Origin: an uncultured bacterium
Lineage (GTDB): Bacteria > Verrucomicrobiota > Kiritimatiellia > CAIKKV01 > CAIYGI01
Length of the DNA: 57,773 bases
Assembly (NCBI GenBank): GCA_903925685.1
Contig: CAIYGI010000186.1
Span: 1 to 57,773, forward strand
Reading direction: 5' to 3'
Made by a program: the position numbers and the translations under genes
Part shown: positions 1 to 57,773 of the stretch, piece after piece
How positions within the stretch are numbered: position 1 is the stretch's first letter
How the letters are laid out: each line of letters begins with the position of its first letter
The notes under the pieces: model-generated
What the model saw: the letters and a program-made list of their open reading frames with translations, nothing else
Database searches by the model: none
What the model was told of the DNA's origin: nothing

Positions 1-154
1 GGGCAACCCGCATCAGGACGGGTCTGCCAAAAAAAACTACATTTTACCGTTTTTTAGCTTGCGGACGTCCACGAAACGTGTATTCTTATTTTTGTTGGAG
101 CATTTAAGCCTGTGCTCCAAACCATTTTGCAAAAGGCTCGTACAATAGTTTAAC

Positions 155-1756
155 ATGACAACTACATCGCCCATATCCAATCCATGGCTGGCGGCCTTGA
201 AATCGCGGGAACCCTGGTTTGTAAAGGGCGACTTGGACGGTTTCTTTGGCCTCTTCATCGACAACCTGCTGCAACTGATGTTGATCGGCGTGCTGTGCGG
301 GTTCGTTTGCGGTTTTCCGGCCGGTTTCATCACTTCCGTGATCCTGCCTGGGGCGGCGGTTTCGATCCTGATCGGCAACCTTTTTTATGGTTGGCAGGCC
401 AGGGTGGTGGCGCTGCGGACGGGACGGCGTGAGACCACCGCTCTTCCCTTCGGCATCAACACGCCGAGTCTGGTGGCCTACGTATTCCTGATCATGGGCC
501 CGGTCTACCGCGAGACCGGGAACTGGCATCTGGCCTGGCAGGCCGGCTTGTTCGCCACGTTGATCTCCGGCGTCATGGAAGTCGCGGGCGCCTTCGTGGG
601 CGATTGGATGCGCAAGCATACCCCCCGCGCCGCCCTGCTCTCGGCCCTGGCCGGCATCGCCATCACCTTCATCGCCATGGGCTTCATCCTCCAGATCTTC
701 GCCTCGCCCATGATCGCCGTTCTGCCGATGATGCTGATCCTCGTCTCCTACGCCTCCCGCATCAAATGGCCGCTTTCGCTGCCGGGCGGTTTCCTGGCCG
801 TGATCGTGGGTGTGTCGCTGGCCTGGATTTTCCGTTCCCTCGGCTGGGTTAGCTTCATGACCCCGCAGGACGCCTATGTCTTCGGATTCCATGCCCCGAA
901 GTTCATGCCCGGCGATGCCATGGCCCTGCTGCTTTCGCCGCTGGGCTGGAAATACATGGCCATCATTCTTCCGATGGGCCTTTTCAATGTCATCGGGTCG
1001 CTCCAGAACCTCGAGAGCGCCGAGGCGGCGGGGGACCGTTTCGAGACCAGGCCTTCCCTGCTGACCAACGGCATCGGCACCATCGTGGCCGGCTTTTTCG
1101 GCAGTCCCTTTCCGACCACCATTTACATCGGGCATCCCGGCTGGAAGGCCATGGGCGCGCACGGCGGCTATTCCATACTGAACGGCCTGGTGATCACACT
1201 GCTCTGCCTCTTCGGCGGGTTGACGCTGGTTCTGAAAGTCATACCGATCGAATGCACGCTGGGAATCCTGCTCTGGATCGCCATCATCATCACCGCGCAA
1301 TCGTTCCAAGAAATACCCAAACCGCACGCCCTTGCCGTGGCGCTGGGACTAATCCCGTCGTTTGCCGCCTGGCTGCTGCTTCAGATCGAAACCACCCTGC
1401 GTGTCTCCGGCTCATCGCTTTTTGCGGTCTGGGACAAGTTCGGCCCGGATCTCTACATCAGGGGCGTGGTCTCGCTGAGCCAGGGCTTTATCATGACCTC
1501 CATGGTCCTCTCTGCCGCCGTGGTCTTCATGATCGAACGGAATTTCCTGAAAGCGGCCTGGTGGATGTTTGCCGGCGCGGCCTTGTCCGCGGTGGGACTG
1601 ATCCACGCCTACACCATGACACCGGCGGGCGTGGAAAACAAATTCGGGTGGCTTGCCGCGCCCGATTTCGCCGCCATGTATGCGCTGACCGGACTGATCC
1701 TGATCGGACTGCATTTCTGGCATCTGCCGGCAACGCAATCGCATGAAATCACTTAA
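155..1756 (+). CDS. NCS2 family (xanthine/uracil/AzgA-like) nucleobase permease
   Basis: 533-aa polytopic membrane ORF; GDLDGFFGLF N-terminus, TALPFGINTPS and PTTIYIGHPGWKAMGA motifs typical of this family. Confidence 0.85.
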   Translation: MTTTSPISNPWLAALKSREPWFVKGDLDGFFGLFIDNLLQLMLIGVLCGFVCGFPAGFITSVILPGAAVSILIGNLFYGWQARVVALRTGRRETTALPFGINTPSLVAYVFLIMGPVYRETGNWHLAWQAGLFATLISGVMEVAGAFVGDWMRKHTPRAALLSALAGIAITFIAMGFILQIFASPMIAVLPMMLILVSYASRIKWPLSLPGGFLAVIVGVSLAWIFRSLGWVSFMTPQDAYVFGFHAPKFMPGDAMALLLSPLGWKYMAIILPMGLFNVIGSLQNLESAEAAGDRFETRPSLLTNGIGTIVAGFFGSPFPTTIYIGHPGWKAMGAHGGYSILNGLVITLLCLFGGLTLVLKVIPIECTLGILLWIAIIITAQSFQEIPKPHALAVALGLIPSFAAWLLLQIETTLRVSGSSLFAVWDKFGPDLYIRGVVSLSQGFIMTSMVLSAAVVFMIERNFLKAAWWMFAGAALSAVGLIHAYTMTPAGVENKFGWLAAPDFAAMYALTGLILIGLHFWHLPATQSHEIT

Positions 1757-1817
1757 AAGCTTGCGTGTAACGGCGGAAGCGCGATAGGCTTGGCGCATCT
1801 AATGGAGGATTCACAGC

Positions 1818-2849
1818 ATGGCGAATAAACGCGGCTTCCAGATCGTTGGCGAAAATATTCATTGCACCAGGGTCTTCAAGGTCGGGGGCGCTTTCGCCCG
1901 CCAATTGGACGACGGACGGGGTGTAATCGTTTATGGCGGCAAGGATTCGACGCGCGAACTGACCGTGCCGCCGCTTTACCGAGACGGTGTCGAATGGGCC
2001 GGGGGCAAGGTTAAACATTGCGCGGTCGCCATCTGGCAGGGGCTGCATGGCGACCTGGCCGGCCGCGCGGCGGGCGAGGACTACCTGCGCTACATGGCCA
2101 AACGCCAGACCGAGGCCGGGGCCGCTTATCTCGACTTGAACGTGGACGAGTTCAGCACCGATGCCGATGAAAAGCACCGCGCGATGACCTGGGTGGCGGG
2201 CGTGATTCAGGCCAGCAGTCCGCTGCCGCTGAGCATCGACTCGTCGCAGGCGACCGTCTTGCGCGCCGGGCTGGCGGCCTGCGATCGCAGCCGCGGAAAA
2301 CCCATGGTCAACTCGGTTTCGCTGGAACGTCCGGGCGCCATCGCTGTCGCCGCCGAATTCGGCGCGGTGGTGATCGCATCGGCGGCCAGCGAGCACGATT
2401 TGCCGCATACGACGGAGGAACGTCTGGCCAACCTGGCGCGGCTGATGACCAAGCTGGAGGCGGCCGGCCTGCGCGGCGGCGCCATTTACGTGGATCCGCT
2501 GGTTTTTCCGGTGGCCACCGATGTGCAGAACCCGGTCTCGTTCCTGAACGCCGTGCGCGCCGTGCGCGCGGCTTACGGCGAGGAAATACACATCACGGGC
2601 GGGCTGAGCAACGTCTCCTTCGGCATGCCCGGCCGCAAAATCGTCAATCAGGTTTTCACCTGGCTGGCGCTGGAAGCCGGCGCCGACAGCGCGATCGTGG
2701 ACCCGACCCAGATCAACGCACGCGTGCTGGCGGCGCTGGACACGCAGAGCGAACCGTTCAAACTGGCCAAAGCCTTGCTGACGGGGGCCGACGAATTCGG
2801 CGCCGAATTCATCTCGGCCCACCGCGACGGGCGTTTGGCGGGGGAATAG
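1818..2849 (+). CDS. Pterin-binding (DHPS/AcsE/MetH-like) methyltetrahydrofolate:corrinoid methyltransferase family protein
   Basis: IVGENIH, LDLNVD, PLSIDSS, VNSVS, YVDPLVFP and GGLSNVSFGMPGR motifs; GGAGG RBS at ~1804. Confidence 0.8.
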   Translation: MANKRGFQIVGENIHCTRVFKVGGAFARQLDDGRGVIVYGGKDSTRELTVPPLYRDGVEWAGGKVKHCAVAIWQGLHGDLAGRAAGEDYLRYMAKRQTEAGAAYLDLNVDEFSTDADEKHRAMTWVAGVIQASSPLPLSIDSSQATVLRAGLAACDRSRGKPMVNSVSLERPGAIAVAAEFGAVVIASAASEHDLPHTTEERLANLARLMTKLEAAGLRGGAIYVDPLVFPVATDVQNPVSFLNAVRAVRAAYGEEIHITGGLSNVSFGMPGRKIVNQVFTWLALEAGADSAIVDPTQINARVLAALDTQSEPFKLAKALLTGADEFGAEFISAHRDGRLAGE

Positions 2850-2861
2850 CCGGGGTACGGA

Positions 2862-4118
2862 ATGTCCCGCGTTCTGATGCTGGGATGGGAGTTTCCACCG
2901 CAGGTCAGCGGTGGTTTGGGAGTGGCGTGCGCCGAAATATCCCGTGCTTTAATCAAACGCGGTTTGGATATTCTGTTGGTCCTGCCGCGCCCCGCGCGGC
3001 ATCGGCCCGCGGGCTTCGCTTTGGAAATCGTCACGCTGCAGGATGCCGCCGCGCGCGGATTGACGCTGCCGCGCCTGCGCCTGCGGGCCGTGGATTCGCT
3101 GCTGCGGCCCTATCTTTCGCGCGAAAGTTATCTGCGCCTCGACGCCGCCGTAGCCGCCGATGCCCTGCCGCACGGCCTTGCCCTGCCGCCTGACCTCTAT
3201 GGCTTCGATCTCTTTGCCGAGGTGCACCGCTATGCGCGCTTGGTCCTTGCCATCGCACGTACCGAAGCTTTCGATCTGATCCACGCCCACGACTGGATGA
3301 CAATCCCCTCGGCCATGGCCGTGCGCCATCTCTCCCGCCGGCCGCTTGTGCTGCACATTCATTCCTTGGAGTCGGACCGCGCCGGCGCGCAGGCTGATCC
3401 CACCATCGTGGCGCTGGAACGCCGCGGCATGGAGGCCGCCGATCATGTGATCGCCGTCAGCCACCACACCCGCGACCGGATTCTGAGCGAATACGGCATT
3501 GCGCCGGGCAAGGTCGTCGTCGTTCATAACGCTGTGCCCCACCGCAAACGCCGGCCGGTCGCGCCCGCCGCCGCCGGTCGCCGCCGCAAACAACAGGTGC
3601 TCTTTCTTGGACGCCTGACTCATCAAAAAGGGCCGGAATATTTCGTGCAAGCCGCCGCGCGCGTCTTGACGGTCATGCCCAGGGTTACCTTCATCATGGC
3701 CGGAGCGGGGGACATGCTGCCTTCACTGGTCGAAGAGGTTAGCCGGTTGCGCCTGGGGCGCCACTTTCGCTTCACCGGCTTTCTGCGCGGCGCCGAGGTT
3801 GAGGCGCTGTTTGCCGAGGCCGATGTCTACGTCATGCCCTCGGTTTCGGAACCTTTCGGACTGGCCCCGCTGGAAGCCATGGCCCACGACGTGCCGGTGA
3901 TTGTCTCGCGCGAGGCCGGAGTCTGCGAAGTGTTGCGCCATGCGCTGAAGGTGGATTTCTGGGATGTGGACGACATCGCCAACCAGATCCTCGCCGCGCT
4001 GCGTCATCCGGCGCTCGCGCGCGAACTGGCGCGCAACGGCCGCGACGACCTCAAAGCCCTGCGCTGGACGGTGGTTGCGGAGCGAATCATGCGCATCTAC
4101 CGGAACCTGGGTTGCTGA
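2862..4118 (+). CDS. GT4 glycosyltransferase (glycogen-synthase type)
   Basis: MLGWEFPPxxSGGLG, IHAHDW, FLGRLxxQKG and PSVSEPFGLAPLEAM motifs. Confidence 0.9.
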   Translation: MSRVLMLGWEFPPQVSGGLGVACAEISRALIKRGLDILLVLPRPARHRPAGFALEIVTLQDAAARGLTLPRLRLRAVDSLLRPYLSRESYLRLDAAVAADALPHGLALPPDLYGFDLFAEVHRYARLVLAIARTEAFDLIHAHDWMTIPSAMAVRHLSRRPLVLHIHSLESDRAGAQADPTIVALERRGMEAADHVIAVSHHTRDRILSEYGIAPGKVVVVHNAVPHRKRRPVAPAAAGRRRKQQVLFLGRLTHQKGPEYFVQAAARVLTVMPRVTFIMAGAGDMLPSLVEEVSRLRLGRHFRFTGFLRGAEVEALFAEADVYVMPSVSEPFGLAPLEAMAHDVPVIVSREAGVCEVLRHALKVDFWDVDDIANQILAALRHPALARELARNGRDDLKALRWTVVAERIMRIYRNLGC

Positions 4119-4120
4119 CC

Positions 4121-5269
4121 ATGCCGCGACTTGCCCTGGGCTTTCATCTGCATCTGCCCCATCGCCTGCGGCCATTCAGTTACTTCGACATCGGACGGCA
4201 TCTGGACTACCGCGACGACGCGGTTACACGGGCCGTGCTGGCCCAGACGATCGCCGTCCACTGGCGGCCCGTCCTGGAAACGCTCGAAGCCGGCGTCGCC
4301 GATGTTGGCGGATTTCGCTTCTACCTGGCCTTGTCGGGAACGCTGCTTGACCAATTGGCCGCCTGGGCGCCGGAAGAGCTTGACCGCCTGCGCCGGCTTG
4401 CCGACGGCGGGAAGGTGGAATTCGTCGTTACCCCCGCGACGCAATCGTTGGCCGCGCTGCACGCGCCGCCGGCGGAATTTATCGAGCAGACCGACGCGCA
4501 ACGCGCATGCCTGCGCGCGCTTTTCGGTTTCTCATCATCCACCTTTCGCAACACCGGTCTGCTCTACAACGATGCCCTGGCCCGCTGTCTCGACGAAGCC
4601 GGCTTCCGGGCCGTGCTCGCGCCCGGCAACGCGCGCCTGTTCGGTTGGCGCAAGGCCCAGCGGCCTTTTTCCGCCGCGCCTTGTCCAGCACTGCGCGTGT
4701 TGCCATGCGATCTTTCGCTCGCCGCCAGTTTCAACGCTCATCAGTCCGGCGCCGCCAGGTCGCCGCTGGAAAACTTTCTCGAGATTCTTTCCCGTGCGGC
4801 TAGTCAGAGCGACGGGTTCTGTCTCGACCTGCCGCTGGCGGCCTTCGGCGGCCATGGAATTGGCGATCAATCGGGCTTCGATTTCCTGCGCGCCATCATC
4901 GCCGCGGTGCCCGCGCGCACGCCATTCGGATGGGCGCTTCCCTCCGAACTGACCGCTGGCCCTGTCGCCGCCAGCGTGTCGGCGCCGGAGACGATTTCCG
5001 CCGAATCGCCCTCCGGCGATGACTCGCCCTGGATCGGCAACGACATTCAGCGTGATGCCTTCGATTCGCTCTACGCCCTGGAGGCACGGGTGAATGAGAG
5101 CTGCGATCCGGCGCTGAAGAGCACCTGGCGCATGTTGCAGGACGCCTGGTATTTGCGCGCAATGGACCCCTCCACCGCCCAGCCCGGCGCCACCCCCGCC
5201 GGCGACTCGCCCTACGACGCCTATGTCTCTTTCATGAATATTCTGGCCGATTTCGAGAGCCGCATTTAG
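4121..5269 (+). CDS. GH57 alpha-amylase-like protein, catalytic residues apparently absent
   Basis: HLHLP-x-RLR, LSGTLLDQL, FRNTGLLY (family: FRNTELIY), WIGNxxQ, SPYDAYVSFMNILADF; follows the GT4 gene. Confidence 0.75.
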   Translation: MPRLALGFHLHLPHRLRPFSYFDIGRHLDYRDDAVTRAVLAQTIAVHWRPVLETLEAGVADVGGFRFYLALSGTLLDQLAAWAPEELDRLRRLADGGKVEFVVTPATQSLAALHAPPAEFIEQTDAQRACLRALFGFSSSTFRNTGLLYNDALARCLDEAGFRAVLAPGNARLFGWRKAQRPFSAAPCPALRVLPCDLSLAASFNAHQSGAARSPLENFLEILSRAASQSDGFCLDLPLAAFGGHGIGDQSGFDFLRAIIAAVPARTPFGWALPSELTAGPVAASVSAPETISAESPSGDDSPWIGNDIQRDAFDSLYALEARVNESCDPALKSTWRMLQDAWYLRAMDPSTAQPGATPAGDSPYDAYVSFMNILADFESRI

Positions 5270-5279
5270 GCAGGCATTA

Positions 5280-5657
5280 ATGAGTTGCATTGACTGTATG
5301 CATTCCGTCGGGTCGTTTGTCGCAGCCTGCGGCGCATTCCTGAAGAAGCGCCATTTCGTCATTCTGAGCTGCGCGGCCGTTTTTTTCGCGGTGGCGGTGA
5401 TCGAGCGCCATTCGGGCCGGTCGCTGCTCGGGCCCGACGGATGCTTCGGCTGGTGGGACGGGGATGTCTGGTCCAGCGAGAACTCCCAGCGCGTGGCGGA
5501 CGCCTACTCCTTTTCGCACATTATCCACGGCATGCTGTTTTACGGCTTCCTGTGGCTGGTCGCCCGCCGCCTGCCGTTAAAACACCGCTTTCTGATCGCC
5601 CTGATCATCGAGGCGGGCTGGGAACTGCTCGAGAATTCGCCGCTGATCGTTGAACGT
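5280..5657 (+). pseudogene. DUF2585 (UPF0314) membrane protein, 3'-truncated
   Basis: SSENSQRVADAYSFSHIIHG and EAGWELLENSPLIVER match the family; the frame then runs into unrelated sequence (to 5843) and lacks the YxGDSxxNS segment. Confidence 0.65.
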
Positions 5658-5729
5658 GCTGATGCTTGTGCATCCGGTCCAATCCATCAAGGTCTGGCAG
5701 TCAGTGGGGCATTAGTCCACGGCTGGCGC

Positions 5730-6116
5730 TCATACCAGATCGCAGGCGTCGGGCGGCATCCAATGCGCGTCCTTGCCTTCCCATTTCACATTGCACCCGA
5801 TCGGATTCGTCACCGGCTCGCTGACCGGCCGGCCCGCCATTAGTTCATCGAGCGCGCGGTCCAAGTCGTGGGTCTTGCTGGCCGCCGCATCGCGGGGATT
5901 ATCCAAGCCGCGGCCGGTATAGACCAGTTTGCGCGCCTTGTCGAACACGAAAAAATGGGGTGTGCGCAGGGCGCCATAAGCCAGCGCCGTGTCCTGCGCG
6001 AAGTCGCGCGCGTAAATCCAGGGAAAACGCTGCGCCTTCATGCGCTCCACCATATGCGCGAAATCGTCCTCGGGGTGCGTGTGATGACTGTTCGAGTTGA
6101 TGCCGATCTTGTCCGC
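5730..6116 (-). pseudogene. Thioredoxin-like/redoxin (AhpC-TSA) protein, N-terminal half with CxxC missing
   Basis: [53 protein letters not shown]; homology starts right after the upstream TAG. Confidence 0.7.
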
Positions 6117-6962
6117 CTATAGCAGGTTCCTGCAAAGCGCCGAAAAATCCAGGTCGCCCCAGCCGTTGGCGCGTGCCCGTTCCAGGCAGGCTTCCACCCC
6201 CTTCGTCAGTGGCAGCGTGGCGGCCTTTCCTGCGCCGAGGGCCAGGCGCATGTCTTTCAGCATGTGTTTGACGCTGAACTGCGGACTCCAGTCGCCCTGG
6301 CGCAACTTGTCGCTCTTCAGTTGCACCAATCCGGAGTATCCCACGTTTTTCTCCAGTGCGCCGAAATAGACATCGTCCGCTATGCCCGCCGCCCTGGAAA
6401 AGGTCAGACTCTCGGCCAGCGCTTCCATCTGGATGGCGATCTGCAGGTTCATGGCCAGTTTGAGCGCCGCGGCCTGTTCGATCGTACCGATGCGCAGGCG
6501 CGCCTGACTCAGCAGTGCGAGAACGTCTTCGGCGCGATCGAGATCGGCGGGCTCCCCGCCCAGATAAAAGGCCACTTTTTTGGCCTGCGCGGCCGGTTTC
6601 GAACCCGTGAACGGCGCCTCGACGTAATGCGCGCCTGTTCCGCCGACCAGTCCGGCAAAGCGCTTCGCGGAAGCGGGATCGATGGTGCTGGACTGGATAA
6701 CCAGGTGGCCTGGCCCGAGCTCCGGCAGGATCCCGCCGATGACGGACTCGACGGCGGCCGGATCGGACACCACAATCTGGATGATCCCGGCGCGCCGCGC
6801 GGCTTCGTCCGGTTGGGCTACAAACCTGGGTGCATCCTGACGCGGCGAACGGTTCCAGCTGGCCGCGAGACATTTCGCCGTTTCGTAGTGCGTTGCCCAC
6901 TGGCTACCGATGATACCCAGTCCGAGCACGGCCACATTATCGTTATCTTTCATGGCGACCAC
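6117..6962 (-). CDS. NAD(P)-dependent oxidoreductase, 3-hydroxyisobutyrate/6-phosphogluconate dehydrogenase family
   Basis: VAVLGLGIIG Rossmann motif, WNRS, SSTIDP, EAPFTGS, KLAMN, KDMRLAL. Confidence 0.9.
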   Translation of the reverse strand: MVAMKDNDNVAVLGLGIIGSQWATHYETAKCLAASWNRSPRQDAPRFVAQPDEAARRAGIIQIVVSDPAAVESVIGGILPELGPGHLVIQSSTIDPASAKRFAGLVGGTGAHYVEAPFTGSKPAAQAKKVAFYLGGEPADLDRAEDVLALLSQARLRIGTIEQAAALKLAMNLQIAIQMEALAESLTFSRAAGIADDVYFGALEKNVGYSGLVQLKSDKLRQGDWSPQFSVKHMLKDMRLALGAGKAATLPLTKGVEACLERARANGWGDLDFSALCRNLL

Positions 6963-6974
6963 AATGGAACTGAA

Positions 6975-7346
6975 TCAGGCGGAAGCCAGCGCAGAAATGA
7001 CGGCGTCGTAGGGCGTCACGCTCGCAGGAATCCGGATTGTCACGATGACTACGCTCATGGTCCCATTCCAGTCGCACAGGCTGATCACCGTTGCGCTATC
7101 GGTCTGTGACCCCGGGACACGTTCCCGCACAATGCAACGGATGTTGGAAACCCGAAAAGTGTATGCGGACCCCAAGCCGGTTTCATTGATCGTAAAGAAA
7201 CCTTTGACTGGACACGGCTTCAGGTTGCTTCCTTTCGCCAGGGTGATTTCCGCCGGGATGATAACCGGTTCGGCGGCACATGGCATCTGTCCAATGCAGA
7301 GCACCATCGACACGGCCATCGCACCCATCAACGATCGAGTTTTCAT
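6975..7346 (-). CDS. Hypothetical exported protein
   Basis: GAGGAG RBS 6 nt before ATG; signal-peptide-like N-terminus. Confidence 0.55.
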   Translation of the reverse strand: MKTRSLMGAMAVSMVLCIGQMPCAAEPVIIPAEITLAKGSNLKPCPVKGFFTINETGLGSAYTFRVSNIRCIVRERVPGSQTDSATVISLCDWNGTMSVVIVTIRIPASVTPYDAVISALASA

Positions 7347-7493
7347 ATGCATCTCCTCTCGCGGTAAGGCAAGACCTTGAATTGTTTGTGCAGGCGGTTC
7401 TAGCATATCGCCATGCCCCGCCAATTTACGCGTCATCTTGATTCGCGTCAAGAACACAACAGGACGAGGGAAACTACGCCTTCACCGGCGCGG

Positions 7494-8333
7494 CTACGGA
7501 ATGAAGGACGACAAATTCGAGGGCAGCGGATGGGTTTCGGAGAGTATGGTTGTCAACACGCTGGTGGCGAGGGCGAAACTGGCGGCGAAAGCCAGCAGCA
7601 CCGGCCAGCGCACGCGGGCGCCCTGGACAGCGCGCCCCAGCGTCATGAGCAGCCAGGCGAATGAGAATGATGCCGCCGCGAGCAGTGCGCGCATGTCGCA
7701 GGGCAGCGCATAATGCCAGACGAATACCGAGCGGTCCCATGGCAAATCCGGCCGGCGATTCTTTTGCGCGCCGCTGTATGCCGCCAGCAGATTGCGCCGG
7801 ATGTCGGGGGCCGCGCCTTCGTAACGTTCGGCGCGCTCCAGCGCGCGGCGGGCTTCGTCAAAGCGCCCGGCTTGCAGCAAGGCCGTGCCGAGGTTGTAAA
7901 AAAGCGTGCCATTTTGAATTCCCGCAGCCGCCAGAGTTTCGTAATGCCGCGCCGCGGCGCTGAACTCGGACGGCGTGCGCGCATGCGCCATGGCGGTATT
8001 GGCTTTGTCCCAGAGGAAACGGCGTTCGTCTTCCGGCAGCGCCGCCGCGCGCCCCGGCATGGCAGGCAGCATTAGCAATAGCAGCAGGGACGGCAGGAGA
8101 AGGCGGGTGAGTGGTGAGTGGTGAGTAGGGAGTGGGGAGTGGTGAGTGGTGAGTAGGGAGTGGTGAGGGGGAGGGCGAAGAGCCACGCCGTCACCGGAGC
8201 GGCTACGAGAATTGCGTTGCACTGCGTCCGACGCCTGACCAGTGAGCGATTTACTGAAACCTGAAACCTGAACCCTGAAACCTGAACCCTGAACACCGAA
8301 CACCGAACACCCCTTCCGCCTGATGGTTCTCAT
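7494..8333 (-). CDS. TPR membrane protein (BatE-like)
   Basis: LFYNLGTALLQAGRFDEARRALERA TPR and two C-terminal TM helices; ATG overlaps batD TGA (ATGA); last gene of the Bat cluster. Confidence 0.7.
   Translation of the reverse strand: MRTIRRKGCSVFGVQGSGFRVQVSGFSKSLTGQASDAVQRNSRSRSGDGVALRPPPHHSLLTTHHSPLPTHHSPLTRLLLPSLLLLLMLPAMPGRAAALPEDERRFLWDKANTAMAHARTPSEFSAAARHYETLAAAGIQNGTLFYNLGTALLQAGRFDEARRALERAERYEGAAPDIRRNLLAAYSGAQKNRRPDLPWDRSVFVWHYALPCDMRALLAAASFSFAWLLMTLGRAVQGARVRWPVLLAFAASFALATSVLTTILSETHPLPSNLSSFIP
8105..8167. repeat. Heptamer tandem array (TGGTGAG/TAGGGAG) x9
   Basis: Nine consecutive 7-bp units read directly. Confidence 0.9.
8254..8312. repeat. Heptamer tandem array (CTGAAAC/CTGAACC/CCGAACA) x8
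   Basis: Eight consecutive 7-bp units just downstream of the batD stop. Confidence 0.9.
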
Positions 8334-10246
8334 GTCCCTGCCTCCGTGCGGTTGGCGGCGCACAATACTTTGTATAACCGGTCTCGCGTCACGGAGTCGA
8401 GGGGTTCTGTATCGCCGCCGAAGGAGGCTTCGATATGGCGCTGTAGTTCCCGCGCCACTCCCTCCGCCGCGTCGTTGGACACGCCGCAATGGAGCAAAGC
8501 GTCGCGCGCTTCGGCGGGGGTCAGGCTCGCCGGCGGCAGGTTCCAGCGGTCGGCGAGGAAGGCGCGCAGGACGGCGCAGTATGCGGCGGGCGTGGCGGCG
8601 CCGGTTTGCCTCAGCGCGCGATGGGCGCTGCGCAGCGCGCCGCGGCGGCGGAGGGCGCGCATCCAATCCGGACGGCGCCGGCGCACGAAGCCTGCCAGCA
8701 CGACGATCCCGTAAACGGATGGACCCGCCGCCGCCAGGGCCGCCACCCACGGCGAACCGAGCAGCGGCGCCGATTCCGCACCATGGGGATCGAGCCGCAT
8801 TGCGGTTGGCGACAGGGGCCGGGCGTCGGGCGGTTCGGATGAGCGGATGACTGGATTGGTGGAGGCGACAATCTGCTCGGCCGTGACCTCTGTCGTGCGC
8901 CGGACTTTGATCGGCAGCGGCGCGGTTGTCACGGTGCGATAGGCGCGGTTGCTCGCGTCATAATAACTCACGGCGATGGCCGGCAGTTCATAGCTGCCCG
9001 CCGCGCGCGGGCGGATGGTGTAGCGGTAGGCGCGGGCATCGTCGCGCTTCACGGTCTGCACGCTGTCGCGGTACACCTCGAAACGTTCGACGAGGTTGCT
9101 CTGGAGGTCGAGTCGCGGGATGAGCAGGTTGTGCAACTGAATACCACCGCCCACGGTCAGGGTCAGTTGCAGCGGATCGCCGACATTGCAGGTCTGCGCG
9201 TCTAGCGCGGCCGTGGCGGTCAGGTTGCTGCCGATGGCGCCAATGTAGGAGTCGGGCCGACTATCCTCCGGCGGCGGGATGACGCGGACCGTGACCGCGG
9301 CTCCGACGGCCAGCACGTCCTGGCGTTGAGGATTTGCCGCTTCGGAACCGGCCACGGGTACGGGACCTTTGAAAATCACCGGACCAAAGGTGTAGTCGCC
9401 TTCCTTGAGCGGTTCGTAACGCAGGACGAGTGTGTATTCGGCGTATTCCGCTCCGTCGGCTGCAACCCATTCGCGATCGAGGTGAAACCGGGCCTGGCGC
9501 GGACCGTCGATGTCGAAGGGAATGGGCATCCCCGACTGGACCGTAAAGTTGTTGATCGCAAAACCCGGCTGGCGCGGATCGGACAGCAGGCGGTTGTTGA
9601 GGAAGGCTTTCAGGTCGGGCGTCTTAAGTCCGTCGATGTTCTCGCCGTTCATGTAAGGCACATTCAGCAGCGGCGCGGCCTCGGGGTAGAGCGGGTCCAG
9701 CGCGGCCAGTGCGCCGGTCAACCGGCGGATGCGGATGGCGAGTCGCAGATCGAAGGGTTCGTTTACCAGAACGTCATTGCCCGAGGCGGTCAGTCGCAGT
9801 GTCACCCAGGACTGCTGTTCAATGCCGGTCACGGTGACCGCCGGCGCGCTTTCGCTTAGCACGCGTCCGCCGGCAAGCGTCACCCGCACGGGACCGGGGA
9901 TGAAACGGCCGGCTTGATTGGGCGTCGCCTCATAACGGTAGACGCGCCCGCTGAAGCCGACATGCTGCATGCGGCCATTGATAAAGGTCATTGAATACTG
10001 GCTGACGTCCTGACTTCCAAGCGGACGCAGGACGCAGCCGGTGACCGCGCTCAGGTCGGGAGCGGCGCCGGCGGCGTTTCCGACGCGTACATCCATCAGC
10101 AGCGATTCGCCAATGTAAATCTGGCTGCGATTGACGGTAACCTGGAGCGAGGGCTCGTCGGCGCAAGCGGCAACGGCCACCAAACAGAAAAAAAACGCGG
10201 CGAAAAGCAACGGTTTGCTTCCTGATGCTATGCCGGAATTATGCAT
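8330..10246 (-). CDS. batD: BatD family exported protein
   Basis: Signal peptide, repeated beta-sandwich modules (IYIGES, VNEPF, VGDPLQLTL), C-terminal TM; lies in the MoxR/VWA cluster. Confidence 0.8.
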   Translation of the reverse strand: MHNSGIASGSKPLLFAAFFFCLVAVAACADEPSLQVTVNRSQIYIGESLLMDVRVGNAAGAAPDLSAVTGCVLRPLGSQDVSQYSMTFINGRMQHVGFSGRVYRYEATPNQAGRFIPGPVRVTLAGGRVLSESAPAVTVTGIEQQSWVTLRLTASGNDVLVNEPFDLRLAIRIRRLTGALAALDPLYPEAAPLLNVPYMNGENIDGLKTPDLKAFLNNRLLSDPRQPGFAINNFTVQSGMPIPFDIDGPRQARFHLDREWVAADGAEYAEYTLVLRYEPLKEGDYTFGPVIFKGPVPVAGSEAANPQRQDVLAVGAAVTVRVIPPPEDSRPDSYIGAIGSNLTATAALDAQTCNVGDPLQLTLTVGGGIQLHNLLIPRLDLQSNLVERFEVYRDSVQTVKRDDARAYRYTIRPRAAGSYELPAIAVSYYDASNRAYRTVTTAPLPIKVRRTTEVTAEQIVASTNPVIRSSEPPDARPLSPTAMRLDPHGAESAPLLGSPWVAALAAAGPSVYGIVVLAGFVRRRRPDWMRALRRRGALRSAHRALRQTGAATPAAYCAVLRAFLADRWNLPPASLTPAEARDALLHCGVSNDAAEGVARELQRHIEASFGGDTEPLDSVTRDRLYKVLCAANRTEAGT

Positions 10247-10274
10247 GTTTCGTTAGGTTCCCGCAACTATTTTA

Positions 10275-10300
10275 CCACGGATATTACAGATTACACTGAT
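10275..10300. repeat. Degenerate nonamer repeat (CCACGGAT/ATTACAGAT/TACACTGAT) at island border
   Basis: Three related ~9-bp units at the batD-side edge of the AT-richer island. Confidence 0.5.
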
Positions 10301-10845
10301 AAGGGTTCGACTGTCGCCATGTCTTGTATAAAATCCTCTACCTTCAGTTGAAGGTCCGCAACTTGGCAATGCGTGATCGCAATGTACCCGTCCGCGTATG
10401 CCTCAATGTCTGTGAACGCCATACTGGCACATTTGATTAGACTCTCTGCTCTTGGCCCGGCAACCCGTCCCCCGTGATGTGCGATGAGATTGCGGAGGCA
10501 ATTGGCGCTGTTGAACCACCCGGATTCAGGGAATTCAATCGCGTTGACTTCAAGAGAATTCCTGACCCACTCTACATGTGATTTGCCTTTGCGTCTCTCC
10601 ACCTTGCTCGGCAACTTGTCGCAGAGCTTCCCCGAATAGTACTCCCAGAGACCCCAAGCTGCCACGAAGTAGCCTTGCCTGGCGAGCCACGTCGATATCC
10701 GGAAAGGACGAACGGGGTGTTTACAATTGGCGTACCTTGCCAATGCCTGCGTATCCATCGCTTCCGGGTCAACCTTCGTTGCGAGTTCGATATAGTTGTT
10801 CCAGAGCAATTCGAGAGTCTCATATGCTGTGTTCGCAGAATGCAT
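10291..10845 (-). CDS. Putative HEPN-domain protein
   Basis: N-terminal WGLWE helix plus NCLRNLIAH (R-x4-H) motif. Confidence 0.6.
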   Translation of the reverse strand: MHSANTAYETLELLWNNYIELATKVDPEAMDTQALARYANCKHPVRPFRISTWLARQGYFVAAWGLWEYYSGKLCDKLPSKVERRKGKSHVEWVRNSLEVNAIEFPESGWFNSANCLRNLIAHHGGRVAGPRAESLIKCASMAFTDIEAYADGYIAITHCQVADLQLKVEDFIQDMATVEPLSV

Positions 10846-10874
10846 CTTCTTGTTCTGGTTCGCAGTTTCCTTTC

Positions 10875-11318
10875 TTAGAAGAACTTAGAGGACTGCAACA
10901 CCAAATTGGTTCCGACAATCCACCCGATTACATCACCTGCAAGATGTGCCTGCTCGATCCAAAGGTCATGCCTTTGATCGTACGATTCCGGTTCACCCTT
11001 TTGCTCAAGAATCCGTTTCACATTACTTCTTCCTGCTTTCACACGGTTGATCCTCATCAATGTATTCTGAACCATGAGATATCCAGGGATGAGGAACATC
11101 AACCACGATGGCGACTGGCCGATCTTGTGGATCAGCCATGATGCAAGAAGTACAGCAGCGCCGATTTTGATGACATCGAGTAGGCAAATGACGAAAGGCG
11201 AGATCCATTTGGCTTTTTTGAATGCGACCGACAGGGATAATGTGATTGGGAAGAAAGGAAGTTCGATGCCTGCGAGGACGACGAACGTGATCACATAGGC
11301 TCCGATTTTGCCGATCAT
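10875..11318 (-). CDS. Hypothetical membrane protein (gene-cassette-like)
   Basis: AAGGA RBS; several hydrophobic helices; bounded by complementary core sites GTTCGCA/TGCGAAC. Confidence 0.6.
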   Translation of the reverse strand: MIGKIGAYVITFVVLAGIELPFFPITLSLSVAFKKAKWISPFVICLLDVIKIGAAVLLASWLIHKIGQSPSWLMFLIPGYLMVQNTLMRINRVKAGRSNVKRILEQKGEPESYDQRHDLWIEQAHLAGDVIGWIVGTNLVLQSSKFF

Positions 11319-11335
11319 GGTTGTCCTTCTCTTAA

Positions 11336-11394
11336 TGCGAACGTTATCGTTGGGGCGGCGGGTTCACCCGATCACCAGCAACGGTTTGGTCGGC
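11336..11394 (-). mobile_element. attC-like site (59 bp)
   Basis: Minus strand: GCCGACC (degenerate R'') - imperfect hairpin CGTTG..CGGGT/ACCCG..CAACG - GTTCGCA (R'); lies between two co-oriented ORFs. Confidence 0.6.
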
Positions 11395-11847
11395 CTTTGG
11401 TTTGGTGAGTGATTCATTTGATGCGGGAATCAACGGTAGTACTCGTTCAGGATGGAGTATGCAAATCAGAACATGCCACTCTTCCACCAAACGTCGCCGA
11501 TAAGCGGCCTTGTCCTTCGACTTTGCGAGTTCTCGTTTGCTTTGCTCATATGCTGTCTTCTTGAGTGCCTCAAGAACGCACTCAAAGGCGGGGCTGTTGG
11601 GGCGGTGCCGAAGTATCTCATGGGCCACAACATGTCGACTTGTCGGCGTTGTCTTGTTAAGGGCATTCAGAATCTGGGACAACGCTAGGATTCCAATGCC
11701 GTAATAGCCGCTCTTTGCACACTGTAGGGCCTCCTCAACCGCGAAGTACAGCACGGGATTGTGCTGTAGCACCTTTAAGAATCGACGCGACATCCTTACG
11801 AACAGACAACATTTCACAGTGCCGATGTTTATATAGAGGGTGTCCAT
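11344..11847 (-). CDS. Hypothetical protein with a possible HEPN-like RxxxxH motif
   Basis: AVEEALQCAKSGYYGIGILAL..SRHVVAH; ends inside the attC-like site. Confidence 0.5.
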   Translation of the reverse strand: MDTLYINIGTVKCCLFVRMSRRFLKVLQHNPVLYFAVEEALQCAKSGYYGIGILALSQILNALNKTTPTSRHVVAHEILRHRPNSPAFECVLEALKKTAYEQSKRELAKSKDKAAYRRRLVEEWHVLICILHPERVLPLIPASNESLTKPKADQTVAGDRVNPPPQR

Positions 11848-11942
11848 GAGATGTTCTTTCTTGGAGTGGGCAGCTTTTCTCCCGCCGCCGGCACTCTCAA
11901 GTCTCACGCGCCATGCTCAATTGTCGAACATGGTTTAAACTA

Positions 11943-12224
11943 TTATTGCTTTATCAATGATCGTCCGGCCGCGAATTTGTGCAAAACGCTGGCGATGAAT
12001 GTCTGATATGAAAGCCCTTCCTCGACGGCTTTTGTCTGCAAGGTCTCCAAATCGGCCGATGATATGCGGATATTCACGCGTTTATCCTTCAGCAATGTAT
12101 TTCTAGCGTATTGCTGATGTTTTCCGATCTCTTCTTTCACGTTTTTTACGGAACGCCATTCTCCGCGATTGAGAGCTTCGTCCAAGCCCTTCTCTTCTTC
12201 ATCTAAATAAAGCGTTTTTTTCAT
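11943..12224 (-). CDS. CopG/RHH antitoxin (BrnA-type partner)
   Basis: KDKRVNIRIS..GLSYQTFIASVLHKF; ATGA overlap with the toxin. Confidence 0.8.
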   Translation of the reverse strand: MKKTLYLDEEEKGLDEALNRGEWRSVKNVKEEIGKHQQYARNTLLKDKRVNIRISSADLETLQTKAVEEGLSYQTFIASVLHKFAAGRSLIKQ

Positions 12225-12496
12225 GTATCCTCCAAGTATTTCTTTGTCGCTTTTCTGCTGGGCATTATGGTTTTCAAAAACCAGTCATCCCCGTCTTGTA
12301 TAAATGGCACTGCAAACATATAGTTTCTGATTCGGACAAATAGAATCATCTGGCCGTTATGCTTAATCTGATCGGGATGGTCAATAATGTCTATCAAATC
12401 ACCCTGCTCGATATGCAAAACCACCTGCTCAAAACTGATGCCCCGTGTGCGCTTGAGCAATTCGTTCTTATCCGGGTTCCATTTGTACTTGATCAT
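12221..12496 (-). CDS. BrnT-like/DUF4258 toxin
   Basis: WNPDKNELLKRTRGISFE..FLKTIMPSRKATKKY. Confidence 0.8.
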   Translation of the reverse strand: MIKYKWNPDKNELLKRTRGISFEQVVLHIEQGDLIDIIDHPDQIKHNGQMILFVRIRNYMFAVPFIQDGDDWFLKTIMPSRKATKKYLEDT

Positions 12497-12537
12497 GGGC
12501 GGAAACATGAAGGGTTATTATGCAACTTCGCTCCGTT

Positions 12538-12729
12538 TCACCCGATGGCCACCAATTCCTGCATGGCGTCCTCGCGCCGGTCTTCAAGAATCAGATCAAC
12601 GGCCGCGGACTGGCTCTTCAAGCACTCCGCCTTTGTTCGGCCCTGTCCGTCAGCGCCTGGGATTTCAGGGCAATAAGCGACAAACCACTTTTCATCACGT
12701 TCCACAATGGCCGTAAATTCGTTATGCAT
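12538..12729 (-). CDS. hicB: HicB family antitoxin, copy 1 (8-aa internal deletion; partner hicA truncated)
   Basis: Near-identical to 13956..14171 but lacks LRGLPANA; the following hicA start (GTG AAA CGG AGC GAA GTT GCA) hits a stop. Confidence 0.75.
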   Translation of the reverse strand: MHNEFTAIVERDEKWFVAYCPEIPGADGQGRTKAECLKSQSAAVDLILEDRREDAMQELVAIG

Positions 12730-12778
12730 ATCCTCACCTCTTTTCCGGCTGCAATATACCACTGTGTTGGATGGGCGC

Positions 12779-13045
12779 TCAATCGTTTTCCCGAGTAACC
12801 GCTAGCGCACTAAACCTCTCGAATTCGAGAGGTTTAAAGCTTGGGTTGCTCAACTTTTCCCAAAGCCCCAAGAATTCGATCGTGCTACGACCACGCATCC
12901 AGTTGTTGATGATGGCAAATGGCTCCTGAGAATCCCGATATTGCGCGATATCCGTCAACGAAATGTAATCCTGGTCGTTCTTGTTGAGGATCGTGATCGC
13001 GATCCCCTGAACTTCGAGAGTGCTTATTTTGATGGCTCTGCTCAT
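12779..13045 (-). pseudogene. KilA-N domain protein, truncated
   Basis: DYISLTDIA..IINNWMRGRSTIEFLGLWE..NPSFKPLEF, then runs into the hicB promoter repeat. Confidence 0.75.
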
Positions 13046-13680
13046 AGCCCCAAGTCCTTTCTAAAGCCGGCTAGAAAACGCTGCACGTGACCGGTCCGGT
13101 AATGGTTCATCAGCGGGTCGAAGGAATCGGCTTTCAGCTCCGCCAGCAAGTGTTCATCGACACGCAGGGATTCGAGTACTGGAGCGACAGAGTCCCATTT
13201 GCAGTGATGAACATAGACATAGTCGGCCAATGCCTTGAGTGGGTCCGCCATCAGGAAACTTCCGCCGTTTTCAGTCTCGATGCGGCTGACGCCAATGAAA
13301 AATTGGGTCTGTGGCACGCGCGTGAAACTAAAAACTCCCAGCGGGGTGTCGAACGAGCGGGAACGAACCAGCGATGCGCTGGTAATCGCATAGACCGCCT
13401 CGGGGATCCATCCATGGTAAGACAACCCGGACTCCAGGCTGATGTAGCTTGGACCATGGATGCGCTGTGCCAGTTCAAGCGGGTTTACGCTGGAATGGAG
13501 ATAACGCTTATCGAGGCAGTAGAGCCCCCGGCGAATTCTCCAGACCTCTCCTGCGCCGACGGAACGTTTGAGAAGCGCATTAAGACGTGCGCCACTATCA
13601 TTGGTCCAATAGGCGGCCTCCTGCCGCGTAAAGACAGCGCGATTTCCCCTTTCGAGGGCAATTTCGGTCACGGTTTGCAT
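13042..13680 (-). CDS. AbiEi-type (type IV TA) antitoxin/transcriptional regulator
   Basis: RIRRGLY, PSYISLESGLSYHGWIPE, ADPLKALAD motifs; no AbiEii toxin follows. Confidence 0.8.
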   Translation of the reverse strand: MQTVTEIALERGNRAVFTRQEAAYWTNDSGARLNALLKRSVGAGEVWRIRRGLYCLDKRYLHSSVNPLELAQRIHGPSYISLESGLSYHGWIPEAVYAITSASLVRSRSFDTPLGVFSFTRVPQTQFFIGVSRIETENGGSFLMADPLKALADYVYVHHCKWDSVAPVLESLRVDEHLLAELKADSFDPLMNHYRTGHVQRFLAGFRKDLGL

Positions 13681-13689
13681 TTGCTAGAT

Positions 13690-13708
13690 ACTGTCATAAT
13701 ATGACAGT
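13690..13708. promoter_or_regulatory. Perfect inverted repeat ACTGTCATA-A-TATGACAGT, probable AbiEi operator
   Basis: 9-bp arms about 10 nt upstream of the AbiEi-like ATG. Confidence 0.65.
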
Positions 13709-13770
13709 TACATGCAATCGTCTTGCGCGTTGCCAGTCCTATAAATTGACCGGGCGCTGGTTCTGCTCTC

Positions 13771-13959
13771 TCATTTTGGTTCGGGGACTGAAAGACTCCG
13801 GCAAATCTTTGCGGCCAGACGATCTGGTATCTCGGTGTGCCTCGGAACAGCCTCGATCCGACCTGTGTTGGGGCTGGCCCAAAGCGAGTGTGAACCGCCT
13901 TCTCGCTTTAGGTAACACCCATGGCGACGAAGATGCCGCAACAGTTCGTTCCGTTTCAC
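13771..13959 (-). CDS. hicA: HicA family toxin
   Basis: REGGSHSLW..VPRHTEI motifs, 62 aa. Confidence 0.9.
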   Translation of the reverse strand: MKRNELLRHLRRHGCYLKREGGSHSLWASPNTGRIEAVPRHTEIPDRLAAKICRSLSVPEPK

Positions 13960-14171
13960 CCTACGGCCACCAATTCCTGCATGGCATTCGCCGGAAGACC
14001 GCGCAGGGCGTCCTCGCGCCGGTCTTCAAGAATCAGATCGACAGCCGCTGACAGGCTCTTCAAGCACTCCGCCTTCGTTCGACCCTGTCCGTTAGCGCCA
14101 GGGATTTCCGGGCAATAAGCGACAAACCACTTTTCATCGCGTTCCACGATGGCCGTAAACTCGTTATGCAT
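13956..14171 (-). CDS. hicB: HicB family antitoxin (short form)
   Basis: FTAIVERD..VAYCPEIPGANGQGRTKAEC. Confidence 0.9.
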   Translation of the reverse strand: MHNEFTAIVERDEKWFVAYCPEIPGANGQGRTKAECLKSLSAAVDLILEDRREDALRGLPANAMQELVAVG

Positions 14172-14191
14172 AACTAACCTCTTTCCTTAGT

Positions 14192-14221
14192 AATATACCA
14201 CTGTGGCGGATGGAGACTCAA
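14192..14221 (-). promoter_or_regulatory. sigma70-type promoter of hicBA (TTGAGT-18-TATATT)
   Basis: Conserved in both hicB copies (also ~12753-12782). Confidence 0.55.
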
Positions 14222-14229
14222 TCTCTTTT

Positions 14230-14245
14230 CTGAACACCGAACACC
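14230..14245. repeat. Heptamer arm (CTGAACA CCGAACA)
   Basis: Immediately after the batB/C stop, at the island border. Confidence 0.6.
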
Positions 14246-14252
14246 TGCGTCA

Positions 14253-17015
14253 TTACCAGTCCCGGCCAACCGCCGGGAGCGGGTTGTAGTTGTTACGGTC
14301 GCGCATTTCGTCCTGATGTTCTTTTTCGCGTTGCTTGGCCTCATCGAGCATCTTTTGAATTTGCTCCGGAGTCATCTCGCCCGGTTTGGGTTGCGGTTTG
14401 GGCTGCGGTTGCGGGTTGTCGGACTTGGGCGGCGGATTGGCGGGAGAGTTGGTTTGCGACTGCTTTTGGTCCTGCTGCTTTTGATCCTTTTGATCTTGTT
14501 GCTTTTGATTCTGGTCTTGAGGCGGGGGTGGGGGCAGCAGTTTGGCGATTTCCGTCAGTAAGTCGCGACTCTTGCGCTCTTGCGGCAGGGCGTTGGACGG
14601 ATCTGTGGATGTCAGTGCGGTGAGCGCCTGGCGCTGTGTATCAACAGCCTCGTCGGCGAGTTTGAGTATCTTGGCCCGAGTTTCGGCGCTGATCAACATG
14701 TTGGTGTTGGGAGCGGCGGCGCTGGCCGGTGCTACTGCCGGACTGCCCGACTGCCCGACTGTTTGACTCGGCTTAGGCGGCGGCGCGGGCAGGCCCTGGG
14801 GCGGGACGGCCTGCGCGAAACGATTGCTGAAAATCTGCGTCAGGTCGATGGTCTCCTGCTGTTCGCCGCGCAGACGCCCGTCCGGCTCGCGCTCCATGTG
14901 CTGCGTGAGCGCGATGGCGTTGGTCTGGCGGCGCAACCCTTCGCGCAAAGCCATCTCGTGCGAGGCGACGCCTTTCCAGAGCCGGTAGATGGCGGCCTCG
15001 CCGTCGGCGGCGCGCTGCGGCGCGTCCGGTTCGAGGTCGCGCAGGCGCGAGGCCGAGGCATCCAGATGATCGCGCACGCTTTCGATATAGGCGGCGATTG
15101 CCTCCGGGCCGGGCATGTTGGTGGCCTTGGGCTGCTGTTTCAGCGCCTCGATCAGTTTGGCCTTGAGCGGCACGATCAAGTCGGATGCCTCGCGTTGTAA
15201 GCGGGCGGCTTCCTCGAGTTGGGCCACGCGGGAGGGAGTAAGGTTGGTGGCCGCCGCGTCGGCAGCGGCTGTGACCTGGCGCTCTTCGGTGAGCAGTTGG
15301 TCGGCAATTTGCGGCGCGGGGGTTTGTCCGTGTTTCTCCATTAGCGCGGCAATGCGCGCCTGTTCACGGGCCTCGGGAAGACGCGCGGCGACCACCGCAA
15401 GATCGGCGCGGGTTTGTCCGGCGTCGGGCGCGGCGCGCAACGCGCGGCGGTAGGCGTCAGCCGCTTCGGCCAGACTGCGGGCGCGCGTCTCGGTGGCGGG
15501 ATTGGTGGCGGAGCTGCTGCGATCGGCGAGCGCGGTCAGCGTGGCGCCCAGGTTGCGCAAACCGGCGGGCGCGGGTTTGTCACCGTGCGACAGGCGCTGC
15601 CGGAAGAGTTCGGCGGCGGGGGCATACTGGCCGGCGTCGAAGAGCGCGCAGCCGGCGTTGTAGAGATAGTCGGCGGACGCTTCGACGGTGGCATTGGACG
15701 CGGCGCGGAGATAGGTGTCCGCCGCGGACTGATAGTTGTGGAGCGCGGCCTGGCGCTGTGCGTCGCGCGCCAGATCGCGACTGCTGACTATGGCGCCGTT
15801 ATGCGCAGATGTAACGCTGGCGGAGGAAATGTTGCTGCTGACGTCGTCAGGCGCCGCTGTGTCATTGGTCTGCGCCTGGAGACTGCCGGCGATGAACAGC
15901 GCGCTGACGGCGAGGCTGGTGAGTGGTGAGTGGTGAGTGGTGAGTGGTGAGTGGGGAGTCGTGAGTGGTGAGTTGTGAGTGGGGAGTGGGGAGTGGGGAG
16001 CGGGGGGGGCGGCGGGGCGGCGGAGCAGGGGTTGGCCGCGGCTGAGGGCGAGCATGGCGAGCCAGGCGAGTATGGCGGGCAGCAGCAACCACTGGAAGCG
16101 GTCCACGCGGCGCTGGGTGATGGACTCCTGTAAATCGCGCGCCTGCAGGCGGCTCAAATGGTCGCGGTAGAGCGCGCCAAGTTGCACGCGGCTCTGTCCG
16201 ACGGGCACGTAGGCGCCGCCGGTGATTTCGGCGATCTCGCGCAGGGTTTCGTGATTCAGATGGCTGACGACATCCTGGTTGTTGTAGGTCATGGGCGCGG
16301 CGTCCTCGGCGCCGGCGGGGATCACGGCCCCGGCGGTGCTGCCGAGACCAACGGTGAAGACCACCACGCCCTTTTCGCGGGCGCGCTGGGCGGCATCCTT
16401 GGAACGTCCGGCCAGATCCTCGCCGTCGGAAACCAGCACCACCGCCCGGTGCGCGCCTTCGGTCGCGTCGAAGGCCTCCACCGCGCGGTCCAGGGCCATG
16501 CCGATGTCGGTTTCTCCCGCGGGCGCCGAGTCAACCCCGGCGTTGTCGAGCATCTGGGAGAAGAAGGCGTAGTCCGTGGTCAGCGGGCAAAGCGTGATGG
16601 CCTTGCCGCGGAAGGCGACCAGCCCGACGCGGTCGCCGTGCAAAATGCGCGCGAGATCCTGCAAATCCGCCTTGGCCCGGCCGAGGCGCGAGGGGTGTAC
16701 ATCCCTCGCCAGCATCGAGCGCGAAACGTCCAGCGCGATAATCAGGTCGCGGCCACGCTGATAAACACGCTCCGGCCGGGCACCCCAGGTAGGCCGCGCG
16801 GCGGCAAGCAGCGCCAGCAGCGCGCCGCTGAGCAACAGCGCCAGTTGGACGGCGAAACGCGCCGTGTCCGTCGGCGGCAGCAGCCGCACCGCCAGGGCCC
16901 CGCTGATAAATCGCGAGGCGGAGCGCGGGCGATGGCGCGCGATCCAGATCCAGATGGCCCCGGAGATGGGAACGATCCAGAGCAGGAAGAGCAGGCTGGG
17001 GTGGAGGAAGGTCAT
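14253..17015 (-). CDS. VWA + TPR/coiled-coil protein (BatB-BatC-like fusion)
   Basis: DVSRSM MIDAS, PLTTDY, SDGE; then TM, repeat-encoded linker, signal-like segment, YNAG/RNLG TPRs, Q-rich tail ending in RDW. Confidence 0.85.
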   Translation of the reverse strand: MTFLHPSLLFLLWIVPISGAIWIWIARHRPRSASRFISGALAVRLLPPTDTARFAVQLALLLSGALLALLAAARPTWGARPERVYQRGRDLIIALDVSRSMLARDVHPSRLGRAKADLQDLARILHGDRVGLVAFRGKAITLCPLTTDYAFFSQMLDNAGVDSAPAGETDIGMALDRAVEAFDATEGAHRAVVLVSDGEDLAGRSKDAAQRAREKGVVVFTVGLGSTAGAVIPAGAEDAAPMTYNNQDVVSHLNHETLREIAEITGGAYVPVGQSRVQLGALYRDHLSRLQARDLQESITQRRVDRFQWLLLPAILAWLAMLALSRGQPLLRRPAAPPAPHSPLPTHNSPLTTPHSPLTTHHSPLTSLAVSALFIAGSLQAQTNDTAAPDDVSSNISSASVTSAHNGAIVSSRDLARDAQRQAALHNYQSAADTYLRAASNATVEASADYLYNAGCALFDAGQYAPAAELFRQRLSHGDKPAPAGLRNLGATLTALADRSSSATNPATETRARSLAEAADAYRRALRAAPDAGQTRADLAVVAARLPEAREQARIAALMEKHGQTPAPQIADQLLTEERQVTAAADAAATNLTPSRVAQLEEAARLQREASDLIVPLKAKLIEALKQQPKATNMPGPEAIAAYIESVRDHLDASASRLRDLEPDAPQRAADGEAAIYRLWKGVASHEMALREGLRRQTNAIALTQHMEREPDGRLRGEQQETIDLTQIFSNRFAQAVPPQGLPAPPPKPSQTVGQSGSPAVAPASAAAPNTNMLISAETRAKILKLADEAVDTQRQALTALTSTDPSNALPQERKSRDLLTEIAKLLPPPPPQDQNQKQQDQKDQKQQDQKQSQTNSPANPPPKSDNPQPQPKPQPKPGEMTPEQIQKMLDEAKQREKEHQDEMRDRNNYNPLPAVGRDW
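15917..16000. repeat. Heptamer array (TGGTGAG/TGGGGAG) x12 inside a CDS
   Basis: Twelve units = 84 bp, encoding the PHSPLPTHNSPLTT...HHSPLT linker. Confidence 0.9.
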
Positions 17016-17026
17016 AAAGAATAAAA

Positions 17027-17168
17027 GGAGCCAGAATTCAGAAGTCAGAATTCAGAATGGTAAAAGAATAAGCATTCAACATATTGCCATCATCAAGTAA
17101 CTTACTTGCCGAGGATAAAACCACCATTGTTTTCATTCTGACTCCTGAATTCTGACTTCTGGCTTCTG
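17027..17168. repeat. Inverted pair of heptamer arrays (GAATTCA/GAAGTCA ... TGAATTC/TGACTTC) around a 74-bp AT-rich spacer
   Basis: 17027-17059 is a near reverse complement of 17134-17166. Confidence 0.9.
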
Positions 17169-17178
17169 TTCCGCCCCC

Positions 17179-18216
17179 CTAGACAATCCTCCGCCGCAAC
17201 AAGGTATTCAGCGCCGCGCCCAACATCGCCAACGCCAGACCTGGCAGAATGAAGGCGGGGGCGTATTCGTGGTACTGGCGGAATTCCTCCGAGGTGACGG
17301 CGGTTTTCTCAAGGCGATTGATGTCCTCCAGCGCGTCGGCGAGTCCCTTCGGGTCCTTGACATTGAAGTATCGTCCGCCGGTGGCGCCTGCGATGCGGCG
17401 CAACTGTTCTTCATCGATTGTCACATCGGCGTAACCGATGGTTTCACGGCCGAACATGTCGCGGGCGCGGAATGGAGCGCGACCGGTGCTGCCAACGCCG
17501 ATTGTATAAACCCGCAGTCCCATCGATTTGGCGAGTTTGGCGGCCTCGTCGGGTTTATTGACGCCGGTGTTTGAGTCTCCGTCAGTGAGCAGCACGATCA
17601 CCCGGCTTTTGACGTTGGTGGCGGTCTGCAGACGCGCGCAGGCGGTGGCCAGGGCATCGCCAATGGCCGTGCGCATTTCTTCCTCATTGACCACCCGGCC
17701 CTGGTTGTCAATCACCTGCGACGGAATAGCAATGCCCTTGAGGATGTGCGCCAGCGCGGCATGGTCCAGCGTCAGCGGCGCGCGGCTGGTGGCATAGCCG
17801 CCGAAACTGACGATGCCGATCAGGTCGTTGGGACGGCTTTCGATGAAACGCGTGAAGGTTTCCTTGACGACATCCAGGCGGCTGCGCAGAGCGTCGCTGG
17901 TCGAGAAATCGAGCGCGTCCATCGAGCCTGAGACGTCGAGCACGGTTTCAATGGCAATCGCGTCCGTGTGCCGCGTGACACGTTCCAGCACGGTCTGAGG
18001 GCGCGCCATGGCGATGATCGCGAGCGCCACACCAAGCAGCACGAGCCAGGGGGAGACGGGCCGCAAGCGGACGCGCCATGTCGGCGCGCTGACCGGCAGT
18101 CTGGCAAGCGCCGAAAAGGGCAGGGCGGGCTGGCGGCGCCGACGCAGCACCATCCAGGCCGCCGCCAGTAGCGGCAGGAAAAGCAGGAAGGCCAGTGGAG
18201 TGGCAAAACGGAACAT
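17179..18216 (-). CDS. batA: VWA domain protein BatA
   Basis: MFRFATP, ARPQ, DVSGSM, PLTLDH, TAIGDAL, LLTDG, YTIGVG. Confidence 0.9.
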   Translation of the reverse strand: MFRFATPLAFLLFLPLLAAAWMVLRRRRQPALPFSALARLPVSAPTWRVRLRPVSPWLVLLGVALAIIAMARPQTVLERVTRHTDAIAIETVLDVSGSMDALDFSTSDALRSRLDVVKETFTRFIESRPNDLIGIVSFGGYATSRAPLTLDHAALAHILKGIAIPSQVIDNQGRVVNEEEMRTAIGDALATACARLQTATNVKSRVIVLLTDGDSNTGVNKPDEAAKLAKSMGLRVYTIGVGSTGRAPFRARDMFGRETIGYADVTIDEEQLRRIAGATGGRYFNVKDPKGLADALEDINRLEKTAVTSEEFRQYHEYAPAFILPGLALAMLGAALNTLLRRRIV

Positions 18217-18218
18217 GC

Positions 18219-19286
18219 CTACACTCCTCCCGGCGGGGTTGGTGTTACGGTTGCCGTTTGAACCGCGACATCGGTCTCGATGTAGGTGCGCGCCGTGGCG
18301 ATCGCATTGTCAATGGCCGGGCGCGTGGGTTTAAAGGCAGCGTACTTCACCAGGTCGGCGGCCTCGAGGAAATCGCAGAGGGGCCCGAAACCTGGAGCAC
18401 GGCTGACGGCTTGCAGAAACTCTTCCGTGGTCTGTTCCCTGGCGCGGATGGCATGCGCGCGTTCGATGTAGACGCGGACAATGCCCGTCAATTCGTAGTA
18501 GAAGTCCTTGACGCGCTGGTGTCCGACCAGATCCCGCGCCAGCAGTTCCTGAAGTTCCCAAAGCGCGCGCTCCTTCGGCGACAGTCTGCGCAGCACTATC
18601 TCGCGATGCCAGCGGCGCAGCAGTCGGTATGCGCCATAGACCAACCCCGCCGCCAGCAGCAACGCGAGCAGCGTCAGCATGATGTTGCGCGGCGAAGGGG
18701 GAATCCAGATCGGGCGGTCGGGCGCCGAGACGCCCGTGGGCAGCGCGCCTGCGATCAGCGGGGCTTCTTCGAAGACCATGGGACGCGTGGCAAGCCAGTC
18801 CGACATGCGCAGGCGGTCCGTCCGGAACCAGGTGACGATCAGCGGCGCCACGCGGTGTTCGGCGGCGGCCAGCGGCGTGAGTTTCACGATCCGCTCCAGT
18901 TCCCGCCGCCCGTCGCGAAGCTGAGGTTCGCTATCGTACGAGCCGTTGATGGTGAAACCGCTGAAGCGGTTTTCCAGGGGCGGCAGGGTGATGTCGAAAT
19001 TGGTTGGCGACGACACGCCGATGCGCAGGATCAGGTCGCGGTCCAGATGCGCCATTCCGGTATCGGCGCGCAGCGTGACCGTTACGCCGTCCGAACTGAC
19101 CGTTTCGGCGCGCGGCTTGTCGGCATCGGCGCTGCTTTTTGCCGTCGTCGAACGCGGCGCGCAGGCAACGCCCAAGGCCGCCAGCAAGGCCAGCGCGAGG
19201 AAACTTCGCAAATGTTTGCGGGTGAGTGAACAATTATTCCGTCCTACCACCTTCCACCTACCACCTTCCACCTGTGATGTATTCAT
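18219..19286 (-). CDS. Bat-cluster lipoprotein/membrane protein
   Basis: ATGA overlap with the DUF58 stop; lipobox LGVAC; C-terminal EQTTEEFL..ADLVKYA motif. Confidence 0.7.
   Translation of the reverse strand: MNTSQVEGGRWKVVGRNNCSLTRKHLRSFLALALLAALGVACAPRSTTAKSSADADKPRAETVSSDGVTVTLRADTGMAHLDRDLILRIGVSSPTNFDITLPPLENRFSGFTINGSYDSEPQLRDGRRELERIVKLTPLAAAEHRVAPLIVTWFRTDRLRMSDWLATRPMVFEEAPLIAGALPTGVSAPDRPIWIPPSPRNIMLTLLALLLAAGLVYGAYRLLRRWHREIVLRRLSPKERALWELQELLARDLVGHQRVKDFYYELTGIVRVYIERAHAIRAREQTTEEFLQAVSRAPGFGPLCDFLEAADLVKYAAFKPTRPAIDNAIATARTYIETDVAVQTATVTPTPPGGV
19243..19273. repeat. Heptamer array (CCTACCA/CCTTCCA) x4
   Basis: Directly after the DUF58 stop; translated as VEGGRWKVVG in the next ORF. 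Confidence 0.85.
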
Positions 19287-20191
19287 CGCGTCCCACTCCG
19301 CGCGCGTCGTCGGTGTTTGCGTTGTTGGAAGAGGCGATGCACTTCCTTGACAAAGGGTCGGTCGGGGTCGGTGGAGAGATCGAGGGCATCTATGCGCAGG
19401 CGGCGAAAAGTTTGCGTGAGGGCCGCATTCTCCGCGGCGGCGCTGACGCGGAAGCCGTCGCGCAGGCGGCGGGAACCGGTATCCACCATCACCAGTGCGC
19501 CGGTCTCCGGGTCCTCCAGTTCTACCAGTCCGGCGTCGGGCAACTCGCGTTCCCGCGGATCTTGAATGCGGGCGCAAAGTACATCGTGATGGCGGGCGGT
19601 CGCGCGCAGTTCCTTCTCGTAGTTCTCGGCGATGAAATCCGAAACGAGGAACACCACCGCGCGGCGCTTTTGCACGCGATTGAGGAAGCGCAGCGTGCCG
19701 GCGAGATCGGTGCCGCGGCGGGTTTCCTCCATCGCCAGCACCTCGCGCACCAGGCGCAGCACCGCCGTGCGGCCCTTGCGCGGAGGCAGGTAGCGTTCGA
19801 TGCGGTCGCTGAAGAGGACCAGGCCCACCTTGTCCTGATTGCGTACGGCGGAGAGCGCGAGCAGGCCGGTGAGTTCGGCGGCGACTTCGGCCTTGGAGCG
19901 GTCGCCCGATCCGAAACTCTGCGAGCCGGAAATGTCCACGACGAAGAGAATAGTGAGTTCGCGTTCCTCGCAGAAGCGTTTGACATATGGATGGCCCATG
20001 CGCGCCGTGACGTTCCAGTCAATCGAGCGCACATCGTCGCCGGGCGTATATTCGCGCACCTCATCGAATTCTATGCCCTGGCCCTTGAAGACGGATTTGT
20101 ACTCGCCCGATAGGTGTTCGTCCATCAGGCGGCTGGTGACCACCCGAATGCGGCCGACCTGCTTCATCAGTTCATGTACGTCCAAGGGCAT
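19283..20191 (-). CDS. DUF58 VWA-like protein
   Basis: GEYKSVFKGQGIEFDEVREYTPGDDVRSIDWNVTAR, EERE, SDF. Confidence 0.95.
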   Translation of the reverse strand: MPLDVHELMKQVGRIRVVTSRLMDEHLSGEYKSVFKGQGIEFDEVREYTPGDDVRSIDWNVTARMGHPYVKRFCEERELTILFVVDISGSQSFGSGDRSKAEVAAELTGLLALSAVRNQDKVGLVLFSDRIERYLPPRKGRTAVLRLVREVLAMEETRRGTDLAGTLRFLNRVQKRRAVVFLVSDFIAENYEKELRATARHHDVLCARIQDPRERELPDAGLVELEDPETGALVMVDTGSRRLRDGFRVSAAAENAALTQTFRRLRIDALDLSTDPDRPFVKEVHRLFQQRKHRRRARSGTR

Positions 20192-20201
20192 GGGGAAGAG
20201 T

Positions 20202-20231
20202 GGTGGAAGGTTGAGGGTGGAAGGTGGAAGG
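20202..20231. repeat. Heptamer array (GGTGGAA) x4, left arm of the RM island
   Basis: Just upstream of the DUF58 ATG. Confidence 0.85.
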
Positions 20232-20308
20232 CTGTTTGGTTTAAGGGTTCAAAGGCGTTCCATGGGGACGATGAGTTTTGTAAGGATTTAGACTGTAGAC
20301 GGCACACT

Positions 20309-21349
20309 TCATTGGTCGCCGTCCCTTTTTCTCTTTATCGTGAACGACTCTTTAGCCGTTTTGAAAGTAATGTCGTCATTACCCCAAGCGAGAGTCAGAG
20401 TGTCCGGCAACTTGTCGTCGAAAGCCGCCATTTGGAGAAGGACCGGACGAAGGTATTTTTCAATGAAGGTGCTCATGCACCTTCCTGCCTTTCCCTCAAT
20501 AACCTTCCATGCATCATCAACGTGGACACCGCCATCGTTAGCCTCAAAAGCCCTCTGTAATTCGGCAAGTCTGGTTGATGGTGTGGGATCAAGGACAATC
20601 AGCACTGGCGTAAGTCCTGCCGCCTTGCACTCGACAGGAAATGAAAGTTCTTCAGCAAAACGACCCTGTCCGCTGGCCGCAATTGTGACGCGCAACTTGA
20701 ATTCGTAAGCGATTTTGGCGTCAACGTCCAGACAGTCGATCTGCCGACCGTCTGCTGTCTGTTGGCCGCTTTCATTAATGCGTTTTACGGGAGAGTTCCT
20801 AGACCCAACCGTTACGCCGCCCATACAAGAAGCCAAAACAGGTTCAAATAGGTAGCCCGTCTCTTGGCCGCTTCTATTGTCAACGTCAAAGACCCATTTG
20901 CGCCACATTAGCCATGTTCCGAGAAGATTTGTCGGCACAATGCCATATTCGAGGAGGCTACGCGGGCCGACCTGATCCATTGTTGGTTTTGGCTGTGTTG
21001 AAAGAATGCGCTGGTATTTGGTGCGTCGCTTGAAAATCTCGCAGAGGTTGCCGAAGTATAGTCGGACATCCGGCTCCTTTCCGATAAGTTGGTCAAGTTC
21101 TGTCAAAAGTTCGTCCGTGGTCAAAATCTCCCATTCCTTTGGCAATACTGGTGGAATCTGAATGTCGAAGAATGATGGGATCTGCTTCTTAGGCGTTTTA
21201 AATGCCGCATTACACAATGACAATCCAAGATCGTTGGCCGAAAGATATAGAAGCCATGCGATTTCACTTGCCGACAGGGATACGCGATCGCCGCTTTGTC
21301 CAAGCATCCTGGCTTTGGCGAATTGGCTTTTAAGTTCAGTTGAAATCAT
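20309..21349 (-). CDS. Putative type II restriction endonuclease (PD-(D/E)xK), ApaLI-like context
   Basis: RQIDC..AYEFK catalytic pattern; ATGA-coupled to a C5 MTase. Confidence 0.7.
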   Translation of the reverse strand: MISTELKSQFAKARMLGQSGDRVSLSASEIAWLLYLSANDLGLSLCNAAFKTPKKQIPSFFDIQIPPVLPKEWEILTTDELLTELDQLIGKEPDVRLYFGNLCEIFKRRTKYQRILSTQPKPTMDQVGPRSLLEYGIVPTNLLGTWLMWRKWVFDVDNRSGQETGYLFEPVLASCMGGVTVGSRNSPVKRINESGQQTADGRQIDCLDVDAKIAYEFKLRVTIAASGQGRFAEELSFPVECKAAGLTPVLIVLDPTPSTRLAELQRAFEANDGGVHVDDAWKVIEGKAGRCMSTFIEKYLRPVLLQMAAFDDKLPDTLTLAWGNDDITFKTAKESFTIKRKRDGDQ

Positions 21350-22629
21350 GACAGAACATACCTCGTTGCTTTTTCGAACAATTTGAGTTGAGCTTCTTCA
21401 TCATCGATGAATTCCTTGAGCATTCGCTCGGTTTTTCGTAGCGCCGGGCTCATACCGTTCGATTGCGTTAGCGAAAACTGAAAATGTGGTCGCTTGGGTT
21501 CGTACACAACGCCGAAACCGTATTCCTTCACAATGTGCGCGGCAATGATTTCGGCAAGTAGAGGCGGAACGGCATTCGCTATCTGTTGCAGGCATGAAGC
21601 GGCTGTGCCTGAAAAAATGTAATTGTCCGGAAACGTTTGCAGTCTAGCGCATTCACGCAGCGAGAGCGGACGGTTCTCCGAGGGATGAATGAACTCACGC
21701 ATTGCTGCCCCTGTGATTGTCAGCGCTGGTTCGTCTGCAATCAATCGTTTTATCCCCGAAGGCGCGCCGCCCCTTTTTTCCGTCGGTGTTCCGTCGCACA
21801 CTCGACGATTCGCGCGACGTTTGAAAGAGTCGTGTTGCAGTTCTTCAGGAAGGTCGTTCATGGTCTGGCCTGGTTTAAGCACAGCCATGCGTGCCCGCTG
21901 ATCGTCACCCTGGACGAAGTAAAAGTGTTGCGCGACATCGGTTTGGTCGGATCGTAACCAATTCTGCAAATCGTTTTGCGAAGGGCGAGCATACTTTATT
22001 ACACGCTCGGAATCCGTGGTTGCTGGTGGTAGATCGGAGGTTGCCTCCAGAAATGTCGCTTCGGACTTGCGGAAGATTGCCCCACTGACGTTATGACTAT
22101 GAGGGGGGAACCTGAATATATGACCCAGCCGATTGCCAACCAACACAACCCTTTTTCTTCTCTGGGGGACGCCGTAAGCATGGGCATATATCTTCTCGAG
22201 GGTTACATTGTAACCGAGCGACAACACGGCCTTCACGGTCTCGCAAATGTACTGGCCGTCCCATGCCGTCAATAGTCCTTCAACATTTTCCATGAGGAAC
22301 CATTTTGGGCGCGATGCGTCGAGGATTCGAATGTATTCGGTTAAGAGTTTGTTTCTCTCGTCGTCCCAGAACTTCTGCCCAGCGCTGCTGAACCCCTGGC
22401 ACGGTGGGCCGCCGAGGAGAATGTCGACACTGTTCGGAAGTGTTGCCGGATCAAGTTGCCGAATATCGCCCCGCCAAACGTTCGCGGATGGAAAAAACGT
22501 CCTGTAGGATTGAACGGCGTCAGTGTCAATATCCGTCGAGAAAAGGAGATCGAACCCGGCCCGTTTGAAGCCAAGAGACAAACCGCCCGCACCACAGAAT
22601 AACGCTACTGCTTTAGGTTTCTGCTTCAT
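21346..22629 (-). CDS. DNA (cytosine-5) methyltransferase, resembles M.ApaLI (GTGCAC)
   Basis: LFCGAGG, GGPPCQGFS, ENV, QRRKR, RECARLQTFPD; TRD RRANRRVxDGTPTEKRGGAPSGIKRL recalled from M.ApaLI (not verified). Confidence 0.9.
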   Translation of the reverse strand: MKQKPKAVALFCGAGGLSLGFKRAGFDLLFSTDIDTDAVQSYRTFFPSANVWRGDIRQLDPATLPNSVDILLGGPPCQGFSSAGQKFWDDERNKLLTEYIRILDASRPKWFLMENVEGLLTAWDGQYICETVKAVLSLGYNVTLEKIYAHAYGVPQRRKRVVLVGNRLGHIFRFPPHSHNVSGAIFRKSEATFLEATSDLPPATTDSERVIKYARPSQNDLQNWLRSDQTDVAQHFYFVQGDDQRARMAVLKPGQTMNDLPEELQHDSFKRRANRRVCDGTPTEKRGGAPSGIKRLIADEPALTITGAAMREFIHPSENRPLSLRECARLQTFPDNYIFSGTAASCLQQIANAVPPLLAEIIAAHIVKEYGFGVVYEPKRPHFQFSLTQSNGMSPALRKTERMLKEFIDDEEAQLKLFEKATRYVLS

Positions 22630-22637
22630 GCTTCCTG

Positions 22638-23186
22638 TTAGTCCGCCTTCGCGCGTAGCAGCAACTTCGTAACGACCGCGGCTACCGTGTTCTCGTATCC
22701 CGACTTGCCAAGCGCCTTGAGTTCCTCATGAAGCAATTCCGGCGTCCATAACTGCCAATCGTTCTCTGCGAAGATATTTCTGAGTCTACTTTCGTCACCA
22801 TGGATCTTGCCTGCTGCGAGGCAGAGCTTTACGGATGGGTTAGTTGCGCAGAACCCTTGCTTCACCAGTTGCTTTTTGAGTTGCGCAATGAGCACCCGGC
22901 GCAATACCGGTTCCGTAAATAACTTGTATCGCTTTGCCGCTTTCGTATCCGTTCCATCGAAAGCGGACGCATGGACGCCGTAGGAGTCCAAATAGGACTT
23001 GCACTCCACGACTTGCAGTTCGTTAGTCGCACCCTTGTAGGCCACGATGTCCAGTTCCCAGCGAGGTGAAGATGGTCGTTCGATGGCTTTCTTGTCCTTT
23101 GACGTCAACTCCACTCTGACGCTGGTCCGTGTCCAGTAACCCTTGCGCTCGAGAATTTGAGCGATTACCTGTTCAAAGGCGTCCAT
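22638..23186 (-). CDS. Small PD-(D/E)xK nuclease-fold protein
   Basis: AFE..L..GY; ELDIVAY..VVECKSY. Confidence 0.7.
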   Translation of the reverse strand: MDAFEQVIAQILERKGYWTRTSVRVELTSKDKKAIERPSSPRWELDIVAYKGATNELQVVECKSYLDSYGVHASAFDGTDTKAAKRYKLFTEPVLRRVLIAQLKKQLVKQGFCATNPSVKLCLAAGKIHGDESRLRNIFAENDWQLWTPELLHEELKALGKSGYENTVAAVVTKLLLRAKAD

Positions 23187-23205
23187 TTATTCATCTCCTA
23201 TATCT

Positions 23206-23219
23206 CTCCACCCTCCACC
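23206..23219. repeat. Heptamer arm (CTCCACC) x2, right arm of the RM island
   Basis: Reverse-complement family of the 20202 array; 3 nt after the moxR stop. Confidence 0.6.
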
Positions 23220-23222
23220 ATT

Positions 23223-24209
23223 TTACGGCACCGGTATTTCGCCCAGAATGGTGGCGATGATCGCGTCGCTGGTGAGCTCCTCGGCCTCGGCCTCGTAGGT
23301 CAGCAGTACGCGGTGGCGGAGCACGTCGGGGGCGACTTCCTTGACGTCCTGCGGCGTGGTGTAGGCGCGGCCGTTGAGCAGCGCGTGGGCGCGAGCGGCG
23401 AGGTTGAGGTAGATCACCGCGCGCGGCGAACCGCCGTAATGGATGTGCTGGGCCAGTTTGAGGCCGTAATCCGCCGGCTTGCGCGTGGCGCGCACGATGT
23501 CGAGCAGGTAATCGCCGACCTTTTCGTCGCAATAGACCTGTTCCAGGTCCTCGCGCAGTTTAAGCACATCGGCCATCTGCAGCACGGGATGGATGACGAT
23601 TTCCTCCTGCTTGGTGAAGCGCTGCATGATGCGCCGCTCGTCGTCGCGCGAGGGATAGTCCACGCGGCACTTGAGCATAAAGCGGTCGATCTGCGCTTCC
23701 GGCAGCGGGTAGGTGCCCTCCTGTTCGATCGGGTTCTGCGTGGCCATGACGAAGAACGGCGCCGGCAGCGGATAGGTCCGGTCGCTGATGGTGACCTGGC
23801 GTTCCTGCATGGCCTCGAGCAGCGCCGACTGCACCTTGGCCGGGGCGCGGTTGATTTCGTCCGCCAGCAGCAGGTTGGTGAAGACCGGCCCCTGTTTGGG
23901 AGCGAAGGTGCCTTCCTTGGGATTGTAGATCATGGTGCCGATCACGTCCGCCGGCAGCAGATCGGGGGTGAAACTGATGCGCCGGAATTGCAGGCCCAGC
24001 GCCTGCGCGAGGGTCTTGACGGCGGTGGTTTTGGCCAGGCCGGGCACACCTTCGAGCAGGATGTGACCGTTTGTGATCAGCGCAATCAGCATGCGGTCGA
24101 GCAGACGTTCCTGGCCGACCATGACTTTGTTGACCTCCTGTCGCAGGAGGTCGAGTTGCTGCTTGCGGGCGGCAAGCGCCACGGCGGGATTTAAGGGTTC
24201 CGTATTCAT
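23223..24209 (-). CDS. moxR: MoxR family AAA+ ATPase
   Basis: HILLEGVPGLAKT, FTPDLLPAD, DEINRAPAKVQSALLEAM, ATQNPIEQEGTYPLPEAQ; GAGGAG RBS. Confidence 0.95.
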   Translation of the reverse strand: MNTEPLNPAVALAARKQQLDLLRQEVNKVMVGQERLLDRMLIALITNGHILLEGVPGLAKTTAVKTLAQALGLQFRRISFTPDLLPADVIGTMIYNPKEGTFAPKQGPVFTNLLLADEINRAPAKVQSALLEAMQERQVTISDRTYPLPAPFFVMATQNPIEQEGTYPLPEAQIDRFMLKCRVDYPSRDDERRIMQRFTKQEEIVIHPVLQMADVLKLREDLEQVYCDEKVGDYLLDIVRATRKPADYGLKLAQHIHYGGSPRAVIYLNLAARAHALLNGRAYTTPQDVKEVAPDVLRHRVLLTYEAEAEELTSDAIIATILGEIPVP

Positions 24210-24216
24210 ATACTCC

Positions 24217-24251
24217 TCACTGTTCACTGTTTACTGTTCACTCTTCGCTCT
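24217..24251. repeat. Heptamer array (TCACTGT) spanning the DUF4340 stop and moxR RBS
   Basis: Five related units. Confidence 0.8.
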
Positions 24252-25440
24252 TAGTGGTGACGGTTGTATTGGTTGATGGCGCTGGTTTGTCTTTTACGAG
24301 TTCCGACGCGGGGGTCAGCATGGCGTCGGCGCTGTAGGCGCTCAGTTTGAAACACCAGGGCGCGAGGCGCGATTGCAGATCGCGCACCTCCGCAGCTGTT
24401 ATATCGCGCGCGGCGCGGTCGGTGGCGGCCCGCGTTTTCGCCGCGGCCAGGGCGGCGGCGTTGGTGCCGGCGGGCGGCGCCGCTTCGGGGGGCGGCGCAT
24501 AGGCGATGGCGACGGTGGCATAGCGTTCGGACGCGCTGGTGACGGTGGCGCCTAGTTGGATCGTGACCGTGCGTCCGTCGGTGCAGTGGGCGGTGAGTAA
24601 AACGGGTTGGTCGAGGCCGGTCACGGAGCCCATAAGTCCGGTCGCGGCCACATCGGCGAATCGTAGTCCGGTCAGCGCGCCGCCGATGCGTCCGATCTTG
24701 TAGTCGTCTGCTTCCTTATTGGTTGCTACATTCGATAGCGTCAAGCCACCTCCCGCTTGGCGGGTTAGTACGACGGGCGCGCGGTTGGGACCGGCAACCT
24801 CCATTTTGGCAATCTGGTCCACGGGAACGTCAATAAAGGTTGGGTCGAGCCAGGTTGCGATCGGACTGGTCAATTCCTCCAGACTGTCCGCCACCAGCAG
24901 CGCCTCGCCATCCTTGCAGGCGACATAGCGGCCGTCGGGATAGCCGCCCAAATCCATGCCGCCTGCCGCGCCGCCGCCGCTGCGCATACGCGGCTTGCCC
25001 AGCCGCAGCGCGGCGATTGTTTTGCCGCCGGCGTCCTGGAACGCGACCTCCGAGGCCACGCGATCGGTTGTTCCTGTGCCGGCGTGTGCGCCGGGAGGCA
25101 GCAGGCCCAGATCGTCCAATTGATCTGGATTTACGCGGACCACTTGCCGGATTTTCATGTCGGTCAATTTTTGCACGGCCTCGCGCAACTTGGCGAAGTC
25201 GGCCGGATAGTTCGCACGTTCCGCAACCACCCACTGTTCGTTAAGCCGCACGAGCGTGGTATTAGTCCCGCCGGGAGCGCTGATCACGATGCGGGCCACC
25301 TGATCGAGCGGCAGCGCTGGCAATACCTTGGTTCCGACGGCGGTCGCGCGTGTACGCGCAGTGGAATGGGAGGTGGCCAGCCAGGCGCCAGCCCCTAGCA
25401 CAAGCGCGGCAATAACAAGTAATAAAAGACGGTTTTTCAT
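24238..25440 (-). CDS. DUF4340 domain membrane-anchored protein
   Basis: N-terminal TM, NYPADF, WL-D motif; follows the GldG-like gene. Confidence 0.75.
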   Translation of the reverse strand: MKNRLLLLVIAALVLGAGAWLATSHSTARTRATAVGTKVLPALPLDQVARIVISAPGGTNTTLVRLNEQWVVAERANYPADFAKLREAVQKLTDMKIRQVVRVNPDQLDDLGLLPPGAHAGTGTTDRVASEVAFQDAGGKTIAALRLGKPRMRSGGGAAGGMDLGGYPDGRYVACKDGEALLVADSLEELTSPIATWLDPTFIDVPVDQIAKMEVAGPNRAPVVLTRQAGGGLTLSNVATNKEADDYKIGRIGGALTGLRFADVAATGLMGSVTGLDQPVLLTAHCTDGRTVTIQLGATVTSASERYATVAIAYAPPPEAAPPAGTNAAALAAAKTRAATDRAARDITAAEVRDLQSRLAPWCFKLSAYSADAMLTPASELVKDKPAPSTNTTVTTKSEE

Positions 25441-25484
25441 GTTGTTTTCCTGTTTTATTCAATTACTCAGATGCACAGATTAAT

Positions 25485-25553
25485 AGTGAACAGTGAACAG
25501 TGAAAACGAATTCGCTGAAGCTTCCTGCATTCCTACTGTTCACTGTTCACTTC
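25485..25553. repeat. Inverted pair of heptamer arrays (AGTGAAC x3 ... TCACTGT x3)
   Basis: Intergenic between gldG-like and DUF4340; 27-bp spacer. Confidence 0.85.
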
Positions 25554-25557
25554 TTTT

Positions 25558-27474
25558 TTATCCCTTCGCCCGATTTCGGCGCAGCAGCAGGCCTGCGATG
25601 CCGAAGCCGGCGATCAGCAGCGGGATGGCAAGTATATTGATCAGTTTGATCCGCATGCCGAGAGCTTCGATGTCCTCGCGCAGGTTCCTGCGCACGTCCT
25701 TGAGTTGCTTGCGGGTGTTGACGACCTCCTGGCGGAAACCTTCGATGGCCTGCTGCTGCCGGGGATTGAGCGTCAGGCGCTGCTTGTCGTCCTTGCGAGT
25801 TTGCAGTTCCTTGATGTGCTGTTGCGTGGCCTGGAGTTTCTCCTCGAGGGCTTTTTCCTGCTCGATCCAGCGTTCGGTGGCGGTGTTCTGCATGGCGAGC
25901 ACGCGGCTGAAGGGACGTTGCGTGCGGCCGCGGCTGCGGATGGCGATCAGCGCCGGACCGCCGTTCAACTGGTCAACCAGGTTGCCGAAGAAGGCGATGT
26001 TGTTGTTGACCGGCTGGGAGATGCCCATGAAGTCCATTTCCTGAACGGTGTAGGGATTGGCCAGGCAATCCACGTCGCCTACCAGAACGACGGTTCCGTT
26101 GGTGACGCTTTCGGCGAGGCCTTTGACGGTGGCGGCGGCGTTGGTCTGCGCGCTGCCGTCCGCGTTTCTGGCGGCGGGCTGGCCGTCCGGGAAGGCCGTT
26201 GTAAAGTGCCCCTCGATCCGAACCGCCAGCCATTGTTGCTTGTCGGTGCGTTTGTAATCGCGAAGTCCGGCCTTTGGGTCGAATTGCGCGGCCATGGTGT
26301 CGGTGAGCGAAGAGCGCGCGCTGGAGTGAATCAACGGCGTGGCCGTGAGCCCCTTCTTTTCGTCAACCGTAAAGGAGCCGGCGTAGACCATCATCATGCT
26401 TTCCAGCGAAGCGGTGGCGATTTCCTTGGGATTGAGATTGTCAGCCCGCAGGGAGAGATAAAGCGGCGACTCGACTACCTGCTGGTCGCGGCCGCGCACC
26501 GGCGTAGCGGCTTCGATGTCGGCGACTATCTTGTCGGTGTCGAAATGCACGCCCCAGGCGGGTAGCAGTTTGCCGAGCGTGGAACTCCGTCCGCCGCCGC
26601 CGCCCATCATGGCCATCTGGTCGCCGGCGCCCGGATCGACGGTGCAGAAAGGGTCCAGGCATGCGATCAGGCGTCCGCCGCGCAGGACGAACTGGTCGAT
26701 CGCGTAGAGCGTGCGCTCGGAAAGTTCCTTGGGGTGGACGACGATCAGGGTCTTGATTTCGGGGGCGATCGTTTCGGCCGAGACCGGGACCTGGCGCAGG
26801 TTGTAAAGCTCACGCAGATCGCCAAAAGCCGCCCAGGTTTTTTCCTGGCCCTTCGGAGGTCCGCCCATCATCGGCGGCAGGCCGGACGGCGCGCCCAGCA
26901 CGGGCAGAGTACTCAGCACGCCAACCACGGGCTTTTCCGGCTGCGCCACGTTTTGGATCAGGCGCGTGATGTTGTATTCCAGCATGGCCTCCGCGCGCGG
27001 GTCCACCACGGGGATCGCGGCGTGCTGGTCGCCGCAGACGGCGGCGATGCCCAGGTAGAGCATGGCGCCTTCCGCGTTGATCGGCTGGCCGGCGACGCCC
27101 TGGCTTTCGGCCAGGTCCGCGGCGTCGGAATCAGGCGCCGGATCGTAGGGCTCCATGACGATCTTGCCTGCCCCGGCCTTTTCGTATTCGCCGAGCAGGT
27201 CGCGCACCTGAGCCGCGAAATTCTTGAGCGGCCCCGGCAGGCTGGGTTCGCTGCCGTTGAAGAAGAACTGCAGCGTTACCGGATGGCGCAGATCCGCCAG
27301 CACCGCGCGCGTGCCGGGGGAGAGCGTGTAGAGCCGTTCCTGGGTCAGATCGGCGCGCAGTCTGAAGACGCCAAAAATCAGGTTGGCGGCAACCAGCATC
27401 GCCAGCAGAATCAGCACGCCGGCGATGCCGCCGCCGATGCGCCAGGCCCGAAGAGTCGAATTTGGTGAGTGCAT
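25558..27474 (-). CDS. GldG-family ABC transporter auxiliary component
   Basis: DLTQERLYTLSPGT, EYNITRLI, YAIDQFVLRGG..DP, coiled coil and C-terminal TM. Confidence 0.9.
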   Translation of the reverse strand: MHSPNSTLRAWRIGGGIAGVLILLAMLVAANLIFGVFRLRADLTQERLYTLSPGTRAVLADLRHPVTLQFFFNGSEPSLPGPLKNFAAQVRDLLGEYEKAGAGKIVMEPYDPAPDSDAADLAESQGVAGQPINAEGAMLYLGIAAVCGDQHAAIPVVDPRAEAMLEYNITRLIQNVAQPEKPVVGVLSTLPVLGAPSGLPPMMGGPPKGQEKTWAAFGDLRELYNLRQVPVSAETIAPEIKTLIVVHPKELSERTLYAIDQFVLRGGRLIACLDPFCTVDPGAGDQMAMMGGGGGRSSTLGKLLPAWGVHFDTDKIVADIEAATPVRGRDQQVVESPLYLSLRADNLNPKEIATASLESMMMVYAGSFTVDEKKGLTATPLIHSSARSSLTDTMAAQFDPKAGLRDYKRTDKQQWLAVRIEGHFTTAFPDGQPAARNADGSAQTNAAATVKGLAESVTNGTVVLVGDVDCLANPYTVQEMDFMGISQPVNNNIAFFGNLVDQLNGGPALIAIRSRGRTQRPFSRVLAMQNTATERWIEQEKALEEKLQATQQHIKELQTRKDDKQRLTLNPRQQQAIEGFRQEVVNTRKQLKDVRRNLREDIEALGMRIKLINILAIPLLIAGFGIAGLLLRRNRAKG

Positions 27475-27501
27475 ATTTGTGATGTTCCTTTACTATGCGA
27501 A

Positions 27502-28248
27502 TCAGGCGGCCCTGCGGTTTTCGAGCACGACATGCGCGGTGAAGAGCATGAAGACGATCACGCTGACGAAGTAGGCCAGATCGCGCAAATCCAGCACGCC
27601 GCGCTGCAGCGAATCGAAGTGCGCCATGAAACTGAAGGCGGCCACGCCGTCCACCAGCCAGAGCGGCGCCCAGTGGGCGAGCATGCCGGTGACCGGCGGC
27701 CAGCCCGCGATCAGCAGGAAGAAGCCGATCGCCACCGAGAGCACGAAGCTGATCACCTGGTTGCGCGTCATGGCCGACGTCAGCATGCCGACCGCGAGGT
27801 AGGCGCCGGAGAGCAGCAGGCTGCCGAGGTAACCGCCCGCAATCGCGCCGCCGTCGGGCGCGCCAAGGTAGCAGGTGGTTATTACGATCGGAAAGGTTAG
27901 CGCCAGCGCCGCCGCGAGAAAGGTCCAGGCCGCGAAGAACTTGCCCAGAATCGCCTGGTTCAGCGTGATCGGCAGCGTCAGCAGCAGCTCGATCGTGCCC
28001 GTGCGCCGCTCCTCGGCCCACAGCCGCATGGCGGCGGCGGGGACCAGGATCAGATAGACCCACGGATGCCACATGAAGAAGCTCCGTAAATCGGCCTGAT
28101 TGTTTTCGTAGAAATTGCTGACCGAAAAGGTCAGAAACGCCGTCAGCACCAGAAACACCACCATAAACACATACGCCACGGGCGAGGTGATATAGGCGCG
28201 GACTTCCCGTTTATACACCGCCCAGGCGGGTCCAGAAAAACACGTCAT
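27502..28248 (-). CDS. ABC-2 type permease (GldF-like)
   Basis: KRE..Y..SPVAYVF, MRLWAEERRTGTIELLLTLP, GKF. Confidence 0.9.
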   Translation of the reverse strand: MTCFSGPAWAVYKREVRAYITSPVAYVFMVVFLVLTAFLTFSVSNFYENNQADLRSFFMWHPWVYLILVPAAAMRLWAEERRTGTIELLLTLPITLNQAILGKFFAAWTFLAAALALTFPIVITTCYLGAPDGGAIAGGYLGSLLLSGAYLAVGMLTSAMTRNQVISFVLSVAIGFFLLIAGWPPVTGMLAHWAPLWLVDGVAAFSFMAHFDSLQRGVLDLRDLAYFVSVIVFMLFTAHVVLENRRAA

Positions 28249-28292
28249 GATTCAGTCTCCTAATTGTATCCGGAATCGTTTGTGAAAAGGCG

Positions 28293-29030
28293 TCAGCCGA
28301 CCTTGCGGACCGGTTCGTCGCCGATGGTGAGCGTATGGAAGACATCCTCCAGCCGGCCCGACGGGCTGCGGGCCTTGAGTTCGGCCGGGGTGCCGTTGGC
28401 GACGATCTGGCCGTGGGCGATGACAATCACGCGCGTACAGATGGCATCCACCTCTTCCAGGATGTGCGTCGAGAGCACGATCACCTTCTGGAGGGCCATC
28501 TCGCGGATCATCGCCCGCACAACCTGCTTCTGGTTCGGATCCAGACCGTCGGTTGGTTCGTCCATGATCAGCACCGGGGGATCGTGCAGAATTGCCTGGG
28601 CGAGGCCCGTGCGCTGCTTGTAGCCTTTCGAAAGCGTCTCGATGGCCTGCAGGCGGACCTGTTCCAGATGACATTGGGCGATCGCATGCTCGACCCGCGC
28701 ATCGCGCGTCACACCGTGGAATCCGCGCACCTCGGCCACGAAGCGCAGGAATTGGACCACCGTCATTTCGCCGTAAACCGGCGAATTTTCGGGGAGGTAG
28801 CCGATTTCGTGCTTGGCGGCGAGCGTGTCGCTGACGATGTCATGCCCGTTCACAATCGCCGTGCCCGCCGAAGGCGGCAGGAAGCCGGTGATCATGCGCA
28901 TGGTGGTGGACTTTCCGGCTCCGTTGGGCCCCAGAAAACCCAGCACTTCGCCGCGCTCGACCTTGAACGAGACGCCCCGGACCGCGTGAATCGGCCCAAA
29001 GCGTTTATGCAAATCGCGTACTTCCAGCAT
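28293..29030 (-). CDS. ABC transporter ATP-binding protein (GldA-like)
   Basis: GPNGAGKST, LSKGYKQR, MDEPTDGLDP. Confidence 0.95.
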   Translation of the reverse strand: MLEVRDLHKRFGPIHAVRGVSFKVERGEVLGFLGPNGAGKSTTMRMITGFLPPSAGTAIVNGHDIVSDTLAAKHEIGYLPENSPVYGEMTVVQFLRFVAEVRGFHGVTRDARVEHAIAQCHLEQVRLQAIETLSKGYKQRTGLAQAILHDPPVLIMDEPTDGLDPNQKQVVRAMIREMALQKVIVLSTHILEEVDAICTRVIVIAHGQIVANGTPAELKARSPSGRLEDVFHTLTIGDEPVRKVG

Positions 29031-29090
29031 GCCTCCATCCTTTCTTCTTGCAGATCGCCCGTCAGCCGCGATGCGGCCCGCGCGTGGTCC

Positions 29091-29789
29091 TCAGTGTACA
29101 GGAATCTCCGTGATTGTGGGAGTTGTGCCTGGGCGCCGCGGCACCACGATCGTCAGGACATGATTAGTGTAGTTCGCCGCGATCTGCGCCGGGTCTGGCG
29201 TTTCGGTCAGGCGGATGCAGCGTTCGATGCGGCTCCAACCGCTGGTTTGTCCGCGCGTCTGACTCAAACTTGCCGCGATGGTCAGGTAAGGTCCCGCCAC
29301 GGAAATACGAATGCCCTGCGCGTCGGCGTTGGGAAGGTGCAGCGCAATCCGGCAGCGCTCCGCGGTCTGCTCGACATTGAGCCCCGGCGCGGCCGGCAGG
29401 TCGCGCCAGCCCTCGTCGAACGCCAGCGGCGGGCCGAAGTGTTCCAGGTCGTCCGCCGCATGGGCGAACAAGGCATCCACCTGGGCGCGCATCCGGCGCA
29501 TTCTGTCGAAGGGGTTTTCGACCGACAGGTTCTCCTGAAGATTGGTTGCGAGCGGCCTGGACTCGATGGGGAAGGCCCGCTCGAACATCCGGTCAATCTC
29601 TCCCTGCATGCGGTCGAAGGACTCGCCAGGATTCCATCCAACGCGCGCGAGCGGTGCGGAACGCGCCGTAAACCACTTTGCCCGCAACGGAAATCCGCGC
29701 AGCAGGATAGCCGCCTGCAACAAGGCCACCACGGCCAGCAATACAATGCCGGCGATCATCCAGCGTGAAACTTTTGGTTTTGTTTCCAT
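29091..29789 (-). CDS. Hsp20/alpha-crystallin family protein with N-terminal TM helix
   Basis: C-terminal alpha-crystallin pattern (LNVEQ..LP..I.ISV..LTI..ERCIRL..A.Y.N.VLTIVVP); two PFDRM-like repeats. Confidence 0.7.
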   Translation of the reverse strand: METKPKVSRWMIAGIVLLAVVALLQAAILLRGFPLRAKWFTARSAPLARVGWNPGESFDRMQGEIDRMFERAFPIESRPLATNLQENLSVENPFDRMRRMRAQVDALFAHAADDLEHFGPPLAFDEGWRDLPAAPGLNVEQTAERCRIALHLPNADAQGIRISVAGPYLTIAASLSQTRGQTSGWSRIERCIRLTETPDPAQIAANYTNHVLTIVVPRRPGTTPTITEIPVH

Positions 29790-29936
29790 AACCAAGGCTA
29801 CGCAAGCAACTCAGGGTTCTGTCGCGCCGCCGACCGTTGGCCGGATAGCGCATAGCACGAGCCTGGTGTAGCCGCCTGCCTGCGCTCGTTCTACACAGAC
29901 CAACACCACCATCAACACAATGGCGGTTTCGCAGAA

Positions 29937-30004
29937 CAGGGTTCAGGAAGGAGGTGAAGCAATGCACAACAAGTTCCTTCCTGAACCCTGAGACCCTGAA
30001 CCCT
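29937..30004. repeat. 16-bp perfect inverted repeat built from (CAGGGTT/CTGAACC) heptamers
   Basis: CAGGGTTCAGGAAGGA (29937) / TCCTTCCTGAACCCTG (29975) plus two extra units. Confidence 0.8.
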
Positions 30005-30044
30005 CCTTTCTGTGGCCCATGCCACAAAGATCATTGCGTTTAAT

Positions 30045-30061
30045 AGCAAGTGTTGTGCCAA
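30045..30061 (-). promoter_or_regulatory. sigma54 (-24/-12) promoter upstream of the Hsp20 gene
   Basis: TTGGCACAACACTTGCT with exact GG-N10-GC spacing. Confidence 0.7.
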
Positions 30062-30181
30062 TCTGATTTCAGCGCTGTTGTGCAAACTGTTTTCACGCTG
30101 AGGGGCCATTAAAGTGGGAAGCGCTCCGCGCGGGCTCGTGCTTGACTGGACAACTTGTCGTGCATGGTGACAAACTGTCGT

Positions 30182-30250
30182 GCGGTTGTGTTTAGAACGA
30201 AGACGGCGCTCTCGGCGAGAGCGCCCCACCTTGCCCTTCCACCACATCAC
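30182..30250. repeat. GTAG-family REP plus flanks, inverted copy of 40754-40822
   Basis: GGCGCTCTC-GGC-GAGAGCGCC-CCAC; ~70 bp closely matching the second copy. Confidence 0.85.
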
Positions 30251-30299
30251 GGACGGGCGCATCTGCGAATCACCTGAAGATGGGACGCTACGTGAATTT

Positions 30300-30362
30300 G
30301 GAGGGACGACCTTGCTACGCTGCGAAGTAGCACTCCGCTACGTAGCACGAGCCGTGTCGTCC
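30300..30362. repeat. GGAG-type REP interrupted by a 39-bp palindromic insert
   Basis: GGAG GGACGAC CT[insert]CCGT GTCGTCC; second copy at 40980-41042. Confidence 0.8.
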
Positions 30363-30500
30363 GCGGGGGAGTTTAAGAGTCTCGAAGGCAAAATATTCCT
30401 CGGGGTCCTTCCGACATGCTAAGATCGCCATGTATTTCATTTTGACTCGCATCGGCCGCGGTGGCTTGAGATTCACGAGTAGACTTGAAAGAAGTGCGAC

Positions 30501-31559
30501 ATGAGCGGAAAAATTCGTTGGGGTTTGCTGGCGGCCGGAACGATTGCCCGGGCCTTTGCGCGTGGTCTGGCGCAATCGCAGACCGGCATGTTGCTGGCGG
30601 TCGGTTCGCGGACGCACGAAAAGGCCGCCGCCTTCGCCGCCGGGTTCGGCGCGCCGCGGGTCTACGGCACATATGATGAACTGCTGGCCGACAAGGATGT
30701 CCAGGCCGTCTACATCTCGACACCGCACCCGCAACACATGGAATGGGCCATCCGGGCCGCCCTGGCGGGCAAGCATCTGCTGGTCGAAAAGCCGATCGGC
30801 ATCAATCGGCACCAGGCCCGGGCCATGATCGATGCCGCGGCCGCCAACCGTGTATTCCTGATGGAAGCCTACATGTACCGCTGTCATCCCCAGACCGCCC
30901 GGCTGGTCGAACTGCTCAGCGAGAAGGCGATCGGCGAGGTGCGTGTGATCCAGGCCACCTTCTCGTTCCAAGCCGCGTTCAACCCGGCAAGCCGTCTGTG
31001 GAGCAACACCCTGGCAGGCGGCGGGATTCTCGATGTCGGCGGCTACACAACCTCGATCGCCCGCCTGATCGCCGGCGCCGCCGTGGGCCAACCGTTCGCC
31101 GATCCGCTGGCCGTCACCGGCGCCGGGCGGCTGCATCCCCTGACCGGCGTGGACGAATGGGCCGTCGGCACCCTGCGGTTTGCCTCCGGCAGCGTGGCTC
31201 AGCTCGCCACCGGCGTATCGGTCAGTCAGGAAAACGTCGTGCGCATCTTTGGCAGCGAAGGCCATATCCTTCTGCCCACCCCATACGTCTCCGCCCGCGA
31301 GGGGCCCGTGCCAGGACGGATCGTCGTACAGCGTAACGGCGAACAGACGCCGCGCGTGATCGACATCCCCACCGCGCTCACCAGTTTCGCGCACGAGGCC
31401 GACGCGGTCGGTCAGGCGATCGCCGCCGGACGCCAGCAGGCCGCGGCGCCGGCGATGTCGTGGGCCGACACGCTCGGCAACCTGCGGACGCAGGACCAGT
31501 GGCGCGCCGCGATCGGATTGCTCTACGAGTCGGAGAAGAAGGAAGGCGCATCCGTGTGA
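30501..31559 (+). CDS. Gfo/Idh/MocA family oxidoreductase
   Basis: IRWGLLAAGTIA, YISTPHPQH, GKHLLVEKP, GGGILDVGGY. Confidence 0.93.
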   Translation: MSGKIRWGLLAAGTIARAFARGLAQSQTGMLLAVGSRTHEKAAAFAAGFGAPRVYGTYDELLADKDVQAVYISTPHPQHMEWAIRAALAGKHLLVEKPIGINRHQARAMIDAAAANRVFLMEAYMYRCHPQTARLVELLSEKAIGEVRVIQATFSFQAAFNPASRLWSNTLAGGGILDVGGYTTSIARLIAGAAVGQPFADPLAVTGAGRLHPLTGVDEWAVGTLRFASGSVAQLATGVSVSQENVVRIFGSEGHILLPTPYVSAREGPVPGRIVVQRNGEQTPRVIDIPTALTSFAHEADAVGQAIAAGRQQAAAPAMSWADTLGNLRTQDQWRAAIGLLYESEKKEGASV

Positions 31560-31565
31560 CAGGTC

Positions 31566-32822
31566 TTATGCGCCGCCGCCGCGCAAAAGGGCCTGGCGCA
31601 GCATGTTCAACGCCGTCTTACCGGCGCGGTCGCGCACGGCGGCACGGTCGCCGGGGAACAGAACGCGTTGTGCGGTGACAGCCGGACCCCCGGCGCCCGG
31701 CACGGCGAGCGCGATCCAAACTGTGCCCACCGGTTTGTCCGCCGTGCCGCCGTCGGGACCGGCGACGCCCGTCAGGGCCAGCGCGCAGTCGGCGCCGCCG
31801 CGTTCCAGCGCGCCGGTGGCCATGGCGCGGGCAACCGGTTCGCTGACTGCGCCATCTTTCTCGATCAGCTTCACAGGCACGCCCAGGGCACTTGTTTTGA
31901 GCGCATTTGTATAAACCACCCAGCCGCCGCGGAACCAGTCGCTCGATCCGGGAATATCGGTGATCTGCGCCGCCACGCCGCCGCCCGTGCAACTCTCGGC
32001 CGTGACCAGTGTCATGTCGCGCTCTTTCATCAATCGGCCGACGGCGCGCGCCAGCGTATCGTCATCCGCGCCGTAAATCAGATTGCCGAGGCGTGCCTGA
32101 ATGTCCGCGACGGTCGCCTGGAGCGCCGCTTCCGCCTCGGCCAGGGTGGAGGCTTCGCTGCGAACGCGGACGGAAACGACCCCGAGCGAAACTGTTGTGC
32201 CGACGACGGGATTGCGTCCGCGGCGCATCAGGTCGCCAAGGCGTTCGCCGATCTGCGATTCGCCTTCGCCAAAGGTGCGGATGGTGCGGGTGAGGATCAC
32301 CCGTCCGGACTGTGCCGCTAGGGTGGGGACCAGGTGTCGCAGGAACATGGCCTTCATTTCACGCGGAACGCCGGGGAAGGCATAGACGGTCGCCTGACCG
32401 ATACGCACGCGCAGTCCGGGCGCGGTGCCGCAGTCGTTGTCGAGCCAATCCGCGCCGCGCGGGCAAAGCGCCTGCACCCGGTTGGAGGCGCTCATCGTAC
32501 GCTGGTGTTGCTTGAACCAGGTCGCGACGGCGGCCAGGGCGTCGGTCCGTTCCTCCAGCGGAACGCCCGCCGCATCGGCCAGCGCGTCGCGCGTCAGATC
32601 GTCCTGTGTCGGTCCGAGCCCGCCGGTAACGAGCACAAGTTCGGTCGTGGCCGCGGCCTGGCGGACGGCGGCGGCCGTGGCGGCGCGGTCGTCGGGAACA
32701 ATCAGATGACCAAGCACGGGAATGCCCAGCGCCGTGAGTTGCTCGCTGAGCCAGGGCGAGTTGGTGTCCACCGTCTGACCGAGGGTGAGTTCGTCGCCGA
32801 TGCCAATGATGAATGCGTGCAT
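31566..32822 (-). CDS. cinA: Competence/damage-inducible protein A (CinA; NMN deamidase PncC domain)
   Basis: GDELTLGQTVDTN, TGGLGPTQDDLT, PGVPREM, AESCTGG, TGVAGPDGG. Confidence 0.95.
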   Translation of the reverse strand: MHAFIIGIGDELTLGQTVDTNSPWLSEQLTALGIPVLGHLIVPDDRAATAAAVRQAAATTELVLVTGGLGPTQDDLTRDALADAAGVPLEERTDALAAVATWFKQHQRTMSASNRVQALCPRGADWLDNDCGTAPGLRVRIGQATVYAFPGVPREMKAMFLRHLVPTLAAQSGRVILTRTIRTFGEGESQIGERLGDLMRRGRNPVVGTTVSLGVVSVRVRSEASTLAEAEAALQATVADIQARLGNLIYGADDDTLARAVGRLMKERDMTLVTAESCTGGGVAAQITDIPGSSDWFRGGWVVYTNALKTSALGVPVKLIEKDGAVSEPVARAMATGALERGGADCALALTGVAGPDGGTADKPVGTVWIALAVPGAGGPAVTAQRVLFPGDRAAVRDRAGKTALNMLRQALLRGGGA

Positions 32823-32931
32823 GGGAGATAAGGTAGTCCGCGCGTGCCCCGACGGCAAGCCCGCTTCCAAATGTCGTTACGCTTGAGAGTACACGGGGAT
32901 TTGTGTAAACTTTTACCCCTTTGCCCCCACC

Positions 32932-34902
32932 ATGATTGATTTTCGCAATGTAAGTTTGTCGTTCGGCGACCAGACGCTGCTGGACGACGTGTCGTTCCGC
33001 ATCGAAGCGGGCGACCGCACGGGTATCGTCGGGCCTAACGGCGCCGGCAAGAGCACGGTCTTCGCGCTGCTGACAGGGGAGATGACGCCCGACGGGGGTG
33101 AGATCAGTTGCATGCGCGGCGTGCGCATGGGCCACCTGCACCAGCAACTGGACCTGGGCGGCATCCAGACCTCGATTCTCGATTACGCCGAGGACGCCCG
33201 GCCCGAAATACGGGCGATGCAGCACGAGATCGCCGCGCTGGAGGCGGCCATGTCCGCCAGTGTGGAGCCCGAGCGCGGGCGCATGCTGCGGCGTCTGGGT
33301 GAATTGCAGACCAATTTCGAGCATCAGGAAGGCTACCACCTGCGCAGCCAGGCCGAGGCGGCCTTGTGCGGACTAGGTTTCGCGACCTCGGCGCTGGGCC
33401 GGCCCTTGTGCGAATTCAGCGGTGGCTGGCAGATGCGCGTGGAACTGGCCCGCGCCATCGTGGCGCATCCCGACCTGCTGCTGCTCGACGAGCCCACCAC
33501 CTGTTTGGACATTCCGGCCGTGGAATGGCTGCAGCGGATCCTGCGCGAGTTTCGCGGCACGCTGCTGCTGGTCTCGCACGACCGCTATCTGCTCAACACC
33601 CTGACCACCAGCACGCTCGAAGTGACCTGCGGCCGGGTCACGCGCTATTCCGGGAATTACCAGTGGTACACCAACGAGCGCATCAAGCGGCATGAGCAGA
33701 TGCAGTCGTCCAAGGCCAACCAGGACCGCTACCGCGCGCAGACCGAGCGCTTCATCAACCGCTTCCGCGCCACCAGCGCCAAGGCCGCCCAGGTGCAGAG
33801 CCGCATTAAGCGGCTGGCCAAGATGGACGAGATCCTGGTGCCGGAGATTTCCTCGCGCTCGGCCCGCCTGCGGGTGGCCACCCCGCCGCCATGCGGCGTC
33901 GAAATCATGCGCATCGAAGGGGCCGGCGTGAGTTACGACGAGCAGAACTGGGTCTTGCGCGGACTCGACCTGCGCATCAGCCGCGGGGACAAGATCGGCA
34001 TCGTGGGCCTGAACGGCACCGGCAAGACCACCCTGCTGCGCACGCTGGCCGGGATGATGCCGCTGCGCGAAGGGCGGCGGGTGGTCGGCCACAACGTGGT
34101 GATCGGCTACCAGGCGCAGGATTTCTCCGAGACCATGGACCCGACGATGACCGTGCTGGCGACGGCCAAGGCGGCGGCGCCGAACCGGCCGGAACGCGAT
34201 ATCCGCGGCGTGCTGGGCGGCTTTCTGTTCTCCGGCGACGCCGTGGACAAGCCGGTGGCGGTGCTCAGCGGCGGCGAAAAGATGCGCCTGGCGTTCGTGC
34301 GCTTGCTGCTGAATCCCCCAAACTTCCTGCTGCTCGACGAGCCCACCACGCACCTCGACATTGGCGCCCGCGAGACGCTCGAACAGGCCATGCAGTCGTT
34401 CGAGGGCACCCTCTGCGTGGTCAGCCACGATATCGAGTTCGTGCGCCATGTGGCGACTTCGATCCTGGCGATGACCCCGCCGACCGTGCGGCCCTACGCC
34501 GGGACTTACGATTACTACCGGGAAAAAATGGCGCGCGAAACCGCGGCGCTGGGGACGACGGGGGAAACGGCGGCGGTGTCCGATTTCGAGACCGCGGCCT
34601 CCGGCGATCGCAAGGCCCAGCGGCGCGAGCGGGCGCGGCTGCGCGAAGAGCGTTCGCATCGTCGCCGGCCGCTGCAGCAGCGGGTGCGCGGGGCGGAGAC
34701 GGAAGTCGCGCGGCTCGAAAAGGAGCAGGCCGCGCTGGTGACCACGCTCAACCAGGCCACGCCCGGGACCGACTACAGCAAGCTCAACCGGCGCCTGACC
34801 GAAATGCAATACGAGTTGCGCATCGCGACTGAAGCCTGGGAGGCGGCCGGCCGGGAACTGGAAGAGCTCGACCGCGAGGACGCCGCGCCGGCGGAGGCAT
34901 AG
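32932..34902 (+). CDS. ABC-F family ATP-binding protein
   Basis: Two ABC domains (GPNGAGKST/FSGGW/DEPT; GLNGTGKTT/LSGGE/DEPT) and C-terminal coiled coil, no TM. Confidence 0.95.
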   Translation: MIDFRNVSLSFGDQTLLDDVSFRIEAGDRTGIVGPNGAGKSTVFALLTGEMTPDGGEISCMRGVRMGHLHQQLDLGGIQTSILDYAEDARPEIRAMQHEIAALEAAMSASVEPERGRMLRRLGELQTNFEHQEGYHLRSQAEAALCGLGFATSALGRPLCEFSGGWQMRVELARAIVAHPDLLLLDEPTTCLDIPAVEWLQRILREFRGTLLLVSHDRYLLNTLTTSTLEVTCGRVTRYSGNYQWYTNERIKRHEQMQSSKANQDRYRAQTERFINRFRATSAKAAQVQSRIKRLAKMDEILVPEISSRSARLRVATPPPCGVEIMRIEGAGVSYDEQNWVLRGLDLRISRGDKIGIVGLNGTGKTTLLRTLAGMMPLREGRRVVGHNVVIGYQAQDFSETMDPTMTVLATAKAAAPNRPERDIRGVLGGFLFSGDAVDKPVAVLSGGEKMRLAFVRLLLNPPNFLLLDEPTTHLDIGARETLEQAMQSFEGTLCVVSHDIEFVRHVATSILAMTPPTVRPYAGTYDYYREKMARETAALGTTGETAAVSDFETAASGDRKAQRRERARLREERSHRRRPLQQRVRGAETEVARLEKEQAALVTTLNQATPGTDYSKLNRRLTEMQYELRIATEAWEAAGRELEELDREDAAPAEA

Positions 34903-35201
34903 GACTGAGCGTACTTGGTGGGATCAAAACACTGGGATCGCGGTAATCGTCGTGCTTGCGTTTCTGACGCTGTTTTGACACCTTTTCTTCCATGAAAGCG
35001 ATGCATCAACTGTCTACCAAGGTCGCATGTCCGATTTCCCGAAAAGCGATTTCTTATCGTTCTACATCTCGGACTACATACGATGTAAAGCGCCAGCCAA
35101 AACGCAGCGTGGACAAGGCGCGAGCTTTCTGTGTACGTGAACGGACAATTGATAGGGTACGTCTCTCTTTCATCCTGTCTCATGCGCGTCGTGTCGTTGA
35201 T

Positions 35202-36227
35202 ATGGCGACGTGGCAGAATCAGGTTCGTGAATCACCCGAAAACTCCGGCGATTTGATTCGGGACGCTGGTTTTCGCCTGGTGACGAGTCAAGAACGCCCC
35301 GACCTTTTGCAGTCGGGCCAAATTCTCCTTTGGCCTATCGACGAAGCGGCCCCTAAGCCCGCAAAACGATCGATGTCTGAGCCGCTCTCCCCAGTCTACG
35401 ACCACAACGATGGTCGTTTGACAGTTCCAGATCGCCAACTTAATCGTGATGAAATCGCAGATCGCCTCTTTGAGGGCGACTGTTTGGAGATTCTAACCCG
35501 GTTTCCGGCGCACAGTGTGAATATGGTGCTTTGCGATCTGCCCTATGGCACCACACAGAACAAATGGGACAGCGTCATTCCCCTAGAGAGACTCTGGCCG
35601 CTTTATCTCCGTGTACTCAAGCCGAATGGCGTCGTGGTGCTTACCGCGCACAGTATATTCACGGCGAAGCTAATCCTTAGCAATGAGGCATGGTTCAAGT
35701 ACAAAATGGTCTGGGAGAAATCGAAGCCCACCAATTTCCTCAACGCGAAGATCCAGCCTCTCCGCAAGCACGAAGATATCTGCATCTTCTACAACAGACA
35801 GTCTACCTATAACCCACAGATGAGTAACGGATCCCCGTACGACAAGGGCATCAGGAAAAACCAGTTATCTGGCAGTTACGGCGATTTCCTGCCCGCCCAT
35901 GTTCACAGCAAAGGCTTGCGCTATCCGACGGACGTAGTCTATTTCAAGACGGCCGAAAGCGAGGGGCCCGTCTGGCATCCTACTCAGAAACCAGTCGAAC
36001 TGGGACGATATCTCGTTCGGACATTCACCAACCCTGGCGATTTAGTCTTGGACAATGCTTTCGGAAGCGGCAGTTTTCTGGTCGCTGCCGCGACTGAGGG
36101 ACGACGGTTTGTTGGCATCGAGAAGAACGAGGATGTTCATCTTTTTAAACGAAATAGCATCGACTATGTTGGGGTTGCACGCATGCGACTGGCCGAAGTA
36201 GGCTTGAGGAAACCGCGTGTTGTATGA
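35202..36227 (+). CDS. Site-specific DNA methyltransferase (N4/N6, beta class); start uncertain (35202 or 35373)
   Basis: GDCLE, CDLPYG (motif IV), HPTQKP, DNAFGSGS (motif I). Confidence 0.85.
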   Translation: MATWQNQVRESPENSGDLIRDAGFRLVTSQERPDLLQSGQILLWPIDEAAPKPAKRSMSEPLSPVYDHNDGRLTVPDRQLNRDEIADRLFEGDCLEILTRFPAHSVNMVLCDLPYGTTQNKWDSVIPLERLWPLYLRVLKPNGVVVLTAHSIFTAKLILSNEAWFKYKMVWEKSKPTNFLNAKIQPLRKHEDICIFYNRQSTYNPQMSNGSPYDKGIRKNQLSGSYGDFLPAHVHSKGLRYPTDVVYFKTAESEGPVWHPTQKPVELGRYLVRTFTNPGDLVLDNAFGSGSFLVAAATEGRRFVGIEKNEDVHLFKRNSIDYVGVARMRLAEVGLRKPRVV

Positions 36228-36650
36228 GTATTCACTACGAAACCTGACGTCAAGGTGGACTTGGACCTATGTCACGCCCTGATGTGTTCCGCTATGGGAT
36301 GTTTCTACATTGAGGCGCTTGGTTTTGGTCGGGGGTTGGGCGTTCTTGACCTGAACGCCTCCAAGTTGGCTTTGCATATGCAGTTGCTGGACCCGGCGCG
36401 GCTTTCCAGCGCGAAGCGCGGTCGAGTTTTGACGGCCTTCGCGCCCTTGCTGAAACGCGACATCCTGTCATTCGACAAGGAACTGGAACGTCGTGATAGG
36501 CTTGATTTTGAAGATACGGTCTTGGATGCGTTTGGTCTGACGGGGTTGCGATCGAAGATTACAGACTCTGTTGTGCGTCTACAGTCGATACGATTGGCAT
36601 CGTGCGAGGGCCAACGTGCTTTTGATCCGACTGATAATCAGGACGAGTAG
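36228..36650 (+). pseudogene. Probable C-terminal (TRD-like) fragment of a large N6-MTase/type IIG RM protein
   Basis: HALMCS..FYIEALGFGRGLGVLDL..LLDP..LD..VL..FGL pattern; no clear start/RBS. Confidence 0.45.
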
Positions 36651-36726
36651 GGAGAATCATGCCATTCAAAGCACACGGTCTTCTCGACCGGAGCGCTTTC
36701 GGGGTCGCCATAAACGCCGGATTGCA

Positions 36727-37560
36727 TTATGGCCGCGCCGCTTTTTGCATCGTCTCGCCGCGTAAAAGGGAAATTGCGCGCTGGATGCAGTCGGCGCCGA
36801 TGACGCGCTTTTCGGCGACATAGGCCGCGAGCAGCGCATTGTCGCAGACGGCGTTCACCATGCGTGGAATGCCATCCGAATAGGCCATGACCGCGATTGA
36901 GGCCGCCTCGTCGAAGCGCACGGCGTCAGGCGTGGCGCCGGCCACCAGCAAACGGTGGGCGATGTAGGAAATCAGATCCTGCTGTGTCAGGCGGTGCAAA
37001 TGAGCGCGCACGGTGATGCGCTGGCTGAGTTGCCGCAGTTCGTGCGAGGAGAGCCGCTCGTTCAGTTCCGGCTGGCCGACAAGCACGATCTGAATCAGTT
37101 TCTGCTGGGCGGTTTCGAGATTGGACAACAGGCGCACCTGCTCCATCAGGCGGGACGAGAGGTTTTGGGCCTCGTCGATCAGCAGCGCCACATTGGTCCC
37201 CGCCCGCATCTGTTCAAGCAGGAACACATTCAGCGTTTCGAGTAGCGTCAGCCGGTCGCGGCGCGCCGGCTGCAGGCCGAAGTCGCCGACGATCGCGCGC
37301 AGCAGTTGCGTCTCGTTCAGGCATGGATTGAGGATCAGCGCGGTTCTGGTGGTGGGACCGAGTTCGTGGAGTATCGCCCGGCAGATCGTCGTCTTGCCCG
37401 ACCCGACCTCGCCCACCAGCAGGATGAACCCCTTGCGCTGTGTGATGCCGTACATCACGTGGTCGTAAGCCTCGCGATGTTGCTCGGTCAGGTATAGATA
37501 ACGCGGATCAGGCGTAAGATTGAAGGGCATCTCGCGCAGTCCGAAGAAGGCCCGGTACAT
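36727..37560 (-). CDS. ExeA/GspA-family AAA ATPase (short form)
   Basis: MY..FFGL...PF..TPDP, GEVGSGKTT, IDEAQNL, LVGQPEL, GIPRMVNAVCD. Confidence 0.92.
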   Translation of the reverse strand: MYRAFFGLREMPFNLTPDPRYLYLTEQHREAYDHVMYGITQRKGFILLVGEVGSGKTTICRAILHELGPTTRTALILNPCLNETQLLRAIVGDFGLQPARRDRLTLLETLNVFLLEQMRAGTNVALLIDEAQNLSSRLMEQVRLLSNLETAQQKLIQIVLVGQPELNERLSSHELRQLSQRITVRAHLHRLTQQDLISYIAHRLLVAGATPDAVRFDEAASIAVMAYSDGIPRMVNAVCDNALLAAYVAEKRVIGADCIQRAISLLRGETMQKAARP

Positions 37561-37617
37561 GAGTGCAAGGTACGAAAAATCCTCGTCCCTGTCCAGCGGG
37601 AGGTGTATGTTGATGTC

Positions 37618-38463
37618 ATGAACGCGCCAGCCAAAACCGTTTGTCCGCCGCTGCCCGATTACCATACCCATACGCGGCTGTGCCATCATGCGCGGGGCAC
37701 GCCGGCGGAGTATCGCGCCGCAGCCGCGGCGCGCGGACTGCCGGCGCTGGCGATCACGGACCATGCGCCCAACCCGGTCGGCTACGATCCGGGGAACCGC
37801 ATGTCCATGGCGGATTTTCCCTCCTACCAGGAAATGCTGCTTCCGCTTCGGGATAACCTTGCTCCCGCGGTGCTTTACGGCGTCGAGGCCGATTATCACG
37901 AAGGCTGCGAGGCCTATCTGCCCGCCTGGCTGCAGAGCCAGCCGTTCGATATCGTGCTTGGTTCCGTCCACCAGATCCGCGACTGGGCTTTTGACGATCC
38001 GGCCCAGCTTGGCGACTGGGCGCGTGTGGAGGTGCAGGCGGTCTGGCGGAAATATTTCGAACTGGTGGCGCGCATGGCCGCCACCGGATGGTTCGATGTG
38101 GCGGGACACCTCGATCTGCCCAAGAAATTCGGACACCGCCTGCGCGACGACCTGCTGCGCGAAATTGCCGCCCCCGCGCTCGACGCCCTGGCCCGCGCCG
38201 GCATGGCGGTCGAAATCAACACCTCCGGCCTGCGCAAACTCGTGGCCGAAATGTATCCCTCGCCCCTGCTGCTGGAGATGACCCGCGAACGCGGGATTGC
38301 GCTGAGCTTCGGCTCCGATTCCCATCGGCCCGAGGATGTGGGCGCCGATTTCGACAAGGCCCTCGCTCTGGCCCGCGCGGCCGGTTACACCGAGCACGCC
38401 GTCTATCGCGCCCGCCGCCGCACCATGCTGCCGCTGCCTTACGACTTACCGCCTGTAAAATAA
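37618..38463 (+). CDS. PHP-domain histidinol-phosphatase (HisJ/HisK family)
   Basis: DYHTHTRLCHHA, TDH, GSVH, GHLDL.KKF, EINTSG, GSDSH. Confidence 0.88.
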   Translation: MNAPAKTVCPPLPDYHTHTRLCHHARGTPAEYRAAAAARGLPALAITDHAPNPVGYDPGNRMSMADFPSYQEMLLPLRDNLAPAVLYGVEADYHEGCEAYLPAWLQSQPFDIVLGSVHQIRDWAFDDPAQLGDWARVEVQAVWRKYFELVARMAATGWFDVAGHLDLPKKFGHRLRDDLLREIAAPALDALARAGMAVEINTSGLRKLVAEMYPSPLLLEMTRERGIALSFGSDSHRPEDVGADFDKALALARAAGYTEHAVYRARRRTMLPLPYDLPPVK

Positions 38464-39389
38464 GTTTCCCCGTCGTGCGTCAGGCGCTTCACGCGGCCGG
38501 ACTTCTCAAGTTTGTCCAACCGCGCCGCGGCCTGGTCCGCCGGCGCCTTCAGCCAGGCGGCCACATGTTCCAGCGGCGCGGCATGCCGTACCAGCATGGC
38601 CACCAGATCGTCGTCGCTCGTGCCCACCGCGTGGACCTCGTCCGCGGAGACGGGCGCCGCGCCTCCCAATGTATCCGCGACCGGCAGGAACAAGCCCGCC
38701 AACTGCCGCAAAACGGCATGATCCACCGCCACCACCTGCCTGTCGACCGGCGGACGCGTGGCCGTGCTCAGTTGAATGCGCTGCGGTTTGAGCCCGGCGG
38801 CCAGATCGGCAATGCGCCTCACACTGGCCTCGGTATCGTTAAACCCGGCAACCAGGAACACCTCAACCCACAACTCGCCTTGAAACTCCGCCCGAAAGGC
38901 GTGAAAACCGTCCAAAACTTCGCGAAAGCGCAGGTTTGGGTGCGGACGGTGAACGCTTTCCCATGAATTCTGATCCCAGGCGCTGAGGGTCACTTTGACC
39001 ACATCGGCCTGTAAGGCGGCTGTGCGCACATCGGCCTGGCCGAAGAGCGCGCCATTGCTGAGCAGCACCCGCCGGATCGGCGTGCGCTCGCGAATGCCGG
39101 CCAGCACATCGCCGAACTTCGCATGCAGCGTGGGTTCGCCGCTGCCGGAGAGGGTGATGGCGTCCGCCTTGCCGCCCGCCGCCAGCCAGCCCTCCAGTTC
39201 CGACATCACGTCGGCCACGGGAACGTAGTCACGCCGCTCGCAGGTCAGCGTGGAGCGCACCTGGATCTGGCAGAAGTGGCAGTCGTAACAGCAGGTCTTT
39301 TCGGGCACAAGATCGACGCCAAGCGAAAGCCCCAACCGCCGGGAGCGGATGGGGCCAAACAATGTGCGAAAATGTTTTTCAGAGGGCAT
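38439..39389 (-). CDS. Radical SAM protein
   Basis: FGPIRSRRLGLSLGVD, CxxxCxxC (CCYDCHFC), SGSGEPTL; TGATG-coupled to the ferredoxin. Confidence 0.9.
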   Translation of the reverse strand: MPSEKHFRTLFGPIRSRRLGLSLGVDLVPEKTCCYDCHFCQIQVRSTLTCERRDYVPVADVMSELEGWLAAGGKADAITLSGSGEPTLHAKFGDVLAGIRERTPIRRVLLSNGALFGQADVRTAALQADVVKVTLSAWDQNSWESVHRPHPNLRFREVLDGFHAFRAEFQGELWVEVFLVAGFNDTEASVRRIADLAAGLKPQRIQLSTATRPPVDRQVVAVDHAVLRQLAGLFLPVADTLGGAAPVSADEVHAVGTSDDDLVAMLVRHAAPLEHVAAWLKAPADQAAARLDKLEKSGRVKRLTHDGETYFTGGKS

Positions 39390-39559
39390 CAGCCCGCCGA
39401 AATCGCTTCCACCGGGCATTCGCCCGCGCAGAGGCCGCAATCCACGCATTTGTCGGCGTCGATATTGTACTGCTTGTCGCCCTCCGAAATCGCTTCGACC
39501 GGGCAGACCTTGGAGCACGCGCCGCACTCCGTACATTTATCCGAAATCGCATAAGCCAT
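39389..39559 (-). CDS. 2x[4Fe-4S] ferredoxin, 56 aa (absent from the ORF track)
   Basis: Manual translation MAYAISDKCTECGACSKVCPVEAISEGDKQYNIDADKCVDCGLCAGECPVEAISAG; two CxxCxxCxxxCP motifs. Confidence 0.95.
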   Translation of the reverse strand: MAYAISDKCTECGACSKVCPVEAISEGDKQYNIDADKCVDCGLCAGECPVEAISAG

Positions 39560-39590
39560 GATAGCACCCTTTCTTTGTAAACGTGCGAAG

Positions 39591-39619
39591 AGTGTATCAC
39601 GCCACGCCCGCTAAAGCAA
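39591..39619 (-). promoter_or_regulatory. sigma70-type promoter (TTGCTT-17-TACACT) for ferredoxin/radical SAM
   Basis: 17-bp spacer, about 30 nt upstream of the ATG. Confidence 0.5.
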
Positions 39620-39634
39620 GCGCTTCGCGAGCCT

Positions 39635-40096
39635 TTACTTTGGCATTTCGGCGGTCATGGTACCGCTGCGGCGACCGCCGATTTCCTTGTAAATGCACTG
39701 GGCAATGCCGTTGGTGCCGTACTTGCCGGAGAACTCAAAGCTCCCGTTGGCGCGTCCGCCACTCGCCTTGCCGGTGCCGCTGATCTCCGTTTTCAGGTCG
39801 GTCTTGAGCGTTCCAACATAGTTCAGGGGCGCGCCGCTCCAACTGGAAATGTAGACGGCATCATAGCTGCCGTCCGCTTTAGCCGTGAGCTTCGCGGACC
39901 AGGCGCTCTCCCTGCCCTTGAACGTGCATGTGCCCTTGATCGAACTGATTTCGCCGGGTTTGACGGCAGCCTTGTCCGGCGCGGCAAAAACCGTCGAAAC
40001 AGCCAACCCCGGCAGCAGCCATGCTCCACCCAACAGTAACGCTGAAAAACAACGCACCACAATTGCCCGGTTCGTCAGAGTCTTGATCATTTTCAT
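39635..40096 (-). CDS. Hypothetical exported beta-strand-rich protein
   Basis: AAGGA RBS, signal-like N-terminus, two Cys. Confidence 0.6.
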   Translation of the reverse strand: MKMIKTLTNRAIVVRCFSALLLGGAWLLPGLAVSTVFAAPDKAAVKPGEISSIKGTCTFKGRESAWSAKLTAKADGSYDAVYISSWSGAPLNYVGTLKTDLKTEISGTGKASGGRANGSFEFSGKYGTNGIAQCIYKEIGGRRSGTMTAEMPK

Positions 40097-40190
40097 TTGT
40101 CCGTCCTTTACGTGTTTAAGTTTAACACTACACGACAGCGGCGCGCAACTTGCCCTCGACCGTGCTGTTTGGGCGGTTTCTTGTTGTTCC

Positions 40191-40457
40191 TCAGTGCGAA
40201 TGCGCTTCGACATAGGACCTGAGCACGGCATTGATCCGGGTCTGGTAGCCTCTCCCCTTATTCCGGAACCAGGCGACAACTCCGGGATCCAGGCGAATGG
40301 AAAGGGCGGCTTTCTTCTCCGGCATCCGGATGACCATTTTCTGGAAAACAGACCGATCCACCGGAGGAACATCGAAAAAATCGATATCCGTGTCCTTCAT
40401 GCGGCGGAGCCGCTGCCAATCAGTTCCCGATTTCTTCTGTGTAGATGTTTTGTTCAT
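40191..40457 (-). CDS. brnA: BrnA antitoxin
   Basis: TDWQRL, SIRLD..V.AWF..GRGYQTRINAVLR. Confidence 0.9.
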   Translation of the reverse strand: MNKTSTQKKSGTDWQRLRRMKDTDIDFFDVPPVDRSVFQKMVIRMPEKKAALSIRLDPGVVAWFRNKGRGYQTRINAVLRSYVEAHSH

Positions 40458-40698
40458 GTCGGCTTGCCTTACGGGCGGATATGATTCGGATTGTCTCGAC
40501 GTCAGGCTCGGTGAAGACCACCACCGCAAGAACGTCGTCCAACCATCCGATCCCCACCCAACGATCCTCTCCGTATGACTTCCTCTGGTCTAAAAATGTC
40601 ACCATGGGATGTCCGAACATTGCCGGCACATCGGCAAAATCAATACTGTGCTTCTGCCGGTTGATCCTGTTCTTCTCTTCGTCCCACGTGAACTTCAT
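40420..40698 (-). CDS. brnT: BrnT toxin
   Basis: MKFTWDEEKN..N.QKH.IDF, YGEDRW, IRIISARKA. Confidence 0.92.
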   Translation of the reverse strand: MKFTWDEEKNRINRQKHSIDFADVPAMFGHPMVTFLDQRKSYGEDRWVGIGWLDDVLAVVVFTEPDVETIRIISARKASRHEQNIYTEEIGN

Positions 40699-40707
40699 CG
40701 ACGATAC

Positions 40708-40730
40708 TGTATATACATCTCGTATCTACG
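40708..40730. promoter_or_regulatory. Paired palindromes TGTATATACA / CGTATCTACG, probable BrnA operator
   Basis: Immediately upstream of the brnT ATG. Confidence 0.5.
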
Positions 40731-40753
40731 GCAATAGTATTCTTGCGTAATGA

Positions 40754-41048
40754 GTGAAGTGGTGGAAGAGCAAGGTAGGGCGCTCTCACCGAGAGCGCCG
40801 TCTTCGATCTACGCACAACCGCTCGCCTGTTCTCATCCCACTCACGGCGGCCTCGGCGGCGAAGGCCACCGTGAGCGGGATGGTGAAAGGTGGACGATTG
40901 CCAAGTCGAAAAATGTCGAAATGCAATTCTGGAGGGACGGGCTCCGTCCCGTCCGTTCCACCCGCTTTCAGCAACTCACGGACGACACGGCTCGTGCTAC
41001 ATAGCGAAGTGCTACTTCGCAGAGTAGCAAGGTCGTCCTTTCAGAATT
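40754..41048. repeat. REP cluster: GTAG REP (40775-40799), 18-bp IR hairpin (~40836-40880), GGAG REP doublet (40931-40954 and 40980-41042)
   Basis: Palindromes read directly; two segments shared with 30182-30363. Confidence 0.85.
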
Positions 41049-41211
41049 GCGTTTCAACTCGAGATTTCGTTGTCGGATCGGTGATTTCATCATGGCATTT
41101 TGGAATGTGGTTGAGGTGACCTTCGCCCTCTATTGATCATGCATATCGCAACTTCGAGGATGACCGAATCTCCGACATCAGAATGTCGCTTGTGTTTTCA
41201 TATGTCAGTAT

Positions 41212-41676
41212 TCACTGAAAGTCATCGCTGAGAATCGGCTGGCTTTCGAACCGTATCCCCTTGCGCATGCTTGGCTGTCCTGTCCATGTACACTGCGAGG
41301 AAGTCCCGACAAACTCACGGTTGATTGCCTTCTCCGTTTTTTTAAGGTATGCCGGTTTGCACGAGATGATCATTGGCGGATCGAGTTCGGACTCTTCCGT
41401 CAGGTTTGTCACGCTGATCGCCCATCGAACGTCATAGAGGCTGGCGAGCCCATTTGCTGGCCACAGTGCATCGGGTTCCTTCCTGTTGTGCCAAGCGGCA
41501 AAAGCATCGAATCCTTCCGGAAGCATGCCGTCTCGCTCAGCCGTGGCCTCAGCCAGTTGACATGCGAATTGGAAAGAGAAACACCTATTCGTTTCTCTCT
41601 TGGCAAACCACGCGTACACAGAAAAGAGGGCTCCGATGATGGCGATGGACAGGAGTATGATCGTCAATTTCTTCAT
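41212..41676 (-). CDS. Hypothetical membrane-anchored protein (cassette-like)
   Basis: MKKLTIILL N-terminal TM; starts 10 nt after the attC R' box. Confidence 0.6.
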   Translation of the reverse strand: MKKLTIILLSIAIIGALFSVYAWFAKRETNRCFSFQFACQLAEATAERDGMLPEGFDAFAAWHNRKEPDALWPANGLASLYDVRWAISVTNLTEESELDPPMIISCKPAYLKKTEKAINREFVGTSSQCTWTGQPSMRKGIRFESQPILSDDFQ

Positions 41677-41686
41677 ACCTTCATGC

Positions 41687-41747
41687 AGCCAACGTCGAAA
41701 GTCAGGTTCCAAGCGGAAGGCGAGATTCCTGAACTTTCTGGTTGGAT
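41687..41747 (-). mobile_element. attC site (61 bp)
   Basis: Minus strand: ATCCAAC (RYYYAAC) - GAAAGTTCAGG / CCTGACTTTC arms with one extra-helical base - GTTGGCT; starts 4 nt after the upstream stop. Confidence 0.8.
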
Positions 41748-41751
41748 GGGC

Positions 41752-42081
41752 CTATATCTTCTTCACTAGAAATCTCTCCCTAAACTGGAGATACCATCCC
41801 CACAGAAGACCGTTTAGAAGTGGGGCGGCAGCCAGACCTATGAGAATCAAGGGATCTCTCTGGTAAGGCTCAAGTTGTAGGAGCCACAGCGGGCCGGCGA
41901 ACAGGCAAGCCGGAAATGACGCGACAGCGACTGCGAGTCCTAAGACAGCGATAAGCGGCATGAATGGGCTGTGGCCACCGCCACTGAGGGTGACCAGGGA
42001 TATGACGAAGAAGGCGAAGAATGCCTCGCAGTAGATCATGTACTTGATCACGCCCCGTGAGAAGATCTGTTTCATTGTCAT
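41752..42081 (-). CDS. Hypothetical small membrane protein (gene cassette)
   Basis: Three hydrophobic helices; stop directly precedes the attC. Confidence 0.6.
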   Translation of the reverse strand: MTMKQIFSRGVIKYMIYCEAFFAFFVISLVTLSGGGHSPFMPLIAVLGLAVAVASFPACLFAGPLWLLQLEPYQRDPLILIGLAAAPLLNGLLWGWYLQFRERFLVKKI

Positions 42082-42119
42082 GTTTCGTACGTGTAGCGAC
42101 TGGCCTTTCGTAACATGCC

Positions 42120-42146
42120 CTTCGTGTTCTTCGTGACCTTCGTGGT
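42120..42146. repeat. Nonamer array (CTTCGTGNN) x3
   Basis: CTTCGTGTT CTTCGTGAC CTTCGTGGT at the cassette-region border. Confidence 0.75.
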
Positions 42147-42280
42147 GAACTCTTGTCCGCTTTTGGTTCCGTCCATGCCGGGCTAGTCGAGGTTTTGCGG
42201 CCGCCTTCCCCGTGTTGCAATCCATTATCCGATGTCCTAGCATGTGTGCGAACCGATCTCTGTTGAGGATTGAACGCCGT

Positions 42281-45200
42281 ATGAAACCATCGAATCGAAA
42301 GCCTGCCGGCAAGGGAAAGGCGACTGATGCCAGTCGTCAGCCTCTGCCGTCTAATCCCATGCCGCCGCCCGCCGCTCTCGATCAACCGGATATCGGGCAC
42401 TTTTTCAGGGCCGAGGACTGGTGGGCCGCCGGCGTCGCCTTTGCGATTGCGCTCGCGGCCTTTTATCGTTTCATGGCGCCCGAGGTGACGCTGCAGGACT
42501 CCGGCGAACTGGTGACCGGCGCCTTTACCTTCGGCGTACCGCATCCGCCGGGATACCCGCTGTGGGCCTTTGTCGCCTTCCTTTGGAGTCATCTGGTGGT
42601 GCCTTTCGGCAATCCGGCCTGGCGCATCGGGACCTTGTCGGTGGTGACCGGCGCATTGGTCGTCGGCGTCATGACGATCATGATGACCCGCAGCATCCGG
42701 GTGCTGCTCAGTTCGCTGCCCTGGGCGGAAAGCATCGACCGCCGGTTGCAGCATTGGATGGCGATCACGATCGGCATGAGCACGGCCTTGCTGTTTGGTT
42801 TCAACCGCGGGGTTTGGCTGTGGTCCTGCGTCTCCGAAATGCGCGTGCTGAACGTCTTCTCCTTCGTGCTGATGGCCTGCACCTTTTTCGCCTGGATGAT
42901 CCAGTCCGCGCGGCGCGGCTTCCTGTACGCCACGATCCTGATCTTCGGCTTGAGCATGACCAACCACCAGACCGTGACCGTGATGGCCGGCGCGCTGGTG
43001 ATGGGCACGCTGGCGGAAGGGATCGACCGCTTCTTCCGCCGCCGCGCCAGCCTGCCGGTGAAGGGCGGACCGGGAACTTTTTCGCAGTTGATGACCGCCT
43101 TGTCCACCTTCTGGGAGTTGACCGCGGCCGTGTTGTTCAGCGCGGCGGCCGGCTTCCTGCTGTTCGCCTGGCTGCGCGCCGGAATAACCGGTTCCGTGAC
43201 GGAACAACCGGACTTTTTGAAGACCGTGTCCCTCCTGGTTGCCGGTGGAGTGGTGCTGGCCGTCGGAATGTTCTACGGCTGGGTCAAACTGCGCCAGGCC
43301 ATGCTGTACACGGCGCTCTTCCTGGCCGGCTGCGCATTCTACCTGTACATGCCGCTGGCGTCCGGCACCAATCCGCCGATGAACTGGGGTTACGCGGCGA
43401 CCAGGGAAGGATTCCTGCACTCGATCACCCGCGGGCAGTACGAGAGCTTGCAGATGGCGGACCTTTTCAGCGCGGTATTCTTCACCAAGATCAAGGTCTT
43501 TATCCTGGCGCTGGCGCAGCAGTACACCTGGCCGCTGTGTCTGCTGGGGTTGCTCACGATCGTCGTGGCCGCGGTCTGGGTGGCGATCCATCTGAAACGC
43601 CGCCGCTGGCTGCTGGTCGTGTGGGCCCTCTCGTTCGCGGCATTGCTGATCGGACTGTCGGTTCTGCGCGCGTTGAATTCTAACCCGGCGGTCGTGGACT
43701 CTGGATGGCTGGTGCTCTTCTGGGCGTTTTCGATGGCCACGCTGCTGTGTCTGCTGATCGGCATCTGGCTCTACCTGCGCTGGCCCGGCGGGAGCTGGCT
43801 GATTTTCGTCTGGACGGCCTTTTTTGTCACAAGTTTCGGTCTGCTTACGATCATCAATCCCAAGCTCGACCGCCAGGAGCAGGAAATCACGATCAAGTTC
43901 TTCGCGCCGGCGCACGGCTTCTTTGCCATGCTGATCGGTTACGGCATCGTGGTCGTGCTGAGCCTGGTGGCGCGCCTGCGGGGGGCCGCCGCCGGCATCG
44001 TGGTCCGCGTGGCCTGCCTGGCCTTGCTGGCGCTGCCGGTCATTACCTACCGGAACAACTGGAAGCTCTGCAATCTCAAGGACTACGACTACGGCTACTA
44101 CTTTGGCTATTGGATGTTCAATCCCGGCGGCGGCTACCCGCCGATGGAACGCGACTCCGTGCTCTACGGCGGCACCGACCCGGGACGTTTCGTGCCCACC
44201 TACATGATCTTCTGCGAGAGCCGCGTGCCAGCCAGGGACCGCTTCTTCGACAAGAACTTCGACCGCTCGGACGTGTATATCATCACCCAGAACGCGCTGG
44301 CCGATAACACCTACATGAATTACATCCGGGATCAGTACGACTTCTCCCGGCCATCGAACACCGATCGTCTGCAACGCTGGCTCGGGCGCGACCATGTTTA
44401 CCCCCGCGAACCGATCCACATTCCGAGTCCGGATGACGGCAACAGTGCGTTCAGAAACTACATGGACGAGGTTCAGTCTGGCCGCATTCCGCCCAGCGCC
44501 GACGTCAAGATTGACAACGGACATATCACGGTGCAGGGAGTCGGCGGCGTGATGGCCATCAACGGCATCCTGGCTCGCTGGATCTTCGACCAGAACAAGG
44601 AGAAGCACGCCTTCTATGTCGAGGAGAGCTACGTCATTAACTGGATGTATCCCTATCTGCGGCCAAGCGGGATCATCATGAAGATCGAGAAGGAGCCGCT
44701 TGCGTCGCCCCAGGTCAATCCGGGGTTGTGGACCAATATCGTGGCCCAGGATCGCGCCTACTGGGACAATTTGAGCGCCACATTCCTCAAGCGAGAGGAC
44801 TTCCGCCGCAATAACGACGCCAGGAAGACGTTCTCCAAGTTGCGTTCCGCCATCGCCGGGATCTATCTATACCGCGGATTGTGGAAGGAGGCCGAGTACG
44901 CCTTCCGGCAATCCATGGAACTGTGTCCCGAAAGTCCCGAGGCCAGTTTCCGGCTGATCGACATGCTCAACCAGCAGCATCGCTATACCGAAGCCAAGGG
45001 CCTGGCCCAGAACTATCTCGCCCTGGACGAATACAACGACAACGCGAAAAACCAGGTGAACGCGATCGCCGAGATGGAACGCTGCGACGCGCGCCGCCGG
45101 GACCTCGAACCGCTCATTCAAAATGGCCAGGTTGACGTCAACATGGCCCTGGAACTGGCGTCGCTTTATCAGCGGCTTAACATGGTCGGACAGTTCGATG

Positions 45201-45565
45201 GATTGATGCAGTCATTTCTGGCGAGCACGAACCTGCCGCCCGACATCCTAATGGCCTTGGCCCGCTTGTCCGGCAACGGCCGCCGCTGGCCGCTGGCGGA
45301 ACGGGCGCTGCGCCGCTATCTTGCCGCGACGCCGCGCGATTTCAAGGCGCACATCGATCTGGCCTGCGCGCAGGGGGCGCTGGGGCAGGGCGCGGAGGCC
45401 ATGGCCTCGCTGCGCGAAGCCGTCAGCCTGGGCGGCGAACCCGCGCGGGCCATCCTGCGTACGGACCAGCGCCTGGCGCCGTGGCGCGGCAACCCCGATT
45501 TCGTCCGCCTCGCGCAACCATCCCATCCTCAGTTCGACACGGGTATGCTGCCGTTTGGACAATGA
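42281..45565 (+). CDS. DUF2723 / TMEM260-like GT-C membrane glycosyltransferase with C-terminal TPRs
   Basis: APEVTLQDSGEL..GVPHPPGYPLW, NHQT, NPPMNWG, many TMs, EAEYAFRQS TPRs. Confidence 0.85.
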   Translation: MKPSNRKPAGKGKATDASRQPLPSNPMPPPAALDQPDIGHFFRAEDWWAAGVAFAIALAAFYRFMAPEVTLQDSGELVTGAFTFGVPHPPGYPLWAFVAFLWSHLVVPFGNPAWRIGTLSVVTGALVVGVMTIMMTRSIRVLLSSLPWAESIDRRLQHWMAITIGMSTALLFGFNRGVWLWSCVSEMRVLNVFSFVLMACTFFAWMIQSARRGFLYATILIFGLSMTNHQTVTVMAGALVMGTLAEGIDRFFRRRASLPVKGGPGTFSQLMTALSTFWELTAAVLFSAAAGFLLFAWLRAGITGSVTEQPDFLKTVSLLVAGGVVLAVGMFYGWVKLRQAMLYTALFLAGCAFYLYMPLASGTNPPMNWGYAATREGFLHSITRGQYESLQMADLFSAVFFTKIKVFILALAQQYTWPLCLLGLLTIVVAAVWVAIHLKRRRWLLVVWALSFAALLIGLSVLRALNSNPAVVDSGWLVLFWAFSMATLLCLLIGIWLYLRWPGGSWLIFVWTAFFVTSFGLLTIINPKLDRQEQEITIKFFAPAHGFFAMLIGYGIVVVLSLVARLRGAAAGIVVRVACLALLALPVITYRNNWKLCNLKDYDYGYYFGYWMFNPGGGYPPMERDSVLYGGTDPGRFVPTYMIFCESRVPARDRFFDKNFDRSDVYIITQNALADNTYMNYIRDQYDFSRPSNTDRLQRWLGRDHVYPREPIHIPSPDDGNSAFRNYMDEVQSGRIPPSADVKIDNGHITVQGVGGVMAINGILARWIFDQNKEKHAFYVEESYVINWMYPYLRPSGIIMKIEKEPLASPQVNPGLWTNIVAQDRAYWDNLSATFLKREDFRRNNDARKTFSKLRSAIAGIYLYRGLWKEAEYAFRQSMELCPESPEASFRLIDMLNQQHRYTEAKGLAQNYLALDEYNDNAKNQVNAIAEMERCDARRRDLEPLIQNGQVDVNMALELASLYQRLNMVGQFDGLMQSFLASTNLPPDILMALARLSGNGRRWPLAERALRRYLAATPRDFKAHIDLACAQGALGQGAEAMASLREAVSLGGEPARAILRTDQRLAPWRGNPDFVRLAQPSHPQFDTGMLPFGQ

Positions 45566-45611
45566 CGTAAAGCGTATCGGCGTCGCTTGACCATACGGCG
45601 GAAGTTTTGGC

Positions 45612-46142
45612 ATGGTCTTGCGCATGTCCGCCATCGATGCCGCCGCCACGCCGATTTCCGGAACGCTGCCCTGGACCCGCCGTTGCTTTGTCTGCGGGGA
45701 GTCCAATCCTCACGGGCTGCATCAGCATTCCCGCATCGAGGGCGAATGGATCGTCATGGACTACACCCCGCGCGAGGCCGATCTCGGGTACAAGAGCATC
45801 GTCCACGGCGGGATTACAATGACGATTCTTGACGAAGTGATGACCTGGGCGGCGATCGTGTCGGCCCACCGGGGCTGCGTCACCGCCGAGATGACCATGC
45901 GCTTCCGCGCGCCCATTGCCATCGGCGAGCCGCTGCGCTTTGCGGCCCGTGTCATCTCCGCCAAACGGCTGCTGATCCGCACCGAGGCGCAGGTTACGCG
46001 GGCGGACGGGAGCATCGCCGCCACGGCCGCCGGCGTCTACATGCCGATGGCCGCGTCGCAACTGGCCTTCAACGCCGAGGATTTCGTCGTCCACCCCGAC
46101 GCCCTAGATCCCCGCGCGCTCTTCCGCGGGGATGAGCGGTAG
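45612..46142 (+). CDS. PaaI family thioesterase
   Basis: CFVCGESNPHGL, VHGGI..ILDEVM hot-dog motif. Confidence 0.92.
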   Translation: MVLRMSAIDAAATPISGTLPWTRRCFVCGESNPHGLHQHSRIEGEWIVMDYTPREADLGYKSIVHGGITMTILDEVMTWAAIVSAHRGCVTAEMTMRFRAPIAIGEPLRFAARVISAKRLLIRTEAQVTRADGSIAATAAGVYMPMAASQLAFNAEDFVVHPDALDPRALFRGDER

Positions 46143-46374
46143 CAAGAGGGTGTTCAGGGTTCGGTTTGGCCTCTGGCGCAAAATACGGCAGCGACCGCGC
46201 ATCGGTAAATTGTAGCTTTTTCGATAGCGTTTCCCCGACTTTTCCAGGAAATTCACCCTTAATGGCAAAATTTCAGAAAAGACTAGACTCGCCGCGGCGC
46301 ACTGTTCATAATCAGGATTATAAGGTTAGAAGTCGGTATGGACCTGCTGCAGGGCGACGCAGGTCACCGGAACT

Positions 46375-47034
46375 TTGATGACCAATGGCGGCATGATCGG
46401 CGTGTCGGCCGGGGACGGCACCAATTACACCTTCGGGTCACGGAGCCAAGCCGGCAGTCTGAGCAACGTCCAAGACGCCGTGTATGCAACACTGCCGCCG
46501 GGACTGATCCTCGCGCCCGCCTCCGGTGTGATCACCGGTACGCCGCAGGTCGCTGGGACGTGGAGTGTAATGTTCAAGGTGACGGACTCTTTCAACGTTT
46601 CTACCAACAAGATGCTGCCGATGACCATCTGGGACGACAGCGACGGGGACGGGATTCCCGACTGGTGGATGTACCTGTATTTCGGCCATCCGACGGGGTT
46701 GTCGAACGATCTTTCGCGTGCGAACGACGACGCGGATCGGGACCGGATGCCGACTTGGGCGGAGTATCTGTCCGGAACCATTCCCACGAATCGCGATTCG
46801 GTCCTGAAGGTTGTCGGCATTGGTTCGGCGGTTGACGGCGCTGGGTCTGTGGTGCGCTGGCAAAGCGTGGACGGCAAACTCTACCGGCTCGAACGCGGCA
46901 CCAATCTGATGGACAGTTCGCCCTTCGGCGTCCTGGTGCGGACCAACATTCCAGGCTATTCTCCCATGAACACGGAAACCGACAAGACGGCCGTGGGCAA
47001 TGGCCCCTGGTTCTATCGGATCAGGCTGGAATAA
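46375..47034 (+). CDS. Putative Ig (He_PIG) domain + DxDGDG repeat + C-terminal FYR domain; probably the tail of a larger surface protein
   Basis: LPPGL.L...SGVITGTP..AGT, DSDGDGIPDWW, EYLSGT.PTN, C-terminal WFYRI; no signal peptide. Confidence 0.65.
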   Translation: MMTNGGMIGVSAGDGTNYTFGSRSQAGSLSNVQDAVYATLPPGLILAPASGVITGTPQVAGTWSVMFKVTDSFNVSTNKMLPMTIWDDSDGDGIPDWWMYLYFGHPTGLSNDLSRANDDADRDRMPTWAEYLSGTIPTNRDSVLKVVGIGSAVDGAGSVVRWQSVDGKLYRLERGTNLMDSSPFGVLVRTNIPGYSPMNTETDKTAVGNGPWFYRIRLE

Positions 47035-47106
47035 GGGGGGGCGTAGATTTGGTCGAGTCGGCGAGCCGCTGCGCTTTGCGGCTCGTGTAATCTCCGCTGT
47101 AACCGA

Positions 47107-47811
47107 CTAACCGGACTTTCGCTATTCGAGGGGTTGAATGTCGTAAATCCTCGACAATCAAGGTATTCTGTTCTTGAAAAGTCTGTAGCCACTATGGCAT
47201 TTCGAGCGATCCGGCGGATGTGATCCTTGGCGGTGTTTGCGGTGGCAGTTTCCAGCCCAGCGCGTCAATGACAAGTTGCTGGTCAGGTTCTGGTTTCGTG
47301 TACCTTGAAAACACCAGTTCACGCCCATCCGTGGTTGGGAAGTGAACATCGAGCATTTGAACGGCGGCGAGTTTTTCCAAGGCTTGGCGGGGCGTAAACC
47401 CCGGCGCGTGGGCCGCAAGCAAGGTTTTCAGCGTTATGTGAAGGCAGTAGGCGATGAACGCGACGAGGATGTGACCTTCGATGCGAGGCATTTCCTGATG
47501 AAAGACCGGGCGTAAATCGAGGTCGCCCTTGAGCGTCATGAAGGCGATCTCCACTTCGCCAAGTTTCAGGTAAAACTCCCAGAGGTACGCCGGGTCTCCC
47601 TCGATGATGTTCGACCGCAGTAAGTCTCTGCCCTCTCGGCGGCGGCCTTTGCGCAGCGCGTCCCTGTCGATGTCATACGTGAAAGTGGCGGGTGTTTTCG
47701 GCCCGCCGTTTTTGGGAAGGCCTGGCAGCGTGACGGTGACGAATCGTGCGTCGCGTCCCGCCTCATGGCGGACTGCGCCGATTTTCTGGAGCAAGGTCTC
47801 GTAAGCGATGG
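47107..47811 (-). mobile_element. IS1634-family (IS4 superfamily) transposase 3' remnant with probable right end
   Basis: EGR.LLRSN, LWEFY..L.EVE.AF..LK.DL.LRPVFHQ..RIEGHI.VAF; end motif GCGAAAGTCCGGTTAG; 5' part missing. Confidence 0.8.
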
Positions 47812-47839
47812 CTAGCACCTACCACCTAGCACCTTACCC
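47812..47839. repeat. Heptamer array (CTAGCAC/CTACCAC) between the pheT stop and the IS break point
   Basis: Four units. Confidence 0.75.
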
Positions 47840-47840
47840 A

Positions 47841-50279
47841 TCAACCCGCGCGAATTTCCGCATGCAGTCCCTTGGACACGGCTTGCATGACCGATTCGTG
47901 CATGCGGTTGGTTTCCTCGTCGGTCAGCGTTTTATGCGCGGCGCGGTAGGTGAGCGCGTAGGCCATGCTCTTGCGTCCGGCGCCTATGGCATCGCCCCGG
48001 AAAACGTCGAAGAGCCGGATGTCCACCAGTTCCTTGGGGGCCGCCTGGAGCAGCGTCGCCACCACGTCCTCGTGACGCACGGCATCGGCCACGACAAAGG
48101 CCAGATCGCGCGCCACCGGCGGATAGGCCGGTAGCGGGCGCGCCGCCGGCACGTCGAGCGCATGCGCCAGCAGCGGCGCCACGGCCATTTCCAGCACGGC
48201 GATCGGCTCGGTCATGCGCCACTCGGCGCGCACGGCACGGCTTACCACGCCCAGCCTTCCAACGGGCTGGCCGTCCAGCAGTATCGTCAGCGCCTGACCA
48301 GCTTCGAAAAGCGGCCCGTCGCAGCCAATCCAGTCGACGGCGGGCCGTCGCATGCCTGCAATTTCCCGGACAGGCAGACGCTGCGCGCTCCAAATCGCCT
48401 CGACAACGCCCTTTAATGCGCCAAATACTTCTTCGGCCGTTACCGGCGCGCGGGAGACGATGCCGCCACGCCCGACAGGTCCCAGCAAGCCGATCGCCAG
48501 GCGTTCCTCTTCCTGATAGACGCCGCCGGTCCCCCGGCTGAAAACGCGCCCGATTTCGAACAGCGCCGCCGCCGTTACCTGGCGCGCCTTGTTGCGGCCC
48601 AGAGTCTCGATCATCTGCGGCAGAAGCGAATCGCGCAAGATGGTGTGATCGGCGGAGATCGGATTCGGCAGCTTGACGCGGGTTGCCGGGTCGCCAACCT
48701 GGCACAGCCCCAGCAGTCGCTCGGAAACGAAGGAATAGTTCATGGCCTCGTCCAGTCCAAGCCCGGCCAGCCGCGCGCGCAACTGCTCGCGGGAGCGCGA
48801 TGGACGGTCGTCCGCCCCTGGGACTAGACGCGCCACGGGTGCCGGCGCCGGGATTTTGTCCAGTCCATGTACCCGCGCCACTTCCTCGATCAGGTCCACC
48901 TCCTGCTCCAGGTCCACGCGGAAACTCGGCACCGCCACGGTGCATCCGGCGTCCGTCGCGCCCGCCACGGGCAGCTCCAACGCCTTGAAAATCGCCATCA
49001 TCTCGCGGCTTTCGAGAGGAATCCCAAGCAGCGCCTGAGCCCTTTCCCAGCGCATCGCCACTGGCCGCGGCGCCGGCGGTACGGGATAACAATCGAGCAC
49101 GCCGGGCGCCACGGTCGCCCCGGACAGTTGCGCCATCAATTGCGCCGCGCGGCGGCTGGCCCATTCGCAATTGCCGATATCCACGCCGCGTTCGAAACGA
49201 TACGAGGATTCGGAGGCCAGTCCGACCGCCTTGACCGTTGCGCGGATGCCCGTCGGTTCGAAGCAGGCGCTTTCGATCAGCACCGTCGTCGTGTCGTCTG
49301 CGATCCCGCTTTCTGCGCCGCCCATGATGCCGGCCAGCGCCACCGGATGCGCGCCGTCGGCGATCACCAGCATCTCCGGCGTCAGGGCGTGCGCCGTTGC
49401 GTCGAGCGTGCGCAGGCTTTCCCCGGCGGCGGCGCGGCGCACGACGATGCGGGATTCCTTGAGCATGCGCAGATCGAAGGCGTGCAGCGGTTGACCGCAT
49501 TCCAGCATCACGTAGTTCGTCACATCCACCAGGTTGGAAATAGGCCGCACGCCGGCGGCCCGCAACCGGCGCTGCATCCAGAGCGGCGAGGGTGCGCTGC
49601 GCGCGCCGTCCAGCAGACGCGCGGTGTAGCGAGGACAGCGCGCGGGATCCTCGACCGAGACGCGTACACGCTCGCCGATCGGCGCGCCGGCCGCCGCAAA
49701 TTCCAGCTCTGGCCGCCGTACGTTCCGGCCGCAGAGCGCCGCCAGTTCGCGCGCGATACCGATCAGGCTCAGGCAGTCAGGACGGTTCGGCGTCACCTCA
49801 ACCACCAGAACCGTCTCGGGCAGACCCAGCACCTCGGCCAGCGGCGTGCCGGGCGCGGTATCGGGCGGCAGCAGCAACAGGCCGCTATGGTCATCGGAAA
49901 CGCCGAGTTCGTCGGCCGCACAGAGCATGGCCGACGACGAGACGCCGCGGATTTTAGTGGCCGCGATGGTCAGGCCGTTGGGCAGCGTGACGCCCAGCCG
50001 GGCCAGCGCCACGCGGGCGCCGGCTTCGAAATTGGACGCGCCGCAGACAACTTCCATTTCCGCCGTGCCGTCGAATACCCGGACCAGGCGCAGGCGATCG
50101 GCGTTTGGATGTTTGGCGATCGCTCGCACATCGGCCGCCACCACGCCGGGGCAGGACGCGCCGATGGTTTCGATGCCTTCGACCTCGGTGCCGGAAAAGG
50201 TCAGGCGCGCCGCCACGTCGGTCGGAGCGATACCGCTCAGGTCCACATATTCTGCCAGCCAACTCAGGGGGATTCTCAT
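47841..50279 (-). CDS. pheT: Phenylalanine--tRNA ligase beta subunit
   Basis: MRIPLSWL, HPNADRL, TPNRPDCLS, RFERGVD, DLIEEVAR, FDX-ACB tail. Confidence 0.97.
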   Translation of the reverse strand: MRIPLSWLAEYVDLSGIAPTDVAARLTFSGTEVEGIETIGASCPGVVAADVRAIAKHPNADRLRLVRVFDGTAEMEVVCGASNFEAGARVALARLGVTLPNGLTIAATKIRGVSSSAMLCAADELGVSDDHSGLLLLPPDTAPGTPLAEVLGLPETVLVVEVTPNRPDCLSLIGIARELAALCGRNVRRPELEFAAAGAPIGERVRVSVEDPARCPRYTARLLDGARSAPSPLWMQRRLRAAGVRPISNLVDVTNYVMLECGQPLHAFDLRMLKESRIVVRRAAAGESLRTLDATAHALTPEMLVIADGAHPVALAGIMGGAESGIADDTTTVLIESACFEPTGIRATVKAVGLASESSYRFERGVDIGNCEWASRRAAQLMAQLSGATVAPGVLDCYPVPPAPRPVAMRWERAQALLGIPLESREMMAIFKALELPVAGATDAGCTVAVPSFRVDLEQEVDLIEEVARVHGLDKIPAPAPVARLVPGADDRPSRSREQLRARLAGLGLDEAMNYSFVSERLLGLCQVGDPATRVKLPNPISADHTILRDSLLPQMIETLGRNKARQVTAAALFEIGRVFSRGTGGVYQEEERLAIGLLGPVGRGGIVSRAPVTAEEVFGALKGVVEAIWSAQRLPVREIAGMRRPAVDWIGCDGPLFEAGQALTILLDGQPVGRLGVVSRAVRAEWRMTEPIAVLEMAVAPLLAHALDVPAARPLPAYPPVARDLAFVVADAVRHEDVVATLLQAAPKELVDIRLFDVFRGDAIGAGRKSMAYALTYRAAHKTLTDEETNRMHESVMQAVSKGLHAEIRAG

Positions 50280-50296
50280 GGTAATGTCGCGGCCGT

Positions 50297-51316
50297 TCAG
50301 GCCAGCGCCTCCAGCCAGCGCGCGTCGTTGTCGTAGAGCAGGCGGATATCTTCGATGCCGTACTTGATCATGGCGATCCGTTCCACGCCCATGCCGAAGG
50401 CGTAGCCGGTGACAGTTTCGGGATCGTAGCCCACGCGGCGGAAGACCTTGGGATTGACCATGCCGCAGCCTGAAATTTCGATCCAGCCGCTCTGTTTGCA
50501 AACCCGGCAGCCTGTGCCGTGGCAGACATGGCAGGAGAAATCGTACTCCACGCTCGGTTCGGTGAAGGGGAAGAAGTGCGGACGGAAGCGCACGTTGATG
50601 TCGGCGCCCATCATCTCGCGGGCGAAGTAGGTGATGTCGCCCTTGAGGTCGGCCATCGAGACCGTGCGGTCCACATAAAGTCCCTCAATCTGGTGGAAGT
50701 TGGCGCCGTGCGTGGCGTCCGCCGTGTCGCGCCGGTAACAGCGGCCCGGGGCGATGATGCGCACCGGCGGCGGCTGGCTTTCCATGACGCGGATCTGCAC
50801 CGGCGAGGTTTGCGTGCGCAGGAGCCGGCGGCCTTCCAGCCAGAAAGTGTCCTGAGTGTCGCGCGAGGGATGGTGCGCCGGGGTATTGAGCGCGTCGAAG
50901 TTGTGGTACTCGTCCTCGATGTCCGGTCCGTCGGCCACGGTGAAACCGAGCCTGGCGAATATGCGGATGGCCTCGGCGATGACCTGGCTCACGGGATGGA
51001 TCGAACCCACGCGCCGCCAGGAACCGGGCAGCGTCGCATCCCAGGCGGACGTCTTGCCCGCGTCCGCTGCCGCGTCCAAAACCGCCTTGCGCGCCTCCAG
51101 CGCCGCCGTCAGCGACTGCTTGAGTTCGTTCACGGCGCGGCCCAGGGCCGGCCGGTCCGCGGGCAGTGCGCTCTTGAGCGATTCCATGATCGTCTGCAAC
51201 TGACCCTTGCGTCCAAGGTAGCGAACGCGCACCGCTTCAAGCTCGGCCGGCGCGCCGGCGTCCGCCACCTCCGCCAGCGCCTGCGTCTGTACCGCCATCA
51301 GTTCCTGTACATTCAT
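50297..51316 (-). CDS. pheS: Phenylalanine--tRNA ligase alpha subunit
   Basis: HPSRDTQDTF, LRTQTSPVQ, FHQIEG, FPFTEPS, AFGMGVER. Confidence 0.98.
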   Translation of the reverse strand: MNVQELMAVQTQALAEVADAGAPAELEAVRVRYLGRKGQLQTIMESLKSALPADRPALGRAVNELKQSLTAALEARKAVLDAAADAGKTSAWDATLPGSWRRVGSIHPVSQVIAEAIRIFARLGFTVADGPDIEDEYHNFDALNTPAHHPSRDTQDTFWLEGRRLLRTQTSPVQIRVMESQPPPVRIIAPGRCYRRDTADATHGANFHQIEGLYVDRTVSMADLKGDITYFAREMMGADINVRFRPHFFPFTEPSVEYDFSCHVCHGTGCRVCKQSGWIEISGCGMVNPKVFRRVGYDPETVTGYAFGMGVERIAMIKYGIEDIRLLYDNDARWLEALA

Positions 51317-51570
51317 AATCGTCTACCCCGCCTCTGAATGGGGTGACTCTACCAGACTCCCGCTTTCGTGAAAATGCCGAAAACCAGCGTCGAAGCCATG
51401 CGTGGTGTATGGCCTTCCGCGGGGGGAAAATTCTGATGTCAAAAAAAGTGCGACGGAGAAAACCACGAGTAAGCGTTGTGTGCTTTGCCCCGGATTCCGC
51501 TTGTCTTTCCAGTGTTGCACAGTATAAGTTCGATGCACAGGCAGAACGAGCGATAAGAGAACTGACAACA

Positions 51571-53634
51571 ATGGCAACACCAGCAGAAACGGACACTGAG
51601 TATTCCTCATTCCTAGGCCAAACCCTTGTGCCGAAAATGTCAAGAGCGCCATTGGTCGTTGATTTGTTCGCTGGTTGCGGTGGGCTCGCGCTTGGCTTTG
51701 AAGCCCAAGGATTTGAGACGCGCGGTTACGAAATGAATGCCATATGCTGTGCAACCTATAGGCGAAATCTTCGCAGCGAGTGTATCAATGTTACGCTCAC
51801 CCCAGAGTCGGCGCTGCCTCCGGCGCTTGTCTTGATCGGTGGTCCTCCTTGCCAACCCTTCAGTGTTATCGGCAATCAGAATGGATTGAGCGACTCCCGG
51901 AATGGTTTCCCAGTGTTCATTGAGGCCGTCCGGCGGTTGAATCCAGACATATTCCTCTTCGAAAATGTCCGCGGTTTAATTTACCGAAGTAAACCATACT
52001 TCGACGAGATTCTTCAGAAACTGAAAAAGTTAGGGTACGTCATGGAATATCAGTTGCTTAATGCCGTGGATTACGGTGTGCCTCAGCGGCGTGAGCGCCT
52101 GATAGTCGCGGGGCATCGGGGCGTTTTTTCATTTCCCAAACCATGTGCGAAACGTGTGACTGCCGTTGAAGCTCTTGGCGGTTTGGCGATGACTGCACCG
52201 CCGGAATCGCGTTTTCTTACAAAGAGTATGGATGAGTATATTGCACGGTACGAGGCGGCTTCCTCCTGTGTCACGCCACGCGATCTGCATCTTGACGAGC
52301 CAGCCCGTACGCTCACCTGTCGCAATCTTGCCGGAGCGACTTCGGATATGCACAGAATCCGGCTTCCTGATGGCAGGCGGAGACGTATCCTGCCGCGTGA
52401 GGCAGCACGTCTGCAATCTTTTCCGGATTGGTTCCAATTTGAGGGAACGGAGACGGAGGTGTTCACTCAGATCGGAAATGCCGTACCCCCGATGTTGGCG
52501 TTTCATCTGGCTGGCGCTGTCCGCGAGTATCTGAATACAAAGGAACGGCTTTCGCCTTCGGAAACTCTTTACAGGAACCTGCCGTCGCAACTTGAGCTAA
52601 GTCTGGTACACGAGCCGAAGGAGAAATACATGACGCAGTTTGTGAAACTTCAAGGGAAGAAGCGACAAACGGAGCGGGTGGTCAACGAGGCTCTGCACAT
52701 CCTCGCGGCACTCGGAATTCCATTCCAAGGTTTGTCGGAGCGGAGACTCGAGAAAATGGCAATGGCGTTTCTTGCTGTTTGCGATGTTCGCAAGCCGGGT
52801 GTTTGGAGCACAGTCAAGGACTCATCGTCAGGCCGGGTTCTTACAAGCCGACAGATCATTGAGTATGTCAACTCGCACTTTGAGGAAGACATCTCCAGCG
52901 GATCGTATGACGATATTCGCAGGAAGGATCTTAAACTGCCTACTGTGGCGGGCATTATTCTCAAGAGCGCGAACAATCCAGACGCCTCAACAAACAACCC
53001 GACACGGGCATATGCGCTCAGTCCCGCCTATGCTCCGACAGTGAGAGCATATGGAACGGACGGGTGGGAATCCGATGTGGCGGACTTCCTTTCCGGTCGC
53101 GAGACCCTCGGCGAGAGACTCGACGACACTCGACCGATGAGTCTGATCCCAGTCACGCTTCCGTCTGGAGTGGTGTTACAACTCACCAAAGGGAAACACA
53201 ATCAATTGCAGAAGTCCGTAATCGAAGACTTTCTGCCCCGGTACGGCGAAGGATCGAAAATCCTCTATGTGGGCGATACTGCCAACAAATTCCTGCATTT
53301 GGACGCAACTCAACTGAAGCGTCTCCAGTTCTTCGAACTGGCTCATGAAGAGTTACCAGACATCGTCGCGTACAGCGAGCAGAAGAACTGGTTGTTTTTG
53401 ATCGAGGCAGTTCACAGTTCCGGTCCAATATCCAAGTTGCGACATGAGCAACTCCGTGAACTGACGAAGGATTGCACGGCGGAAATCGTCTATGTCACGG
53501 CATTTCTCGATCGGCAAACGTTCAGGAAATACGCGCCGGAAATCGCGTGGGAGACGGAGGCGTGGATTGCAGAAGCCCCGGACCACGTAATTCACTTCGA
53601 TGGCAAACGTTTCCTTGGACCGTATAAGCCATAA
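51571..53634 (+). CDS. C5 DNA methyltransferase fused in frame to a BsuBI/PstI-family restriction endonuclease
   Basis: DLFAGCGG, GGPPCQPFS, FENV, QRRER, EAARLQSFPD, QIGNAVPP; then GKHNQLQK..F.PR..ILYVGDT..LPDIV..LIEAVHSSGPI..IAWETEAW. Confidence 0.85.
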   Translation: MATPAETDTEYSSFLGQTLVPKMSRAPLVVDLFAGCGGLALGFEAQGFETRGYEMNAICCATYRRNLRSECINVTLTPESALPPALVLIGGPPCQPFSVIGNQNGLSDSRNGFPVFIEAVRRLNPDIFLFENVRGLIYRSKPYFDEILQKLKKLGYVMEYQLLNAVDYGVPQRRERLIVAGHRGVFSFPKPCAKRVTAVEALGGLAMTAPPESRFLTKSMDEYIARYEAASSCVTPRDLHLDEPARTLTCRNLAGATSDMHRIRLPDGRRRRILPREAARLQSFPDWFQFEGTETEVFTQIGNAVPPMLAFHLAGAVREYLNTKERLSPSETLYRNLPSQLELSLVHEPKEKYMTQFVKLQGKKRQTERVVNEALHILAALGIPFQGLSERRLEKMAMAFLAVCDVRKPGVWSTVKDSSSGRVLTSRQIIEYVNSHFEEDISSGSYDDIRRKDLKLPTVAGIILKSANNPDASTNNPTRAYALSPAYAPTVRAYGTDGWESDVADFLSGRETLGERLDDTRPMSLIPVTLPSGVVLQLTKGKHNQLQKSVIEDFLPRYGEGSKILYVGDTANKFLHLDATQLKRLQFFELAHEELPDIVAYSEQKNWLFLIEAVHSSGPISKLRHEQLRELTKDCTAEIVYVTAFLDRQTFRKYAPEIAWETEAWIAEAPDHVIHFDGKRFLGPYKP

Positions 53635-53648
53635 TTCATTGGCCGCGA

Positions 53649-54164
53649 ATGAATAAAACGGCCATTATCGTACTGGGCTCGCCGAATGACGCGCAGGGCA
53701 ATCTCTCGACCATCGCCATCGAGCGCTGCCAGCGGGGATTGGCGGAATACAGGCGAACGCCGGGCGCCAGAATCATCCCCACGGGCGGGTGGGGCGAGCA
53801 TTTCAACACCACGGTGCAGCCGCATGGATACTACACTGGGAAGTATCTGGAGTCCCACGGGGTTCCGGCGGGCGATATTCTGGAGTGCGTGGAGAGCGCC
53901 AACACGGTGGAAGACGCCCGGTTATGCCGGCCGCTTGTGGAACGTCACGGCATTACCGACCTGATTGTGGTTACCTCCGACTTTCACGTTCTCCGCGCGA
54001 GCTTTCTTTTCGAGCGTGAGTTTCCGAAAACCGGGCTGACTTTTTGCGGGGCAACGACGCATCTTCCGGCGGACGAACTTGCCAGGCTTAAGCGGCACGA
54101 GGAAGGCGCGTTAGCCAGACTCCGGCAAGCATCCGAACGTAGTTCACTGGACGACCGGCACTAA
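53649..54164 (+). CDS. YdcF/DUF218 family protein
   Basis: AIIVLG, IPTGG, SANTVEDA, VVTSDFHV.RA. Confidence 0.88.
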   Translation: MNKTAIIVLGSPNDAQGNLSTIAIERCQRGLAEYRRTPGARIIPTGGWGEHFNTTVQPHGYYTGKYLESHGVPAGDILECVESANTVEDARLCRPLVERHGITDLIVVTSDFHVLRASFLFEREFPKTGLTFCGATTHLPADELARLKRHEEGALARLRQASERSSLDDRH

Positions 54165-55429
54165 ACCGCGGTTAATTTGGGGCCATTCGCGAGCAGAAAG
54201 TTCTCGGCCTCGGGATTCCAGAGCCCGTTGTGCGCCGCGCAGAGGCGTGCCAGTTCGGCGAAAAGCGGCTGGGTCTGACCAGCCGCCGCAAAGTCGGTAA
54301 TTGCGGTCAACGGCAAATCGTACTGGGTATAGATCAGCTTTTTACCGCCTGGTATCGACGGCAGATTCAATATCGCCTCGCGCGCCGCGGTAATGCCGCC
54401 GACATGCGTAATCATGGCCGAGGGATTGATGCGTCCGGCCGACATGAGGGCCAAGGCCTCGCGCATGTCGTCGGTATTGCCGCCGGAGGTGCCCACGATA
54501 TGGGTCTCGGCGTAATGGACGTTGTAGAAATTCAGCTTGGCCGCGAAATCGGTCCGGCTCGGCCCGGCGAAGAAGTTGAGGCAGCCGTTACGGCCCAGCA
54601 GCGCATCGGCCTGCTCGATCACCGGCGCCACCGGCGCGAAGGCGAAGACATCGTCGAATCCCTGCTTTGTCAGGCCGCGTAAATGGGCAAGCGCGTCGGC
54701 GGCATTGGCGGTGTTGACGTAGAGCAGTTTTACCCCATGGTTGGAGGCATCGCCCGATGTCATGAGCTGCGCCGCGCGATCGAGGCGTGCCTGGTCAATG
54801 TCGGTCACGACGAGCAGGCGCGGCCGGCGCGGTCCGTGAATAAGATAGTCTATGCAACCGAGCCCCATCGGTCCCGCCGCCGCCAGCAGGGCGCAGTCGC
54901 CGTCTTCCACGATCCCCATCAGATGCTGATAGCTGCCGATGCGGGTATGGTACTGGGCGTGGCAGGCGCCGACGATGCAGGACATCGGTTCGCTCAGCGA
55001 AGCCTTGTAAAACGCGTCGCCGGTGTATTTGAGCAGGCAGTCCATCTCCATGACCATGGCGGGCACAACGACGAAACCGGCCATGCCGCCAATCCAGCGG
55101 AAGGAATAACCCGGCGCGTTCAGCGAACCCTTGTAACCGAGCGCTGGCTGAATCGAGAACTTCTGCGCAGGCGCGAATTGTCCGGCCCATTTGCTTCCCA
55201 CGGCGCGAATGTAACCGGCGAACTCGTGCGAGATGATGATCGGCTTTTCGTTGACATCCTTGGGCACGCGCTTGTGGTCGGCGCCCTGCTCGGCCGCCTT
55301 GTGGTCCGACATGCAGATCGAATTGGTCACGATCTCGGCCAGAATTTCGTCTTCGCCCATTTCCGGCAGGTCGAAGGTTTCCAGTCGCAAATCGTTTTTT
55401 CCATAGAGCCGCAAAGCTGTGGTTTTCAT
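54161..55429 (-). CDS. Zinc-binding dehydrogenase (L-sorbose-1-phosphate reductase-like)
   Basis: RLYGKNDLRLE, SICMSD.KA, HEF.G, EPMSC, GPMG, LNFFAGP, GTSGG. Confidence 0.85.
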   Translation of the reverse strand: MKTTALRLYGKNDLRLETFDLPEMGEDEILAEIVTNSICMSDHKAAEQGADHKRVPKDVNEKPIIISHEFAGYIRAVGSKWAGQFAPAQKFSIQPALGYKGSLNAPGYSFRWIGGMAGFVVVPAMVMEMDCLLKYTGDAFYKASLSEPMSCIVGACHAQYHTRIGSYQHLMGIVEDGDCALLAAAGPMGLGCIDYLIHGPRRPRLLVVTDIDQARLDRAAQLMTSGDASNHGVKLLYVNTANAADALAHLRGLTKQGFDDVFAFAPVAPVIEQADALLGRNGCLNFFAGPSRTDFAAKLNFYNVHYAETHIVGTSGGNTDDMREALALMSAGRINPSAMITHVGGITAAREAILNLPSIPGGKKLIYTQYDLPLTAITDFAAAGQTQPLFAELARLCAAHNGLWNPEAENFLLANGPKLTAV

Positions 55430-55483
55430 CGGCACCAGAATGATCCGGTTAGCCGGGAAATTCAAGGAAAGGTTTTCGAAGGA

Positions 55484-55522
55484 GGTGTTCGGTGTTCGGG
55501 AAAGGCCCTGAACACTGAACAC
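55484..55522. repeat. Inverted heptamer pair (GGTGTTC x2 GGG / CCC TGAACAC x2)
   Basis: Hairpin-like; intergenic, right after the VTT gene stop. Confidence 0.8.
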
Positions 55523-55529
55523 CATTCAC

Positions 55530-56231
55530 CTAAGTAGCCGCCACTCTCCGCCGAGCCAGCAGCGCCAGCCAGGCGGCCAGCGCGAGGAGCAGCATGGCGG
55601 CGCCTATTTGCATGGCGGCCTGCGTCCATGTCGCCTTCCCCAATCCGCTGCCAACCAGCGTGACCGCCAGACTAGCCGGCAGCATGCCTAAAAAAGAGCC
55701 CGCCAGGAATATGCGCTGCCGCACGTTGGTCATGCCGAGCAGCAGGTTGATTATGATCCCGGCGACCGGCATCTGGCGGATCAGCACGATCCCCAGCATG
55801 GTGGGATGTTGAAAAAGGCCGTGCAAACGCGCGTGTCGCTGAAGCCGCCGTTGCACCCAGGCGCGTCCGCCCCAGCGGGCAAAGAGGAAGGTCAGGTAGG
55901 AGCCTGCCAGCCCGCCGAAGTGGGCCGGGCACAGGCCGCGTTCGAAACCGAACAGCATGCCGGCGATCGCGCACAGCGCCAGGCGCGGGACGCCCACGGC
56001 GACCGCCAGCGTGTTGATGGCGAAAAATATCAGCGGTGCGGCGGCGCCGGTGTCCCGTAGAACCTGCTTCCAACTTTGAAAATCCGTCACCTGGTGGCGC
56101 AGCGGCGTGGCATGCAGCGCCACCATGACAGCCGCGGTTGCCAGACCCAAAAACAGCATGCGCTGCGACTCGCGGCTCAGGCGTCCGCGCCGCCGCGCCG
56201 TCGGGATTGTCTCTGAAGGCGTATCGTGCAT
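55530..56231 (-). CDS. TVP38/TMEM64 (VTT/DedA) family membrane protein
   Basis: GVPR..AGMLFG..G..GS..TFLFARWGG, RQMPV, N..G, F..GS.LG..P. Confidence 0.88.
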   Translation of the reverse strand: MHDTPSETIPTARRRGRLSRESQRMLFLGLATAAVMVALHATPLRHQVTDFQSWKQVLRDTGAAAPLIFFAINTLAVAVGVPRLALCAIAGMLFGFERGLCPAHFGGLAGSYLTFLFARWGGRAWVQRRLQRHARLHGLFQHPTMLGIVLIRQMPVAGIIINLLLGMTNVRQRIFLAGSFLGMLPASLAVTLVGSGLGKATWTQAAMQIGAAMLLLALAAWLALLARRRVAAT

Positions 56232-56320
56232 CGCGGGGATACTAGGGGGCCAGACTGAAACGGTCAATCCGAACCCATTGTGCTTGCCAGACGGACGGGT
56301 GATATGGCAAATTATCCTAC

Positions 56321-56650
56321 ATGAATTTCATGCGTTCGATATGGGTGTTGGTGGTGGTGGCGGGAATCGCTTGCGCCTGTCGGCAGGCCGATGTTCGCAC
56401 CTATACGTTGCCTGTCACCGGCGTCAAAAACGCTGCATGCGAAGAGGTGATTCGCGAGGCGTTGAAGCGCACGGAAGGTGTGCAGGCGGACAAGCTTATA
56501 TTCTCCCCCGGGGCTGTGATCGTGACCTACGACAGCATGCGTCTGGCGCGCAAGAATATCGAGGCCGTCATCGCCGAGGCGGGGTTTACCGCCGGCGATA
56601 CCCCCGCCAACCCCGCCGCCGTCACCAACCTGCCCCCGGCATGTCGTTGA
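56321..56650 (+). CDS. HMA-like (ferredoxin-fold) domain lipoprotein
   Basis: Lipobox-like IACAC; V.GVKNAAC...I...L....GV, VTYDS, I.EAGF. Confidence 0.7.
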   Translation: MNFMRSIWVLVVVAGIACACRQADVRTYTLPVTGVKNAACEEVIREALKRTEGVQADKLIFSPGAVIVTYDSMRLARKNIEAVIAEAGFTAGDTPANPAAVTNLPPACR

Positions 56651-56672
56651 TTGTGTCTGGGAGTGTGCCGAC

Positions 56673-57560
56673 ATGCGGCCGCTGATTGAACAATTTCTCG
56701 ACTACCTGACGCTGGAGTGCGGGCTGAGCCCCAATACCCGCGCCGCCTACGGCCACGATCTCTTCGCCTTCGCCGACTTCTTCCTTACGCGCGGGGTGGA
56801 TCGTCCGGCCGATCTTCGCCGCGAAACGATCGTGGACGCGCTGCACGACGGCAAGGCCCACGGACTGGCGGTCAACACCCTCTCCCGCCGCCTGGTCGCG
56901 CTCAAGGTCTTTCTGCGCTACCTCGTGCAGGAAGGCATGCTCGAACGCAACGTGACCGACGTCATGGATGCACCCAAGATTTGGAAACTGCTTCCCGGCA
57001 CACTGAGCCTACGCGAAGTGGACCGTCTGCTCGCGGCGCCGACGGGGGACGATCCGCGCCATCTACGCGACCGGGCGTTGCTGGAACTGCTGTATGCCAC
57101 CGGAATGCGTGTCTCGGAACTGGCCGATTTGCCGCTGGAAGACCTGCACCTCGACGCCGGCTATCTGCGGGTGCTGGGCAAGGGCAACAAGATGCGCGTT
57201 GTGCCATTCGGAGAAACGGCCAGGCAGCGCGTCACGCAATACCTGTCCGAAGCCCGTCCTCGTTTTGTCAAAACAGGCGGCGCGCGCGAGCTCTTCCTCA
57301 CCAACCGCGGGCGCAAGTTGAGCCGCAAGACCGTCTGGTGGCTGATCAAAGGTTACACCCGCGCGGCTGGCTTGACGGCACGCGTGACGCCGCACACGCT
57401 GCGCCATTCCTTCGCCAGCCACCTGCTGGCCAATGGCGCGCCGCTGCGGCTGATCCAGGAAATGCTCGGCCACGCCGACATCGCCACGACGCAAATCTAT
57501 ACCCATGTGGACGGCCAGCGCCTGATGGCCGTGCACCGCCAGTTCCACCCGCGCGCGTGA
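56673..57560 (+). CDS. xerD: Site-specific tyrosine recombinase XerD
   Basis: E.GLS.NT..AY..DL, RDRALLELLYATGMRVSEL, GKGNK.R, HTLRHSFASHLL, LGHADIATTQIY, HPRA. Confidence 0.93.
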   Translation: MRPLIEQFLDYLTLECGLSPNTRAAYGHDLFAFADFFLTRGVDRPADLRRETIVDALHDGKAHGLAVNTLSRRLVALKVFLRYLVQEGMLERNVTDVMDAPKIWKLLPGTLSLREVDRLLAAPTGDDPRHLRDRALLELLYATGMRVSELADLPLEDLHLDAGYLRVLGKGNKMRVVPFGETARQRVTQYLSEARPRFVKTGGARELFLTNRGRKLSRKTVWWLIKGYTRAAGLTARVTPHTLRHSFASHLLANGAPLRLIQEMLGHADIATTQIYTHVDGQRLMAVHRQFHPRA

Positions 57561-57563
57561 GTA

Positions 57564-57594
57564 AGGTGGAAGGTGGAAGGTGGTAGGTGGAAGG
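57564..57594. repeat. Heptamer array (AGGTGGA) x4 after the xerD stop
   Basis: Same family as the 19243 and 20202 arrays. Confidence 0.85.
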
Positions 57595-57773
57595 GATTGT
57601 TCCACTCGCGCGCGTAAGGTGTTGGTAAACTTTAAACCGAAGTTCCAGCGTCTTTTCGATGCTCCATACATGCGCAAACCATTGATAATCAACAAGATGC
57701 GCGCGAAATGGCCGGTTTTTTTCGTTCCGTTTACTGGGGACACTTTCTTGGGTTCAAGGCAGTCTGATATTCA

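Follow-up and report, generated by a model that had tools for sequence, protein, structure and literature searches.

A stretch of 57,773 nucleotides from an uncultured bacterium (here termed the window) carries tandem arrays of a 7-nt unit at many of its gene junctions, and the question raised by this locus is what these arrays are and whether they serve as sites at which foreign genes enter operons. The latter had been proposed in a preliminary description, in which the arrays were viewed as polarised arms that bracket variable defence and mobile cargo.

Period-7 arrays in the window and across the genome

Tandem repeat analysis with TRF, together with reading of the sequences, established that period-7 arrays are present at every locus that the preliminary description had named (Table 1). 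The arrays of this region are therefore real, but they are not specific to it, being a property of the whole genome, in which 479 arrays were counted after merging. At a TRF score of at least 40, the 4.12-Mb genome contained 397 period-7 arrays, as against 1 in a Markov-3 simulated genome, while periods 6 and 8 gave 15 and 63 arrays at the same score. Counted as rows, period 7 reached 760 genome-wide, and periods 6 and 8 gave 217 and 285. About 180 distinct heptamer units were present genome-wide; GGG occurred in 74 of the 479 units and 181 contained no GG at all, and the copy numbers followed a flat distribution from 2 to 6, without a preference for four units. Although ORF calls span 81% of the genome, 371 of the 479 merged arrays lay outside them, these calls being crude (the longest ORFs scored by codon usage), with foreign genes missed and starts placed too far upstream. 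Housekeeping genes, for example pheT, xerD, and moxR, are among those flanked by arrays.

The arrays change rapidly between congeners. Every array of the window that was shared with G001, a genome of the same genus, differed from it in copy number, and of eight close pairs whose junction has an orthologue in G001, one was conserved and seven were changed, switched, or lost. Certain units consisting of a pair and its spacer were present or absent as a whole between the congeners.

Table 1. Heptamer arrays and associated features of the window, with the state of the corresponding junction in the congener G001.
Position	Strand	Feature	Method	State in G001
8106..8167	-	C-rich array, CCACTCA-type, ~9 units, upstream of BatE TPR body; frame that opens at the ATGA stop/start overlap closing batD is uninterrupted across the array	TRF	
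8254..8311	-	G-rich array, GGTGTTC/GGGTTCA/GGTTTCA, directly after batD stop (8330-8332)	TRF	
14230..14245	-	Short G-rich array, GGTGTTC x2, 7 nt after batBC stop; borders toxin-antitoxin island at 10250-14253		
15917..16000	-	Coding array, in frame, 12 units, at BatB/BatC domain boundary; encodes a P/S/T/H-rich linker between two hydrophobic segments	TRF	3.7 units, frame likewise kept (920 versus 891 aa)
17032..17168	-	Inverted pair, CAGAAGT/CAGAATT family, between batA and batB; unique A+T-rich spacer of 77 nt; hairpin folding z -5.1	TRF	AGGGTTC/GAACCCT pair instead
19243..19273	-	G-rich array, GGTGGAA/GGTGGTA, 4.4 units, after DUF58 stop	TRF	6.3 units
20202..20231	-	C-rich array, CTTCCAC family on sense strand, 10 nt before DUF58 ATG; right border of RM island	TRF	
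20232..23203	-	Cargo island: 346-aa ORF, C5 cytosine methyltransferase, and 182-aa ORF (RM island)		
23204..23222	-	Short G-rich array remnant, GGTGGAG family, directly after moxR stop; left border of RM island		
24212..24252	-	G-rich array, AGTGAAC family, overlapping or following DUF4340 stop; solo	TRF	G arm abuts C arm of 5 units
25485..25551	-	Inverted pair, AGTGAAC family, 30-nt spacer, between ABC-auxiliary gene and DUF4340; hairpin folding z -6.8	TRF	Present, different copy number
29937..30004	-	Inverted pair, AGGGTTC/CCTGAAC family; hairpin folding z -2.5	TRF	Adjoining indel difference
46147..46165	+	Short G-rich array (GGGTGTTCAGGGTTCGG), 5 nt after stop of thioesterase (45612-46142)		Synteny stops at array
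47812..47834	-	G-rich array, GGTGCTA/GGTGGTA, begins 6 nt after pheT stop	TRF	Synteny stops at array
55484..55522	-	Inverted pair, GGTGTTC family, short loop, between VTT-domain and alcohol-dehydrogenase-like genes; hairpin folding z -4.8	TRF	
57563..57594	+	G-rich array, AAGGTGG, 4.6 units, 2 nt after xerD stop	TRF	

Copy numbers that differ between congeners, with a unit whose length is not a multiple of three, raise the possibility of contingency (phase-variation) switches, in which gain or loss of a 7-nt unit would shift frame or spacing and turn the adjacent gene on or off. A precedent exists in the HMW1A system of Haemophilus influenzae, reportedly a phase-variation system with heptanucleotide repeats, and at the batD-batE junction the frame opened by the ATGA overlap continues across the two arrays and leads into BatE. 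However, the two coding arrays that were checked (at the BatB/BatC boundary and the batD-batE junction) were in frame in both genomes, most arrays lie outside ORFs, and the genes flanked include the housekeeping genes pheT, xerD, and moxR. A study on Xanthomonas and Nostoc makes the same counter-argument for the repeats of those genera (PMC4692102), and we regard switching of this kind as extremely unlikely.

Polarity and distance to gene ends

The arrays sit tight against gene ends, with the 5'-to-3' direction of the G-rich strand leading outward from the closest gene. In intergenic regions between co-directional genes, those arrays that lie closer to the upstream stop were G-rich on the sense strand in a ratio of 84:18, while those closer to the downstream start were C-rich by 64:15 (Fisher p = 3e-18); the corresponding polarity ratios were 32:15 in convergent and 15:28 in divergent regions. 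When gene orientation was ignored, the strand pointing outward from the nearest gene was the G-rich one by 208:63, and the ratio was 87:23 for arrays with symmetric stop-codon content. This polarity was confined to the vicinity of genes, with 185:38 at distances of up to 80 nt and 23:25 further away, and G001 repeated the pattern (65:11 near genes, 9:11 far from them). The median gap was 10 nt from a stop to the start of the array and 18 nt from the end of the array to the ORF start, and 112 of the 161 G-rich arrays that follow stops began within 15 nt, 41 of the 161 overlapping the stop codon.

In the window, all eight post-stop arrays were G-rich on the sense strand (after batD, batBC, DUF58, moxR, DUF4340, the thioesterase gene, pheT, and xerD), and the arrays that precede DUF58 and the BatE body, as well as the one within BatB-BatC, were C-rich on this strand. 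The earlier statement that the post-stop arm is always G-rich thus holds for the window and relaxes to roughly 80% genome-wide. Random orientation or position of the arrays would have spoken against the preliminary description as a whole, and both were found to be strongly non-random across the genome.

The junction between moxR and DUF58 was also followed beyond the genus. Arrays were again present there in order-level relatives, with the same polarity and different units, and in distant phyla 10 of 80 loci had arrays in the 250 nt preceding DUF58, which accounted for 15 of 94 arrays; in many relatives the junction measured 2-10 nt and carried no array. Because the polarity recurs among many unit types, in both congeners, and at this one junction in several phyla, the rule is independent of the unit sequence and of G-quadruplex potential.

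Inverted pairs, hairpins, and foreign cargo

An inverted partner within 250 nt was found for 119 of the 479 arrays, compared with 20-32 in controls, so that most arrays (~75%) are solo. Same-family inverted pairs numbered 32, five times the 6.5 obtained under unit shuffling, an excess that requires local sharing of unit families. Complementary arm pairs would then follow from two tendencies: arrays close to each other are often of one unit family, and the two edges of an intergenic region have opposite polarity. The arrays of the batD-batE junction do not form a complementary pair, as a GGGTTCA-like G arm is combined there with a CCACTCA-like C arm.

No second genomic copy was found for five of six spacers tested, and the batD-batE spacer gave only three partial matches elsewhere in the genome (27-34 nt); otherwise, only the arms recur. 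Since the spacers are unique, the units of arms and spacer are not copies of a mobile element. A MITE would have a conserved multi-copy core between terminal inverted repeats, and here five of six spacers were single-copy. Among arm mismatches in co-directional regions, 19 G:U were counted against 22 A:C on the sense strand. This provides no signature of RNA pairing, and the earlier suggestion that the arms pair at the RNA level to loop cargo out is not supported.

It could be that the arrays are cis-elements of mRNA, the C-rich ones acting as unstructured leaders or S1/Csp/CsrA-like binding sites, the G-rich ones as 3' protective or ribosome-retaining elements, and the pairs as hairpins that would set segmental mRNA stability or translational coupling. 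Such roles are consistent with the extreme closeness of arrays to stops and starts, the polarity seen near genes only, the strong hairpins, and the recurrence at the moxR-DUF58 junction with the same polarity and other units in order-level relatives, as well as in distant phyla; a role as translational regulator has been proposed in print for TAACTGA repeats (PMC4679880). However, G:U pairs are not in excess in the arms, presence, family, or copy number was altered between congeners at seven of eight pairs, and many relatives manage with a moxR-DUF58 junction of 2-10 nt and no array. In addition, genes with an upstream array showed no significant difference in Shine-Dalgarno-like motifs (37 of 115, against 809 of 2003; p = 0.10), and Rfam contained no family for the arrays. 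We consider a function of this type unlikely.

A second possibility acts on DNA, namely a telomere-like healing of intergenic breaks, in which heptamers are added to 3' ends, the G-rich strand is extended, and rejoining leaves a G arm followed by a C arm on both strands, with filler or foreign DNA trapped between them. The polarity rule can indeed be stated without gene orientation (outward strand G-rich, 208:63), the arms enclose A+T-rich spacers of unique sequence, certain pairs together with their spacers occur as a complete unit in one congener and are missing from the other, and the arm mismatches bear no RNA signature. Break healing does not predict, however, that polarity should vanish beyond ~80 nt from gene ends; ~180 different units speak against a single template; and a single reverse-transcriptase match was obtained in the genome, on a 1.5-kb contig. 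We know of no bacterial enzyme for telomere-like addition of heptamers at breaks. Healing as the origin of the arrays is accordingly judged highly improbable, and a broader version, in which repair with repeated heptamer addition at operon junctions occasionally traps foreign DNA and the arm pairs are both scars and preferred cargo-capture sites in many phyla, is judged very unlikely.

The proposed insertion hotspot, in which arm pairs would be recognition or breakage sites and defence or mobile cargo would enter and leave operons between G and C arms, was assessed by comparison of the present genome (G000) with its congener G001. At the moxR-DUF58 junction, the expected pair of alleles was found, with both arms and a 91-bp A+T-rich spacer in G001 and a 2.97-kb RM island exactly between the same arms in the window. 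A second clean case was provided by a 2.55-kb cargo in G001 (L155) and an empty pair in G000 (C329), and several further insertion differences between the two genomes were bordered by arrays; within the window, three of five resolvable variable segments touched an array. At the batBC-batD junction, G001 carried a different 0.8-kb insert and no equivalent of the array found there in the window.

Genome-wide, the link between arrays and cargo is weak. The claim that cargo borders coincide with arrays held for 13 of 38 insertion-type indels, which touch an array in either genome, and failed for 25 of 38, which were array-free in both. In G000 alone, 10 of 38 indels (26%) fell at an array, where the baseline is set by the 66 array-bearing regions among 452 intergenic ones (14.6%; binomial p = 0.042), and this enrichment, though weak, favours the hotspot idea and counts against the reading that we prefer below. 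Accessory cargo was not enriched between arms: defence/TA/RM-like genes (our own classing of Pfam hits) turned up in 5 of the 13 events with a bordering array and in 10 of the 25 that had none. An array was found on the empty allele in only 9 of 38 cases, which, together with the unique spacers and the lack of a Y1 transposase flanked by arrays, goes against arms that mediate the entry and exit of cargo. The two PF01797 (Y1 transposase) matches in the genome had no period-7 array above chance within 2.5 kb, no recombinase was located beside the arms, and the only tyrosine recombinase found in the window, the XerD-like gene at 56673-57560, is far from the arm pairs. An integron-like cassette (attC) site would have an integron integrase beside a series of cassettes, each closed by an imperfect inverted repeat with conserved core sites. 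Most arrays are solo, and cargo between arms is a trivial consequence of geometry, because with arrays tight against stop and start codons any intergenic arrival falls between them. In Xanthomonas, repeat-bearing junctions are described as more stable than controls (PMC4692102), whereas here they are slightly more variable if anything (10/38 vs 66/452). Of the predictions of the preliminary description, two were borne out and three were not. The arrays do not appear to support an insertion system for foreign genes, and we hold a hotspot to be quite unlikely.

Relation to known repeats and origin of the arrays

Repeats of this class have been reported before, from other bacteria. REP/BIME elements and REPINs resemble them as short intergenic repeats, hundreds per genome, often placed just after stops and often in inverted pairs that can form hairpins. 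REPs are palindromic units of about 20-40 nt and not tandem heptamers, and a REP/REPIN-RAYT assignment is further disfavoured by the two Y1 transposase matches, neither of which had an array above chance within 2.5 kb.

In the GGGNATC heptamers described from Xanthomonas and Nostoc (Rehm et al. 2015, PMC4692102), the G-rich sequence lies on the coding strand up to 50 bp after a stop and on the non-coding strand up to 50 bp upstream of an ORF. The present arrays share with them the 7-nt unit, the genome-wide spread, the intergenic preference, the same polarity (84:18 and 15:64 near gene ends; 208:63 for the outward strand), the occurrence as singles and inverted pairs, and the length variation between close relatives. 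They are unlike these single-consensus repeats in their ~180 units, and they lack the marks of the G-quadruplex type, in which each unit has a GGG tract and arrays of four units are favoured: GGG is limited to 74 of 479 units, 181 have no GG, and the four-unit preference is lacking. The TAACTGA repeats of marine Beggiatoaceae (MacGregor 2015, PMC4679880) likewise form heptamer arrays a few nucleotides upstream of start codons, beside genes of all kinds including essential ones, and sometimes inside ORFs. They are, however, based on a single unit and almost all direct (169 direct sets and one indirect), and the sections of that paper considered here describe no after-stop class; TAACTGA was absent from the 60 commonest canonical units of the present genome.

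The arrays further resemble the STRR of cyanobacteria and other long SSRs with heptanucleotide units (Mrazek et al. 2007, cited in PMC4679880), for which several abundant families, a sporadic distribution across phyla, a proposed origin by polymerase slippage, and no settled function are reported, heptanucleotides being the most abundant long SSR in some bacteria. Like these, the present arrays consist of head-to-tail 7-nt units in excess of chance and of neighbouring periods, prefer non-coding DNA (371 of 479 outside the crude ORF calls), and are unstable in copy number between close relatives. The host differs, being a PVC-type lake bacterium, and a literature search returned no description of such repeats in Verrucomicrobia, Lentisphaerae, or Kiritimatiellae.

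Taken together, the arrays are probably, at moderate confidence, slippage-driven heptanucleotide SSRs at gene ends under orientation-dependent selection, with cargo between arms as a by-product. Replication slippage would give rise to the arrays and expand and contract them, presumably with some preference for a period of 7, and selection tied to gene expression may maintain the polarity. Before starts, a candidate cause is selection against leader repeats that are rich in G or resemble start codons or Shine-Dalgarno sequences; after stops, it may be the avoidance of C-rich, G-poor untranslated RNA, a possible loading site for Rho. The insignificant difference in Shine-Dalgarno-like motifs and the fivefold excess of same-family inverted pairs count against this reading. 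Within ORFs, the stop-free C-rich orientation would persist as in-frame low-complexity linkers.

In practical terms, such arrays break short-read assemblies, mislead start-codon calls, and create in-frame low-complexity linkers in proteins. Why bacteria should prefer 7-nt repeats, and why these should be oriented away from genes, is a question that has stood since the surveys of STRR and long SSRs. With hundreds of arrays, many unit types, and two congeners in which the arrays turn over fast, this genus is a good test bed for it, and its value is increased by the occurrence of the same polarity at one conserved operon junction, moxR-DUF58, in several phyla.

Period-7 arrays along the Bat/MoxR operon

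The window was searched with TRF and the sequences were read, and period-7 arrays were recovered at every locus where the preliminary description had reported them. The Bat/MoxR operon, as assigned with Pfam, lies on the minus strand. All 8 of the arrays placed directly after a stop codon were G-rich on the sense strand (G arms), while those preceding DUF58 and the BatE body, and the one within the BatB-BatC fusion, were C-rich (C arms), in agreement with the arrangement first described. Folding predicted strong hairpins for four complementary pairs, and an Rfam scan of the whole window returned no family at gathering score. The best named relatives of the DUF58 protein, none above 71% identity, came from MAGs of Lentisphaerae, Verrucomicrobiota and Kiritimatiellae. 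Elsewhere in the window (51343-53634), C5 cytosine methyltransferase and BsuBI/PstI restriction endonuclease domains were joined in one 763-aa ORF.

Features of the Bat/MoxR operon in the window, in operon order
Feature	Position	Strand	Source
ABC-auxiliary gene	25558-27474	-	Pfam
DUF4340	24238-25440	-	Pfam
moxR	23223-24227	-	Pfam
Three-gene island including a C5 methyltransferase	20309-23186	-	Pfam
DUF58	19283-20191	-	Pfam
batA	17179-18216	-	Pfam
BatB-BatC fusion	14253-17015	-	Pfam
Toxin-antitoxin island	between BatB-BatC fusion and batD	-	Pfam
batD	8330-10246	-	Pfam
TPR BatE	last, after batD	-	Pfam

Some arrays appear to be coding. The array at 15917-16000 is predicted to encode a linker rich in P, S, T and H that separates two hydrophobic segments of the BatB-BatC fusion, which carries an in-frame array both in the window (920 aa) and in G001, a genome of the same genus (891 aa). 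At the batD-batE junction (8060-8335) the batD stop overlaps an ATG (ATGA), and in the window and G001 alike the frame from this point runs without interruption across G arm, spacer and C arm into BatE, so that BatE may bear an array-encoded N-terminal region. The C arms at this junction differ in length by 42 nt between the window and G001.

Abundance and gene-end polarity of the arrays

The assembly containing the window (4.12 Mb in 347 contigs, 60.6% G+C) gave 760 TRF rows of period 7, comprising 180 canonical units, against 217 rows of period 6 and 285 of period 8. At a score of at least 40 there were 397 period-7, 15 period-6 and 63 period-8 arrays, compared with 1 in a Markov-3 simulated genome. 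Merging left 479 arrays, 371 of which lay outside ORF calls spanning 81% of the genome. The calls, 2,963 genes in all, were crude, being based on codon-usage scores of the longest ORFs, with foreign genes missed and starts overextended. Heptanucleotides are described as the commonest long SSR, with slippage proposed, in PMC4679880, which credits Mrazek 2007. No relevant paper on heptamer repeats in Verrucomicrobia, Lentisphaerae or Kiritimatiellae was among the literature matches listed.

Three other identities for the repeats were considered and rejected. G-quadruplex formation was dismissed as a general property of the arrays. A MITE origin was discarded, as five of six spacers tested were unique in the genome and the remaining one had only short partial matches of 27-34 nt, and a RAYT/REPIN system was set aside because neither of the two Y1 transposase hits in the genome was flanked by arrays.

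The polarity first noted in the window extended to the whole genome. Co-directional intergenic arrays nearer to the upstream stop were G-rich on the sense strand by 84:18, while those nearer to the downstream start were C-rich by 64:15 (stop versus start, Fisher p = 3e-18), and a bias in the same sense was seen elsewhere, at 32:15 in convergent and 15:28 in divergent regions. When gene orientation was ignored, 208 arrays were G-rich and 63 C-rich on the strand reading away from the nearest gene, with an outward composition of ~ 39% G and ~ 14% C, and A about equal to T. The effect was present only near genes (185:38 at up to 80 nt from a gene end, 23:25 farther off), and a 1.15-Mb sample of G001 repeated it (65:11 near, 9:11 far). 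Among 161 G-rich after-stop arrays, 112 started within 15 nt of the stop and 41 overlapped it.

A barrier of stop codons was considered as the cause of this polarity; however, the bias was still 87:23 among arrays with equal stop-codon content in both orientations, and stop triplets are therefore not its cause. The idea that the arrays stand in for Shine-Dalgarno sites was also rejected, the difference in SD-like 4-mers (32% versus 40%, p = 0.10) being not significant. The same polarity rule is in print (PMC4692102) for the GGGNATC heptamers of Xanthomonas and Nostoc, which share it with the arrays described here.

The moxR-DUF58 junction was followed beyond the genus. Among 27 order-level relatives, arrays were present at this junction in ~ 7-10; the units varied, a C-rich array always adjoined the DUF58 start, and wherever a pair was present the G-rich arm followed the moxR stop. 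A set of 80 DUF58 loci from other phyla contained 94 period-7 arrays; 15 of these, at 10 loci, were located in the 250 nt upstream of DUF58 and showed the same polarity. Arrays just upstream of the DUF58 match were present at L021, L029, L038, L049, L054, L057, L060 and L069, which are loci from other genomes, and further moxR-DUF58 arrays at L085-L096 and L106. Such arrays or inverted pairs recur in MAGs of Verrucomicrobiota, Acidobacteria and Omnitrophota, among others, with varying units and the same polarity.

Inverted pairs of arrays

Same-family inverted pairs no more than 200 nt apart numbered 32, whereas shuffling of the units predicts 6.5. Inverted partners at a distance of up to 250 nt were found for only 119 of the 479 arrays (20-32 in controls), and most arrays are therefore solo. 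The batD-batE arrays obey the polarity rule, yet their arms are not complementary. The preliminary description had raised the possibility that arms pair at the RNA level. In co-directional regions, however, arm mismatches on the sense strand comprised 19 G:U, 22 A:C and 46 other, giving no sign of RNA-level upkeep of arm pairing, and this proposal was not borne out. Arms flanking a single gene, with the C arm 5' and the G arm 3' as at DUF58, were also considered as a unit and rejected, since same-family arms 500-2000 nt apart were inverted in 17 cases and direct in 25. The pairs would instead be the outcome of neighbouring arrays tending to share a family and lying at two intergenic edges of opposite polarity.

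Cargo at array-bearing junctions

Contig C106 of G001 is collinear with window 7505-34902 at ~ 90% identity. Its moxR-DUF58 junction reads stop, (GAAGGTG)x4, a 91-bp A+T-rich spacer, (TCCACCT)x4.4 and ATG, while in the window the same arms enclose a 2.97-kb restriction-modification (RM) island in place of the spacer, giving the empty and filled alleles that had been anticipated. Other junctions behaved differently. At batA-batB a pair was present in both genomes with differing families, and at DUF4340-moxR the window has the G arm alone and G001 both arms. At batBC-batD the inserts differ, and an arm, a short one, was present only in the window. Eight close pairs had an orthologous junction in the G001 sample; only 1 of them was conserved, the other 7 being switched, reduced or absent. 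A second congener, G002, has neither moxR nor an array in the 260 nt preceding DUF58 (contig C350, L082); this junction is therefore remodelled a third way. Window segments 34902-36735 and 40109-42203 also differ from G001 and are not bordered by heptamer arrays. They comprise an N6/N4 methyltransferase island, situated at the ends of two G001 contigs, and a BrnA/BrnT-type toxin-antitoxin segment.

The RM island ends (23170-23190 and 20250-20270) carry an imperfect direct repeat of ~ 17 nt with the sense-strand sequence ATGGA(A)CGCCTTTGAAC, and the left copy forms the beginning of the first ORF of the island; this repeat is a candidate att-like site or duplication. The last moxR codons (23222-23243) have a 22-nt inverted copy at 22898-22919 inside the island's 182-aa ORF (20/22 matches, local BLAST E-value 0.001). 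In the toxin-antitoxin island a ~ 270-nt module, which includes a small ORF and the region upstream of it, is duplicated (12527-12794 and 13945-14233, 92-93% identical), which suggests that the island may grow by addition of similar cassettes.

Among public reads, the stretch was present in four metagenome runs on lake water, all belonging to a single study; no RNA run was listed as containing it. No metagenome contig joined across the RM island (20233-23207), at a coverage of only ~ 5x and with rare variants dropped by contigs, so that this absence carries no weight for or against excision. Many apparent joints were found at 17058-17135; the letters between the arms differed, and these joints are read as separate loci sharing the arm family rather than as excisions. 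Public metagenome contigs tended to stop at arrays (19085-19273 and 24223), indicating that the repeats fragment short-read assemblies.

The proposal that arm pairs mark or mediate the insertion of cargo was examined by aligning 1,147,073 bases of G001 (81 pieces) to the genome; the alignment covered 772,808 bases, with 91.5% identity. Collinear matches were separated by 192 gaps, 84 of which touched a period-7-type array, as expected since arrays do not align. Insertion-type events, defined as at least 700 bp in one genome and at most 160 bp in the other, numbered 38. An array was touched in one genome or the other by 13 of them, and in the window's own genome by 10. The latter compares with arrays in 66 of 452 intergenic regions of that genome with aligned flanks (14.6%; binomial p = 0.042). 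An array was present on the empty allele in only 9 of the 38 events. Cargo was typed with Pfam on 89 ORFs from 37 segments and the window island; by our own assignment, cargo of defence, toxin-antitoxin, RM or phage-like type accounted for 5 of the 13 events bordered by arrays and 10 of the 25 without them. The arms were not accompanied by a recombinase.

The link between cargo and arrays thus amounts to no more than a weak enrichment. In contrast to this weak enrichment, repeat-bearing junctions in Xanthomonas are reported to be more stable by Rehm et al. (PMC4692102). Beyond two or three suggestive loci, the reading of the arrays as an insertion system is not supported; cargo appears bracketed because arrays take up the outermost bases of the intergenic region on either side. 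Any cause assigned to the period of 7, or to the polarity, would be inferential. The observation of polarised arrays is real and striking, and the arrays are heptanucleotide SSRs with gene-end polarity, a repeat type already known.
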